Shown piece after piece: positions 1 to 36,512 of a stretch of DNA of 36,512 bases. Source of the stretch: Methanomicrobiales archaeon (GTDB lineage: Archaea; Halobacteriota; Methanomicrobia; Methanomicrobiales; Methanospirillaceae). Positions within the stretch are counted from its first letter, which is position 1. Every line of letters begins with the position of its first letter. The position numbers and the translations under genes are program-made. Location of the stretch: the NCBI GenBank assembly GCA_037137755.1, contig JBAXJR010000025.1, positions 1-36,512 of the forward strand, in the 5' to 3' direction. The notes below the pieces were generated by a model. The model saw only the letters and a list, made by a program, of their open reading frames with translations, was not told the DNA's origin and made no database searches.

Positions 1-52
1 ATCATGTCGGCCTTTCACGCCGACGACTGGGGTTCGAATCCCCATAGCAGCA
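1..52 (+). tRNA. tRNA-Glu(TTC), 5' part outside the window
   Basis: Anticodon arm GTCGGC-CTTTCAC-GCCGAC (TTC at 14-16), T arm TGGGG-TTCGAAT-CCCCA, acceptor strand TAGCAGC plus discriminator A, no encoded CCA, followed by a T-run. Confidence 0.93.
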
Positions 53-157
53 TACTGATTTTTTTATATTGCCGTGATCATACAGAATGTTCATCATTCA
101 ACCGGAATATGTGAATAACAGATAGTAAATGAACGTGGTATTTCCGGAGAAGATCCC

Positions 158-949
158 ATGAAGTATTCAGCTATGCTAGAATTATTACGGCAAAATCAGC
201 CTCTGGTCCATCACATTACCAATTACGTAACCGTGAATGACTGCGCAAACATTACCCTCTGCATTGGTGCATCACCGGTTATGTCTCATGCCCTGGAAGA
301 AGTAGAAGAGATGGTAAGCCACGCAGGGGCCCTTGTGCTGAATATCGGGACACTGGATCCAGACCAGGCAAAGTCAATGCTCCTTGCAGGCCATGCTGCA
401 AATAAGCTTGATATACCGGTCATAGTTGACCCTGTAGGAACAGGGGCCACCCGTTACCGGACGCATTTCATGTCACACCTGATTGATGAATTACAGATAT
501 CGATTATTAAAGGGAACGCAGGAGAGATTGGCATGCTTGCTGGTGCCGATGCACACGTTAAGGGCGTTGATTCTGGGGACGTGAAAGGTGACCTCTGTAA
601 TATTGCACAAATTTTTGCCTTAAAAACAGGAATTACCACGGTAATCAGTGGCCCCACAGACATCGTGAGTGACGGCAGTCAGGTCATCACCGTTGAAAAC
701 GGGCATCCCATGATGGGCAGGATATCAGGAACGGGTTGCATGCTAACCTCAATTATCGCTTCATTCGCGGCAATTGAACGGGACATGGCAGAAACTTCTG
801 CAGCATCACTTGCGGCATTCGGAATTGCAGGTGAACGGGCGGCATCCAATACTTCCGGCCCGGGATCTTTTAAAACAGCATTATTTGATCAACTGTCGTT
901 ACTCACCCCAGATGAACTTGCGCGCAATGCAAAATTCAGGAAGCAATGA
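158..949 (+). CDS. thiM: Hydroxyethylthiazole kinase
   Basis: PLVHHITNYVTVNDCAN, LNIGTL, DPVG, IIKGNAGEI and SGTGC motifs typical of ThiM. Confidence 0.96.
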   Translation: MKYSAMLELLRQNQPLVHHITNYVTVNDCANITLCIGASPVMSHALEEVEEMVSHAGALVLNIGTLDPDQAKSMLLAGHAANKLDIPVIVDPVGTGATRYRTHFMSHLIDELQISIIKGNAGEIGMLAGADAHVKGVDSGDVKGDLCNIAQIFALKTGITTVISGPTDIVSDGSQVITVENGHPMMGRISGTGCMLTSIIASFAAIERDMAETSAASLAAFGIAGERAASNTSGPGSFKTALFDQLSLLTPDELARNAKFRKQ

Positions 950-950
950 T

Positions 951-1586
951 ATGCCCTACGACCTGTATGTAATTACTGATGAAAAACTCCGAAAAGGCCT
1001 GACACACCAGCAGATTGCACAGGAAGCAGTTAACGGAGGTGCAGACGTTATCCAGCTCCGCGATAAGGGAATGTCAGGACGCGGATTATTCATTACCGCA
1101 TGTGAAATCAGGGATATTACCCGGATTGCCGGCGCTTTATTTATAGTAAATGATCGGATTGATATTGCCATCGCATCAGGTGCAGACGGAGTTCACCTGG
1201 GACAGGATGACCTGCCATTATTCGTGGCAAGACAACTCGCTCCCGGGGATTTTATAATTGGTATATCAGTTGGATCGGTTACCGAGGCGGTGAATGCTGA
1301 AGCAGGTGGGGCTGATTATGTCGCCGTCAGCCCGGTTTTTGGAACCGGTACAAAGCCGGATGCAGGACCGGGACATGGGATGGCCGTGGTCAGGGCAATC
1401 AGGAAAAACGTTTCAATCCCGGTAATAGGCATAGGTGGCATTACGAAAGAAAATGTCAGGGAGGTATTATTGTCAGGTGCTGACGGTATTGCAGTGGTAT
1501 CTGCCATTATAAGTTCGGAGGATATCACGAAAGCCTCGCAGGAATTAAAATCACTTATCAGGCACTCCAAACAAATCCGAATGTAA
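951..1586 (+). CDS. thiE: Thiamine-phosphate synthase
   Basis: LYVITD, IQLRDK, IVNDRIDIA, DGVHLGQDD, TGTK and IGGI motifs; ATG at 951 lies 1 nt after the thiM stop, so the ORF-track start at 774 is too long. Confidence 0.96.
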   Translation: MPYDLYVITDEKLRKGLTHQQIAQEAVNGGADVIQLRDKGMSGRGLFITACEIRDITRIAGALFIVNDRIDIAIASGADGVHLGQDDLPLFVARQLAPGDFIIGISVGSVTEAVNAEAGGADYVAVSPVFGTGTKPDAGPGHGMAVVRAIRKNVSIPVIGIGGITKENVREVLLSGADGIAVVSAIISSEDITKASQELKSLIRHSKQIRM

Positions 1587-1898
1587 TGCTGGTTTGATTG
1601 CATCTATAGTTACAGGACCGGTATTCTCCCGGATCATTTGATTCCAGCACTCCATGTAAAAGGAATAGGGTGTTAGGATCAGGCAAAGGTTCTATAAGGT
1701 GGCGCTTTATCCATTTCATTCACTTCGAAAACATTATTCTTTTCTCAAAATGAGTAACCTCCGGAAAAATCCATTTTTTTAAAAAAAAATAACTTTTTTA
1801 ACCTGGCCGGATGTGACCTGATTATCTTATCGTAAATCAGAAAAACAAACTCTCAATCCCGGTTAAATGGACACCGGTAATGTTGGGATATGAAAAAA

Positions 1899-2144
1899 CT
1901 AAATGGGAATGATTTTCCAGAACTGGTCAATAAAGAAACCTGTCGTATCGGCAAGTGCAACTATCAGGGGTCCCATGCCCTGTATCATCTGATCAACCAG
2001 CTGGAAAACAGCCCCTTTACGTTCAGTTATCATACTCTGGTCTGCCGAAATCATCATGGCGAGTGCAACGAGGACAAACATCGCAAGTAAGAGGATGATC
2101 ATCAGGATTGCTATATAGAATACCTCTCCGGACCTTACCCGCAT
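1899..2144 (-). CDS. Small hypothetical membrane protein
   Basis: 81 aa with a long hydrophobic N-terminal helix; AT-rich promoter-like DNA upstream. Confidence 0.5.
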   Translation of the reverse strand: MRVRSGEVFYIAILMIILLLAMFVLVALAMMISADQSMITERKGAVFQLVDQMIQGMGPLIVALADTTGFFIDQFWKIIPI

Positions 2145-2338
2145 CAGATTATTTTACCACACTATGAAAACTTAAATACTCTGATTCTGTTCCTGCCAGA
2201 TGTATGAAAATATGAAACAGGTTTCAATTTATCCGGTAATTTCATTCCCATTTATGCTATATTCATACCCGGAATTAAAAGTAATACCCAGGTCATTCTA
2301 TATAGTGCAATACATATCCGACCCTTTCCCGGACAGTA

Positions 2339-2539
2339 CTATGAAATATCAGTAGCTTTTCCCCGGGTTTCCATGATTAAAAAGACCAGAAGAATAGCTG
2401 AAACCCCTAGCACCGTTAAGGTAATAAAAAAACTTATCCAAAGCATAATTCCCTGCTGGTAAATAAATCCCGCCCAAAGCAACGCTACAAGTGATATCAG
2501 GGAATAGAAGACCCACCCCCTACTATCCATCACTTCCAT
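2339..2539 (-). CDS. Small hypothetical protein with two TM helices
   Basis: 66 aa, two clear hydrophobic segments and a charged tail. Confidence 0.55.
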   Translation of the reverse strand: MEVMDSRGWVFYSLISLVALLWAGFIYQQGIMLWISFFITLTVLGVSAILLVFLIMETRGKATDIS

Positions 2540-2708
2540 AAGTGACTGTGTTACTAACCAGTGTTACTTATAGGTTTCCCCTTGAAAAAAACGGCTGTCA
2601 TTTGTTAGCACTGCACCAAACAGAAGGTCTGGTGTGCCCGGGAGAAGAACTTTTACTCACTAAAACCATAAGATCTTAAACTATTATGGTATAATATCTG
2701 AAATCATT

Positions 2709-2909
2709 ATGATTGAGAAGGTTAAGGTCCCCCGGAAGGTCTATGATGAGCTCGCCCCCCTCAACAGGGAAGTTCATTATACGTTGGATTTCCAGAAAAT
2801 CATAAAAATGGCAGAAGGAAGGGGTTACCTGAAAGCTGCGGCATGGTTACAAAATCACGAAGAGGAATATAAACGTGGGTTCACGCATGGTTTTGAACCG
2901 GTCGATTAA
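2709..2909 (+). CDS. Small hypothetical protein, DUF5049-like
   Basis: KVKVP...KMAEGRGY..AAAWL..H.EEY.RG...GFEP recalls DUF5049 (recognition from memory only); T/A-rich flanks. Confidence 0.6.
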   Translation: MIEKVKVPRKVYDELAPLNREVHYTLDFQKIIKMAEGRGYLKAAAWLQNHEEEYKRGFTHGFEPVD

Positions 2910-3018
2910 AAAAACCATTGTAAGCTGGATGGTCCTTTCGACATATTTTTCTGCCAGATTACCCCGGTGTGATTCAAAAGAATAATGCTTTTTCATCTGA
3001 CCCCCTACAATAGTGATT

Positions 3019-3753
3019 ATGAAAATTTCGAACCCGTTAGTTTTTTTATGTATCCTGGTGCTTGCAGGATTACTGCTTATTATTCCGGTGTCTGCAGCAG
3101 GTCTGACCACTGATATGAGCAAGCCAACACTCACGGCGTCTGTTTCTCCATCGGCACCAAAAGTTGGAGATACGGTCGTTATCAGTGGAACGGCAACTGG
3201 TGGAAACCTAACACCCGGGGTCAGTTTGTGGATTTTCGCAGGTAATTATGTTAATATTTCTAATGTACCGGTCAATGCCAGCGGATTCTACACCACGAGT
3301 GTGAATACGGCTGGATTACCACCTGCCTATTACTATATTTTTGTCCAGCACCCTGGTTCGGATAACAAGTTCAATATTAATGTTAAGGGATATTCAGGAG
3401 AAGTTATGAACACAAACACCGGAACAGTAATCTTCAATTTCACGGGTACCGGGAGTGTAAATGACAATGCCGCGGCAATAGCCCTCTCAAATGCATTTAA
3501 TGCAATTGGTGTGGATGATATATTTTCAAAAACCGGGGTCGAACTCCTTCCCGGTGTTGCCAGCATAAATGCCACGATGACAAGACCGGCTACCACCGTA
3601 GTTGCTAACACAAATCCTACTAATCCTGTGACTACGGGGGTCGCAACAACCTCTGCAATACCTTCTGCTACCAAAGCTCCACTTTCAATAATTTCGTCCG
3701 TTCTTGGAATAGGGCTTGTAGGAATTGGGATGGCTTTCCTGCGGAGAGATTAA
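3019..3753 (+). CDS. Secreted cell-surface glycoprotein related to Methanomicrobiales S-layer domains, with C-terminal membrane anchor
   Basis: Signal peptide ending PVSA; GTATG...WIF.GNY...FVQHP...A.AL..A.N...VDD core; several N-x-S/T sequons; Thr-rich linker; TKAPLS + TM + RRD tail. Confidence 0.8.
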   Translation: MKISNPLVFLCILVLAGLLLIIPVSAAGLTTDMSKPTLTASVSPSAPKVGDTVVISGTATGGNLTPGVSLWIFAGNYVNISNVPVNASGFYTTSVNTAGLPPAYYYIFVQHPGSDNKFNINVKGYSGEVMNTNTGTVIFNFTGTGSVNDNAAAIALSNAFNAIGVDDIFSKTGVELLPGVASINATMTRPATTVVANTNPTNPVTTGVATTSAIPSATKAPLSIISSVLGIGLVGIGMAFLRRD

Positions 3754-4034
3754 CACCCAGTTGCATCTTTTTTTGTATCGTGTGCTGATACAGCAAATCG
3801 TTTCACTCCATCCATTAGGGATGAAAATCTCGTGGATGATAATTAAAACGGTTTGTGAACCTGGTCTTAATGGATATTTTGGCTGGTTCAGGTATACAAA
3901 CCCGACGAAAACGCCCAGAAATTATACAATTTCTGTTCATCAATACCCGGACTTTTAAAGAGTGTTGTAATGGTGGAACACTTGCCAGAGAACAGGTAAC
4001 CACGGGATTGTTTTTGAACAAAAACAGAGAGGGT

Positions 4035-4340
4035 TTACCATTGGAATGGGTTTGAGGGAGTATATGCCTTTCCGTTGATGAGAAAACCCGGTGCACTGCT
4101 GGAAAACGTAGGCCGGGAAAACGGTATTGCATTCCCGCGATATAACACCGGACTTGTGGTAATACTACCTGAAAAGGAGGGCAGGGAATACTGGAAGGAA
4201 CTTGATGGGAGAATAACAACGAAACCCGGATGGCATGTGGAGGCCGAAACCGGTAAAGCCATGAATACCAGTACAATGAGAATTGCAACAGGTATCGCAC
4301 CTGCTCTACAACTCAGTAATTTCAATGCATTTATTTTCAT
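4035..4340 (-). CDS. Putative small secreted Ser/Pro-rich protein
   Basis: Signal-peptide-like VAILIVLVFMALPVSA followed by a low-complexity mature part. Confidence 0.5.
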   Translation of the reverse strand: MKINALKLLSCRAGAIPVAILIVLVFMALPVSASTCHPGFVVILPSSSFQYSLPSFSGSITTSPVLYRGNAIPFSRPTFSSSAPGFLINGKAYTPSNPFQW

Positions 4341-4930
4341 TAACTTCCACCTTGATTATATTTCATACGTTTATGGTGAATAGTAAATAACCTTGAATCC
4401 TGCGAAAAATAGGTCTCCGGGCCTTCCCAGTGCAGGTAATTTTCACAGGTCAGTATTCCTGTAATTGTCCCTGAAATTTCATTTGTTATTTATAATGGCC
4501 CTGAATTTTGAAACAGTGGATTTATCCCGAAAAGGCTAAAAATTATAAAACAGACGGCAATAATTTTTTATTAGCGCCCCGGCCGGGTCTACCTGTGAAG
4601 AGTTGAAATCTCTTCCAATTTGTTTTTCTTTTGTCATAATGGCCTATCTCCTTTGAGGATTATCTAGATTTTATCCCCCCGCGGATTTATAATTAACGAT
4701 AGAAATAGCAGTATTTTGCTATTGTGTCCGTAAGAATTTCTAGCAAATAATGGAGTGTGATAGAATTTTGAATCATGAGGATCAATCTCCTAAAAGATGC
4801 GTTCTTTTCAAGATCGATACGGGAAGTAGAAGACCGATTATGTAATTAATTGCGGTCTTAATCAAGATTATTTTCCAGAAATCTCCCCATCAGCAAGCTT
4901 TATGTATACTAACACTTTGGAGTTTGCTGT

Positions 4931-5275
4931 ATGTCTAAGACCATACAGGAGCCCGTCGATATGACGGACTCATATGAAATCCTCCTGACCTGTAAAAGGT
5001 CAGGAGAAGGCAGGTACACATGCCAAAGGATCTTTAAGATCCCGGCTGATGTATCAGTTCACCCCTTCAATAAGGATGAAGTGAGAGTCTCTGCCCATGA
5101 ACCGCCCAAAGACATCGATTCCGACATGGATCTGGAGAATCTTGCCATTCTCGATGATGATCTTGAATCCAAGGACGCACCGATCGATTATCCAGAATCT
5201 GGCGAGGGAGATACCGATCAAGAGGATCGATGTTTAGAGAAACACTGTGGGACTATTAAATCCCATAGGAAGTAG
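4931..5275 (+). CDS. Hypothetical protein with acidic C-terminal half
   Basis: 114 aa ORF; TATA-like TTTATGTA about 30 nt upstream; no competing ORF. Confidence 0.65.
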   Translation: MSKTIQEPVDMTDSYEILLTCKRSGEGRYTCQRIFKIPADVSVHPFNKDEVRVSAHEPPKDIDSDMDLENLAILDDDLESKDAPIDYPESGEGDTDQEDRCLEKHCGTIKSHRK

Positions 5276-5470
5276 GAGTAATCCCCTTCCTACTTCACCT
5301 TCAAATACGTGTTTATTGCGGATGCAAAACAAGGACTTCCTTTTTAAAAATTTCCTTTTATAGAGGAAAGAGGGGTTGGAGATAATAGCAAATGATTATT
5401 GACACAATGAATCAGTGTCCTACTGCGGATTAAAGTAATCAATAGAAGGTTTAGATGGAACAAGATATAT

Positions 5471-5610
5471 GGATAAAATCGTTGTAAAAGCGAGGGGAAG
5501 TTACCGAAGGAAAAAAAGGGCCAATCTGGCCTCAAATAACGAACGGAGGCAAAAACAGTAGGGTGGGGAGGGGTAATATTACCCTATTAGCTGGGTTTTT
5601 AATAATTTGG
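5471..5610 (+). repeat. Diverged relic of the 3' end of the basic ORF (10794-11015) plus downstream palindrome
   Basis: Encodes DKIVVKARGSYRRKKRANLASNNE versus DKIAVNSRIRYQRRKEANPGDLDE; continues GAACGGAGGC...GGGAGGGGTAATATTACCC, which is shared with 34593-34637. Confidence 0.75.
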
Positions 5611-5910
5611 GGAGATTTTGGATTTTTTGTGTATTGGGCAGGATCAAGCCGAGCAATGCAAAAAAGTTCGCAATGCTTGCCCAGAAATTATAATTTATTT
5701 ACGAAGTGTCCACTTTTCCAGGAGATATCTACTGGAAACAAATCCGATAATTTATTGCGTATTCAGGTAACCAATCGTATAAATATTGCTTCATTGGAGT
5801 TGGTACCAAATGAGACGGAATTAAAAAAATCGGGGAAAAGAAAAAACAAACATGATTGGACCGAATCAAGAAGAAATAAGGATAAGCCATATCAGAACTG
5901 ATGAACACCC

Positions 5911-6489
5911 ATGGATTTCTTTAATTCGGCATACAAAGGCACACCCCCCTGGGATATTGGCCGGCCCCAGAAAGAAGTCATAGATCTGGTCAGGAGAGGA
6001 GAAATAACAGGCTCTGTCCTGGACATAGGATGCGGAACCGGGGAGCATGCCCTCTTCTTTGCTGCCGAGGGTCATGAAGTATGGGGGATCGACTCTGCCC
6101 CCCGGGCGATTGAAAAGGCTAAGGAGAAATCTGCCGAACGGGGGCTCCAGGTGCAATTTCGAGTCCTTAATGCACTGGATCTTCCTAAACTCGGCAGGAC
6201 ATTTGATACCGCAACCGATTCAGGACTCTTCCATACATTGTCCGATAAAGACCGTCCGGTCTTCGTGGAAAACCTCGCAGCAGTCCTTTCCACGGGCGGG
6301 AAATACTTCATGCTCTGTTTCAGCGATCTGGAGCCCGCCGGATATGGTCCGAGAAGAGTAACAAAGGAGGAGATCCGGGATAGTTTTGGGAATGGCTGGT
6401 CCGTCAATTACATCAGACCGGCAGTCTTCGAAAGCCGGACCCGGACCGAAGGGCCCCGTGCCTGGCTCTCGTCAATATCAAAAAAATGA
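5911..6489 (+). CDS. Class I SAM-dependent methyltransferase
   Basis: PPWDIGRPQ N-terminus, VLDIGCGTG motif I, GIDS and FDTATDSGLFH. Confidence 0.92.
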   Translation: MDFFNSAYKGTPPWDIGRPQKEVIDLVRRGEITGSVLDIGCGTGEHALFFAAEGHEVWGIDSAPRAIEKAKEKSAERGLQVQFRVLNALDLPKLGRTFDTATDSGLFHTLSDKDRPVFVENLAAVLSTGGKYFMLCFSDLEPAGYGPRRVTKEEIRDSFGNGWSVNYIRPAVFESRTRTEGPRAWLSSISKK

Positions 6490-6776
6490 ACAAAAATCAT
6501 CAGGACCGCTTCAAATACGGCTGCAAATAATAGGAGATTGCGTTATTCCTGCAGATAAACGAGATCACCCTGCAGGAAAATTGTAATTTTTTTTAACCTG
6601 AATTGTCCTTTTTAGTAGCAAGATCATCACTTTATATCGGGAAAATATACAACCTGTTGGTAACTGATCTTAGTCTGTCAGATACCATCCTAAACAAACA
6701 CAAGAGTTCAGTTGGGGGGGCCAGTCACCCCAAAGGCCCCCTTTATCAAAGAAAAGAAGCTTTTTTCGGATTATTT

Positions 6777-6857
6777 TCACCCCGCCGCACACACTTCAGC
6801 CACCTTCACCGCTGCATACCACAACGTAATCCCTTTTATCCGGCCATTGCCGACATC
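6777..6857 (-). pseudogene. Relic of the 3' end of an orc1/cdc6 paralog
   Basis: Minus strand reads GNGRIKGITLWYAAVKVAEVCAAG* versus GNGRTKGIALRYAAVKVAEACAVG* at the end of 9481-10611; 19/24 aa and 60/75 nt identical by hand alignment. Confidence 0.88.
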
Positions 6858-7020
6858 AAATTCAGTCCGATTTCTATCAAAGGAATAACTCAATAAAAAA
6901 AGATACATTTATCGATCAGGATACCCTAAAACCAACTTATATCAAATATTCAGGGAAATCCTCCAATCCTGGGAAACTGCTTCGAACACGATAAACAAGT
7001 TCATTAAAGTCCCGTTCAGC

Positions 7021-7515
7021 ATGAAGAAAGTCTGTGCATTCTGTGGCGTTATTATCAATCCCGGTTCCTCTCCGACAGCCCCGGTCAGCCATGGGGTATG
7101 TAAATCCTGTTACTCGGGAATTATGAGGCAGTTCGGGTTCAATGTTGAGAAATACCTTAATATGCTCGACGCACCGGTATTTCTCGTCGACTCTGATGTG
7201 AATGTCCTTGCTGCAAATTCTCTTGCAATAGCGGCAGTCGGCAAACCCGCTGCGCAGGTTCATGGTAACATCTGTGGGGATGTCATTGAATGTGTTAATA
7301 CGTTTCTTCCGGAAGGATGCGGAAAGACTCCGTTCTGCCCGGATTGTACGATACGGTCCTCGGTGAACGAGACCTTCAAAACAGGGAAACCGATTACGGG
7401 CCGTCCTGCCGAGGTAACTCAGAAGGTAGGGGATAGGGGGAAAAATACACACCTTCTCGTAACAACGCGTAAATCTGGTGATGTAGTCCTTTTACGGCTG
7501 GAATTTGATAAATAA
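7021..7515 (+). CDS. Zn-finger plus Cys-rich PAS-like protein
   Basis: N-terminal CxxC...SHGVCxxC; PAS-type start LNMLDAPVFLVDSDVNVLAAN; CGDVIEC...GCGKTPFCPDC cluster. Confidence 0.8.
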   Translation: MKKVCAFCGVIINPGSSPTAPVSHGVCKSCYSGIMRQFGFNVEKYLNMLDAPVFLVDSDVNVLAANSLAIAAVGKPAAQVHGNICGDVIECVNTFLPEGCGKTPFCPDCTIRSSVNETFKTGKPITGRPAEVTQKVGDRGKNTHLLVTTRKSGDVVLLRLEFDK

Positions 7516-7738
7516 TTATTTTGCACGTTGTTTATTACCCCGTAAGTCAACTGAAGAAAAGTAAAAGCACAATCCGTCCCAGGGTTCGATTACGGCAGAT
7601 GAAAAATCACCGATCATCCGATATTTAACCCGACATAACAAATAAAAAAAGTTATATCCCCAATAACGAATTCTGATAGTATTGTCGGGAAATCTGTCTG
7701 GATATCCCAAGAAGACGTGTTAATGGGAGATAATTTGT

Positions 7739-9409
7739 ATGGTTTTTGATGTCCGGACCCTGCTTCTCATCAATTTCATTGTAAATGTCCTGAGTGCCGG
7801 GACCATGGCGGTCATCTGGTACCAGTACCGCAACCGTTTTTCCGGGTTGTCATTCATTCTGGCGGATTTAATCATGAGTGCTATCGGTGTAGGTCTCCTG
7901 GTAATTCGTCAGAATGTACCAGAGGCTATTGCCATTATTCTCGGGAACGGCCTGATGCTTGTTGGGTTGTTTCTTCTTTTTGTCGGTCTTGAGGAGTTTG
8001 TCAATCAGAAAGGTCCCCAAATCCAGAATTATTTTCTGTTGCTGTTCTATTTCGTATCAGTAACGTACTTTACCGTCATCCAGAATAACCTCTGGTACCG
8101 CGAGCTGATTCTCGCGGGGATGATCGTCCTTCTTGACCTTCAGATCTGCTGGCTTCTCTTCCAGAGGACTACCCCTGTCCTCCGTCCGGCAACCCGTATC
8201 CTCGGGCTGGTCATGGGATGCCATCTTGTCTTCAGTTTCATCATATTAGCGCTGGAAATCATATTTCCGTTTGATACCAACAATTTTTTCAGCGTGGGAT
8301 TTGTCGGAGAGATCATCGTCACCACGTACCTGCTGCTGAATATCTGGATTATTATTGCCCTGGTGATGATGGTCACCCGCCGCCTGCTTGGCGAAGTTAT
8401 GGCCCAGGAAGAGAAATTTACCAAGGCGTTCCATTCAGCACCCTATGCCCTGATTCTTACGAAGATGTCTGATGGGATCATCTTTGAAGCGAACGAGGGC
8501 TTCACGAAAATTACCGGGTATACCCTCGGAGAAGTTATCGGGAAATCAACACGTGATCTTTCCTTCTGGGCACGCGATGAGGACCGGAACGCAATAATCA
8601 ACAGGGTATCGGGGGAAACGGCGGAGGGAGTTGAAATTCAGTTTCGTCAGAAGTCAGGAGAGCTTAAGACCGGGCTCCTTTCTGCCGAGACGATTATGAT
8701 TCATGAGGAAGCTTGCATCCTCGCAAGTATCAGTGATATCACCGAACGCAAAGCTTCAGAAGCTGCAATCCGTCAGGCAAACAAGAAATTAAACCTCCTC
8801 TCAAGCATTACCCGTCACGATATCAACAACCAGCTTACCGTGCTGATGGGTTTCCTTTCAATCCTTGAGACAAAGCAGACTGATCCCGGCAACAAAGATT
8901 ACTTCGAAAAGGCTGAAACAGCTGCTGAACAGATTTCGACGATGATCAGTTTTACCAAACAGTATGAAGAAATAGGTATCAACGCCCCTGCCTGGCATAA
9001 CTGTCATGTACTCATAGATAATGCAGCTAAAGAAGTCCCGCTTGGAAATGTAAGGGTTGAAAATAATATTCCTGCCGGAACAGAAATATTCGCCGATCCG
9101 CTTATCGTAAAGGTCTGTTACAACCTGATAGACAATGCATTGAGACATGGGGGAGAAATCACAACGATCAGGTTCTCCGTTGAGGCATGCCACAGCGGTC
9201 ATATACTCATCTGTTCAGATGATGGTGCAGGTGTCAGCCTGAAGGAGAAGGAGAAGATTTTCGAACGGGGATTTGGGAAGAATACCGGTATGGGGTTGTT
9301 CCTTGCCCGCGAGATCCTCTCCATCACCGGCATCACCATCCGTGAAACAGGTGAGCCAGGCAAAGGGGCACGGTTTGAGATAACGGTTCCGAAAGAGATG
9401 TACCGGTAA
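7739..9409 (+). CDS. Membrane-bound PAS sensor histidine kinase
   Basis: About 7 N-terminal TM helices, PAS/PAC, H-box ITRHDINNQL, N-box NLIDNALRHG, DDGAG and GFGKNTGMGL. Confidence 0.93.
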   Translation: MVFDVRTLLLINFIVNVLSAGTMAVIWYQYRNRFSGLSFILADLIMSAIGVGLLVIRQNVPEAIAIILGNGLMLVGLFLLFVGLEEFVNQKGPQIQNYFLLLFYFVSVTYFTVIQNNLWYRELILAGMIVLLDLQICWLLFQRTTPVLRPATRILGLVMGCHLVFSFIILALEIIFPFDTNNFFSVGFVGEIIVTTYLLLNIWIIIALVMMVTRRLLGEVMAQEEKFTKAFHSAPYALILTKMSDGIIFEANEGFTKITGYTLGEVIGKSTRDLSFWARDEDRNAIINRVSGETAEGVEIQFRQKSGELKTGLLSAETIMIHEEACILASISDITERKASEAAIRQANKKLNLLSSITRHDINNQLTVLMGFLSILETKQTDPGNKDYFEKAETAAEQISTMISFTKQYEEIGINAPAWHNCHVLIDNAAKEVPLGNVRVENNIPAGTEIFADPLIVKVCYNLIDNALRHGGEITTIRFSVEACHSGHILICSDDGAGVSLKEKEKIFERGFGKNTGMGLFLAREILSITGITIRETGEPGKGARFEITVPKEMYR

Positions 9410-9480
9410 TTTCCCCAGGCCACCGTGATTTTGTTTTCGTATTTAATTAAGAATAATAAGGAAAAGGTAATATCCCCAGG

Positions 9481-10611
9481 TTACCCAACCGCACACGCCT
9501 CCGCCACCTTTACCGCTGCGTACCGCAATGCAATCCCTTTCGTCCTGCCGTTGCCGGCCATCTGGCAGAACTCGATAAGCCGCATATCATCGAATTTCCG
9601 GAGCTTCTCAAACAGCCCGGAGATACTGATCTTCATCGAGAGGTTCACGTAATTAAAAACCACCATCATCGTGTCGATTTTCCCTATCTCAAGGGAAAGG
9701 GCTGCGATATGGCCGAGCAACTCACGCTCTTCAGTGCTCAGGGCCCTGATGGCGGCCATCATATGCACGTACCGGGAGACCTTAAACGATGCTTTAATAT
9801 CTTCCTCGGTGACCGAACTCCGTCCATCCCGTTCGGCAGCCATCACGCTTCTCTTTACAAGGTCAAGCCCTACCCGCATATCTCCGCTCCGCATGGTGTG
9901 GTCGATCAGAAACGTGAACATCTCGTCAGTGAGGACACCCGGGAAGAGCCCGGCCTTGATCCGGTCGTTGAGGATCTCCCTGATCTCCATCTCTGTATAA
10001 GGTGGAAAATACACTTGATCTGGCTGGAGGACTGAGAGAACCGCGGCGTCAAGGGCCCGCTCCAGGTCCACATCCATCGTTGACATCGGCAGAAGGACCC
10101 CGACCCTCGCCTTCGGATGTGCCACGTAAAGTCGGAGCAGAATAAAGAGAATATCGTTGAGGTGATTTCCCGGCAGGAGATAGTTGGCATCGTCAAAACA
10201 GACGAGAAGGACGGCCTCTTTCTCGTTCAGAGTCTTACCGATATCCTCGACAACCCGCTGTACTGATGCACCTTTCGCCGGCGGCTGGTGTTTGTGGAGT
10301 GCACAGTAAATTTTAGAAAAAACTGCATACTTCGACCGGTCTGTCTGGCAATTGACATACACCGGGATGAGCCGCTGGGTAGTCTCGGTAATCTCGGAAA
10401 AGATCCTCATGACCGCTGTTGTCTTCCCTGTCCCCGGGAGGCCCCGGAGTACCTGGTTCAAGGGGCGGTTGCCAATAAGTCCCGGCTGGATAGCGTAGGC
10501 GATATCTTTGATCTGTGCCTCACGGAAATTGAATATCTCGGGGACGAAATCGATTTCGAAGGCGTCCCGGTTACGGAAAAGGGTCTCTTCCAGGTTGAGG
10601 TAGTGTTTCAT
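9481..10611 (-). CDS. cdc6: Orc1/Cdc6-type replication initiator paralog
   Basis: Walker A GLPGTGKTT, YVNC, Walker B variant CFDDANYL, FPPYT, sensor II GDMR and C-terminal winged helix. Confidence 0.92.
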   Translation of the reverse strand: MKHYLNLEETLFRNRDAFEIDFVPEIFNFREAQIKDIAYAIQPGLIGNRPLNQVLRGLPGTGKTTAVMRIFSEITETTQRLIPVYVNCQTDRSKYAVFSKIYCALHKHQPPAKGASVQRVVEDIGKTLNEKEAVLLVCFDDANYLLPGNHLNDILFILLRLYVAHPKARVGVLLPMSTMDVDLERALDAAVLSVLQPDQVYFPPYTEMEIREILNDRIKAGLFPGVLTDEMFTFLIDHTMRSGDMRVGLDLVKRSVMAAERDGRSSVTEEDIKASFKVSRYVHMMAAIRALSTEERELLGHIAALSLEIGKIDTMMVVFNYVNLSMKISISGLFEKLRKFDDMRLIEFCQMAGNGRTKGIALRYAAVKVAEACAVG

Positions 10612-10793
10612 AGGACACGATCATATCACCGGTCGCTATTTAGAGTTGGAGCGGACGTGGTTTGAAAGTGAATTCGATATAAGAAGCTTGTTACTCAGTG
10701 CTTTTGCCGTGCAATCGTTGTAAAATATTTATTTTTCCCCCATGGCCCCCGATACCGTCACGCTCTTTAATTTCATCGGTAAATACGAACGTA

Positions 10794-11015
10794 ATGATGG
10801 AGAGTATCACGGTCCCGCTCTGGGCGGCCCTCCAGGTGGCCAGGTGGAGAAAACGGGCAATTCCGAGGTGGAAACGGTGGCGTTTACAGAATCCCGAAAA
10901 GGATAAAGAGCAAAGGAAGGCCTATTATTGGCGGAATCGGGATAAAATCGCTGTAAATAGCAGGATTCGTTACCAGAGGAGAAAGGAGGCTAATCCGGGC
11001 GATTTAGACGAATAA
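10794..11015 (+). CDS. Small highly basic Arg/Lys/Trp-rich protein divergent from cdc6
   Basis: 73 aa from ATG 10794; 9 of 19 differences against the copy at 34441-34595 are synonymous in this frame, supporting coding constraint. Confidence 0.65.
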   Translation: MMESITVPLWAALQVARWRKRAIPRWKRWRLQNPEKDKEQRKAYYWRNRDKIAVNSRIRYQRRKEANPGDLDE

Positions 11016-11201
11016 TAAGAAGGTTTATGATGTAGGTGGGTAAGGTTGGTTCAATGAATATCAGGGTTTAAGATAAAAAGGGGCTAAAATGGGCGTTTTT
11101 ATACGAATACTGTCTAACTACCATATTTCCATTATCTTACCCCTTTTATCCACCGGAGGGGAGAAAATATACCTGAAAAATTTAAAATCAGCACCTAGGA
11201 A

Positions 11202-11229
11202 AATATAGGTGCCTATATATAGCCTATAG
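11202..11229 (-). promoter_or_regulatory. Candidate Pho-box operator (CTATAG-N16-TATATT, reverse orientation)
   Basis: AATATA-N16-CTATAG 46 nt upstream of the AbrB-PhoU gene; overlaps the inverted repeat GCACCTA-N8-TAGGTGC (11191-11212). Confidence 0.65.
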
Positions 11230-11275
11230 GGGAATAAAGTTTTAGAACAATCAGAATGGATGGGCTGAATCAGAT

Positions 11276-12286
11276 ATGGATATCAGAAAGGTGCAGGTAA
11301 CCGGGGGTTCTTCATACATTATCACGCTCCCAAAGGAATGGATCGAGAAATTACACGTTCAGAAGAATGATCCTCTTGGTCTGATTTCACAGCCGGACGG
11401 GACACTACTTGTCACTAAAAATATCAGCGATGCACAGGTGCAATCAGTCAAGGAATTTGACGTCACCTCGATCAATGATCCGGCTTATCTTTTCAGGCTC
11501 CTGATCGGGGCATATATTGCCGGGTTCACCACGATAAGGATTAAAGCAAAGCACCGGTTCTCACCGTTCGTCCGGCAGGTCGTCCGTGATTTCGCCCAGA
11601 TGACCATCGGTCCCGAAGTCATTGAAGAGACGGATTCCACGATGGTGTTAAAGGACCTCTTAAACCCGATGGAGATGCCGTTTGACAATACGCTCAAGCG
11701 GATGTTTGTGGTTGTAAAAAACATGCAGCTCGATGCCGTTGTGGCTATCGAGACAAACAACCCCACTCTTGCCGATGACGTCATTGCACGGGACAACGAT
11801 GTCGACAGGCTCCACTGGCTGATTGCCCGCCAGATGAACGTGATCCTGAAAAACGTCAATTTGTCGAGGAAGATGAACCTCTCCACATCACTCGTGGTGA
11901 ATACCTACCTGATCAGCAGGATTGTCGAACGGATCGGGGACCACGCGGTCAGGATGGCCGAAAATATGAAAAGGATCACCGATGAGGATATCGGAAAGAA
12001 TACAAAGAAGGCAATACGTACTGCAAATACCATTGCTCTTGCAATTTTCGATAAAAGTATCGTCTCGTTTTTCCAGTCCGATATTGTAGCTTCGCACCAG
12101 AATATCGAGTCAATCACGGAACTTGAGGCAGCGTGTGAACAAATCAACGCCCTTTCTATGGAGATGGGCACCCCGCTCGCAATATCACTTCACTACATAG
12201 CAGAGAGCATTCGGAGGTCCGGGGAGTACGCCGGTGACATATCGGAGACGGTTATCAATTACCTTGTGGAAGAACAGGGTATATAA
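11276..12286 (+). CDS. phoU: Archaeal phosphate uptake regulator (AbrB/SpoVT DNA-binding domain plus two PhoU domains)
   Basis: RKVQVTGGSSYIITLPKEW AbrB N-terminus; RDNDVDRL, VERIGDHA and ESIRRSGEYAGDI PhoU motifs. Confidence 0.93.
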   Translation: MDIRKVQVTGGSSYIITLPKEWIEKLHVQKNDPLGLISQPDGTLLVTKNISDAQVQSVKEFDVTSINDPAYLFRLLIGAYIAGFTTIRIKAKHRFSPFVRQVVRDFAQMTIGPEVIEETDSTMVLKDLLNPMEMPFDNTLKRMFVVVKNMQLDAVVAIETNNPTLADDVIARDNDVDRLHWLIARQMNVILKNVNLSRKMNLSTSLVVNTYLISRIVERIGDHAVRMAENMKRITDEDIGKNTKKAIRTANTIALAIFDKSIVSFFQSDIVASHQNIESITELEAACEQINALSMEMGTPLAISLHYIAESIRRSGEYAGDISETVINYLVEEQGI

Positions 12287-12447
12287 TCCCCATTTCCTTT
12301 TTTTGCGTAGTGCTAACATCGTGCGCGTGAGCCCTTCATAACCTCATAATCGCTTTTTTCGTGGATAACTGCGGAAAATCCTTCATTACCAAGTCATCTG
12401 ATTAAAAATAATTCGGGAAAAAACATATACCGGAAATTTGTATCAAT

Positions 12448-12481
12448 CTATAAAATATATAGTTAATATATAGTAATGTAG
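12448..12481. promoter_or_regulatory. Degenerate Pho-box-like site
   Basis: TATATAG repeated at 11-bp spacing (12456, 12467); reads CTACAT-N16-TATATT on the minus strand. Confidence 0.45.
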
Positions 12482-12544
12482 GTAAATACATAACTTATCC
12501 GGGTGATCTCATTATAGCAGTGCGGGATCACCGAGTGACAGACT

Positions 12545-14158
12545 ATGAAACATACGGACGAAGGGCCGGCCGGGATATTGGAATTTGGTACCCGGCAGGA
12601 GTTCTGGTTTTCTGAAAGCAAGAAATCTGTCCAGACCGGGGATTATACTGGTTCAGTTCAGAAAATTGACAAGGCAATTGCTGCATCTCCCAAAAAGCCC
12701 GAACCATGGCTGCTCAAAGGATATGTTACCTACCACCTCGGCCGTTTTGATGAGGCAGTCCAGTTGTTCGACCACGTCCTGAAACTTGATCCAGGGTTCA
12801 CGAAGGCGCTGTTGTTACGAGGGCTTGCATATATCGCGTTACACCGGTATGAAGAAGCAGTCGGGTCGTGCGACCGGGCACTTATCGGGAACCCTGAAAA
12901 TTCAGAGGGGTGGTATATCCGCGGCCTTGCTTTGAGCAGGCTGGGACTCTACGAAGCCTCAATCCAATGTTACAACCGTGCAATTCTTTTAGCGCCCGGA
13001 TATTCTGACGCATTATACGGGAAAAAACAGGCCGAGAAAAATTATCTGCGGCAGAGAGAGACGTTGGATGAAATATACCGCGACCTGGAACAAGACCCGC
13101 GGAATGTCAAGATCTTAAACCGGATGGGGAAAATACTTGCCACGGTAGGCAGGTTCGAGGAATCACTTGCGATCTATTCCAGGGCTAGGGAAATCGATCC
13201 TGGAAACAGGGATGCTATTCGTGGTTATGATAGTACAGAAAAAAATTCCCAACGATGGGCGGGTCTGCTTATAGAAAATAACAGGGAGGAAAAATATACA
13301 CCTGATACAACACTTGCCGCAGGTGAGGATCGTCCCGTTGAAGCCAGGTCAGATGTCCCACATAATGAAGTATCATGGAACACTGCAGGTATAACTCATA
13401 AGGAACCATGTGCGGCTGCCAGTCCTGCGGTCGAAAACGATGCTGGTGAAACACAATGCCAGATCCAGGCTAGTTTACCAGGTGAGGATATCCAACTATC
13501 TTCTGAATTCTCTATTGAATCTGCATTGGAACTTTCAGGGGACGGGGAATTCCTGGCCGCCATCGAAATGCTGAAACAAATTGTTATTTCCCGCCCGGAT
13601 GACCGGGAACCCGTTATCGCCCTTGCAACAGCGTACGAAACTGCCGGGATGTATTCCGATGCATTATCTGCCTGTGACCGGGCATTACAGATTGATCCGC
13701 AAAATGCTGTATTATGGGGGAAAAGAGGGAAAATGCTCATGAAGACTGGCAGGTTTGAATCCGCCGATGCTGCGTACAGCATGTCTCTTGGCATCAATTC
13801 CGAAGATGCAGGTATTCTCGCTGAACGCGGAGATCTGTTCAGAAAACTCGGGCAATATCCGGAGGCAGAGCAGTCCTATATCAGATCGCTTGAACTTAAG
13901 CCTGACGTTTCCCGGGTTTGGTATCACCGTGGGAAAACCCTTGCCATGCTGAAACGTTACCAGGAGGCAATCGAGGCCTGCGAAATTGCAATTTCCCTTG
14001 ATTATAATTACATTGAGGCCATGACGTACAAAGGATTTCTCCTCTCAAAAATCCAGAGATACCATGATGCGCTGGATGTGTTTGACACCGTGCTGCGTAT
14101 AGATCCCCAATGCAGGGATGCGCAGCGGATCCGCCAGTCCCTTAAAGGGAAGGTGTAA
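12545..14158 (+). CDS. Tetratricopeptide repeat protein
   Basis: Two TPR arrays (W..KG..L..LGR..EA...D.AL..DP) separated by an acidic low-complexity linker. Confidence 0.92.
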   Translation: MKHTDEGPAGILEFGTRQEFWFSESKKSVQTGDYTGSVQKIDKAIAASPKKPEPWLLKGYVTYHLGRFDEAVQLFDHVLKLDPGFTKALLLRGLAYIALHRYEEAVGSCDRALIGNPENSEGWYIRGLALSRLGLYEASIQCYNRAILLAPGYSDALYGKKQAEKNYLRQRETLDEIYRDLEQDPRNVKILNRMGKILATVGRFEESLAIYSRAREIDPGNRDAIRGYDSTEKNSQRWAGLLIENNREEKYTPDTTLAAGEDRPVEARSDVPHNEVSWNTAGITHKEPCAAASPAVENDAGETQCQIQASLPGEDIQLSSEFSIESALELSGDGEFLAAIEMLKQIVISRPDDREPVIALATAYETAGMYSDALSACDRALQIDPQNAVLWGKRGKMLMKTGRFESADAAYSMSLGINSEDAGILAERGDLFRKLGQYPEAEQSYIRSLELKPDVSRVWYHRGKTLAMLKRYQEAIEACEIAISLDYNYIEAMTYKGFLLSKIQRYHDALDVFDTVLRIDPQCRDAQRIRQSLKGKV

Positions 14159-14159
14159 A

Positions 14160-14507
14160 TTGATCAAATCGATTCTTTCAGAGCTCCTTGAAATCCAGGG
14201 AGTCAATATCGCTGCAGTTGTCAGCAGGGATGGTTTTGTTATCGAAAGCACGGCCCTTGGCAAGGTCGATATCGATGCACTTGGGGCAATGACCTCCACC
14301 GGGATACGATATTACGAAATCCTTGGCTACGAGCTCAAAAAAGGAGGGGTCAGGCAGGTGGTGCTCGACCTCAACAAAGGCACGATTATCCTGATCCCTA
14401 TCTCAAACGAAGTATTTATGGCGATCATCACCGATCCAAAGGCAAATACCGGTTTCATCACCCATGAATCGGGAAAAACAAGGGGACGCCTGATGGCTGC
14501 AATGTGA
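14160..14507 (+). CDS. Roadblock/LC7 (MglB-like) protein
   Basis: GVNIAAVVSRDGFVIES, DALGAM and ANTG; TTG start 1 nt after the TPR stop with AGGTG upstream. Confidence 0.88.
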   Translation: MIKSILSELLEIQGVNIAAVVSRDGFVIESTALGKVDIDALGAMTSTGIRYYEILGYELKKGGVRQVVLDLNKGTIILIPISNEVFMAIITDPKANTGFITHESGKTRGRLMAAM

Positions 14508-14510
14508 ACC

Positions 14511-14774
14511 ATGAGACCATTCATCACATTTTTTGGGTTAGTTCTGGTCGTCCCGGGATGGACCCTTCTATCGATAGATCCTTCCGATATCATCAATCCA
14601 CATTTTTCCACCCCTTCCGGATCATTGTTATGGGAATTAATGGGTACTCCACATGATATAGGGCAAATTCATCTCTATGGCCTTGCGGTCATCATGCTTG
14701 GCATAATCATCGCGTTGTACGGTCTGTTAACAACACCCGGTGAAGAAGACAACAGTTCATCGTTAGTAATGTAG
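14511..14774 (+). CDS. Small membrane protein with two TM helices
   Basis: Starts 3 nt after the roadblock stop; two hydrophobic helices. Confidence 0.7.
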   Translation: MRPFITFFGLVLVVPGWTLLSIDPSDIINPHFSTPSGSLLWELMGTPHDIGQIHLYGLAVIMLGIIIALYGLLTTPGEEDNSSSLVM

Positions 14775-15410
14775 AGGCGCAGAAGTAATTTTCATACATC
14801 CCGTTGTATCAAACGAGGGCCTTTGCATGTTTGTGAGGAATTCCCGGGGACCGTCAAACCGGTCCATATTCATAAAACACCCTCCGAGTTCAGGAGGTGA
14901 ATGTGCGTCGGAACCTACAGAGATGGGTTTTTTATGAATTATTGCATATTCACTGGCCATCTGGTTCTCCCCGGCTTTCATCCTCTTCCCGTTATACCCT
15001 TCGATGATATCGACACGTTCAATGATCGAATCGAGGACGGCCAGACCCATCGCCGTACAACGCATCGAGGAGAAGGGATGGGGAACTATCGAGAGGGCTC
15101 CCTGACCGCGGATCCTGTCAAGAGTCTCGGCCGCTGTAAGGGACGGGGAAATTTCCTCAGTAAGGAACAGGCCGATGATCTCTCCTTCGGAGGTCAGGAT
15201 CTCTTCAGCAAGGATCAGGGGGATATCCCGGTCAGTTTTCCTGATCTTCCTGAACACCTCCACAGAGCCGTCGATAGTATCGTGATCGCACACGATGGAT
15301 AGGATTCCCCTGTTTTCCCACAACCTGACAATATCCATGATATCGTTTGTGGAGTCACTGGAATGGTTGGAATGCACGTGCATGTCACATTTCAGAAGGC
15401 CGTTATCCAC
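14763..15410 (-). CDS. PHP-family metal-dependent phosphoesterase
   Basis: DMHVHS, CDHD, AEEI, PHPF, IEGYN and GSDAH motifs. Confidence 0.92.
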   Translation of the reverse strand: MDNGLLKCDMHVHSNHSSDSTNDIMDIVRLWENRGILSIVCDHDTIDGSVEVFRKIRKTDRDIPLILAEEILTSEGEIIGLFLTEEISPSLTAAETLDRIRGQGALSIVPHPFSSMRCTAMGLAVLDSIIERVDIIEGYNGKRMKAGENQMASEYAIIHKKPISVGSDAHSPPELGGCFMNMDRFDGPREFLTNMQRPSFDTTGCMKITSAPLHY

Positions 15411-15507
15411 TAAAAGTTCCTCCGGTACATTACAATATCATCATGGCTGCAACACGAGATACTGCTACAATTTACTCTGTCAATGGGGATCATTCGTAGT
15501 CGCAACC

Positions 15508-15993
15508 TCACCGGTCTTCCTGTGAAGATTGTATTTTTTCAGCAAACACCGCAAGAATTGGATCGCATTGCTTTGCATCCACATCTTTTTCGACTGTGAC
15601 TGCAGAAGCAACAAATTCCATTTCTTTATCTTCCAGTATCTTTTTCACCTTCTCTATGACACCGTCCGCCCCGGATCCGCCCATTTCCACGAGTACCGAG
15701 AACTTTTTTCCTTCACAGTTTTTAAGTTCTGACAGGTATTGCCTGGTATATGGAGGGAGATTATGCGACCAGACCGGGGTTGCAATTACAAGGTGATCGA
15801 TGGTTTTCATATCAACATTGGCAGGCTTTATTGTACTTTTCAACCCAAATAACGCCGTTATTCCCCCTACTAACGGTCTCGTGCCACTCAGCGGTACAAT
15901 CTCAAAAAAGGAGGCATCCAGTTTTTTTGCCAGGTCGTGTGCAACAGTCCAGGTATGCCCTTTCCACGAATAACATGCGATTACAATTTTCAT
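15508..15993 (-). CDS. Flavodoxin-family protein
   Basis: YSWKGHT FMN-phosphate loop, IATPVW and EMGGSG. Confidence 0.88.
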   Translation of the reverse strand: MKIVIACYSWKGHTWTVAHDLAKKLDASFFEIVPLSGTRPLVGGITALFGLKSTIKPANVDMKTIDHLVIATPVWSHNLPPYTRQYLSELKNCEGKKFSVLVEMGGSGADGVIEKVKKILEDKEMEFVASAVTVEKDVDAKQCDPILAVFAEKIQSSQEDR

Positions 15994-16002
15994 GTAAATT
16001 CC

Positions 16003-16497
16003 TCAGTTTTCTTGTTCCTCTGCCAGGATAGCATCTTTCCCGAAGTCCCAGGGTAAGGCCATCTTTCTCGAAGGACTGAATTCCGCCCATGGAATGGCCT
16101 GTACTCCCGCCCCTTCGGGCTGATCCGCAGAAGTGTGGAAAATCTCTCCAAGGGAGATATGAATTTTCACTGGTTTTAAGCGGTGTTCCGAATGTGCCCA
16201 TCCGGGAACTCTTGCAGGTTTCGCCCGCGTACATGTTGAACAGATATTCTGGTGACATTTTTCACACAGTGTGACCAGGTTATCCAGTTCATTTCCCCCG
16301 CCCGTCCCCCTGGGCCAGAAATGGTGAACCGTGAGGAGGTCTGTTGAAGAACACATGCGACAGAAACCGTCCCGGCGAATCGCAGCACGGCGTGCTTCTG
16401 ACCATTTGAGGGGTTTTTCCTTCTGGATATTCACAGGAAACATGGCTGATTTAACATTAACAACCGGGTTGTTGGGCAATGTTTCAAATGGGCTCAT
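16003..16497 (-). CDS. HNH endonuclease domain protein
   Basis: W...R.A..RRDG.CRMC...TVHH..P...GG.N..DNLVTLCEKCH, plus an extra CxxC. Confidence 0.85.
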   Translation of the reverse strand: MSPFETLPNNPVVNVKSAMFPVNIQKEKPLKWSEARRAAIRRDGFCRMCSSTDLLTVHHFWPRGTGGGNELDNLVTLCEKCHQNICSTCTRAKPARVPGWAHSEHRLKPVKIHISLGEIFHTSADQPEGAGVQAIPWAEFSPSRKMALPWDFGKDAILAEEQEN

Positions 16498-16772
16498 TCA
16501 ATTGAAGATTGAAAACAATTGTAAATATATCTTTTCATTATAGAATATATATTGATATATACAATACGCGGTCACCGGCTCAGACTAATCATCATTGCAC
16601 TTCTCCTCAAAACCCATGCCTCTCTCATCATTGCCTTCCATCAATATCCCCACGATTCACTATGCAGGAATCCGGAGAACCTACGGAATTTGCATTGTTC
16701 TCTTTCCTGCTATTATTTTCGCCATTCATGATTATAGGTTGCATCGTTGACCATCCACCCAGTCTCGTCCTG

Positions 16773-17003
16773 TCAACCATCCGGGTCTGGCAGAAATTTT
16801 TCTGCATGTAGTACCAGGGCAACACCACCAAGGATTATACCGTTCACAATGACCAGCTCCAGAATCAATGGAAATAAGGGAGTCATGGGAATGGGACCCA
16901 TCGCGGGTACCAGCAGAAACGGTAATACAAATAAACCTAAGATTACTATCGCCCCTCCGGTATACCTCAACAAATTTACCAGGAAGATAGAGAGGACATT
17001 CAC
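16773..17003 (-). CDS. Small membrane protein with two TM helices
   Basis: 76 aa, strongly hydrophobic; AT-rich motif-bearing DNA directly upstream. Confidence 0.6.
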   Translation of the reverse strand: MNVLSIFLVNLLRYTGGAIVILGLFVLPFLLVPAMGPIPMTPLFPLILELVIVNGIILGGVALVLHAEKFLPDPDG

Positions 17004-17187
17004 AGTGTCTCTTAATCACTTTCGAAATATATTTTTATTCGCAATAGACTATTGAGATATATATAATCATATGGATTTTTTTAACGAGTTCGCGATACAC
17101 GACAGTAATTTTTTGGGTCCTGCCACCATTGAACCCATGGTCACTGCCTGCAATGTTCGTGTTCCTGTTCGATCGCCCTTGTATCGT

Positions 17188-17565
17188 CTACACCAGTAAG
17201 GGGCACATTTTTTGTAATGAAGGATCAATAATGTCAAGATTATAGCATACATCAGAGAACGAGGTCCCCGTGATCCGTATGTATGTTTCTATAAGATCAA
17301 TTGCATTGTGCGGGTGATCCATTTTTAATTGTAACCACCATTCGCCATTTTCAAACGTGGTTTTTATTATCTCCTGGTTTTGATTTCTGTCGGGCACCCC
17401 AGACAGATTCGCTTCTGCAACTTGGTCCGCCCTGCCATGTTCCACTTTTCCAAAATGGTACAGCGTGGACTCTTGTGGTCGTGATTTCGTTTTCTTCTGG
17501 TTCCCTGTCCCTCTCATCCTGATTAGACATGGCCTGATGATATCTTTTGTCACACATTGTGGCAT
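17188..17565 (-). CDS. Hypothetical protein, start uncertain
   Basis: 125 aa ORF with TATA-like TATATATA about 20-28 nt upstream; no recognisable domain. Confidence 0.5.
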   Translation of the reverse strand: MPQCVTKDIIRPCLIRMRGTGNQKKTKSRPQESTLYHFGKVEHGRADQVAEANLSGVPDRNQNQEIIKTTFENGEWWLQLKMDHPHNAIDLIETYIRITGTSFSDVCYNLDIIDPSLQKMCPLLV

Positions 17566-17588
17566 ACATTATTCTTGGGCTCACGTAT

Positions 17589-17616
17589 ATATAGAATTCC
17601 TACATTAAACTATATT
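17589..17616 (+). promoter_or_regulatory. Pho-box-like site with one mismatch
   Basis: ATATAG-AATTCCTACATTAAAC-TATATT, same 16-nt spacer. Confidence 0.5.
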
Positions 17617-18329
17617 AATACCAATAATTTATAGTAACTATATATTATCTGATAGTGAAGTACGGGAGCATACAACGGTGACCAGAAAAAAGAGCTCCTG
17701 ATTTATAAAGTCCCGAAGGGTGCCTACACCAGGTAGGTATTGGCCAGGTGTGCAATGGGGTATCTTAGTTACTGGTTTTTAGTCACCGATGTGACGCCTG
17801 CGTCCTGAACCATCCACTTGATTTTAATTAATAAATAAAACCCCTGCTCCGTGAGAAGAAGGGGGTTCAGGAATAATTCCCTATTTCGAACCAGAAGTGC
17901 AGAATAGCCGCGCCGGTCACGGAGTTGCATGCAAGTGAAAACCATATAGTTTTGCTGCCAGATCTCTATAATTTCCTCAAAATATTGATTGACCGTGGCT
18001 GTGATCCAAAATATTATTTCCACGGTTTTTCGAGATCGGGCAAGGTATGGAAGAGTACAATCACAATATTTACTACCTGATGAACTGAGTACCAGTTGAT
18101 AAGAGATGCCACTTGTTGAGGAAATACCAAAGGACTTGAGGGATACATCGCCCCATGCAGAGGTTATTGAAATTATCATGCCCCATAAAGAATGGCGCAC
18201 GCAAAAGCGGGTCCCTGGGAACCACCCGTACCGGAGAAAAATTTAACTCCTTTTTACCACCCGGCAATCCTGAACCAGGAGACATTAGTTTTTTTATCCA
18301 GGTATGTTCTGATCCGGGAGGATTTGGGT

Positions 18330-18580
18330 TCATTTTTATTAATTGCCAGTTTAATGGAGACTTTCCGGGCTACATCTGTAAATGGTTTCAGGATATAGCC
18401 ATCCGACCTGATTTCCTTCATGTTCCGGAGAACTGAATCCTCCATTGCCATCTAAAGAAAAATTATCGGTACTCCTGATCTTGCCAGTATCTGTTTTGCC
18501 AGGAATCTGTTATCAGTTTTTACACGGAGGGAGATCTCGGTAATTATACAATATGCTGGTTTGAATCCGAGCAACTTTTT
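18330..18580 (-). pseudogene. Degenerate response-regulator receiver fragment
   Basis: Minus strand FKPAYCIITEISLRVKTD...AKQILARSGVPIIFL*MAMEDSVLRNMKEIRSDGYILKPF...SIKLAI; in-frame TAG at 18452-18454; no N-terminus; phosphoacceptor Asp position is Glu. Confidence 0.72.
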
Positions 18581-18585
18581 AAAAA

Positions 18586-18613
18586 CTATAGGGTGAATAG
18601 AGATCAATATATT
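18586..18613 (+). promoter_or_regulatory. Candidate Pho-box operator
   Basis: Exact CTATAG-GGTGAATAGAGATCAA-TATATT. Confidence 0.6.
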
Positions 18614-18780
18614 ATAAAATCAATAAATACATATTTCTCATCGATCCAGATAGGTATGGAGTTCCACAGAATGCGGGTACAACAAGCCAGGCCGGAATAT
18701 CTTGTAATCAGAAACGCAGGACATCCCCTTCATCTTCCGGCCTGCTCTTCTTTTATTTTCGGACTCCTTCAGGTGATGCC

Positions 18781-18999
18781 ATGAGAACACCGGACACGAT
18801 CAGGCTTATAGCCGGATTGTCCGCAATGGCATTTCTTACAATCATAACTCTTAAGACCGCAACATGGTATGGCCTGCCCGATTCCTGGTTGGTCACAATA
18901 CCCATTTTCGCAGGGGTATTTCTCTTCGCCGCAGGTGCCGTGCTCGCCAGAAACTACCGGATAAGACCGGAACATTCCTCAGAAGAACAGATTCAGTAG
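18781..18999 (+). CDS. Small membrane protein with two TM helices
   Basis: AGGTGA RBS before ATG; two hydrophobic helices. Confidence 0.68.
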   Translation: MRTPDTIRLIAGLSAMAFLTIITLKTATWYGLPDSWLVTIPIFAGVFLFAAGAVLARNYRIRPEHSSEEQIQ

Positions 19000-19180
19000 T
19001 AGTGTACGATCAAAAAAATGTCCGGGGCATTGGTCTGCCCCGTTCCTTTTCAGTGGGATCTGCAATTTTGTTTTATAATACAAGCTGACCAATACAATAT
19101 CAAAAAATAATATACGATAGAGTTGCAGAGAACCTGAAGCGTGGTAATTATTATGGAAAACAATGGTACGTGATAATCAT

Positions 19181-19564
19181 ATGAAAGAGTGGATCAAAGG
19201 AACCCTGGGACTCGGCTTAATCCTCTGGCTTTTCGGGTATCTTACATCGATGGTGCTGTTCTTTTCGCCGTTTTCCAGTATAATGGGCTGGATTATTACC
19301 GCCATATTCACCCCGGTTACTATCGTGGTTAGCTGGTGGTGGTTCCGGACGAGGACCCTTACCCTTACCGATTACCTGCTGGTGGGAGGATTATGGACTG
19401 TAATTGCAGTTGTGTTCGACTACCTGTTCATCGTTAAGCTGCTCAGTGCCACGTATTACGGTACCGATGTGTTCGTATACTACATCCTTACATTCCTGAT
19501 CCCTATCGGAGTCGGACTGTACCTGATAAGGACCCAATCGAAGCAATCGACAAAACAGGATTGA
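19181..19564 (+). CDS. Hypothetical membrane protein with four TM helices
   Basis: Four hydrophobic segments; alternative start at 19163. Confidence 0.8.
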   Translation: MKEWIKGTLGLGLILWLFGYLTSMVLFFSPFSSIMGWIITAIFTPVTIVVSWWWFRTRTLTLTDYLLVGGLWTVIAVVFDYLFIVKLLSATYYGTDVFVYYILTFLIPIGVGLYLIRTQSKQSTKQD

Positions 19565-19777
19565 ATAGAGATATGAAACAGGATACATCGCCCCCGTGTA
19601 ATGGAATATTTCAAGGAACTGCCTGATAACGAAAACAGTTTGATATACTCTTTTTACACATCTTTTTTTTTAAATTTATTGCTGACCATATTTTCAAGAT
19701 TTTTAAAAAATCAGCACACATTTGACGGTCATAGCCAACTGGATTATTGTCTTTTTAGAATAAATCGGTCTACAAAA

Positions 19778-20524
19778 TCAGGAGTTAATGGCGGAATAGA
19801 GATCAATTATCCGATTAAGTGTTTTCCAGCCTTTATCAGTAATAATATAATCCCCTCTTTCATGTCGCTGAAGGATCATTCCTGTATCGGTGAGTTTTTT
19901 AATGTGGAATAACAGGTTTCCGCCACGGAGTCCGGTCAACTGTGAAAGTTCTGAAAAGGTTCGGGTCTGCCCGGTAAGGGATTTCAATATCTGGAACCGC
20001 TGGACATTAGCTACAGGCTCAAGGATATTTCTGACCAGGTCGTCATCAGATATAACGGCACATATTGGATTTTCCTTATTTGAACGTTCATAGATCCCAA
20101 GCGACTTGACGAGATCAACCTGTTTTTCAAAGAGCCTGCTAACTTCCTGGAAACAGGTATCACAGCGTTCAAATGGGCCTTTTTTTCTCATGCCCTTCAA
20201 TTGTTCCCGAAACGATACAACGAGATCTTCGCTTACCCGTTCATCTTTGATATGTTTCGCAGAGGCCTGTAAAAATTCCATAAATACTGCAAAACAACTT
20301 TCCTGCATTTTACAATCAGGAACCATATTTTTCGATAATTCTGTATTTGCTGTATCGACATGGTGGTTCACGAAAAGGTTTGCATAATTGTTTTTCAGAT
20401 CGCTTACTACAGCCTGGATGTTCTGTGTGTTCGCATTTTCGATAAAGCGTTTTAATTCATTCCGAAGACCGTTGATTTCGGTTTTTATTTCATTTAATTG
20501 AGATGCCGATGATGTACCTGCCAT
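19778..20524 (-). CDS. ArsR-like winged-helix regulator with Cys-rich N-terminal domain
   Basis: C-terminal RFQILKSL...TFSELSQLTGLRGGNLLFHIKKL...YIITDKG; N-terminal C-x5-C and CxxC. Confidence 0.88.
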   Translation of the reverse strand: MAGTSSASQLNEIKTEINGLRNELKRFIENANTQNIQAVVSDLKNNYANLFVNHHVDTANTELSKNMVPDCKMQESCFAVFMEFLQASAKHIKDERVSEDLVVSFREQLKGMRKKGPFERCDTCFQEVSRLFEKQVDLVKSLGIYERSNKENPICAVISDDDLVRNILEPVANVQRFQILKSLTGQTRTFSELSQLTGLRGGNLLFHIKKLTDTGMILQRHERGDYIITDKGWKTLNRIIDLYSAINS

Positions 20525-20663
20525 TCATGCCTCGTTACTCTCATGGTTCGTGGTTCAACAATATTACTGTAAAGGTCATGCAACTGTAGTAGATTTACTT
20601 AGTATATTTTTATGACGCTCACGTATATATCACAAACCGATCCAGTATGTGTTGGTAAGAACC

Positions 20664-20909
20664 ATGACACAATCTGTAAAAGACCAGCTCCATGCGCAAA
20701 TCACAGGAGCACTCAAAGGCGCAAAATTTCCTATCAAGACCCCAGCAGACCTCATTGCAGCATTTCCAATGGGTGCAGACACAACCTGCCAGGTAGGGGC
20801 TGTGAAGATGACCGCCGGAGAAGCAGGAAAGCTATTGACCGCCAGCGACTTCCCCTTCAAGAGTGCGGATAGCGTCGCTGACACAATTCTTTCCCGTGCA
20901 GGGATGTAA
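20664..20909 (+). CDS. MTH865-family protein
   Basis: ALKGAKFPIKTPADLIAAFPMGADTTC...DFPFKSA signature. Confidence 0.9.
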   Translation: MTQSVKDQLHAQITGALKGAKFPIKTPADLIAAFPMGADTTCQVGAVKMTAGEAGKLLTASDFPFKSADSVADTILSRAGM

Positions 20910-21006
20910 TTTAGAGGATAACTATCCTCTCCTGCAATGGCTGGAATTATTTTTATGAAAATTAAAGGATAGATTCATGCGAAGACGACCGCCCAGAGGG
21001 GAATGT

Positions 21007-21960
21007 TTAATCCGCAAACCTGCCCTTATTGCTTCGATCTCCCGTGGAGATGATATTTACATGACTTTTTTGCAGTTTCACCTCAAGGGATAACTTCATC
21101 CGGTCCATCGTATCCTGGACCTCCCACATAAGCAGGTCTCCCCTGAACTCTAAGAAAATATCAATGTATATGCTCCCCCCGCTCCGCCTCGATTTGATCC
21201 CGTGGATCTGTTCATAATTATGAAAATGTTCTGCCAGTTCGCTAATCACGACGAGTTGCAGTTCCTCTTCAAGGGTCTGGTCCAGAAGGTCCGGGAGTGA
21301 TGAAAGGATCATCCGCAGCCCGGAATAGAGAAGAATTCCCATGATCGCAAATGAGGCAACCGGGTCGATATACACAGCCCACGGGAGGCCTGCACAGAGA
21401 ATTGCGAGTACCAGGGTGAGGACGACCACGATATTTGCAACAGCTTTCAGGCGGAAGAGGCGCCACTGGGAATCCATGAGGGGAGACGGTTCACGCTGGG
21501 CAAGCCGGTAATTTTTCAGGGAGAGAAAACTGTCGACCACACTCATGACGATGGTAATGTATATCCCGACCTGGACCCCGCCGCTTGCAAGGGATGCCGG
21601 AAAGAAGATCCGGTAGGATGCAGCAAAGATGAGTATGAGAAAGGAGAGTATCATCACGCTGCCGGTGATGATACGTGCAATGTTCTCGAATTTTCCCATG
21701 CCGTAATCATAGATGCCACGATCGCCACGTGCAATCCTACGTGCAATCAGCCATGAGATACACACGCCAATGGCTTCGTTAACCGTTTTCATGGCGGAAG
21801 CATAAAGTGTGACAGAACCAGAGAGACCAGCTGCTATGATCTTAGGGAGGGCAGGAGCACTCGCTACAAGAAGGTTGAGGAGAAGGGCAGATGCCCGTTC
21901 CTTCTCTGCAGTATGGATGGCACCATCCTCTCCCTGTGATGACTTCCTGCCGTTGTTCAT
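21007..21960 (-). CDS. Cation diffusion facilitator family transporter with atypical metal site
   Basis: Six TM helices, YDYGMGKFE, YIDPVAS, DLLD and cytoplasmic domain KSRRSGGSIYIDI. Confidence 0.87.
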   Translation of the reverse strand: MNNGRKSSQGEDGAIHTAEKERASALLLNLLVASAPALPKIIAAGLSGSVTLYASAMKTVNEAIGVCISWLIARRIARGDRGIYDYGMGKFENIARIITGSVMILSFLILIFAASYRIFFPASLASGGVQVGIYITIVMSVVDSFLSLKNYRLAQREPSPLMDSQWRLFRLKAVANIVVVLTLVLAILCAGLPWAVYIDPVASFAIMGILLYSGLRMILSSLPDLLDQTLEEELQLVVISELAEHFHNYEQIHGIKSRRSGGSIYIDIFLEFRGDLLMWEVQDTMDRMKLSLEVKLQKSHVNIISTGDRSNKGRFAD

Positions 21961-22236
21961 GATCTCATCATTGTTGTCTTCTTCGCAAATATTCTCTTCC
22001 CGAGAGTGAGAATTCGCTTTCTATTCGTGTCGTGTCTTTCTTCCAGGGTTGTTGAAATTTGTAATTCTAATTTCCGGGTTGTACCCCATGCCCATCAATA
22101 TTTCGGAACATGATTTGTAATAAAAATACACACCAAGAATGGTGTAATATTTTAAAGAATCAATATTTTCCAATAAACTGGTTTAAAGCCCGGTAAAAAG
22201 CATTATCAGGCCTATTTAACTCCGATAAGACTATAT

Positions 22237-24351
22237 TTAGGAATCCTTTGATATCTTCCGGAATTTGCCTGCAGGGACGAATATCTCAAAACGGGCCCCG
22301 GCACCAGGTTCGCCGGTTTCTCGTATGGAAATATTCGTGATAGACAGGATTTCCTGCGTTAAAAACAGGCTGAATCCGTTTATTTTGCCGAAATCATGTT
22401 TAAATATACTTTCCTTCTCTTTCTCCGGGACTCCAACCCCATTATCTTCATAGATAACCTTGAGTCCCGTGCCAGTTTCATGGGTCGAGAGCCTTATTTC
22501 AGTAACATGCTGCCCATGGACAATGGAATTACTGACGAGGTTACACAATGCCTTTTCGAAGAGTGGATCTACAAAAATCTCGACCGGTTGGATATCGATC
22601 ACTTGTTTCAAGGGTAGCATATCAAGATGGGAGATAGCATACTTAAAGCTGATAAGGAGGTCCTGCCACCGGGCGTTCTTGATTCCCAGTTCCTGGTAGT
22701 CGCCGGTAAATTCAATTTGCGATAAAATCGTTTTTGCTGATTTTTCAATTTTATCCGTCATCAGTTTTATATCCGTTTCATCTTTCTTGTGCTTCGATAG
22801 CTCGATATAACCGAATAGAACGGACAGCTGGTTCTTAATGTCGTTCCGGGTGATGGCACTCAGCAGCTGGAGTTTCTTCGTTACCGCCATGAGACTGGCT
22901 TCGTAGTTCTTATGATCGGTGATATCCCTTGCAATACAAAAGAAACCCGGAACTTTCCCTTCACCGATATCTGACTGCTGGGCGCTCACTTCGAATGTGT
23001 ATTTCCTGTCATCCGGACCATTTATTTCCAGTTCAAAGATGTGTGTACCTTCCTCATCCGGATTTACCGTGACACCGTTTAAAAGAACTTCTTTAAAATC
23101 CTCCCGGGTTCCGCACGTGGTAATGAAAGACAATGGTTGACCAACAAACAACCTTGCCTGTAAGGTATCGGCAAAGTGTCTGAGGCGCCTGTTGTAGGAA
23201 AGAAGTATCCCTACCTCATTGATAGAGAAGATGCAGTCATTTGCATTATTCAAGAGGTTTGCATACCGGCTCTCACTTTCTGAAAGCTTCTCCCGGGACT
23301 GGTCGAGGGAGGACAGCATCATGTTTACGGATTCAGCCAGCGATGTGATCTCGTCATTTCCCCGTGGAATTACACGCTCTTTTGGATTACCGTGTGCACC
23401 AATTTGCTGGACTTCCCGGTTCAGGCCGGTAATCCTTGAAATCACGCTATACTCAAGCAGGATGAGAACTACAGCCTCAAAAATAATTCCGACGATCAAC
23501 AGGGACAGCAGGATGTAATTCAGGGAGGCCTGCCCGTACTGGTGGATCGGTCTTGGAGAGGTTACTTCGAGGAAATATCGGGGGGACCCGCTTATATCCG
23601 TAAGAATGTGGTATCCGGCAATCGTTGTGTCAGATATGGGGGTAATCGTTGTATCACCATTCTCCATAGAGGCGGTACTGCTCCCCTGCGGCATCGGATC
23701 GGTCCCTAGCCTGTGAATGGTGACCTGGAATCCCAGGACATTCGATATTTCTCCCAGTGTTGTCGTATCGAGGTTCCGGCCAATGAAAATATACCCGGTT
23801 GTCGTATTCCCGTCAGGACTTGTTACGGGACGGACCGCGATCAACATCGGACCCGACTCAAGATTCAGGATACCGGATCTCTGGCCCAGCGTAGATACTG
23901 GTAATGCCTCGATCCGGTTAAGAAGACTTCGCGGGGTCGGTAGCTGCTGCGATGATTCAAGACTGAAATATTTGTGGGCAATGACATGCCCGCTGGCATC
24001 GAGAATAACCAGCACATTCACTTTCGTGCTCGAAAATTTTTCATCAGGGTACCGGGACAGAATTGTGGAGCTGCCTGGTGAAGCAAGGATACTACGAGTA
24101 TCTTCCGACCCGGCCCATGCCTGTGCAACCGTATCGAGGCGACCCGTCTGGTCCTGGATTACAATTAATGACCTGTTGACTTCATCAACCATTGACTGTT
24201 GTTCAACAGCCGTAAACCCCCCCATCACCTGGACCTGTGAAACGAGAAGAACCGCAATAAGGAGCCCGACAAATGTAGCAGAAATGATAATAAACGTTAA
24301 AAACTGCAGCGAGTTTTTTTTCTTGTTTGCGTTTCCCTTATCCTTTTTCAT
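22237..24351 (-). CDS. CHASE4-HAMP-PAS histidine kinase-like protein lacking the phosphoacceptor His
   Basis: TM, extracytoplasmic WA...T...GYIFIGR domain, TM, HAMP (GNDEITSLA), PAS, H-box ITRNDIKNQL, HATPase. Confidence 0.88.
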   Translation of the reverse strand: MKKDKGNANKKKNSLQFLTFIIISATFVGLLIAVLLVSQVQVMGGFTAVEQQSMVDEVNRSLIVIQDQTGRLDTVAQAWAGSEDTRSILASPGSSTILSRYPDEKFSSTKVNVLVILDASGHVIAHKYFSLESSQQLPTPRSLLNRIEALPVSTLGQRSGILNLESGPMLIAVRPVTSPDGNTTTGYIFIGRNLDTTTLGEISNVLGFQVTIHRLGTDPMPQGSSTASMENGDTTITPISDTTIAGYHILTDISGSPRYFLEVTSPRPIHQYGQASLNYILLSLLIVGIIFEAVVLILLEYSVISRITGLNREVQQIGAHGNPKERVIPRGNDEITSLAESVNMMLSSLDQSREKLSESESRYANLLNNANDCIFSINEVGILLSYNRRLRHFADTLQARLFVGQPLSFITTCGTREDFKEVLLNGVTVNPDEEGTHIFELEINGPDDRKYTFEVSAQQSDIGEGKVPGFFCIARDITDHKNYEASLMAVTKKLQLLSAITRNDIKNQLSVLFGYIELSKHKKDETDIKLMTDKIEKSAKTILSQIEFTGDYQELGIKNARWQDLLISFKYAISHLDMLPLKQVIDIQPVEIFVDPLFEKALCNLVSNSIVHGQHVTEIRLSTHETGTGLKVIYEDNGVGVPEKEKESIFKHDFGKINGFSLFLTQEILSITNISIRETGEPGAGARFEIFVPAGKFRKISKDS

Positions 24352-24422
24352 AGAATCAGCAGCGTCCGGAATCCGAAGATCAGTTGCTCATAACCTTGAA
24401 CTTTATAGTAATTAGAGAATTC

Positions 24423-24465
24423 CAATAGAGAATCTATAGTGATATATTGAATCAATAGACTATGG
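24423..24465. promoter_or_regulatory. Pho-box-like array in the kinase/pstS2 divergent promoter
   Basis: CAATAGAGAATCTATAGTGATATATT closely resembles CTATAGAGTTACTATAGGTGAATATATT at the main pstS; CAATAGACTAT is also found at 17042. Confidence 0.6.
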
Positions 24466-24543
24466 TGCAAAATTTATTGTGTTCCAACGATCAAATGATT
24501 CTCAGGTAATTCTGGACCGCAACGAATTGAAGGAACTTTGAAT

Positions 24544-25557
24544 ATGACGGACGAAACAAAACAGAAGGGACCTCTCCCGGGGAATCTTAAAATTTTGATA
24601 ATTGTAATTATCGCAGCAGTTTTTGTCATGGCAGTTGTTATTGCCATGGTTTTTGTTTCTCCATCAGGCCCAAACGTACATGGGACGAAACCGGTCAGCC
24701 TGAACATTTCAGGTTCAACAACCATCCAGCCGGTTTCGGAATTCCTTGCCAATGCATACATGCAGAACCATCCTGACATCAGGGTCAACGTTGAAGGCGG
24801 TGGATCGGGTGCAGGGATCACGAAAGCCGGCACGGGTCAGATAGATATCGGGTCATCGTCGAGAAATTTAAACCCCGATGAAATTGCAAAATATCCCGAC
24901 CTCCAGACTTTCAAAATCGGCGGCAGTGCGGTGGTTGTCATCGTAAACCGTAATAACCCGGTAAATGAGGCAGATAAGAGCGAACTGCAGGTATTGTATA
25001 ACGATAAATCTGAGGATATTTCGAACCTCCCCAGCCTGGGCAATATCAGATTGACTGTCCAGCGGTCTGATAATTCCGGGACCGAGGAGACATTTGCCCA
25101 GTGGCTTGACCCCAAGTTAACAAACCTGAATGCTGCAATGAATGCAACGGATTATTCTGGTATGGGGCAGGTCAAACCTCTTTCCGTTGAGGGAAATGAA
25201 GGTGTTGTCCAGGCCGTCGCAAAGAATCCAGATGCCATCGGTTTTGCGGATTTCGGTTTTGCGGAACGGGATACCGGAGTAAAAATCCTGAAATTACAGG
25301 AAACTTCATCAGATCCGGCATTACCTCAGGAAATTGCCAATGCAAGGGAACGAATCAGGGAAGAACTGAACCGTGGCGATCAGAATAATACGTACTATAT
25401 ATCCCGCCTTACCCGCCCGCTTCTATATATCACGAAAGGGTCACCATCAACGCTTGAAAATGATTTCATTACCTTCGCCAGGTCAACAGTGGCCGCGAAA
25501 TATTTCGATGATATAGGATATTTCTCCATCACTGAATTCAGTACTTCAGCGAAATGA
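24544..25557 (+). CDS. pstS: Second phosphate-binding protein with N-terminal TM anchor
   Basis: SGSTTIQP, GGGSGAG, SSSR, RSDNSGT and DAIGF; no lipobox Cys. Confidence 0.88.
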   Translation: MTDETKQKGPLPGNLKILIIVIIAAVFVMAVVIAMVFVSPSGPNVHGTKPVSLNISGSTTIQPVSEFLANAYMQNHPDIRVNVEGGGSGAGITKAGTGQIDIGSSSRNLNPDEIAKYPDLQTFKIGGSAVVVIVNRNNPVNEADKSELQVLYNDKSEDISNLPSLGNIRLTVQRSDNSGTEETFAQWLDPKLTNLNAAMNATDYSGMGQVKPLSVEGNEGVVQAVAKNPDAIGFADFGFAERDTGVKILKLQETSSDPALPQEIANARERIREELNRGDQNNTYYISRLTRPLLYITKGSPSTLENDFITFARSTVAAKYFDDIGYFSITEFSTSAK

Positions 25558-25558
25558 C

Positions 25559-25588
25559 CTGGTCCCACTTTTTTGGGGCCGGATTTTT
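25559..25588 (+). terminator. Hairpin plus T-run after pstS2
   Basis: CTGGTCCCA-CTTTTT-TGGGGCCGG followed by ATTTTT. Confidence 0.5.
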
Positions 25589-25650
25589 AAACTGGATATA
25601 GGACCCTCTGGAAAAAATTCATCCGTTCTGCAGGAAATAGTTGTGTTAGA

Positions 25651-26917
25651 ATGTTCCGGCAAAAGCTCTTTTCCCGTCTCAAAATATCCCTTCTTGCCGT
25701 GTTTATCTGCACCCTTGCAGTAATGACTATTTTCGAGTTAGTTAAACAAACCCTGAATCCGGATATCACCGTTTGGCAATCGCATATTGTAACTATCCTG
25801 TCACGAGTGTCCTCGCGCTTATCATCGCTTATTTCACGTTCGAGTCCATTCATGAAGCCCACCGGAAGGCATCGGAAGAACTTGAAAAGAGGATTGCCAC
25901 TGAGGACCTCCTTGTCAAATCGGAAGCTCGGCTCCGCACATTTATTGAGTCGGCAGATGAATCGATCTATACAGTTGACAGCACGGGGAAATACCTATTG
26001 ATGAATACCCGCTACCTCAACCGACTGGGTATTTTACCAGAGGAATTTGAGGGAAAATCCTATGCCGATCTTCATTCACATGAAGATTCCGATAGATTTT
26101 CGACCCTTCTTGAAAAAGTCATTACTAACCGGCTTCCAGTTCAGGATGAATATGAACGTGCGGAAAAATCGTACATACGTCAGTTAAATCCGGTTGTCGA
26201 CCCTTTGACGGATGAAGTTGTAGCAATAACCGTGATTTCAAATGATATAACAGAGCGTAAAAGGGTTGAGAATGCACTCCGCCAGGCCAACAGAAAACTC
26301 AATCTGCTTTCTACTATCACCCGGCACGATATTAACAACCAGCTCACCGTGCTCATCGGATACCTTCACCTTTTCGATAAGGGGGGCCATGATCCCACCT
26401 CAATGAATATTTAGCGAGATCCATCAACGCAGCCGGGCAAATCTCAGACATGATCCGTTTCACTGAGGAATACGAAAAGATTGGTGTTCAGGCCCCTGTA
26501 TGGCAGAATTGCCACGGATTAGTGGAGAATGCCACTGCGGCAGCTCCACTGGGGAAGATGTTTGTTATGAATGATATCCCGGTATAGGCAGATGTATTCG
26601 CCGATCCACTCATAACAAAGATATTTTACAACCTGATAGACAATGCCGGACGATACGGGGGGACGATTACGATGATGCGTTTTTCTGTAACGGAACGTGA
26701 TGGCGATCAGATTCTCATGTACGAAGACGACGGTAAAGGAATACCCGCAGAAGAGAAGGAGAGAATTTTCGAACGGGGATTTGGCAAAAACACCGGCCTC
26801 GGGCTATTTCTATCCCGGGAGATCCTGTCCATCACCGGCATTACCATTAAGGAAACGGGAGAGCCGGGAAAAGGGGCTCGGTTCGAAATGACCATTCCAA
26901 AAGGGATGTACCGATAA
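25651..26917 (+). pseudogene. Disrupted membrane PAS histidine kinase
   Basis: Frameshift near 25800, frameshift near 26395 (other frame continues LNEYLARSINAAGQISDMIRFTEEYEKIG) and in-frame TAG at 26585-26587; H-box RHDINNQL and HATPase end are paralogous to 7739-9409. Confidence 0.88.
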
Positions 26918-27077
26918 TCGTTTTTAATTCCAGCTGTAAAGGGCATTAAAACAAGACATTACCATGCAGGTATCCAAGTTTTAACCATCAATTGTTAATC
27001 ATATGTATCAGATCGCAATTTACCTAGCAATTTCTGATTTAGAACATTAAATCTCTCTTTTTCTGGTATCTATTCTT

Positions 27078-27127
27078 CTATAGAGAGTATATTGTATCCT
27101 ATATTCTAATGCGAAAAAGGGTATAAA
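27078..27127 (+). promoter_or_regulatory. Candidate Pho box plus BRE/TATA of the pst operon
   Basis: CTATAG-N16-TATATT at 27078-27105, then CGAAAAAGGG-TATAAA with TATA at 27122. Confidence 0.7.
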
Positions 27128-27224
27128 CCAGCCCTGCCTAGTGAGTAACAGAATATGGCGCCGGGTATGTTACATGTTAAAATTATTACCACACACCTGC
27201 GGGCAGATGGCGGGGTGATGTGCT

Positions 27225-29174
27225 GTGGCTGAAGACAAATCCTCACCCTCTCTGCAGGTTTTCAAACCTGCCGCAAGGAATATCAAAGAAGGCATGATGA
27301 CCTCATTATGGTTCATATGCGCCGTATTTGCCGTCGTGGTAGTTTGTTTTATCCTCGTATTCCTGCTCTACAATGGCTACCCGGCGTTTTCTACCATCGG
27401 GCTTCCCGATTTCCTTTTTGGAGACACATGGAGTCCAACCGGAAACCCACCTCTTTATGGTATTTATCCACTCATCATTGATACCCTGCTTGTCATGGCC
27501 CTTGCCATGCTGATTGCAATACCCCTTGGTATTGCGAGCGCAATCTACATCAGCGAACTGGCGCATAAAAAAGTCAAGGCTGTTGTGAAACCCGCTGTTG
27601 AACTTCTCGCCGGTATCCCATCTGTTGTGTTCGGGTTCTTTGGGCTTGTTGTACTGACCGAGCTGCTCCGCGTATCGTTTGATGTCCCGAGTGGTGAATG
27701 CTGGCTGGCTGGTTCAATCCTCCTCGGGATAATGGCACTTCCCACAATCATCAGTGTATCAGAAGACGCCATCAGTTCCGTTCCAAAGGAATTCCGAGAA
27801 GGCTCTCTCGCAACTGGTGCAACAAAATGGCAGACAATCAGCAGGGTAGTCGTTCCTGCTGCACTTTCCGGAATTACTGCAGCAGTTATCCTCGGGATCG
27901 GGCGGGCCATAGGAGAGACGATGGCTGTCCTGATGGTAACCGGTAATGCCGCAGTGATTCCATCCCCGATCTGGAACGTCCTTTCCCCGGTCAGGACCCT
28001 GACCGCAACCCTCGGTATTGAAATGGGGGAGGTAGCAGTGGGAAGCCTCCATTATAGTGCCCTTTTTGGTATTGCGGTCGTATTGCTTATTATTACCCTC
28101 GTCATAAACCTGACCGCCTACAAGATCCTCGGGCGGATCAGGGCAGGACAGACCGGTGTCGGGGCGGGTGGCAGAAAGTACCTGTCCCATAAAACAGCAG
28201 ACTCCCTGAAAAAATATGGACTGTATGTGATTGTTGCTCTTACACTCCTGTTTGTCTTTATTGCGGCCGGACTGATTGCAGGGCTTGTATGTATTCTTGC
28301 TGTAATCCTGTGGTATGTACTGAGGGAGAAACTGAACCAGCGCCAGGTGCAGAAAGCTGCGTTCAGCATTTTATGGATTGCAATCGGTGCTGTATTAGTT
28401 ATTCTTGGGTGTATTATTGCCGATATCGTAATCAATGGCCTTCCTGCTATCAGCTGGGAGTTCCTTACCACGGCGCCTAAGAACCTGGGAAGGGACGGCG
28501 GAATTGCACCTGCAATAGTCGGTACTTTCTACCTGGTCCTCGGTGCAATTCTCATTGCATTACCTCTCGGCATTGGTGCTGCAATCTACCTCAACGAGTA
28601 TACCCGCGAAGGCCGGATTACCCGGACGATCCGGACAGGTGTTGACCTGTTAAACGGCACCCCCTCAATTGTCTTTGGGTTGTTCGGGTTCGCATTCCTT
28701 GTCCTCTATCTCAAATTCGGTGTTTCCCTCCTCGCAGGGCAGGTGACACTTGCCCTGATGGTACTCCCCACCATGATCAGGACTGCCGAGGAATCGCTGA
28801 AAAATGTCCCGATGTCAGTGCGGGAAGGGAGTCTTGCACTTGGTGCCACAAAATGGCAGACTGTGAGGAGTGTCGTGCTGCCACCTGCGGTCCCGGGAAT
28901 TATCACCGGAACGATTCTTTCAATCGGGCGGGCAGCAGGCGAGACGGCCCCGATCCTGTTCACGGCGGTGGTGTTTTCATCAAGAACGCTTCCAACCTCT
29001 GAATTTGAACCGGTAATGGCTCTCCCTTACCACCTGTACATCCTTTCAACGAATGTCCCCGGAGCCACGACGAACCAGTACGGGACTGCACTGGTGCTCC
29101 TGATTCTTGTAATCGGGTTCTACCTTGCCGCAATTATCGTGAGACGACACTACCATATGAAAATCCGATGGTGA
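27225..29174 (+). CDS. pstA: Phosphate ABC permease, PstC-PstA fusion
   Basis: Two permease units ([12 protein letters not shown]...[10 protein letters not shown] and [10 protein letters not shown]...GRAAGETAP) in one frame; GTG start. Confidence 0.93.
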
Positions 29175-29179
29175 TTCAC

Positions 29180-29944
29180 ATGACAGAATTTAAAGAAATA
29201 ATCCGGGTAGACCACTTAAATCTCTGGTACGGGGATTCGATTGCCCTCCGGGATATCACAATGGGCATGCCGGACCGCCAGGTAACAGCCCTGATCGGAC
29301 CTTCAGGCTGTGGAAAATCCACCCTGATCAGGTGTTTAAACCGAATGAACGACCTCGTGGAAATCTGCCGGATCCAGGGTGCGGTGAATTTCCATTCCAA
29401 GAACATCTATGCCAGCGATGTCGACCCGGTCGAGATCAGGCGGAAGATCGGCATGGTGTTCCAGCGGCCAAACCCTTTCCCGAAGTCGATTTATGAAAAT
29501 GTCTCCTATGGTCCACGTGTCCATGGCGTTAAGGACAGGAAGGAGCTTGATGAGGTTGTTGAGAAAAGTCTTCGAAGTGCCGCGTTGTGGGACGAAGTAA
29601 AAGACCGGCTCCACGATTCGGCAATGGGCCTTTCAGGTGGACAGCAGCAGCGGCTCTGCATTGCCCGCACCCTTGCGGTAGAACCGGAAGTCATCCTGAT
29701 GGACGAACCCTGTTCCGCACTCGACCCGATTGCAACGGCAAAGATTGAAAGCCTTATTGAAGAGTTAAAGACCGAGTATTGTGTCGTAATCGTCACCCAC
29801 AACATGCAGCAGGCGTCGCGTGTAAGCGATTACACAGGATTTATGTACATGGGTGAACTGGCTGAATTCGGGACAACCAGACAGATATTCGAGAACCCGC
29901 ATGAAACGCTCACAGAAAATTACATTACCGGAAGATTTGGATAG
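29180..29944 (+). CDS. pstB: Phosphate ABC transporter ATP-binding protein
   Basis: [32 protein letters not shown] and ENYITGRFG; GGTGA RBS before ATG 29180. Confidence 0.97.
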
Positions 29945-30603
29945 TGATTCTGGTGTCAGATAAATTCCACGATGAAATTTCAGCCCTTCGCCAGGACGTT
30001 GTCATAATGGCCCGCTTCGGAAGGGATATGCTTAACGATTCGATGACCGCCCTGCAACTACAGGACGTGGAGATGGCGAACGAGGTAAAATCCAGGAAAA
30101 CATCCCTTTCAGAGCAGCATGATTCCCTTGAAGATCGGGTCTTCACGATGATTGCACTCTACCAGCCGGTTGCAAGGGACCTCCGGACGCTGGTATGTTC
30201 GCTCATGATCGTCCAGGCAAGCGAACGGATCGGGCGTTACGGGAAAGATATTGCAAATGCAACAAGACACCTTTCAGACACAGAATCTACGGGTAATTTC
30301 ATCAGCATCCCCCATATGGGAGAGCTGGTCATAGAGATGATCGATGATGCCATTCTTGCTTATGAACAGGAAGATCTCACAAAAATAGAAGATATGTCAA
30401 AACGGGACGATGTGGTCGATTCACTCAGGACCTCGATATTTCGTGAATGTTTGACATACATGATGGAAGACCCGCGTACCATCACCCGGTGCACGCACTA
30501 CGTCATGATCTCCCGCTTCCTTGAACGGAGCGGGGACCATGCATGTAAGATGGCGGAAAAAATCAATTACATGGTCACCGGTGAACGGATCGAGATAAAA
30601 TAG
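29944..30603 (+). CDS. phoU: Phosphate transport accessory protein PhoU
   Basis: IALYQPVARDLR, ERIGRY, RDDVVD and LERSGDHA. Confidence 0.95.
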   Translation: MILVSDKFHDEISALRQDVVIMARFGRDMLNDSMTALQLQDVEMANEVKSRKTSLSEQHDSLEDRVFTMIALYQPVARDLRTLVCSLMIVQASERIGRYGKDIANATRHLSDTESTGNFISIPHMGELVIEMIDDAILAYEQEDLTKIEDMSKRDDVVDSLRTSIFRECLTYMMEDPRTITRCTHYVMISRFLERSGDHACKMAEKINYMVTGERIEIK

Positions 30604-30630
30604 CCCCTGAAAAGAAAAAATGGAAAAACT

Positions 30631-31059
30631 ATGAAGGCCACAGGACCCGGTAAAAAAAGCATTTTGTTTCTTTGTAGTTATAACTCCGTACGATCGCAAA
30701 TCGCCGAGGGTCTCATGCGACATGAATTTGGTACCCGGTACGACATCTACAGTGCTGGTGTTGCAAGTGGCGGGGTAAGTCCTCATGCCGTCGCGGTTAT
30801 GAAGGAGATCGGGATTGACATATCCAGCCAGCGTTCAAAATCCATCAATGAATTCAAGGGACGGACCTTCGACGTGGTAGTTACCCTGTGCGACCATGGA
30901 AAAGAGGCCTGCATCTCCTACCTTCCAAAAGGAGACCTGGTCCTTCATCATAATTTTCCCGCTCCGGAAGAGGTAGGTGTCCCGGAAGAGGAGATCGTGA
31001 AACAATTCAGGGACCTGCGGGACCAGATTAAAACATGGCTGATACACAAGTTCGGATAG
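30631..31059 (+). CDS. arsC: Thioredoxin-type arsenate reductase / LMW phosphatase family
   Basis: LFLCSYNSVRSQIAEG P-loop and VVTLCDHGKEAC redox Cys pair. Confidence 0.85.
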   Translation: MKATGPGKKSILFLCSYNSVRSQIAEGLMRHEFGTRYDIYSAGVASGGVSPHAVAVMKEIGIDISSQRSKSINEFKGRTFDVVVTLCDHGKEACISYLPKGDLVLHHNFPAPEEVGVPEEEIVKQFRDLRDQIKTWLIHKFG

Positions 31060-31230
31060 CCAGGATACTCTACTCTTTTTTTCGGTTCTTAAAGAATTTT
31101 TTTGAGAAAGGATTGAAAAAACGGATCCCAACGTGGTTTCCTTGTCTTTTCCATTCACGATAGAACCCCGTAAGGATATGGTTATCCCTGGTCCAGGAGT
31201 TACCAGCCACGGTAATTTTTAAGGTTTTTA

Positions 31231-31280
31231 CTATAGAGACAATAGAGACACCTATATTCTTTAGTGAATAAGCCTATATC
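31231..31280 (+). promoter_or_regulatory. Candidate Pho box plus TATA-like element without an adjacent gene
   Basis: CTATAGAGA-N11-CCTATATTCT, the same arms and spacing as at 27078; TATATC at 31275. Confidence 0.62.
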
Positions 31281-31609
31281 CTATTGAACCAAGAGATTAT
31301 CTGTGGAGTACCTGGCTCATAATGGTCATAGTACCCCGGTAGGACACATGGACTCTCCATCCATGGGACAGAACATCCAGCTTATAGTCCTTGAAGGGAA
31401 TTAAAAATCCAGGTACTCCTTTTCGTGCATCTGTCTTGTAAATCACACGGATTCCTGATTCTGCAGGTATTTTAGATTGCTGATCCCCTTCTTTACAACC
31501 ATTCATGCGTATCCTGTTTCTAAATGTCATAATTTAAGCATATATCCAGTTTATATCAGATTTTCAGGGTTTCTATATTCCGGCGGAGTGTCAATCAGAT
31601 GAAAATTAA

Positions 31610-31660
31610 CTATAGAGTTACTATAGGTGAATATATTTTCTGTCGAGAATTAGTATATAT
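31610..31660 (+). promoter_or_regulatory. Candidate Pho box plus TATA of pstS
   Basis: CTATAG-AGTTACTATAGGTGAA-TATATT at 31610-31637; TATATAT at 31654. Confidence 0.7.
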
Positions 31661-31687
31661 CAAGGGGTCAATTGTTATGAGACCAAT

Positions 31688-32656
31688 ATGGTAAACAATC
31701 TTAAGAAATTTGGAATTGCAGGACTCGTCATTGTAGGACTGCTCATGCTTATGGTCTTTTCAACCGGTTGTGTCAACAACTCTGGTGCAAAGGCTCCGGC
31801 TACTGCTGTACCGACCGCCACTACGACCCAGGTCTCAACACCGATTGCAACACAGGCAACCACAACCGTAGCGAGCACACCTCAGGCCACACAGGCCGCT
31901 GCCGGAAGCAAGACCATGAAGGTATCAGGTTCTACTACGGTCCTCCCAATCGCCCAGAATGCAGCAGATGCATTCATGACAGCCAACGCGGGTACCAATA
32001 TCCAGGTATCCGGCGGTGGATCAGGTGTTGGTGTCCAGCAGATCGGAGACAAACTTGTCGATATCGGGATGTCTTCAAGAGACGTTACCAAGGATGAATT
32101 AGCGAAATACCCGTCCTTCGTCATCACCCCGGTTGCTCTTGACGGAATTGCAGTCATCGTAAACCCCAACAATAACCCGGTCAATTCCCTGACGCTTGCC
32201 CAGATCCGCGATATCTACAATGGGACTGTTACCAACTGGAAAGATGTTGGCGGCAAGGACATGGCAATTGTCGTAATCGGGCGTGACAGTGCATCAGGTA
32301 CCCGTACATTCTTCACCGACACTGTAATGAACAAGCAGAATTACGTGAAGACCCAGCTCGAGAAGAATTCAAACGGTGCAATCCAGCAGAGCATTGCGCA
32401 GACTCCCGGCGCCATCGGCTATGTAGGACTCGGGTTCATCGACCCGACCGTGAAAGCATTAAAGATCAATGTCAATGGTACACTCGTTGAGCCATCAGTA
32501 AAGACGGTCCTCGACAAGAGCTACCCAATCTCGAGGTCACTACTGATGATTACCAACGGTCAGCCATCAGGCCTTGTAAAAGACTATATAAACTACATCC
32601 TGAGCCCTGAAGGCCAGAAACTGGTTACAAAAGAAGGCTTTGTGCCTTTACCCTGA
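31688..32656 (+). CDS. pstS: Phosphate ABC substrate-binding lipoprotein
   Basis: Lipobox STGC, Thr/Ala/Pro linker, SGSTTVLP, GGGSG, MSSR, RDSASGT and YPISR. Confidence 0.96.
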   Translation: MVNNLKKFGIAGLVIVGLLMLMVFSTGCVNNSGAKAPATAVPTATTTQVSTPIATQATTTVASTPQATQAAAGSKTMKVSGSTTVLPIAQNAADAFMTANAGTNIQVSGGGSGVGVQQIGDKLVDIGMSSRDVTKDELAKYPSFVITPVALDGIAVIVNPNNNPVNSLTLAQIRDIYNGTVTNWKDVGGKDMAIVVIGRDSASGTRTFFTDTVMNKQNYVKTQLEKNSNGAIQQSIAQTPGAIGYVGLGFIDPTVKALKINVNGTLVEPSVKTVLDKSYPISRSLLMITNGQPSGLVKDYINYILSPEGQKLVTKEGFVPLP

Positions 32657-32824
32657 ACTCTTTTTTTACCCGTTTAGTTCAGATCGATAACCGGGAATGT
32701 TCTGAAAACCAGATCTTTACACCATGGTACAGAAGAGGGTTCAAACTCTTTATGGTACATGATATGAAAATCCGACCCCAAAAACAGCTCTCTAACAATT
32801 CTCCAAATAGTTCCCCGAGGAAGA

Positions 32825-34489
32825 ATGCAGATCAGCAAACCCCCCGCATTGCAGGCATCAAGGGTTGTTGCATTTATCGACATCGGGACAAATTCGATCA
32901 GGCTTTTTGTAGTCCGGATTAAACCGGATTGTTCGTATTCCGTGATGTCGAGCCAGAAGGAAGTTGTACGGCTCGGTGAAGGGGAATTTGAAAAAAATCT
33001 TATCAGCCATGATGCAATGAACCGGGCCATCATGGTCGCGGGAAGATTTGTGGAACTTGCCCGCTCTTTTGGTGCCGAGGAATTTGTAGCAGTAGCAACC
33101 TCTGCAACTCGTGAAGCGAAAAACAAGCATACATTCCTGTCCCGTCTCCGCCTCGAATCGCACCTTGATGTCCAGGTAATATCGGGAAGGGAGGAAGCCC
33201 GCCTTATCTATCTCGGTGTAACGTCAGCCCTTCACATGGAAGATCGTCATGTGATGATCATCGATATCGGCGGCGGCAGCACAGAGATTGCGATTGGGGG
33301 ACAGAAAGTCTATTCCTTCCTATCGAGCCTTAAACTTGGATCTATTCGTCTCACGAACCAATTCTTCCCTGAACGATATGAAAAGCCGGTGACGAAAGAA
33401 CAATATGAAACTATCAGGAATTATGTCAGGGAACAGCTTAAACCCGTGCTCGGGCAGATAAAACGCCATCCTGCAGACATGTTCATTGGAAGTTCAGGCA
33501 CTATCATCAACCTGTGTGATATCGCCGCCGGGTTGTTTCACCCGGAGGAGGGAAAAAGGACAACTCTGTATGCAACAGACCTGAAAAAAACAGTTTCGTA
33601 TCTCTGTTCCTTATCTCTCCCGGAACGGCGTAAAGTCCAGGGAATTAACTCTGAAAGGGCGGATATTATTGTTGCAGGGGCAGCTATTATCGATACCCTG
33701 ATGCAGGAAATCGGGATAAAAAGCCTTGAAGTGACCCAACGCGGACTCCAGGACGGACTTCTGGCGGATTATCTCTCCCGGATGGACGGTTACCCCCTGC
33801 TTGGGAACCTTTCAGTAAGGGAACGGAGTGTCCTCCAGACGGGGAGAAGTTTCGGGATCAACGAATTCCATGCGAGGACGGTATCAAAACTGGCCCTCGA
33901 TCTCTTTGATTCGGCCAAGAAAGAACAACTCCACAACCTCGGGGATTTAGAAAGGGAGCTTCTTGAATTTGCTGCATTTCTCCACGATATCGGTTCTCTC
34001 ATCTCATTTCAAAACCATCACGAACATTCGTACTATATTATCCGGAACAGTAATCTCCTTGGCTTTAATTCCCGTGAAATTAATATTATGGCGAATATTG
34101 CCCGTTTTCACCGTAAGAAACTTCCAAGGCAGAGAGATTCAACAATTCCCGAACTGAGCAGGGAGGACAGGACTATTATGAGGAAACTTGCGGCATTTCT
34201 CCGCCTTGCCGAGAGCCTGGACAGGAGGCATACCGCATTGATCGAAGGGGTCCGTTTTACTGCAATAACAAAAGAATCTGCAGCTCTCATGGTAGTTGCA
34301 CGGGGTGACTGCCAGTTCGAATCGTGGGGTGTGAAATTTGAGTCAAAACATTTCGAACGGGTATTCGGGCGAAAACTGAACGATACTATTCAGATCTCGG
34401 AAGTTCCCGGAGATGGAGATGCCCTGTTAAGAAAAACGAACAATTCCAAGGTGGAAACAGTGGCGTATACGGAACCCGGAAAAGGATAA
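32825..34489 (+). CDS. ppx: Ppx/GppA exopolyphosphatase with HD domain
   Basis: IDIGTNSIRL, ATSATREA, EEARL, DIGGGSTE, LHDIG and LRLAESLD. Confidence 0.95.
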   Translation: MQISKPPALQASRVVAFIDIGTNSIRLFVVRIKPDCSYSVMSSQKEVVRLGEGEFEKNLISHDAMNRAIMVAGRFVELARSFGAEEFVAVATSATREAKNKHTFLSRLRLESHLDVQVISGREEARLIYLGVTSALHMEDRHVMIIDIGGGSTEIAIGGQKVYSFLSSLKLGSIRLTNQFFPERYEKPVTKEQYETIRNYVREQLKPVLGQIKRHPADMFIGSSGTIINLCDIAAGLFHPEEGKRTTLYATDLKKTVSYLCSLSLPERRKVQGINSERADIIVAGAAIIDTLMQEIGIKSLEVTQRGLQDGLLADYLSRMDGYPLLGNLSVRERSVLQTGRSFGINEFHARTVSKLALDLFDSAKKEQLHNLGDLERELLEFAAFLHDIGSLISFQNHHEHSYYIIRNSNLLGFNSREINIMANIARFHRKKLPRQRDSTIPELSREDRTIMRKLAAFLRLAESLDRRHTALIEGVRFTAITKESAALMVVARGDCQFESWGVKFESKHFERVFGRKLNDTIQISEVPGDGDALLRKTNNSKVETVAYTEPGKG

Positions 34490-34666
34490 GGCCCAAAGAA
34501 AGGCTTATTATTGGCGGAATAGGGGTAAAATCGCTGTAAATAGCAGTATTCGGTACCATAGGAGAAAGGGGGCTAATGCGGGCGATTTAGATGAACGGAG
34601 GCGGGGAAAGTCGGGTAGGGAGGGGTAATAATACCCCTAATTGAGAGAGATTTTTGATAATACTGG
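34430..34666 (+). repeat. 5'-truncated direct repeat of the basic ORF, plus palindrome
   Basis: 34441-34595 versus 10858-11012 aligns without gaps at 136/155 identity; followed by GGGGTA-ATAA-TACCCC; overlaps the last codons of ppx. Confidence 0.93.
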
Positions 34667-34765
34667 CATATTTTAATTTTTTTTATCAGGGAGATGAGTT
34701 AAGATTGGCATCTCCTGGATCTCAATGTCGAAAGGTATGTGTTCATAGACAGACAAGGGTGTGTA

Positions 34766-36512
34766 ATGCCCGATACACTCCGGGTCCTCTATGTTGATGA
34801 TGAACCCGATCTCCTGGAGATCGGCAAGCTGTTCTTAGAGGAATCAGGTCGTTTCAGCGTTGACATCATTACTTCTGCATCCGCTGCGCTTACTCTCCTG
34901 AATGCTACGAAATACGATGCCATCATCTCTGATTACCAGATGCCCGGCATGGACGGCATCGGATTTTTAAAGAGCGTGAGGGCTTCGGGCAATGCCATCC
35001 CTTTTATCCTGTTCACGGGACGGGGGCGTGAGGAGATTGTTATCCAGGCCCTAAACGAAGGAGCGAATTTTTATCTCCAGAAAGGTGGCGAGCCAGAAGC
35101 CCAGTTTGCCGAACTGGTCCACAAGATCCAGATCTCGGTCGAACATCACCGTGCCGCAGAAAAAATACAGGCACTGAACAGGTTATATTCAGTACTTTCT
35201 GCAACCAATAAGGCCATCCTTCGCATTCAGACCAAGGATGAGTTTTTTTTGGAAATTTGCAGGATTCTCGTCGAAACCGGGGGGTTCCGAATGGCCTGGA
35301 TAGGGCTTGCCGAACCGGATCAAAAAATCATCCGACCGGTTGCATCTGCCGGGCACGTCGATGGATATCTTGATACTATCAATATCTCTACCGAAGATAT
35401 CCCCGAGGGGCGGGGGCCGACCGGCACAGCATTCCGGGAAGGCAAGTACTTCTGGTCCAACGATATTACACTGGATCCACGCATGGAACCATGGAGGAAA
35501 AACGCCCTGAAACGTGGTTACCTCGCAAATGCAGCATTCTCTTTTGCCCTTGGAACTAAAAATGCCGGGGTGTTGTCCCTTTATGCCCCGGTTACCGGAT
35601 TTTTTGATGCCCCGATCATCGATCTTCTTGAAGAGTTAGCCGTTGATATCTCTTTTTACCTCGGGGCAATAGACGAACAGGCGAAACGGAAATCTGCAGA
35701 AGAAGGACTCCAGCAGGAACAATTGTTCTCGAAATCGGTGTTAGACAGCCTGCCCGGCATCTTTTATCTTTACACCTACCCGGACTGCCGGTTAGTACTC
35801 TGGAACAAACAACATGAGGTACTCCTGGGTTATGAGACCGGAGAGATGAAAGGACATCACGTTACGGATTGGCATGCGCCGGAATCCAAAGAATCGGTAA
35901 TGAACGCCATGGAAACTGTGATGAAAACAGGGCAGGGTTCGATGGATGCGCTCCTGTTGACAAAAGACGGTCACAAGGTGCCCTTTTTCCTCACAGGGGT
36001 CAGATTTGAGGCAAACGGGGAGCTCTATGTAATGGGGATCGGCATAGACGTCACCGAGCGGAAACAGGTGGAAGAGGACCTTCGGGCAAGCGAAGAAGCG
36101 CTCTCTGCCATGCTGAACGGGATTGGTGAATCAGCGTTCCTTATGACCCCGGAAGGGACCGTCCTTGCTGCAAATGAAACCGTTGCAAAACGCCTCGGAA
36201 TGAAGAAGGTGGATGACCTGGTTGGTCAGAATGCATTAAAGCTTCTTCCGGAAGACGTCCAAATGAGCCGGCAGATTAAGATAAAGGAAGTAATTCAGTC
36301 CGGTAAACCGGCACATTTTGAGGATGTCCGGCAGGGCAGGGTTATTTCCCAGACGATTTATCCTGTAAAAGACCCGGATGGTATTGTCCGCCGGCTTGCA
36401 ATTTTCGGTGCTGACGTAACCGATCGGAAACTGACTGAAGATGCCTTACATGAAACAGAAGCAAGGTTGAGGTTGGCACTCCGTTCTGCAAAGTCAGGGA
36501 CATGGGACTGGG
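34766..36512 (+). CDS. Receiver-GAF-multi-PAS signalling protein, probably a hybrid kinase; runs off the window
   Basis: MPDTLRVLYVDDEPDLL...SDYQMPGMDG...FTGRGREE...YLQKGG, then GAF (ICRILVETGGFRMAWIG) and PAS repeats; missing from the ORF track because it has no stop in the window. Confidence 0.92.
   Translation, partial: MPDTLRVLYVDDEPDLLEIGKLFLEESGRFSVDIITSASAALTLLNATKYDAIISDYQMPGMDGIGFLKSVRASGNAIPFILFTGRGREEIVIQALNEGANFYLQKGGEPEAQFAELVHKIQISVEHHRAAEKIQALNRLYSVLSATNKAILRIQTKDEFFLEICRILVETGGFRMAWIGLAEPDQKIIRPVASAGHVDGYLDTINISTEDIPEGRGPTGTAFREGKYFWSNDITLDPRMEPWRKNALKRGYLANAAFSFALGTKNAGVLSLYAPVTGFFDAPIIDLLEELAVDISFYLGAIDEQAKRKSAEEGLQQEQLFSKSVLDSLPGIFYLYTYPDCRLVLWNKQHEVLLGYETGEMKGHHVTDWHAPESKESVMNAMETVMKTGQGSMDALLLTKDGHKVPFFLTGVRFEANGELYVMGIGIDVTERKQVEEDLRASEEALSAMLNGIGESAFLMTPEGTVLAANETVAKRLGMKKVDDLVGQNALKLLPEDVQMSRQIKIKEVIQSGKPAHFEDVRQGRVISQTIYPVKDPDGIVRRLAIFGADVTDRKLTEDALHETEARLRLALRSAKSGTWDW

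Follow-up and report, generated by a model that had tools for sequence, protein, structure and literature searches.

An accessory orc1/cdc6 gene paired with a small basic gene in an integrase-bearing tRNA-Arg(GCG) island of a Methanomicrobiales archaeon

Extra Cdc6/Orc1 copies in archaea derive from integrative elements, according to the excerpted text of Raymann et al. 2014 (PMC3914693), and excerpts of Krupovic et al. 2019 (PMC6563490) describe archaeal cryptic integrated elements in which an integrase is accompanied by Cdc6/Orc1 or primpol-helicase genes. At Sulfolobus oriC3, in the same excerpts of PMC3914693, WhiP adjoins an origin acquired from an integrative element. We analysed a window of 36,512 nucleotides (contig C25) from a Methanomicrobiales archaeon with a genome of 2.64 Mb (G000; other genomes, contigs and loci carry the labels G, C and L). 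Like the ‘shell’ Orc1/Cdc6 genes of PMC3914693, as excerpted, the accessory cdc6 of this window is a divergent extra copy beside two conserved core copies, is patchy in close relatives and lies in integrated foreign DNA; unlike them, its head-to-head partner is a small basic gene found elsewhere as part of primase-polymerase Rep elements, and a 291–306-aa form without the C-terminal domain nests inside its clade. With the cryptic elements, as excerpted from PMC6563490, the locus shares a tRNA-adjacent integrase, short border direct repeats, an Orc1 or primpol-fusion replication gene and many genes lacking an assigned function. It differs from them in lineage, its homologues having source names such as Methanoregulaceae, Methanolinea and Methanoregula, and in that its 45.6-kb island holds mainly cellular-type cargo (pst/PhoU, Ppx, histidine kinases and a corrinoid methyltransferase pair), unlike a compact element. 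As at oriC3 in the excerpted account (PMC3914693), an extrachromosomal initiator gene and a smaller neighbouring partner gene are chromosomally fixed; WhiP, however, is homologous to Cdt1, whereas neither a relative nor a matching fold could be detected for the basic ORF, and any origin at the present locus is putative. The system is of an ordinary type and includes a single uncharacterised family of small proteins.

A first-pass annotation of the window had described an intact divergent pair of cdc6 and a basic ORF, a relic of the cdc6 3′ end and two relics of the basic ORF. Sequence matches placed all five features at the coordinates and in the orientation described, far above chance, and other assemblies confirmed them. 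Metagenome contig L053 covers window positions 5794–16012 (10,220 nt) at 99.98% identity, and contigs from four other runs span 3722–5160, 4789–6521, 5593–6826, 6508–7767 and 9323–10836 with 0–1 differences, which rules out an assembly artefact. The window opens with the 3′ part of a tRNA-Glu(TTC) gene (1–52, plus strand; Rfam RF00005, 36 bits), cut on its 5′ side by the contig start. Its anticodon loop reads TTC by eye, its full orthologues in L035 and L037 are tRNA-Glu(ttc), and an ARAGORN scan of the window returned zero tRNAs. A conserved core follows (53–4408), with thiM (158–949), thiE and more genes (Pfam HK and TMP-TENI), which by blastn is syntenic with loci in G007, G004, G005, G012, G002 and G010. 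The tRNA-Glu gene is the start of this core and not an integration target: the core genes separate it from the island described next, and the target is a tRNA-Arg gene; a landing pad downstream of tRNA-Glu, as in the annotation, is not supported.

Beyond the core lies an island of 45.6 kb, comprising window positions 4588–36512 (31.9 kb) and C20:56–13739; the end of the window contig is joined to C20:1, with a 55-nt overlap, in the independent contig L085. The island ends at a tRNA-Arg(GCG) gene (C20:13740–13813, minus strand), beside which lies a tyrosine integrase gene (C20:12400–13770, minus strand; PF00589, 8.2e-24). At its left edge is an att-like remnant (4572–4587) repeating the tRNA-Arg 3′ end: 13 nt (4575–4587) are identical to the 3′ end of the genome’s own tRNA-Arg(GCG) (C20:13741–13753), and 16 nt to the tRNA-Arg 3′ end plus flank of G004. 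The 13-nt repeat is short (E 7.7 genome-wide) and convinces only because of its location: it lies 167 nt beyond the point where core synteny ends, and in G004 the real tRNA-Arg gene lies 174 nt beyond it. In G007 and G004, two of the six loci examined in relatives, the site is empty: the core leads to tRNA-Arg(gcg) within 0.2–2.2 kb, followed by 13.7–15.4 kb homologous to C20:13520 onward. The remaining four loci carry unrelated DNA beyond the core. The locus thus has what marks a tRNA-targeting island, namely an integrase beside the tRNA gene, a distal repeat of the tRNA 3′ end and an empty site in relatives. In the stretch 3500–12500, contigs from the DNA runs contained no joint across the island borders. 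Neither the window nor C20:1–13740 contains a Rep gene or Rep fragment; the replication gene that the island itself carries is the cdc6. As a hot spot of integration, the locus supports the landing-pad idea of the first-pass annotation for the site, but not for the Orc1-centred, recombinase-free unit that had been placed there.

The accessory cdc6 gene (9481–10611, minus strand) is intact and encodes 376 aa. The NCBIfam model for an ‘ORC1-type DNA replication protein’ (NF001624) covers residues 3–372 and scores 391.4 bits, above its cut-off of 354, and the Pfam matches of the protein (AAA_22, 5.8e-7; Cdc6_lid, 1.5e-12) amount to an AAA+ ATPase module with a Cdc6-type lid. The winged-helix family PF09079 gave no match to it at E ≤ 0.01 and is present, by precomputed annotation, in some homologues that are 46–57% identical. 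A Cdc6 phylogeny, as the first-pass annotation had proposed, placed the gene in a variable accessory clade apart from the core orc1 genes (support 98/90). A distant orc1 type occurs in all 13 genomes of the genus and a type of about 384 aa in 12 of the 13 (absent from G006, which is 75% complete); the accessory copy number varies between genomes.

The intact basic ORF (10794, ATG, to 11015, stop; plus strand) encodes 73 aa, in a family of 73–82 aa, and is nested in a longer GTG-started frame (10698–11015). Searches of Pfam, PHROG and NCBIfam gave zero family matches. The ORF joins its own family by nhmmer at E 3.4e-67; it is 60–85% identical to 20 of the 22 other aligned members and 36–38% identical to two C59-type copies. 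We counted 86 matches to the family in 12 of the 13 genus genomes (11 of 12 congeners), none in 28 genomes of other genera, and 21 member proteins among 5.8 billion. The median dN/dS was 0.335 (101 usable of 105 pairs among 15 intact copies), and the small basic protein is under purifying selection. Its AlphaFold2 model is all-helical (pLDDT 83), with zero PDB matches by Foldseek and a best VIA Z of 4.6. We infer that the protein binds nucleic acid and assists an initiator. By nhmmer, this genome has 17 copies of the ORF, 6 intact and 11 decayed. The 3′ end is present in every copy, and the 5′ part can no longer be recognised in ten of the 11 decayed ones; 5′ ends range over profile positions 39 to 172, and 3′ ends are constant. 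A MITE- or IS-type transposon was considered for this repeat and rejected, there being no flanking inverted repeats and no fixed 5′ end.

The usual home of the basic ORF is just downstream of a gene for a Rep protein of about 1000 aa with a primase-polymerase fold, which often follows a tyrosine integrase. Within the genus, a Rep gene of the same strand ends no more than 700 nt upstream at 16 places (8 genomes), against 4 cdc6 pairs, and at 0.9–1.5 kb in 3 more; the Rep and basic genes of C54 have a 4-nt overlap. Among 54 metagenome loci, 25 have Rep and 7 cdc6 as the neighbour, 17 have neither and 5 leave no upstream room. With 17 copies here and such ratios, the Orc1-centred unit of the first-pass annotation is not supported. 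For residues 1–340 of Rep, the AlphaFold2 model (pLDDT 84.8) best matched the AEP domain of the cyanophage S-2L PrimPol in Foldseek (6zp9_A; E 2.4e-5, probability 1.00, TMt 0.72) and also the RepB′ primase 3h20 (E 3.5e-4), and the Atlas lead was to RepB_primase clusters (0.96); the model thus shows the AEP catalytic fold at the predicted Rep N terminus. In this fold, and in adjoining an integrase in integrated elements, Rep resembles the mobile-element AEPs fused to helicase-type NTPases (RepB′ of RSF1010, phage PrimPols) in the excerpted text of Kazlauskas et al. 2018 (PMC5862659). Unlike those, it has no convincing match to the local Pfam-A, NCBIfam and PHROG models; its protein-database entry carries the precomputed family PF27228. 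The text of PMC5862659 does not mention Methanoregula, Methanolinea or Methanomicrobia. At 6 places an integrase 38–41% identical to that of C20 lies 1.5–4 kb upstream of Rep. Accessory cdc6 genes lie 4–11 kb from Rep in C10 of this genome and in G010:C21, and G012:C16 holds both cdc6 and Rep fragments. The basic ORF of the window has a divergent cdc6 upstream in place of a same-strand Rep.

Because the basic ORF belongs to a many-copy family of integrating elements, its relics are most likely decayed element copies rather than footprints of a self-moving cassette. We put a probability of about 0.62 on the reading that the accessory Orc1 gene and a gene of a mobile-element replication module are passengers in the 45.6-kb integrase-borne island at tRNA-Arg(GCG), and that the relics are the decayed remains of elements; copy numbers, gene contexts, island borders, purifying selection and the Rep fold are its demonstrated parts. 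The source elements, found genus-wide, would consist of an integrase, a few small ORFs, the Rep of about 1000 aa (N-terminal primase-polymerase fold, P-loop in the middle) and the basic ORF. They would integrate and decay, and their pseudogenised copies would retain the 3′ end and a terminator-like tail. Copies probably spread through element integration. In one lineage the basic gene would have become linked head-to-head with an accessory orc1, and the two-gene module co-inherited. The pair would then be a fragment of a replication module of mobile-element origin, carried as a passenger when the tyrosine integrase inserted the island at the tRNA-Arg(GCG) 3′ end. Both basic-ORF relics of the window would be decayed element copies, and the lone cdc6 relic would be left over from an earlier, related cdc6 copy in that place.

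The first-pass annotation had instead read the pair as a self-moving or self-duplicating, recombinase-free unit with its own origin that leaves its two outer (3′) termini behind. The divergent pair, a minority context of the basic ORF, occurs in 4 genomes: besides this window, it recurs with different flanks in G012:C260, G001:C5 and G002:C129, and also in metagenome loci. Since the pairing extends beyond this genome, the objection that no other cdc6 paralogue is so paired, which that annotation had raised against itself, does not apply. The intergenic region (10612–10793) aligns as conserved with the G012:C260 and G002:C129 cassettes. Self-movement would account for the different flanks (the window, G012:C260 and G001:C5), for homology between the window and G012 that runs from 9503, some 20 nt short of the cdc6 3′ end, to the basic-ORF stop at 11012 and no further, for the N-terminal subtype ‘ITVPLWAALQVA.W’, which is specific to cdc6-linked basic ORFs, for the two 3′-end relics lying 1.2 kb apart and for a window that itself has no integrase. 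We nevertheless consider it very improbable. The region, supposedly recombinase-free, lies inside an integrase-bounded island with its tyrosine integrase beside tRNA-Arg(GCG) and its att-like repeat at 4572–4587. Terminal inverted repeats are absent and the 5′ end is not fixed. A search using no lineage-specific ORB consensus revealed neither a set of ORB-like repeats nor any other sign of an origin between or beside the two genes. Moreover, the contigs of 13 of the 17 basic copies have no cdc6 match within about 7 kb, and an inner end, the cdc6 5′ end, survives beside the basic ORF in G002:C129 and four metagenome loci. Nor do the relics represent both outer ends alike: basic-ORF relics are genome-wide (11 decayed copies), whereas the cdc6 3′ relic is single in the 2.64-Mb genome.

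The left basic-ORF relic with its tail occupies 5469–5673 (relic 5469–5559, nhmmer E 2.9e-8, 71% over 59 nt; tail profile E 7.8e-29 at 5519–5673), and its conserved tail of about 100 nt contains the palindrome GGGGTAATATTACCC. The right one (34433–34729, copy 34433–34595; nhmmer E 7.4e-43) is sharply truncated at its 5′ side, with the frame kept and no start codon. The relics all match the plus strand, giving the same orientation as the intact pair. The cdc6 relic (6779–6852, minus strand) covers the last 24 codons; it matches 9483–9556 at 81% over 74 nt (E 1.4e-12; protein 19 of 24 residues, E 1.5e-5), and the homology ends exactly at the stop codon. Relics 5469 and 6779 face each other, and a convergent pair that left its inner ends is as easy a reading of them as a divergent cassette that left its outer ones.

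It is possible that these two relics record local history only, and so say nothing about mobility: an older cdc6/basic pair at 5.4–6.9 kb, with 3′ ends facing or in tandem, would have been mostly deleted or overwritten by cargo. The cargo in question is a SAM-dependent methyltransferase (5911–6489, plus strand; Pfam Methyltransf_25, 6.9e-22) next to the basic relic and, between the cdc6 relic and the intact cdc6, an ORF without assigned function (7021–7515, plus strand) and a PAS histidine kinase (7739–9409, plus strand; Pfam). Homologues of ORF 7021 occur in 2 of 12 congeners, at 74% in G003:C290 and as two weaker pieces (36–43%) in G005:C1. The cdc6 relic is nearest to the neighbouring cdc6, sharing 62 of 78 nt with its 3′ end against 20–25 of 78 (ungapped) for three other paralogues, and the facing relics resemble a convergent short-cdc6/basic relic pair in G003:C290. 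Between the methyltransferase and the cdc6 relic lies a non-coding piece with a G+C hairpin (6613–6749, plus strand; blastn 70% over 150 nt to C5:67532–67680 and 74% over 127 nt to L018 1101–1226). It recurs about 140 nt downstream of a basic ORF in G006:C177, so a single old block, later divided by the methyltransferase gene, could have comprised the basic relic, the piece and the cdc6 end; in C5 the piece is flanked by a TBP gene and a broken cdc6. By contrast, the 5469 relic has the palindrome tail and the intact 10794 copy does not, sharing a different tail with C26, so that the relic is not a duplicate of the present cassette. At 19% divergence, the cdc6 relic could be a relative acquired separately just as well as the product of an old duplication, and the third copy at 34433 and 14 copies elsewhere are left unexplained. 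We regard a purely local history as unlikely.

The right-hand copy raises another possibility, which we consider quite unlikely: that dispersed basic-ORF 3′ segments serve as portable homology, through which circles carrying a 5′-truncated copy recombine into a resident intact copy and leave intact copy, cargo and truncated copy in that order. The product here would be 10794–11015 and 34433–34595 around 23.4 kb of pst/PhoU/Ppx cargo. These borders form a direct repeat (34433–34595 and 10850–11012, 23.6 kb apart) of 87% over 163 nt (E 3.9e-51), an identity that is low for recent homologous exchange. The right copy is cut sharply at the junction with a Ppx/GppA gene (32825–34489, plus strand; Pfam), whose homology to a C1 paralogue stops at 34389 and whose last 19 or so codons are the basic-ORF relic read in another frame. 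The cargo consists of second copies, 68–83% identical to C1 loci, and includes a second PhoU-type gene block (11197–12286, plus strand; Pfam), the C1 copy of which has a divergent PhoU/pst arrangement as in G007. In G003:C275, too, the basic ORF lies upstream of PhoU-pst, and the 3′ end is retained in all 10 truncated copies. Against this, the 23.4-kb stretch is a mosaic in its own right (G006:C68 shares only 11200–16986, G003:C275 lacks 12.3–27 kb and Ppx is a separate block), and the four other runs contained no integrase-free circle and no empty-site allele.

The preferred reading, with relics as decayed elements, leaves awkward points besides the lack of Rep in the island, its mainly cellular-type cargo, the short att-like repeat and synteny support from two of six loci. 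Random decay does not explain the strict 3′-end bias (10 of 10 truncated copies in this genome) and an extra assumption is required; the 3′ end may stay constant because interior deletions of elements stop short of the flanking host gene. Three plus-strand basic copies and a minus-strand integrase also fit poorly with a simple one-orientation element array. A double role of the basic gene would explain both the retained 3′ end in every truncated copy and the cargo blocks bordered by copies: its protein would be a portable partner of two unrelated initiators, the AEP primase-helicase Rep and Orc1/Cdc6, and its 3′ segment with the tail would double as a site in cis, which strikes us as decidedly doubtful. 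Equally doubtful is the further step in which that site is origin-proximal or recombination-prone and the dispersed copies are functional landing or initiation sites rather than junk.

These data suggest that a self-mobile, recombinase-free Orc1 cassette should give way to the usual route of archaeal orc1 gain, through integrase-borne islands at tRNA genes. Along the way, the analysis maps an undescribed family of elements, confined to the genus, in which genes for an integrase, a primase-polymerase Rep and a small basic protein follow in this order. The island also shows second copies of phosphate-uptake genes travelling inside a genus. The small protein has no known relative, is under purifying selection and, in one lineage, appears to have exchanged Rep for Orc1 as its partner. 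Should it prove to assist initiators or to mark origins, it would offer a handle on the swapping of mobile-element replication modules in methanogens. At the cdc6 3′ end, two 20-nt direct repeats, GGTAATWTCCCCAGGYYACC, start at 9405 and 9466 (9405–9485, plus strand; chance expectation 0.01). They have no exact copy elsewhere in the genome, flank an AT-rich spacer of 41 nt and overlap two converging stop codons.

We found every feature listed in the first-pass annotation in the window, with the ORFs, relics and tRNA checked and the relics oriented as in the intact genes. The cdc6 ORF (9481-10611, minus strand) encodes 376 aa, and its product scored 391.4 bits against the NCBI curated ORC1-type model (cut-off 354) and contains Cdc6 lid and AAA domains. 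Head-to-head with it, the basic ORF, which encodes a small basic protein of 73 aa, runs on the plus strand from an ATG at 10794 to a stop ending at 11015. The cdc6 3' relic (6779-6852, same orientation as cdc6) matches the final 74 nt of cdc6 at 81% identity (E = 1.4e-12), with 19 of 24 residues agreeing at the protein level. Two relics of the basic-ORF 3' part share the orientation of the basic ORF: one at 34433-34595 matches at 87% across 163 nt (E = 3.9e-51), and a far more degraded one occupies 5469-5559 (nhmmer E = 2.9e-8). Window 1-52 holds a tRNA cut at its 5' end, with TTC in the anticodon loop and tRNA-Glu genes as orthologues. Assembly error does not account for this arrangement: metagenome contig L053 matches window 5794-16012 at 99.98% identity, and the island edge, both relics and the cdc6 gene are spanned by contigs from four other runs that differ at 0-1 positions. 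Over window 3500-12500, contigs of 4 DNA runs contained no empty site or alternative joint.

The first-pass annotation had proposed a recombinase-free unit that serves as a landing pad for cargo downstream of tRNA-Glu. Comparison with relatives placed the insertion elsewhere. In the congeners G007 and G004, a flank like that of contig C51 is followed by the conserved core (tRNA-Glu, thiM, thiE and more, equivalent to window 1-4408), tRNA-Arg(gcg) and DNA homologous to contig C20 from position 13520 onward. In the source genome, G000, this tRNA-Arg lies at C20:13740-13813 on the minus strand, and an integrase gene adjoins it. Window 4575-4587 is a copy of its final 13 nt, and window 4572-4587 is a 16-nt match to the G004 tRNA end plus flank, 167 nt from the core in the window versus 174 nt in G004. 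In the metagenomic locus L085, the end of the window contig, C25, joins C20:1 directly with a 55-nt overlap. The relatives' gene order, the tRNA-end repeat and this join therefore define an insertion of window 4588-36512 plus C20:56-13739, or ~45.6 kb. The region as a whole thus belongs to an integrase-borne island, with the integrase gene beside tRNA-Arg; it is the core that follows tRNA-Glu, and the insertion sits at tRNA-Arg. In G007, a basic-ORF relic occupies the corresponding spot, between the core and tRNA-Arg. Four other relatives have unrelated DNA after the core, so this site is a hot spot.

Searching with a DNA profile made from six intact copies, we found 17 copies of the basic ORF in the 2.64-Mb genome, 6 of them with an open frame. 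The 3' end was retained in all 17. Ten of the 11 decayed copies had no recognisable 5' part, with 8-141 nt of the 219-nt ORF gone, and the DNA 5' of these ten was no more similar to the consensus than shuffled sequence. A conserved tail of ~100 nt is present on eight copies and partially on five more. For the 82-aa protein forms, the frame closes with TAA within the tail palindrome GGGGTAATATTACCCC, so the tail has the look of a short extension of the C terminus together with a terminator-like hairpin. The tail profile matched only places joined to basic-ORF copies, so we rejected the possibility that the tail is an independent repeat or a separate MITE. Genes 3' of the copies were alike only between C54 and C59, so the basic-ORF unit stops short of downstream DNA. 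The family is present in 11 of the 12 other genus genomes (86 matches in total, including the source genome) and in none of the 28 searched genomes of other genera; the protein had 21 matches among 5.8 billion, all unnamed. Across fifteen intact copies, 101 of the 105 pairs were usable and the median dN/dS was 0.335, so, judged by its substitution pattern, the basic ORF is a real protein. Its AlphaFold2 model is all-helical (pLDDT 83). Searches of Pfam, PHROGs and NCBIfam assigned it to no family, Foldseek against the PDB returned no matches, and a wide VIA-align search gave a best Z of 4.6, with generic long helices only.

The usual neighbour of the basic ORF is Rep, a replication protein of ~1000 aa, and not cdc6. 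On C54 and C59, the basic ORF follows a Rep gene on the same strand, with a 4-nt overlap in C54. With coordinates combined, there are 16 places, spread over 8 genomes, where a Rep homologue ends at most 700 nt upstream of the basic ORF, and a further three where it ends 0.9-1.5 kb upstream. Among 54 metagenome loci with the basic ORF, which come partly from a single sample series and are not independent, 25 had Rep upstream, 7 had a divergent cdc6 (two being the window's own sequence and four retaining just cdc6 residues 1-67), 17 had neither and 5 had insufficient upstream DNA. A model of Rep residues 1-340 (pLDDT 84.8) has a fold like that of archaeo-eukaryotic primase-polymerases, with 6zp9_A (E = 2.4e-5, TMt 0.72) and then RepB' as the best structural matches, and a Walker-A-like GESGKGKS follows this fold mid-protein. 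By sequence, Rep had no PDB match at E <= 1, and at the same threshold Pfam gave only sub-threshold HTH and zinc-ribbon matches. Over 2,500 proteins make up the Rep family, and those with named sources come from Methanoregulaceae, Methanolinea, Methanoregula or Methanomicrobiales.

At six places, a tyrosine integrase of ~410 aa lies 1.5-4 kb upstream of Rep. On G004:C5, the integrase, Rep and basic ORF share one strand, in decayed form, and a more distant element on G003:C305 comprises an integrase, five small ORFs, Rep and a weak basic-like ORF. None of the 11 integrases in the source genome is within 25 kb of a basic-ORF copy on the same contig, and the G001 cassette has none within 70 kb. 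DNA upstream of the C50 basic copy was tried as a Rep C-terminal relic and was unsupported (best E = 0.8). Very divergent basic-ORF-like frames occur at G000:C58:6625-6774 (minus; tblastn E = 1.4) and at 9699-9881 (plus; E = 0.34) of locus L106; both sit downstream of more distant Rep genes, which suggests that the small gene is older and more widespread than the 86 clear matches show.

The link of the basic ORF to cdc6 is real but secondary. A distant orc1 type of ~434-460 aa is present in all 13 genus genomes and a ~384-aa type in 12 of 13, with G006 (75% complete) having the distant type alone; accessory cdc6 genes vary in copy number among these genomes. The accessory genes form one clade (support 98/90 in a 33-row tree), within which short forms of 291-306 aa are nested. 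On G000:C25, G012:C260, G001:C5 and G002:C129, cdc6 starts 180-310 nt from a divergently oriented basic ORF, and the cdc6-paired basic ORFs have a common N-terminal subtype and a conserved intergenic region. The other paralogues in the source genome have no paired basic ORF (C10 and C8), a basic-ORF relic 7.5 kb off (C34), or one 1.1 kb off with a TBP gene in between (C5). On G000:C10 and G010:C21, distances of 4-11 kb separate accessory cdc6 genes from Rep, and the short contig G012:C16 holds fragments of both. We read the cdc6/basic pair as a variant replication module from the same element pool as the Rep elements. The observations behind the earlier proposal are confirmed and its interpretation is supported in part: the pairing does recur, a recombinase-free, cdc6-centred unit is not supported, and a cdc6 cassette that moves itself and leaves both termini as relics is very improbable.

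Around the cdc6 3' end, where a kinase gene and cdc6 converge, two 20-nt direct repeats (window 9405-9424 and 9466-9485) flank a 41-nt AT-rich spacer, and each overlaps the stop codon of one of these genes; they are unique in the genome. A genome-wide search for the repeat as a candidate origin box, allowing up to 3 mismatches, gave no further copies save for two poor matches; the pair might represent the scar of a junction, or else a small cis element. On C5 (locus L007), a TATA-binding-protein paralogue (7824-8378; Pfam TBP, 3e-53) is flanked by a broken short cdc6 (6550-7425) and the basic-ORF relic (8523-8707), beside a VapBC pair, and may be a mobile-element-borne transcription factor. 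On C34 (locus L008), genes for a type I restriction R subunit, a 647-aa protein with a family-B DNA polymerase match and Mrr (180-7051) adjoin the basic-ORF relic, 8 kb from a short cdc6; this region is probably another mobile or defence island.

The stretch holding the relics is mosaic. The palindrome tail is on the relic at 5469 and absent from the intact basic ORF, and a 137-nt piece (6613-6749) is also found downstream of a basic ORF on G006:C177 and beside the broken cdc6 on C5. The nearest relative of the cdc6 relic is the neighbouring cdc6, and homology to G003:C290 begins directly past this relic, at 6896. Purely local duplication is a reading of the relics that we consider unlikely, and homology-driven capture of cargo between repeats appears slightly less probable again. 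The basic copy at 34433 is sharply cut, and the Ppx gene takes its last codons from it. The Ppx/GppA C-terminus (window 34389-34489) consists of junction DNA and the basic-ORF relic in another frame.

We favour, with a probability of about 0.62, a reading in which elements with integrase, Rep and basic ORF would integrate and later decay, and variants would carry Orc1 instead of Rep. The tRNA-Arg island would then hold a replication-module fragment of such elements plus cargo, and the window relics would be pseudogenes. Simple decay leaves the constant 3' end of the basic ORF unaccounted for; we infer that deletions of element interiors may halt before they reach the neighbouring host gene, or that a cis role may preserve the tail. 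Extra Orc1/Cdc6 genes from integrative elements (PMC3914693) and cryptic integrated elements with Orc1 or primpol-helicase genes (PMC6563490) are established. As far as our full-text literature search extended, we found no description of the integrase/Rep/basic-ORF element family or its small basic protein.

The island cargo includes second PhoU/pst and Ppx copies, which share 68-83% identity with the C1 loci; it also contains a corrinoid-protein/methyltransferase pair and many histidine kinases. Compared with G000:C1:12655-18807, the second PhoU/pst locus is split (window 11197-12286 and 27069-32667), and its PhoU lies ~15 kb from pst and is flipped with respect to the arrangement in C1 and G007; an HNH endonuclease gene (16003-16497, minus; Pfam 3.7e-10) lies in the intervening segment. 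G003:C275 (loci L044 and L049) has the same PhoU inversion without the 15-kb insert, and a Rep fragment and basic ORF are immediately upstream. In G006:C68 (locus L027), which is most closely related to the PhoU block of the island, a DDE transposase gene (9351-10292) stands where the window has cdc6 and the basic ORF. Histidine-kinase/receiver segments at window 8700-9410, 26240-26920 and 34760-35130 each have ~25-50 genome matches at 65-80% identity and belong to a very large paralogous sensor family, several members of which are directly downstream of basic-ORF copies.

What the first reader, a model, noticed from the sequence alone, without database searches (positions are those of the whole stretch)
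10848..34666. Entire ~23.4 kb phosphate block is bracketed by 155-bp direct repeats from the cdc6-adjacent basic ORF
Seen: 10858-11012 and 34441-34595 align ungapped at 136/155. The first gene inside is the AbrB-PhoU regulator and the last is ppx. The right copy is 5'-truncated and carries the downstream GAACGGAGGC...palindrome tail that the left copy lacks but the third copy (5471) has. I found no integrase or transposase. Inference: an ancestral cdc6-basicORF-palindrome locus was split by arrival of a phosphate island through recombination in the basic ORF, so the island could be excisable or amplifiable.
Basis: partly seen in the sequence, partly recalled or inferred. Interest (0 to 1): 0.8.

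Follow-up and report, generated by a model that had tools for sequence, protein, structure and literature searches.

The report
Dispersed small-gene copies flank phosphate genes
The two repeats around the phosphate genes are real, but they are copies of a small, many-copy gene found across related methanogens, and the stretch between them does not look like one mobile island.

Summary
In detail: 10858-11012 and 34441-34595 match at 136 of 155 bases, extendable to 142 of 163. The repeat is the core of a roughly 310-nt unit. That unit is a 73-82 aa basic protein gene plus a conserved 3' tail, and it is under purifying selection (pN/pS 0.46). It is multi-copy in uncultured Methanomicrobiales: 21 copies at 20 loci from 9 MAGs. 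The window holds three copies: one intact beside orc1/cdc6, and two that are 5'-truncated. The right copy is fused to the 3' end of ppx and supplies its last 19 codons.

The two window copies are no closer to each other (87.1%) than the left copy is to copies in other species (up to 89.6%). The block between them is composite. In the one informative relative (L018), AbrB-PhoU directly adjoins pstCA-pstB-phoU-arsC-pstS. In that relative 14.8 kb of the window's block is absent, ppx is not linked, and a family copy still lies upstream. I found no recombinase, no GC shift and no empty site.

Insertion by recombination within the gene is not excluded, but it is unsupported. The finding is mostly ordinary. 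The gene family itself is undescribed.

The parts
10794..11015 (+). Intact small basic protein gene (73 aa), the left family copy, transcribed divergently from orc1/cdc6
   Evidence: ORF. It has 21 homologue clusters at 57-100% identity. In this frame pN/pS is 0.46, against 1.06-1.07 in the other two frames. The family profile hits 10803-11107 at E = 1.2e-71.
10850..11012 (+). Left arm of the direct repeat (codons 20-73 of the gene)
   Evidence: 142 of 163 identical to the right arm.
34433..34595 (+). Right arm of the direct repeat
   Evidence: blastn E = 1.25e-53.
34435..34686 (+). Right family unit: a 5'-truncated pseudogene copy with no start codon, plus the tail and conserved downstream stretch
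   Evidence: Aligns to family profile positions 59-309 at E = 8e-69. The open frame 34431-34628 has no ATG, GTG or TTG. The tail-only profile scores E = 3.3e-13.
34622..34637 (+). GC-rich palindrome GGGGTAATAATACCCC spanning the stop codon of the family frame
   Evidence: Sequence. It folds as a 7-bp hairpin. A hairpin of -5.7 kcal/mol or better forms at the same place in 15 of 17 copies. The tail as a whole is not more stable than shuffled sequence (z = -0.77).
5467..5631 (+). Third family unit, 5'-truncated at about codon 49, with tail
   Evidence: Aligns to family profile positions 143-309 at E = 1.6e-18. The right flank is shared with L003 (window 6614-6729, 74% over 127 nt, E = 1.9e-17).
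9481..10611 (-). Orc1/Cdc6-type AAA+ protein, the conserved neighbour of the left copy
   Evidence: NCBIfam NF001624 at 391 bits (cutoff 354). The same divergent pair occurs in L001, L004 and L014.
11276..12286 (+). AbrB/MazE-like plus PhoU-domain regulator, the first gene inside the block
   Evidence: Pfam hits. It is 88% identical to the L018 orthologue, which there adjoins pstCA.
12275..27069 (.). 14.8 kb with no counterpart in L018. It holds TPR, Roadblock, PHP, flavodoxin, HNH, unknown ORFs, an ArsR-type HTH protein, MTH865, CDF, a CHASE4 kinase, a second PstS and a kinase pseudogene.
   Evidence: blastn and tblastn of L018 against the window; Pfam.
27225..32656 (+). pstCA fusion, pstB, phoU, arsC-like phosphatase and pstS: the pst core, collinear with L018
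   Evidence: The proteins are 68-92% identical to L018 (ArsC-like 68%, the other four 85-92%) and the DNA is 77-83% identical.
32825..34489 (+). Exopolyphosphatase Ppx. Its last 19 codons and its stop (34433-34489) lie inside the right repeat, in a different frame from the family gene.
   Evidence: Of the 22 aligned homologues that reach the C-terminus, only P0022 (95% identical, 554 aa) has the same extension. Most of the others are 527-545 aa and end near ISEVP.
34739..36511 (+). Response-regulator/GAF/PAS gene downstream of the right copy; it runs off the window

Best explanation
The two repeats are paralogous members of a dispersed, protein-coding family. They are not the scars of one insertion.

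The family unit is about 310 nt. It consists of a gene for a 73-82 aa basic, probably DNA-binding protein, then a short basic tail, a GC-rich palindrome over the stop codon, and about 70 nt of conserved downstream sequence.

The window holds three units, all on the + strand:
- an intact gene beside orc1/cdc6;
- a relic cut at codon 20 and fused to the end of ppx;
- a relic cut at about codon 49.

The arms are 87% alike because selection keeps the family core alike everywhere, including between species. The 23.4 kb between them is ordinary chromosome. It comprises the native AbrB-PhoU/pst cluster, 14.8 kb of unrelated lineage-specific genes that interrupt it, and ppx.

The steps differ in how well they are supported.
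- Shown: the family status of the repeat, coding constraint, copy numbers, the truncations, the ppx fusion, and the different gene order in L018.
- Inferred: the right copy was once a full gene and lost its head in a deletion that stopped just short of damaging ppx.
- Inferred: family copies act as short patches of homology at which flanks are occasionally exchanged.
- Possible in principle but not shown: recombination between the two arms that would delete or amplify the block. It should be inefficient at 87% identity with a longest exact run of 21 nt.
For: 1. Family status. 21 homologue clusters were found. The genome scan gave 20 archaeal loci with 21 copies in 9 MAGs, up to 7 hits in one MAG, several at contig ends. 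A profile built from copies in other genomes hits the window exactly three times with significance.

2. Coding. All 105 of 105 pairs have pN below pS in the ORF frame, with a ratio of 0.46, against 1.06-1.07 in the other frames. Left against right gives pS 0.325 and pN 0.081.

3. The window pair is not unusually close. Left to right is 87.1%; left to L002 is 89.6%, to L005 87.1%, and to L003 and L008 86.5%. pS between the left copy and foreign copies is 0.17-0.36.

4. The block is not a unit. L018 matches the window only at 11199-12274, 27070-31427 and 31607-32667. After its pstS come an HxlR regulator and an ABC ATPase.

5. A frameshifted family copy lies 1.2 kb upstream of AbrB-PhoU in L018, preceded by a different gene and not by cdc6.

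6. Truncation occurs independently elsewhere: the third window copy against full-length L003, and L017 cut at codon 31 directly after a kinase gene.

7. Bracketing recurs with other cargo. L012 has 300-nt direct copies at 89% identity, 4571 nt apart, around two ABC exporter genes.

8. There is no recombinase among 117 ORFs, no tRNA at the junctions, and GC is 0.464 inside against 0.452 and 0.503 outside.
Against: The complementary anatomy is what a single split of one gene would leave: the head is present only on the left and a recognisable tail only on the right.

Three copies within 36.5 kb is far more than an even spread of roughly ten copies per genome would give.

The DNA downstream of the cdc6-basic pair differs in all three lineages seen, as expected of a recombination or insertion hot spot.

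An informative-site test shows the left copy switching at about 10850. Its head resembles the cdc6-type copy L001 (21 sites against 2) and its core resembles L002 (20 against 10), Fisher p = 2e-5. Protein-level core identities show no class signal, so this may only reflect L001's own divergence.

The right copy shares three residues (Q27, A39, S56) with P0005, a full-length homologue that has the cdc6-type head and a tail.

Only one relative (L018) bears on the gene order. Its contig starts 648 nt upstream of the tblastn match to the family copy.
Confidence: 0.6

Rival explanations
1. An ancestral locus of cdc6, a full basic gene with tail, and the response-regulator gene was split at codon 19/20. 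DNA running from AbrB-PhoU to ppx entered there. It carried its own fragment of a family copy and joined by homologous or homology-assisted recombination within the gene. The block could leave again by recombination between the arms.
For: The split is in register: head on the left, tail on the right. Downstream DNA after the cdc6-basic pair varies between relatives. Informative sites switch at the repeat start. The right copy shares residues with P0005, a full-length cdc6-type homologue that has a tail. The ppx C-terminal extension shows a non-native junction at the right end.
Against: There is no recombinase. The arms differ at 21 of 163 positions, mostly synonymous in the gene frame (pS 0.325), so they diverged as working genes over a span comparable to species splits. 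L018 has a family copy before AbrB-PhoU without cdc6, lacks 14.8 kb of the block, and lacks ppx after pstS. There is no empty site and no GC shift. The mosaic signal is not reproduced at the protein level.
Confidence: 0.2
2. The family unit is the conserved end module of integrated replicon-like elements. It sits beside Orc1/Cdc6 or beside a large putative replication protein. It acts as a portable recombination or attachment site, so direct copies mark cassette boundaries along the chromosome.
For: The unit is multi-copy and several copies lie at contig ends. 8 of 20 loci place it directly after a homologous gene of about 1015 aa, in L009 and L010 with overlapping stop and start. 3 of 20 loci, plus the window, place it beside orc1/cdc6. 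L012 shows a second case of direct copies around cargo. The right end of the unit is sharply defined at about profile position 310 across unrelated flanks. Synonymous divergence of the core (0.36 and 0.56) is lower than that of the adjacent cdc6 (0.57 and 0.73). The core motif recurs, tandemly repeated, in proteins that carry HNH, GIY-YIG or endonuclease VII domains.
Against: No nuclease or recombinase lies in or next to the unit. The large neighbour has no Pfam, NCBIfam, PADLOC, PHROG or PDB sequence match in the libraries at hand, so calling it a replication protein rests on motifs read by eye. Copies are syntenic between species (cdc6 pair; third copy and L003), which suggests long residence. 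The gene is under ordinary purifying selection.
Confidence: 0.12
3. One junction is an assembly artefact. A metagenome assembler joined two loci through the conserved family core, so the apparent bracketing is not real.
For: In related MAGs contigs break inside or at the edge of family copies (L010, L014, L015). The arms share exact runs of up to 21 nt. The left copy shows a change of affinity at the start of the core.
Against: The ppx-repeat junction is seen independently: P0022, 95% identical and from another contig, has the same 19-residue extension. At 87% identity the arms are easily told apart by reads. A family copy upstream of AbrB-PhoU is also seen in L018.
Confidence: 0.05

Closest known systems
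Integrative genomic islands that insert into the 3' end of a gene and leave a partial direct copy (att repeats)
   Same: There is one complete gene copy at one end, a 5'-truncated copy of the same gene at the other, both in direct orientation, with cargo genes between.
   Different: No integrase or other recombinase was found among 117 ORFs. The arms are 13% diverged and the longest exact run is 21 nt. There is no compositional contrast. The cargo is not a unit in the one relative available. How att sites usually look is recalled from general knowledge and was not tested here.
Rearrangement by homologous recombination between dispersed paralogous sequences (as with rRNA operons, IS copies or rhs genes in bacteria; recalled)
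   Same: Several homologous patches lie in direct orientation. Flanks differ between genomes, and deletion or amplification of the interval is possible in principle.
   Different: The patches are short (163 nt) and 87% identical, so recombination should be rare. No rearranged form was observed.
Repeated basic helical motif found in proteins carrying HNH, GIY-YIG or endonuclease VII domains (homing-endonuclease-like proteins)
   Same: A family profile finds these proteins in a library of 1.84 billion representatives: P0152 (E = 4.5e-7, HNH), P0161 (3.2e-5, GIY-YIG) and P0164 (9.4e-5, endonuclease VII). They share the motif W-R-L-x-N-P-E-K...Y-Y-x-x-N-x-x-K-I.
   Different: The family protein has one to one and a half motif copies and no nuclease domain. 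That the motif binds DNA is my inference. The matches are between lysine/arginine-rich sequences, so their E-values may flatter them.
Variable phosphate-acquisition regions of marine picocyanobacteria (recalled, not looked up)
   Same: pst/pho genes sit in a region whose content differs between relatives.
   Different: No transfer or mobility is shown here. The pst core is collinear with the relative, and only the inserted 14.8 kb and the ppx linkage differ.

Membership tests
Site-specific integrative island | A tyrosine or serine recombinase gene inside or next to the element | tested here: not met
   Pfam scans of 37 main ORFs and 80 further ORFs of at least 55 aa found none. PADLOC and NCBIfam scans of the unknown ORFs also found none.
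Site-specific integrative island | Direct repeats at both ends derived from the target gene | tested here: met
   142 of 163 identical, with a full gene on the left and a 5'-truncated copy on the right. The repeats are 13% diverged, with a longest exact run of 21 nt.
Site-specific integrative island | An empty site in relatives, or the same block at another place | tested here: inconclusive
   No locus joins cdc6-basic to the response-regulator gene. L018 has only the pst core, with different borders.
Site-specific integrative island | Composition distinct from the flanks | tested here: not met
   GC is 0.464 inside, against 0.452 (left flank) and 0.503 (right flank).
Composite transposon or IS-bounded element | A transposase gene and terminal inverted repeats at the bounding copies | tested here: not met
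   No transposase domain was found. The inverted-repeat search found only three weak pairs (71-74% complementary), none at the bounding copies.
Dispersed paralogous protein-coding gene family | Several copies per genome with unrelated flanks | tested here: met
   Three copies in the window. Related MAGs have 2 to 7 hits each, with flanks of several kinds.
Dispersed paralogous protein-coding gene family | Purifying selection in one reading frame | tested here: met
   pN/pS is 0.46 in the ORF frame and 1.06-1.07 in the other two. All 105 of 105 pairs have pN below pS.
Dispersed paralogous protein-coding gene family | The two copies in question are no more alike than copies from different genomes | tested here: met
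   Left to right is 87.1%, left to L002 is 89.6% and left to L005 is 87.1%. pS is 0.325, against 0.17-0.36 for left-to-foreign pairs. The right copy's own best match is still the left copy (87.1% against 85.3% for L005).
Homing endonuclease | A nuclease domain (HNH, GIY-YIG, LAGLIDADG or similar) | tested here: not met
   None of the 18 family members scanned against Pfam had a nuclease domain, even at E up to 10. The proteins are 70-109 aa.
Diversity-generating retroelement (template and variable repeats) | A reverse transcriptase nearby and mismatches confined to adenines of one repeat | tested here: not met
   No reverse transcriptase domain was found. Only 5 of the 21 mismatches fall on an A in the left copy.
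Replication origin (ORB elements beside orc1/cdc6) | Several copies of an origin recognition box around an AT-rich stretch | tested here: not met
   The ORB-like word TTCCRAGGTGGAAAC occurs only inside the two repeat arms. With up to 3 mismatches there were 3 matches against 2.08 expected. The resemblance to ORB consensus sequences is recalled.
Ribosomal protein eL39 | A significant match to eL39 sequences or to the Pfam model | tested here: not met
   The only PDB hit was eL39 at E = 2.3. None of 18 members matched a ribosomal model in Pfam at E up to 10.
Known RNA family | An Rfam match at gathering score | tested here: not met
   The only match in the window is a cut-off tRNA at 1-52. RNAalifold found no consensus pairs in the tail, and fold z-scores ran from -1.11 to +0.68.

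The most novel reading that the evidence does not exclude
The roughly 310-nt unit may be the conserved terminal module of an undescribed class of integrated replicon-like elements in Methanoregulaceae. In this reading, its small DNA-binding protein works with a replication initiator: Orc1/Cdc6 in some copies, and in others a protein of about 1015 aa with primase-polymerase-like and P-loop motifs. The unit would also serve as the recombination site through which chromosomal gene blocks, here the pst/ppx genes, are captured and moved between such elements. The phosphate block would then be cargo that can be mobilised without a classical integrase.
Probability: 0.1. Interest if true: 0.7.

Novelty: new member of a known kind. 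Interest (0 to 1): 0.3.

Why it matters
As reported, the finding would have meant a recombinase-free, excisable phosphate-acquisition island in a methanogen. The evidence instead points to an everyday cause: relics and paralogues of a many-copy small gene scattered through a variable chromosome region.

Two things are still worth keeping. First, the gene family has no Pfam, NCBIfam, PHROG or PADLOC model in the libraries used here, and none of its 21 hit clusters carries a name beyond 'hypothetical protein' (most carry none). It is confined to a clade of uncultured Methanomicrobiales and sits repeatedly beside replication-type genes. Second, family copies coincide with places where gene order differs between relatives. 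They may therefore be useful markers of genome plasticity in these peat and lake methanogens.

Tried and rejected
- **Origin of replication.** The ORB-like word occurs only within the two arms and is not enriched.
- **DGR template/variable repeat pair.** Mismatches are not adenine-specific and there is no reverse transcriptase.
- **eL39 paralogue.** The PDB hit has E = 2.3 and Pfam gives no support.
- **Structured RNA in the tail.** There is no Rfam hit, no RNAalifold consensus, and folds are no better than shuffles. Only a local GC-rich palindrome recurs.
- **Mosaic origin of the left copy.** The DNA informative-site test is significant, but protein-level core identities show no class structure. 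I treat this as inconclusive.
- **Precise insertion junctions of the 14.8-kb segment.** The L018 spacer does not align with either window junction.
- **Empty-site search.** The downstream DNA and ORFs of L001, L015 and L004 match neither window flank nor each other.
- **Remnants of the large neighbouring gene in the window.** tblastn found none at E up to 1; the best hit was E = 0.51.
- **Identity of the large neighbouring protein.** There was no significant hit in Pfam, PADLOC, NCBIfam, PHROGs or PDB sequences, either singly (49) or as a profile (75). Homologues are all named hypothetical and carry a Pfam number, PF27228, that is not in the local copy.
- **Literature.** Four searches found nothing on this family or this locus. 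I saw only listings and the starts of abstracts, and read no paper.
- Structure prediction was not accepted. No fold, atlas neighbours or cluster details are therefore available.

Full report
**Observation.**
Positions 10858-11012 and 34441-34595 agree at 136 of 155, and the match extends ungapped to 142 of 163 (10850-11012 against 34433-34595). Within the window blastn gives E = 1.25e-53. Identity collapses on both sides, to 15 of 40 upstream and 12 of 40 downstream. A third partial copy lies at 5471-5529, and its tail (5541-5584) matches 34593-34636 at 36 of 44. The first gene inside the interval is an AbrB/MazE-like plus PhoU-domain protein and the last is Ppx.

**What the repeat is.**
The left arm is codons 20-73 of a 73-codon ORF (10794-11015) transcribed divergently from an Orc1/Cdc6 gene (9481-10611; NCBIfam NF001624, 391 bits against a cutoff of 354). 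The ORF has 21 hit clusters of 59-109 aa at 57-100% identity, one of which is the window's own protein. None has a Pfam domain or a name other than 'hypothetical protein'.

Fifteen full-length DNA copies show purifying selection in this frame only. Mean pN/pS is 0.46, with pN below pS in 105 of 105 pairs, against 1.06 and 1.07 in the other two frames. It is therefore a real gene.

Many homologues continue past the left copy's stop into a short basic tail (for example ...DLNEQGRGKSG..). The right copy has this tail in frame (ERRRGKSGREG, then stop). It ends in a GC-rich palindrome over the stop codon (34622-34637) and is followed by about 70 nt that are also conserved across copies.

**Copies in the window.**
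I built a 331-position DNA profile from 19 copies in other genomes. It hits the window three times with significance and nowhere else (next best E = 0.26):
- 10803-11107, profile positions 10-313, E = 1.2e-71;
- 34435-34686, positions 59-309, E = 8e-69;
- 5467-5631, positions 143-309, E = 1.6e-18.

All three are on the + strand. The right and third copies are 5'-truncated and have no start codon. A tail-only profile finds the right copy (3.3e-13) and the third (3.8e-8) but not the DNA after the left copy (0.77).

**The right junction.**
Ppx runs into the right copy. Its last 19 codons and its stop (34433-34489) are repeat DNA read in a different frame. Of the 22 aligned Ppx homologues that reach the C-terminus, only P0022 (95% identical, 554 aa) has this extension. 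Most of the rest are 527-545 aa and end near ISEVP. The junction is therefore secondary and is seen on a second, independent contig.

**The family elsewhere.**
I set aside L021, an alphaproteobacterial contig with a 23-residue match at E = 6e-5. The remaining 20 loci hold 21 copies, because L012 has two. They come from 9 uncultured Methanomicrobiales MAGs: 7 hits in ELA446, 4 in AM5_bin-0447, 3 in Alinen bin-0030, 2 in ELA640 and 1 in each of five others. Several copies sit at contig ends (L010, L014, L015). The search patterns need an intact core, so decayed copies are undercounted.

The neighbours vary:
- Orc1/Cdc6 in the same divergent arrangement in L001, L004 and L014.
- A homologous gene of about 1015 aa, or remnants of it, directly upstream in 8 of 20 loci (L002, L003, L007, L009, L010, L011, L018, L019). 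In L009 and L010 its stop overlaps the start of the small gene.
- Fic-domain genes in L005 and L006.
- A histidine kinase 3' end followed after 18 nt by a copy cut at codon 31 (L017).

L016 and L018 are frameshifted. L012 has 300-nt direct copies (89% identical, 4571 nt apart) around a 161-aa ORF and two ABC exporter genes. Truncated relics and direct copies around unrelated cargo are thus normal for this family.

**Are the two window copies specially related?**
Over the same 163 columns the left copy is 87.1% identical to the right copy, 89.6% to L002, 87.1% to L005, and 86.5% to L003 and L008. All of those come from other species. The right copy's best match is the left copy (87.1%, then L005 at 85.3%). 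A tree of the core does not resolve the order (supports 0.58-0.79).

Between the arms pS is 0.325 and pN is 0.081. They therefore diverged mainly while coding, by about as much as the left copy differs from foreign copies (pS 0.17-0.36). For scale, pst orthologues of the window and L018 have pS of 0.63. cdc6 has pS of 0.57 and 0.73 against L001 and L004, where the adjacent family core has 0.36 and 0.56. The core evolves slowly at silent sites. High identity between two copies therefore says little about recency.

**The interval.**
Only 7 of about 23 features between the arms are phosphate genes.

L018 comes from a MAG whose pst proteins are 85-92% identical to the window's (the ArsC-like protein 68%). 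It aligns with the window only at 11199-12274 (AbrB-PhoU), 27070-31427 (pstCA to the arsC-like gene) and 31607-32667 (pstS). In L018 AbrB-PhoU is about 470 nt from pstCA, so window 12275-27069 (14.8 kb) has no counterpart there. After pstS, L018 has an HxlR regulator and an ABC ATPase. Within the 2 kb of L018 held downstream there is neither ppx nor a family copy.

A frameshifted family copy with tail lies 1.2 kb upstream of AbrB-PhoU in L018. It is preceded by the C-terminus of the 1015-aa-type gene, not by cdc6.

The two spacers do not align, so I could not define an insertion point. With only two genomes I cannot say which order is ancestral. Adjacency of an AbrB-PhoU regulator to pst genes is the conventional arrangement, from my general knowledge.

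GC is 0.464 in the interval, 0.452 to the left and 0.503 to the right. No recombinase or transposase domain was found in 117 ORFs. No tRNA lies at the junctions.

**Test of the insertion model.**
I looked for an empty site. In L001/L015 and in L004, which have the cdc6-basic pair, the downstream DNA and ORFs match neither window flank nor each other. The region after this pair is therefore variable, but no unsplit locus was seen.

The left copy's head resembles the cdc6-type copy L001 (21 informative sites against 2), while its core resembles L002 (20 against 10; Fisher p = 2e-5). This could mean recombination at the start of the core. At the protein level, however, cdc6-type homologues (P0002 45 of 54, P0003 44 of 54) are as close to the left core as other types (P0007 and P0010, 46 of 54), so I do not rely on it.

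The right copy shares Q27, A39 and S56 with P0005, a full-length cdc6-type homologue that has a tail.

The third copy is a useful control. It is cut at about codon 49, while L003 is full length and shares right-flank DNA with the window (6614-6729, E = 1.9e-17). Head loss therefore occurs in this family without any island.

**What the protein may do.**
A profile search of 1.84 billion representatives found only 40 proteins at E up to 0.001, and 11 at up to 1e-10. The distant hits carry the same motif in tandem (W-R-L-x-N-P-E-K ... Y-Y-x-x-N-x-x-K-I). Three of them also have an HNH, GIY-YIG or endonuclease VII domain (P0152, P0161, P0164). I infer a DNA-binding helical module. The family itself has no nuclease domain.

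**Verdict.**
The best reading (0.6) is that the arms are paralogous members of a dispersed small-gene family, one intact and one a relic fused to ppx, around a composite stretch of chromosome. A cassette or replicon-module role for the unit is a speculative third reading (0.12), and an assembly join is unlikely (0.05). Reads, close relatives and the metagenome collection could not be examined, and they would decide the matter.

Noticed in passing
L009:6957-10004, L010:783-3872; also L002, L003, L018; remnants in L007, L011, L019: A gene of about 1015 aa lies directly upstream of the small basic gene in 8 of 20 loci. It has 1633 homologues in Methanoregulaceae, all named hypothetical, with Pfam number PF27228, which is not in the local copy. 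Invariant D-x-D, S-G-N-G-A-H, G-E-S-G-K-G-K and D-D motifs look to me like a primase-polymerase plus a P-loop NTPase. That reading is from memory, and no HMM or PDB search supported it.
   Followed up: partly
L009:10246-10683 and L019:10249-10713: An ORF of about 150 aa follows the small gene with overlapping stop and start in two loci. The two are 56% identical and match no known family. Together with the upstream genes this suggests a conserved three- or four-gene module.
   Followed up: partly
window 25773-26917, compared with 7739-9409: A second pair of direct repeats (D2 and D4, 78-80% identical, about 17.5 kb apart) is a histidine-kinase paralogue. The copy at 26241-26914 has a frameshift near 26400 and an in-frame stop near 26585, so it is a pseudogene or contains sequencing errors.
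   Followed up: yes
window 27225-29174: pstC and pstA are fused into one 649-aa gene. The same fusion is present in L018.
   Followed up: no
window 16003-19150: An HNH-domain ORF (164 aa) is followed by about 2.6 kb of lower-GC DNA (0.41-0.43) with only short ORFs that match no family. This may be a decayed foreign insert within the 14.8-kb segment.
   Followed up: partly
window 11199-11275 and L018 1911-1988: The 77 nt upstream of AbrB-PhoU are conserved between the two genomes and contain the palindromic GCACCTA...TAGGTGC next to TATATA. This is probably the promoter and operator of the regulator.
   Followed up: no
family core, for example window 10850-11012: Silent-site divergence of the family core (0.36 and 0.56) is lower than that of the adjacent cdc6 gene in the same two loci (0.57 and 0.73). 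This hints at an extra constraint on the DNA or RNA, or at gene conversion. The site counts are small.
   Followed up: partly
window 1-52: The 3' part of a tRNA gene is cut off by the start of the window (Rfam, 36 bits). thiM and thiE follow at 158-1586.
   Followed up: no
window 3013-3753: A 246-aa ORF weakly matches the middle of a Methanoculleus-type S-layer glycoprotein model (65 bits against a cutoff of 600). It is probably a fragment, in a low-GC, ORF-poor stretch (1.9-5.9 kb).
   Followed up: no
L012:8-307 and 4579-4878: Two full family copies form 300-nt direct repeats (89% identical) around a 161-aa ORF and a pair of ABC exporter genes. This is a second case of bracketing, with different cargo.
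   Followed up: partly

Follow-up and report, generated by a model that had tools for sequence, protein, structure and literature searches.

Phased CTATAG/ATAGAG boxes as a candidate operator of a local phosphate regulon in a Methanomicrobiales archaeon

Clusters of three to four CTATAG(A/G)G, ATAGAG or TATAT(T) boxes, spaced 8-12 nt apart, lie upstream of the phosphate genes in the 36,512-nucleotide stretch of Methanomicrobiales DNA analysed here (the window). We propose that these clusters belong to the operator of a phosphate regulon that is small and local, and that a protein in which an AbrB domain is fused to a PhoU domain would bind them, activating the pst genes and repressing its own gene. 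We assign this joint reading a probability of roughly 0.55. To our knowledge, archaea lack the bacterial PhoR/PhoB pair. With a defined operator, a candidate regulator found widely in the phylum and predictions that follow from box position, archaeal phosphate control without PhoB/PhoR becomes directly testable.

Specificity and conservation of the motif

An earlier note had described five exact copies of CTATAG-N16-TATATT, all of them intergenic. A pattern search of the window recovered all five, at 11202-11229 on the minus strand and at 18586-18613, 27078-27105, 31231-31258 and 31610-31637 on the plus strand, each with a coding fraction of 0. In a listing of sequencing runs, the locus occurred in DNA from freshwater and lake metagenomes and in no RNA run. 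In the genome as a whole (G000; 2,642,294 bases, both strands), the pattern occurs seven times, the two further copies being C1:13709, a sixth pst-locus copy (contig C1 carries a second pst locus), and C13:32637; six of the seven matches are thus in pst loci. Motif tests combined k-mer enrichment against shuffles with a matrix of our own. This matrix was trained on 11 modules from relatives only, with G000 left out, and was used to score 5,272,504 positions of G000 at a threshold of 12 bits; nine matches exceeded the threshold, every one of them in the two pst loci, the top scores partly reflecting orthology because the matrix contains orthologous promoter sequence. The hexamer ATAGAG is not a word of intergenic DNA in general: in G000 its frequency is 0.45 per kb outside coding DNA and 0.35 per kb within it, and non-coding ATAGAG pairs 7-13 nt apart occur only twice in the genome, both times at Pho sites. 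Nor are the modules duplicates of one another, because their identity outside the boxes is only 28-48%, compared with a random expectation of 25.5% and with 67% for true paralogs.

Four near matches had also been proposed, and of these only 24423 was upheld, weakly: the cluster at 24409-24466 (15.9 bits) is the only one that reaches the threshold of the relatives-trained matrix. Position 17589 has one mismatch and 12454 (minus strand) two, as do 24431/24434; 17026 yielded no match within two mismatches, and 12454, 17026 and 17589 are without matrix support. The weaker cluster, at 24404-24466 in full and counted among the nine genome-wide matches with its two mismatches, reads TTATAG, AATAGAG, CTATAG, AATAGAC and then GCAAAATTTATT, and lies between a CHASE4 histidine kinase gene on the minus strand and a PstS-like gene on the plus strand.

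Among 12 other genomes of the genus (G001-G012), 13 of 14 exact matches stand directly upstream of the AbrB-PhoU gene, pstCA, pstS or a non-coding RNA element. The motif is conserved at orthologous promoters. Outside the genus, three exact matches were found in 28 genomes, none on a contig carrying AbrB-PhoU or pstS. The 28-nt exact pattern is genus-specific; what the order as a whole conserves is an ATAGAG/CTATAG box that recurs at a spacing of about 10 nt. A strict anchoring regular expression matched 8 of 30 loci, and the alignments were then read by eye. Of 16 other genera, 13 have ATAGAG upstream of AbrB-PhoU (in shuffles, a mean of 2.8 and a maximum of 8). It runs along the gene 13 times and against it five times, in most cases 10-25 nt past a TATATA run; the exact hexamer is absent there from the remaining three genera (L017, L023 and L024). 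At the five pstS promoters outside the genus that do not adjoin AbrB-PhoU, ATAGAG/CTCTAT occurs in two (L045 and L050) and is absent from L054, L056 and L060.

Could the pattern be a chance product, picked post hoc from AT-rich DNA? The motif was indeed derived post hoc, and a reversed control pattern is about as frequent overall in the genus genomes (10 matches against 14). Against this stand the shuffles, since not one of 100 dinucleotide-preserving shuffles of the window contained a match, the placement of 13 of the 14 in-genus matches at Pho promoters and the recovery of Pho loci only by the matrix trained without G000. This explanation has already been refuted, and we give it a negligible probability. 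The motif, which is not equally common in unrelated promoters, is supported as a specific cis-element of phosphate genes rather than an artefact of AT-rich DNA.

Box architecture at the pst and RNA-element promoters

A domain search confirmed the gene names given previously, namely AbrB(MazE_antitoxin)+PhoU at 11276-12286, a PstC-PstA fusion at 27225-29174 and PstS at 31688-32656. The third, TATAG-like box said to lie in the spacer is likewise present at all five window sites, as TATAG, ATAGAG or TATAT, its offset from the first being 9 or 11 nt. A TATA-like hexamer was read exactly 16 nt past the motif at each of the three sites for which it had been claimed (TATAAA at 27078, TATATC at 31231 and TATATA at 31610); weaker hexamers occupy this place at 18586 (CATATT) and 11202 on the minus strand (TTAAAT). 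At 27078, 31610 and C1:13709, a BRE-like CGA(A/G)AA(A/T) begins about 6 nt past the last box, with the TATA hexamer at 16 nt.

The pstCA promoter module (27070-27127, plus strand, 58.3 bits) consists of a CTATT box, CTATAG (27078), a TATATT middle box and TATATT (27100), followed by the BRE-like CGAAAAA (27112-27118) and TATAAA (27122-27127); it has a paralog at C1:13701 (81.5 bits). Downstream lies a plus-strand operon (27225-31059) of the pstC-pstA fusion, pstB, phoU and an ArsC/LMW-phosphatase-like gene. The pstS module (31602-31659, plus strand, 54.4 bits) carries CTATAGAG (31610), CTATAGG and TATATT (31632), then CGAGAAT (31644-31650) and TATATA (31654-31659), with the ATG at 31688; pstS and ppx (exopolyphosphatase) occupy 31688-34489 on the plus strand. 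The core promoters of pstCA and pstS are preceded by phased direct repeats 8-12 nt apart. At the pstCA, pstS and RNA-element promoters the boxes lie at a fixed distance of 16 nt upstream of BRE/TATA, a position that suits an archaeal activator.

The site at 31231 had been listed under pstS. It is not directly followed by this gene; a conserved non-coding element comes first. Its promoter module (31223-31280, plus strand, 43.9 bits) reads CTATAGAG-ACA-ATAGAG-ACACC-TATATT, then 16 nt and TATATC, and a four-genome alignment (G000, G006, G012 and G003) shows no change in the middle AATAGAG, in TATATT or in TATAT; the spacers diverge and the first box varies (CTATAGAG, ATATAGAG or ATATATAG). The structured element itself (31300-31427, plus strand), with an 11-bp closing helix followed by UUUU, is either a small RNA or a long pstS leader. 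It is known in five copies from four genomes; Rfam has no family for it, the only match being a weak one to snR75 (E = 0.86) elsewhere in the spacer, and a search of 101 family genomes with a covariance model (R1) brought up no additional copy. The fold of the single sequence is no better than that of shuffles (z = -0.67), the structure being supported by the five-copy alignment only. A small ORF under 31229-31427 was considered and rejected, since no frame stays open through all four genomes, the lengths of the indels not being divisible by three.

The module at 18586-18635 (plus strand, 17.9 bits) reads CTATAG-GGTGAATAGAGATCAA-TATATT, then 16 nt and CATATT, and is known from G000 only, the sole homologous contig (G006) ending before the site. 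From the sequence, its putative transcript would span 18655-18999 on the plus strand, with a hairpin and T-run (18655-18770; fold z = -2.3), for which Rfam has no family, and a small ORF for a two-helix membrane protein (18781-18999). The ORFs at 17188-17565 and 17769-18200, which are without a family match, look doubtful and are not counted in the regulon.

Might these boxes be bound by no specific regulator at all, and be instead basal promoter elements, TATA/BRE sites in tandem or back to back that serve TBP/TFB and descend from an ancestral divergent promoter of pst and AbrB-PhoU? They are TATA-like; at the divergent loci, the third box, which follows A-rich bases, and the central TATATATA resemble AbrB-PhoU core promoters and may simply be the BRE/TATA of that gene; and the TATATT of C13:32637 is as far from a gene start as a TATA box would be. 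Because of this resemblance, regulator sites and basal elements are not cleanly separable. However, neither ATAGAG nor the G of CTATAG is a feature of TATA boxes, and outside the BRE these are nonetheless the best-conserved words. The box module is also confined to Pho loci among approximately 2,400 approximate gene calls, the boxes are conserved where the spacers have diverged, and the one-way promoters (31231, 31610 and 18586) keep their boxes, with an ATAGAG-type middle box in place of TATATATA. We consider a purely basal origin very improbable.

The AbrB-PhoU protein and its own promoter

The candidate regulator (11276-12286, plus strand) is a 336-aa fusion of an AbrB/SpoVT (MazE_antitoxin) domain to PhoU. 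Its N-terminal domain is of the swapped-hairpin AbrB/SpoVT/MazE type (PF04014, residues 7-48; 43.5 bits, cut-off 24.7), and its PhoU domain scores 73.4 bits; for the full-length PhoU family (TIGR02135 phoU_full) the score is 59.6 bits, the cut-off being 130.25. A separate gene (29944-30603, 173.1 bits) encodes a canonical PhoU. The PDB relatives, 1T72 and 1XWM, cover the PhoU domain only. Full-length matches were found in 36 of 41 relatives, G000 included, and the protein in 62 of 81 sampled genomes of the phylum.

The box cluster at its promoter (11180-11237, minus strand, 28.0 bits with the matrix) contains the exact pattern at 11202-11229, which on the plus strand reads AATATAGG-TGCC-TATATATAG-CC-TATAGGGG and ends 47 nt before the ATG; being on the minus strand, the pattern points away from the gene. 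The boxes lie upstream of a conserved BRE/TATA at the pst-type promoters but not here, where the cluster overlaps the TATA-to-start region, a location that would be a repressor's. The boxes are conserved in the orthologs L002, L003 and L008, the far-side flank is not, and boxes accompany the gene even in the absence of an adjacent pst operon (L001, L002, L003 and L008), a persistence that is compatible with autoregulation.

Conserved adjacency makes AbrB-PhoU a candidate binder: of the 28 relatives outside the genus, 18 have the gene next to pstS and divergent from it. The operator might also be real while a different transcription factor binds it, AbrB-PhoU being just another regulated gene. 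In the regions read, though, no other DNA-binding gene is conserved beside these loci, the boxes stay with AbrB-PhoU once it is separated from pst, and phased CTATATA-type boxes, read post hoc, also stand upstream of distant AbrB-PhoU homologs. A different binder seems to us improbable. A PhoB-type Trans_reg_C domain (PF00486) had no match in G000, which is 90.6% complete, in a search whose control recovered 10 bacterial genomes; the response regulator of the window (34739 onward) has REC, GAF and PAS domains only.

Under the model that we favour, AbrB-PhoU would be a one-component regulator, its oligomeric AbrB domain reading the phased boxes and its PhoU domain reporting phosphate status. 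Protein bound upstream of BRE/TATA would, under phosphate scarcity, help to recruit TBP/TFB to the pst-type promoters, and protein lying over its own promoter would repress it. The activating half has a point against it, in that AbrB-family proteins are mostly repressors. The same protein might instead repress everywhere: in phosphate-replete cells its oligomers would spread over boxes and BRE/TATA and silence its own gene together with pst and the RNA element, and starvation would release them. The repressive habit of its AbrB and MraZ relatives, the overlap with its own TATA-to-start region and the further ATAG boxes that overlap the pstS BRE/TATA in G008, G009 and G001 (L040-L042) all speak for this alternative. 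Nevertheless, the boxes at the pstCA, pstS and RNA promoters stop 16 nt upstream of TATA and leave the BRE free, and a site upstream of BRE/TATA is, according to PMC6737238, the usual place of an archaeal activator, which argues against general repression. So does the statement in PMC6560208 (citing Furtwangler 2010) that the pho-boxes of Halobacterium are necessary for upregulation. We regard repression at every site as unlikely, although it deserves more attention than a different binder.

Relation to known systems

In bacteria, the Pho box consists of direct repeats about one helical turn apart upstream of pst core promoters. The elements described here share with it the phased repeats upstream of pst and a regulon that includes the regulator's own locus. 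The binder class differs, the bacterial factors (PhoB/PhoP) being of the OmpR family; the core promoter here is an archaeal BRE/TATA, and the bacterial consensus is not known to resemble CTATAG/ATAGAG. At its own promoter, MraZ has an operator made up of several short direct repeats with a spacing of about 10 nt. Our candidate binder resembles MraZ and other AbrB-superfamily regulators in its SpoVT/AbrB-type domain and in the short phased boxes over its own promoter; it differs in being an archaeal protein with PhoU fused to that domain, and in that the same boxes also lie upstream of BRE/TATA at other promoters.

A wider reading would make AbrB-PhoU the long-sought one-component phosphate regulator of methanogens and of the phylum. 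It would read phased CTATA(G/T)-type boxes, with box sequence and protein having changed in step, the box being ATAGAG in this order and CTATATA in a different family, and box position would decide the outcome: activation of pst, repression of its own gene and the switching on of a lineage-specific structured RNA. Taken jointly, these claims are put forward tentatively, with somewhat less than even confidence. In four genomes of the other family, TTCTATATAK has 61 matches, seven of them inside four AbrB-PhoU/pstS loci, against 72 for the reversed control; as it was derived from the same loci in which it was counted, it serves as a lead only.

Our literature search found no paper on a methanogen Pho box or a characterised AbrB-PhoU protein. 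An archaeal pho-box is already known from Halobacterium; what is defined here is the methanogen box sequence and architecture. As cited in PMC6560208, the pho-boxes of H. salinarum pst1 and pst2 are likewise archaeal cis-elements in pst promoters, tied there to phosphate-dependent induction, and the presumed binders in both systems are PhoU-type proteins with a DNA-binding domain. The likeness is one of description. Here, in a methanogen order, phased CTATAG/ATAGAG boxes lie 16 nt from TATA, and the element is found as well at the regulator's own promoter and at that of a structured RNA. In PMC6864096, the Pst systems through which archaea take up phosphate are shown to be starvation-induced in Methanosarcina mazei, and the regulation of archaeal polyphosphate genes is described as unknown.

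Our findings also point to a possible phosphate-controlled RNA. In Haloferax volcanii, phosphate starvation induces the small RNA sRNA132, which controls pst operons (PMC6560208). Likened by that description, both are pst-linked non-coding RNAs; the element here may be a pstS leader rather than trans-acting and occurs in only four genomes, where it has a Pho-type promoter of its own.

Box clusters at the pst promoters

How are the boxes distributed in the window and in its genome? Five exact, intergenic matches to CTATAG-N16-TATATT had been claimed in the earlier note, and our pattern search bears this out: they start at 11202 (minus strand), 18586, 27078, 31231 and 31610, none of the five overlaps a coding sequence, and none of 100 dinucleotide-preserving shuffles of the window contained a match. 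The third, TATAG-like box said to lie in each spacer is likewise present at 5/5 sites (as TATAG, ATAGAG or TATAT), shifted by 9 or 11 nt relative to the first box. A TATA-like hexamer does follow after exactly 16 nt at 27078, 31231 and 31610, where it is strong, and also past 18586 and 11202(-), where it is weak. The whole 2.64-Mb assembly (106 contigs) holds seven exact matches, the other two being C1:13709 and C13:32637 on two further contigs.

Gene products were assigned with Pfam and NCBIfam, and the genome is that of a methanogen, since it encodes McrA. The 27078 site is upstream of the pstCA operon, which comprises a PstC-PstA fusion (27225-29174), PstB (29168-29944), a canonical PhoU (29944-30603) and an ArsC/LMW-phosphatase-like protein (30631-31059). 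The 31610 site is upstream of pstS (31688-32656), whose ATG lies about 29 nt past the TATA; a Ppx gene occupies 32825-34489. The 11202 site lies 47 nt before the ATG of the AbrB/SpoVT-PhoU fusion (AbrB-PhoU, 11276-12286), and TATATATAG, flanked by these boxes in the AbrB-PhoU orientation, is probably the TATA box of that gene. On contig C1 there is a second pst locus, in which pstCA-pstB-phoU-LMWP-pstS and a paralog of the AbrB-PhoU gene (88% identical) are transcribed away from each other. C1:13709 falls in the divergent spacer between AbrB-PhoU and the pstCA operon, and the C1 pstS promoter carries a variant of the pattern with a 14-nt spacer. In both loci, pstC and pstA form one gene (649 aa within 27225-31059), and the ArsC/LMW-phosphatase-like gene is placed within the pst operon, 3' of phoU.

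The boxes are specific to these loci. A 58-position matrix, trained on 11 modules (box cluster, 16 nt and TATA-like hexamer) of relatives with all sequence of the window's own genome left out, gave 9 hits above 12 bits in 5,272,504 positions of that genome, and 9/9 fell in the two pst loci, the top scores being partly due to orthology because the training set holds orthologous promoter sequence. The hits fall at the pstCA promoter of each locus, at the pstS promoter of each locus (one of the latter matched twice, in overlapping registers), and at 31223, 11180(-), 18578 and 24409(-). The last is a new site, within a weaker box cluster (24404-24466) upstream of a PstS-like gene; the near matches that had been listed at 12454, 17026 and 17589 gain no support from the matrix. 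The single word ATAGAG/CTCTAT shows no general non-coding enrichment (0.45 per kb in non-coding vs 0.35 per kb in coding DNA), and only two non-coding pairs of it 7-13 nt apart exist genome-wide, both at Pho promoters. Outside the boxes the five window modules share 28-48% identity (random expectation, 25.5%), compared with 67% for a true paralog pair, and are therefore not recent duplicates.

The sole exact match outside the pst loci, C13:32637-32664, precedes a lipoprotein-like gene on the minus strand (C13:32077-32634); its TATATT is at TATA-box distance, the middle box is absent, and no TATA follows 16 nt further on.

Conservation within and beyond the genus

Counting the window's own genome, 36 of 41 relatives of the order gave a full-length match to AbrB-PhoU; PstS was found in 38/41, and in genome G011 of the genus only the PhoU domain was matched by the AbrB-PhoU query. 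The 12 other genomes of the genus contain 14 exact pattern matches, and 13 of them are directly upstream of AbrB-PhoU (7) or pstS (2), as located by gene coordinates, of pstCA (3; one verified, two inferred from gene order), or of a putative RNA element (1). The fourteenth is a 28-mer identical to the C13 site (G012:C141:581-608). A reversed control pattern was about as frequent in the same genomes (10 matches), and it is the placement of the matches that carries the signal. In 28 genomes outside the genus there were only 3 exact matches, on contigs without AbrB-PhoU or pstS, indicating that the 28-nt pattern itself is genus-specific.

The architecture of the boxes persists past the genus. In 18/28 outside relatives AbrB-PhoU and pstS are adjacent and divergently transcribed; from the pst side, the spacer between them carries CTCTAT(A/G) boxes at intervals of about 10 nt, a central TATATATA, a TATAG(T)/TATATT box, a 16-nt stretch with a BRE-like (T/G)CGA(A/G)AA word, and finally the pst TATA. 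In a de novo k-mer test using one 160-nt region upstream of AbrB-PhoU from each of 16 genera, the window's own excluded, the top k-mers were the BRE-like GAAAAA/CGAAAA and ATAGAG. ATAGAG occurred in 13/16 genera, against a shuffle mean of 2.8 and a shuffle maximum of 8, and CTCTATA in 8/16, against a shuffle mean of 1.07. ATAGAG was oriented 13 times along AbrB-PhoU and 5 times against it, in most cases at 10-25 nt downstream from a TATATA run. Two observations count against our reading: the exact word is absent from this region in 3/16 genera (L017, L023 and L024), and it occurs in only 2/5 pstS promoters outside the genus that do not adjoin AbrB-PhoU.

Of the 81 genomes sampled from the phylum, 62 contain a full-length AbrB-PhoU homolog, and phased CTATATA-type boxes lie upstream of distant homologs. 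In four genomes of another family (loci L075, L077, L079 and L081), AbrB-PhoU, a small Cys-rich ORF (motif C-x-D-C-I-F-W-Y-Q-C-R) and pstS follow in order on one strand, and a TTCTATATA(G/T) box precedes each of the three. Genome-wide, 7/61 hits of this word fall inside the four loci, a circular count in that the word was taken from them, and we regard it only as a lead.

AbrB-PhoU as a candidate binder

The pst-type promoters share a conserved, phased and specific cluster of boxes, set at a constant distance from a conserved BRE/TATA that lies downstream; at the AbrB-PhoU gene, the cluster covers the region from TATA to start. In the orthologs L002, L003 and L008, which have lost the pst operon next door, the boxes are kept but the far-side flank, with its TATA, is not conserved, from which we deduced that the 11202 site serves the AbrB-PhoU gene rather than any minus-strand transcript.

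We consider AbrB-PhoU the candidate binder of the cluster for several reasons. First, its gene always adjoins boxes. Second, the boxes stay with the gene where pst is elsewhere. Third, the protein joins an AbrB/SpoVT DNA-binding domain to a phosphate-signalling PhoU domain. Fourth, no PhoB-type protein was found: a search for the Trans_reg_C domain in this genome (90.6% complete) returned none. Binding of the boxes by a different protein is a rival to this assignment. In the PDB, only PhoU-domain relatives of AbrB-PhoU were found.

By position, AbrB-PhoU would activate the pst promoters and repress its own. Activation is favoured because sites of archaeal activators are typically upstream of BRE/TATA (PMC6737238), and because pho-boxes in Halobacterium pst promoters are reported to be needed for upregulation (PMC6560208, in a passage citing earlier work). 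Two rivals to activation by AbrB-PhoU remain, namely that the protein is purely a repressor, as the position of the boxes at its own gene would allow, and that the boxes are basal promoter elements. Starvation induces pst-phoU in Methanosarcina mazei, and archaeal polyphosphate gene regulation is described as unknown (PMC6864096). Our literature searches turned up no account of a Pho box in methanogens or of an AbrB-PhoU operator, and we regard the methanogen Pho box, with AbrB-PhoU as its candidate binder, as a well-supported cis-regulatory prediction.

The RNA element and other features of the window

The 31231 site is upstream of a conserved 128-nt element (31300-31427), which may be a small RNA or else a long leader of pstS. 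It occurs only in the window's genome and in G003 (two copies), G006 and G012 of the same genus, just upstream of pstS in every copy, and no reading frame is kept across the four genomes. The ends form an 11-bp helix in 5/5 copies, followed by UUUU. Pairing holds in 96.2% of cells of the alignment, and in 5 pairs both partners change; the covariation score of 0.312 compares with 0.220 for shuffles (0/500 reach 0.312) and at most 0.131 with partners slid. No Rfam family was found for it. The four-genome alignment of its promoter has divergent spacers and a variable first box, but the middle AATAGAG, TATATT and TATAT do not vary.

The 18586 site, which found no comparative support among relatives, is upstream of a stable hairpin (CAGGCCGGAA...TTCCGGCCTG) with a T-run and of a 72-aa two-helix membrane ORF (18781-18999); the region 18655-18999 could correspond to an attenuated leader or to another small RNA. 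The adjacent 16003-18440, with an HNH endonuclease gene, several doubtful ORFs without family and AT-rich spacers carrying TATAG-like words (17026, 17589), may be degenerate or mobile. Within 22237-25557, the genes of a CHASE4-HAMP-PAS histidine kinase (minus strand) and of the PstS-like protein (24538-25557, plus strand) point away from each other across an ATAG-box cluster, and this pair may form a second phosphate-sensing route. The PAS-domain ORF at 25773-26414 and, apart from it, an HATPase_c fragment of 81 aa (26672-26917) resemble parts of a histidine kinase that has split or decayed. Within 9481-11275, a minus-strand Cdc6/Orc1 gene adjoins an AT-rich stretch and a family-less ORF (10698-11015), a possible replication origin neighbourhood. 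Positions 1-52 hold the 3' part of a tRNA gene (Rfam RF00005, 36 bits), truncated where the window begins.
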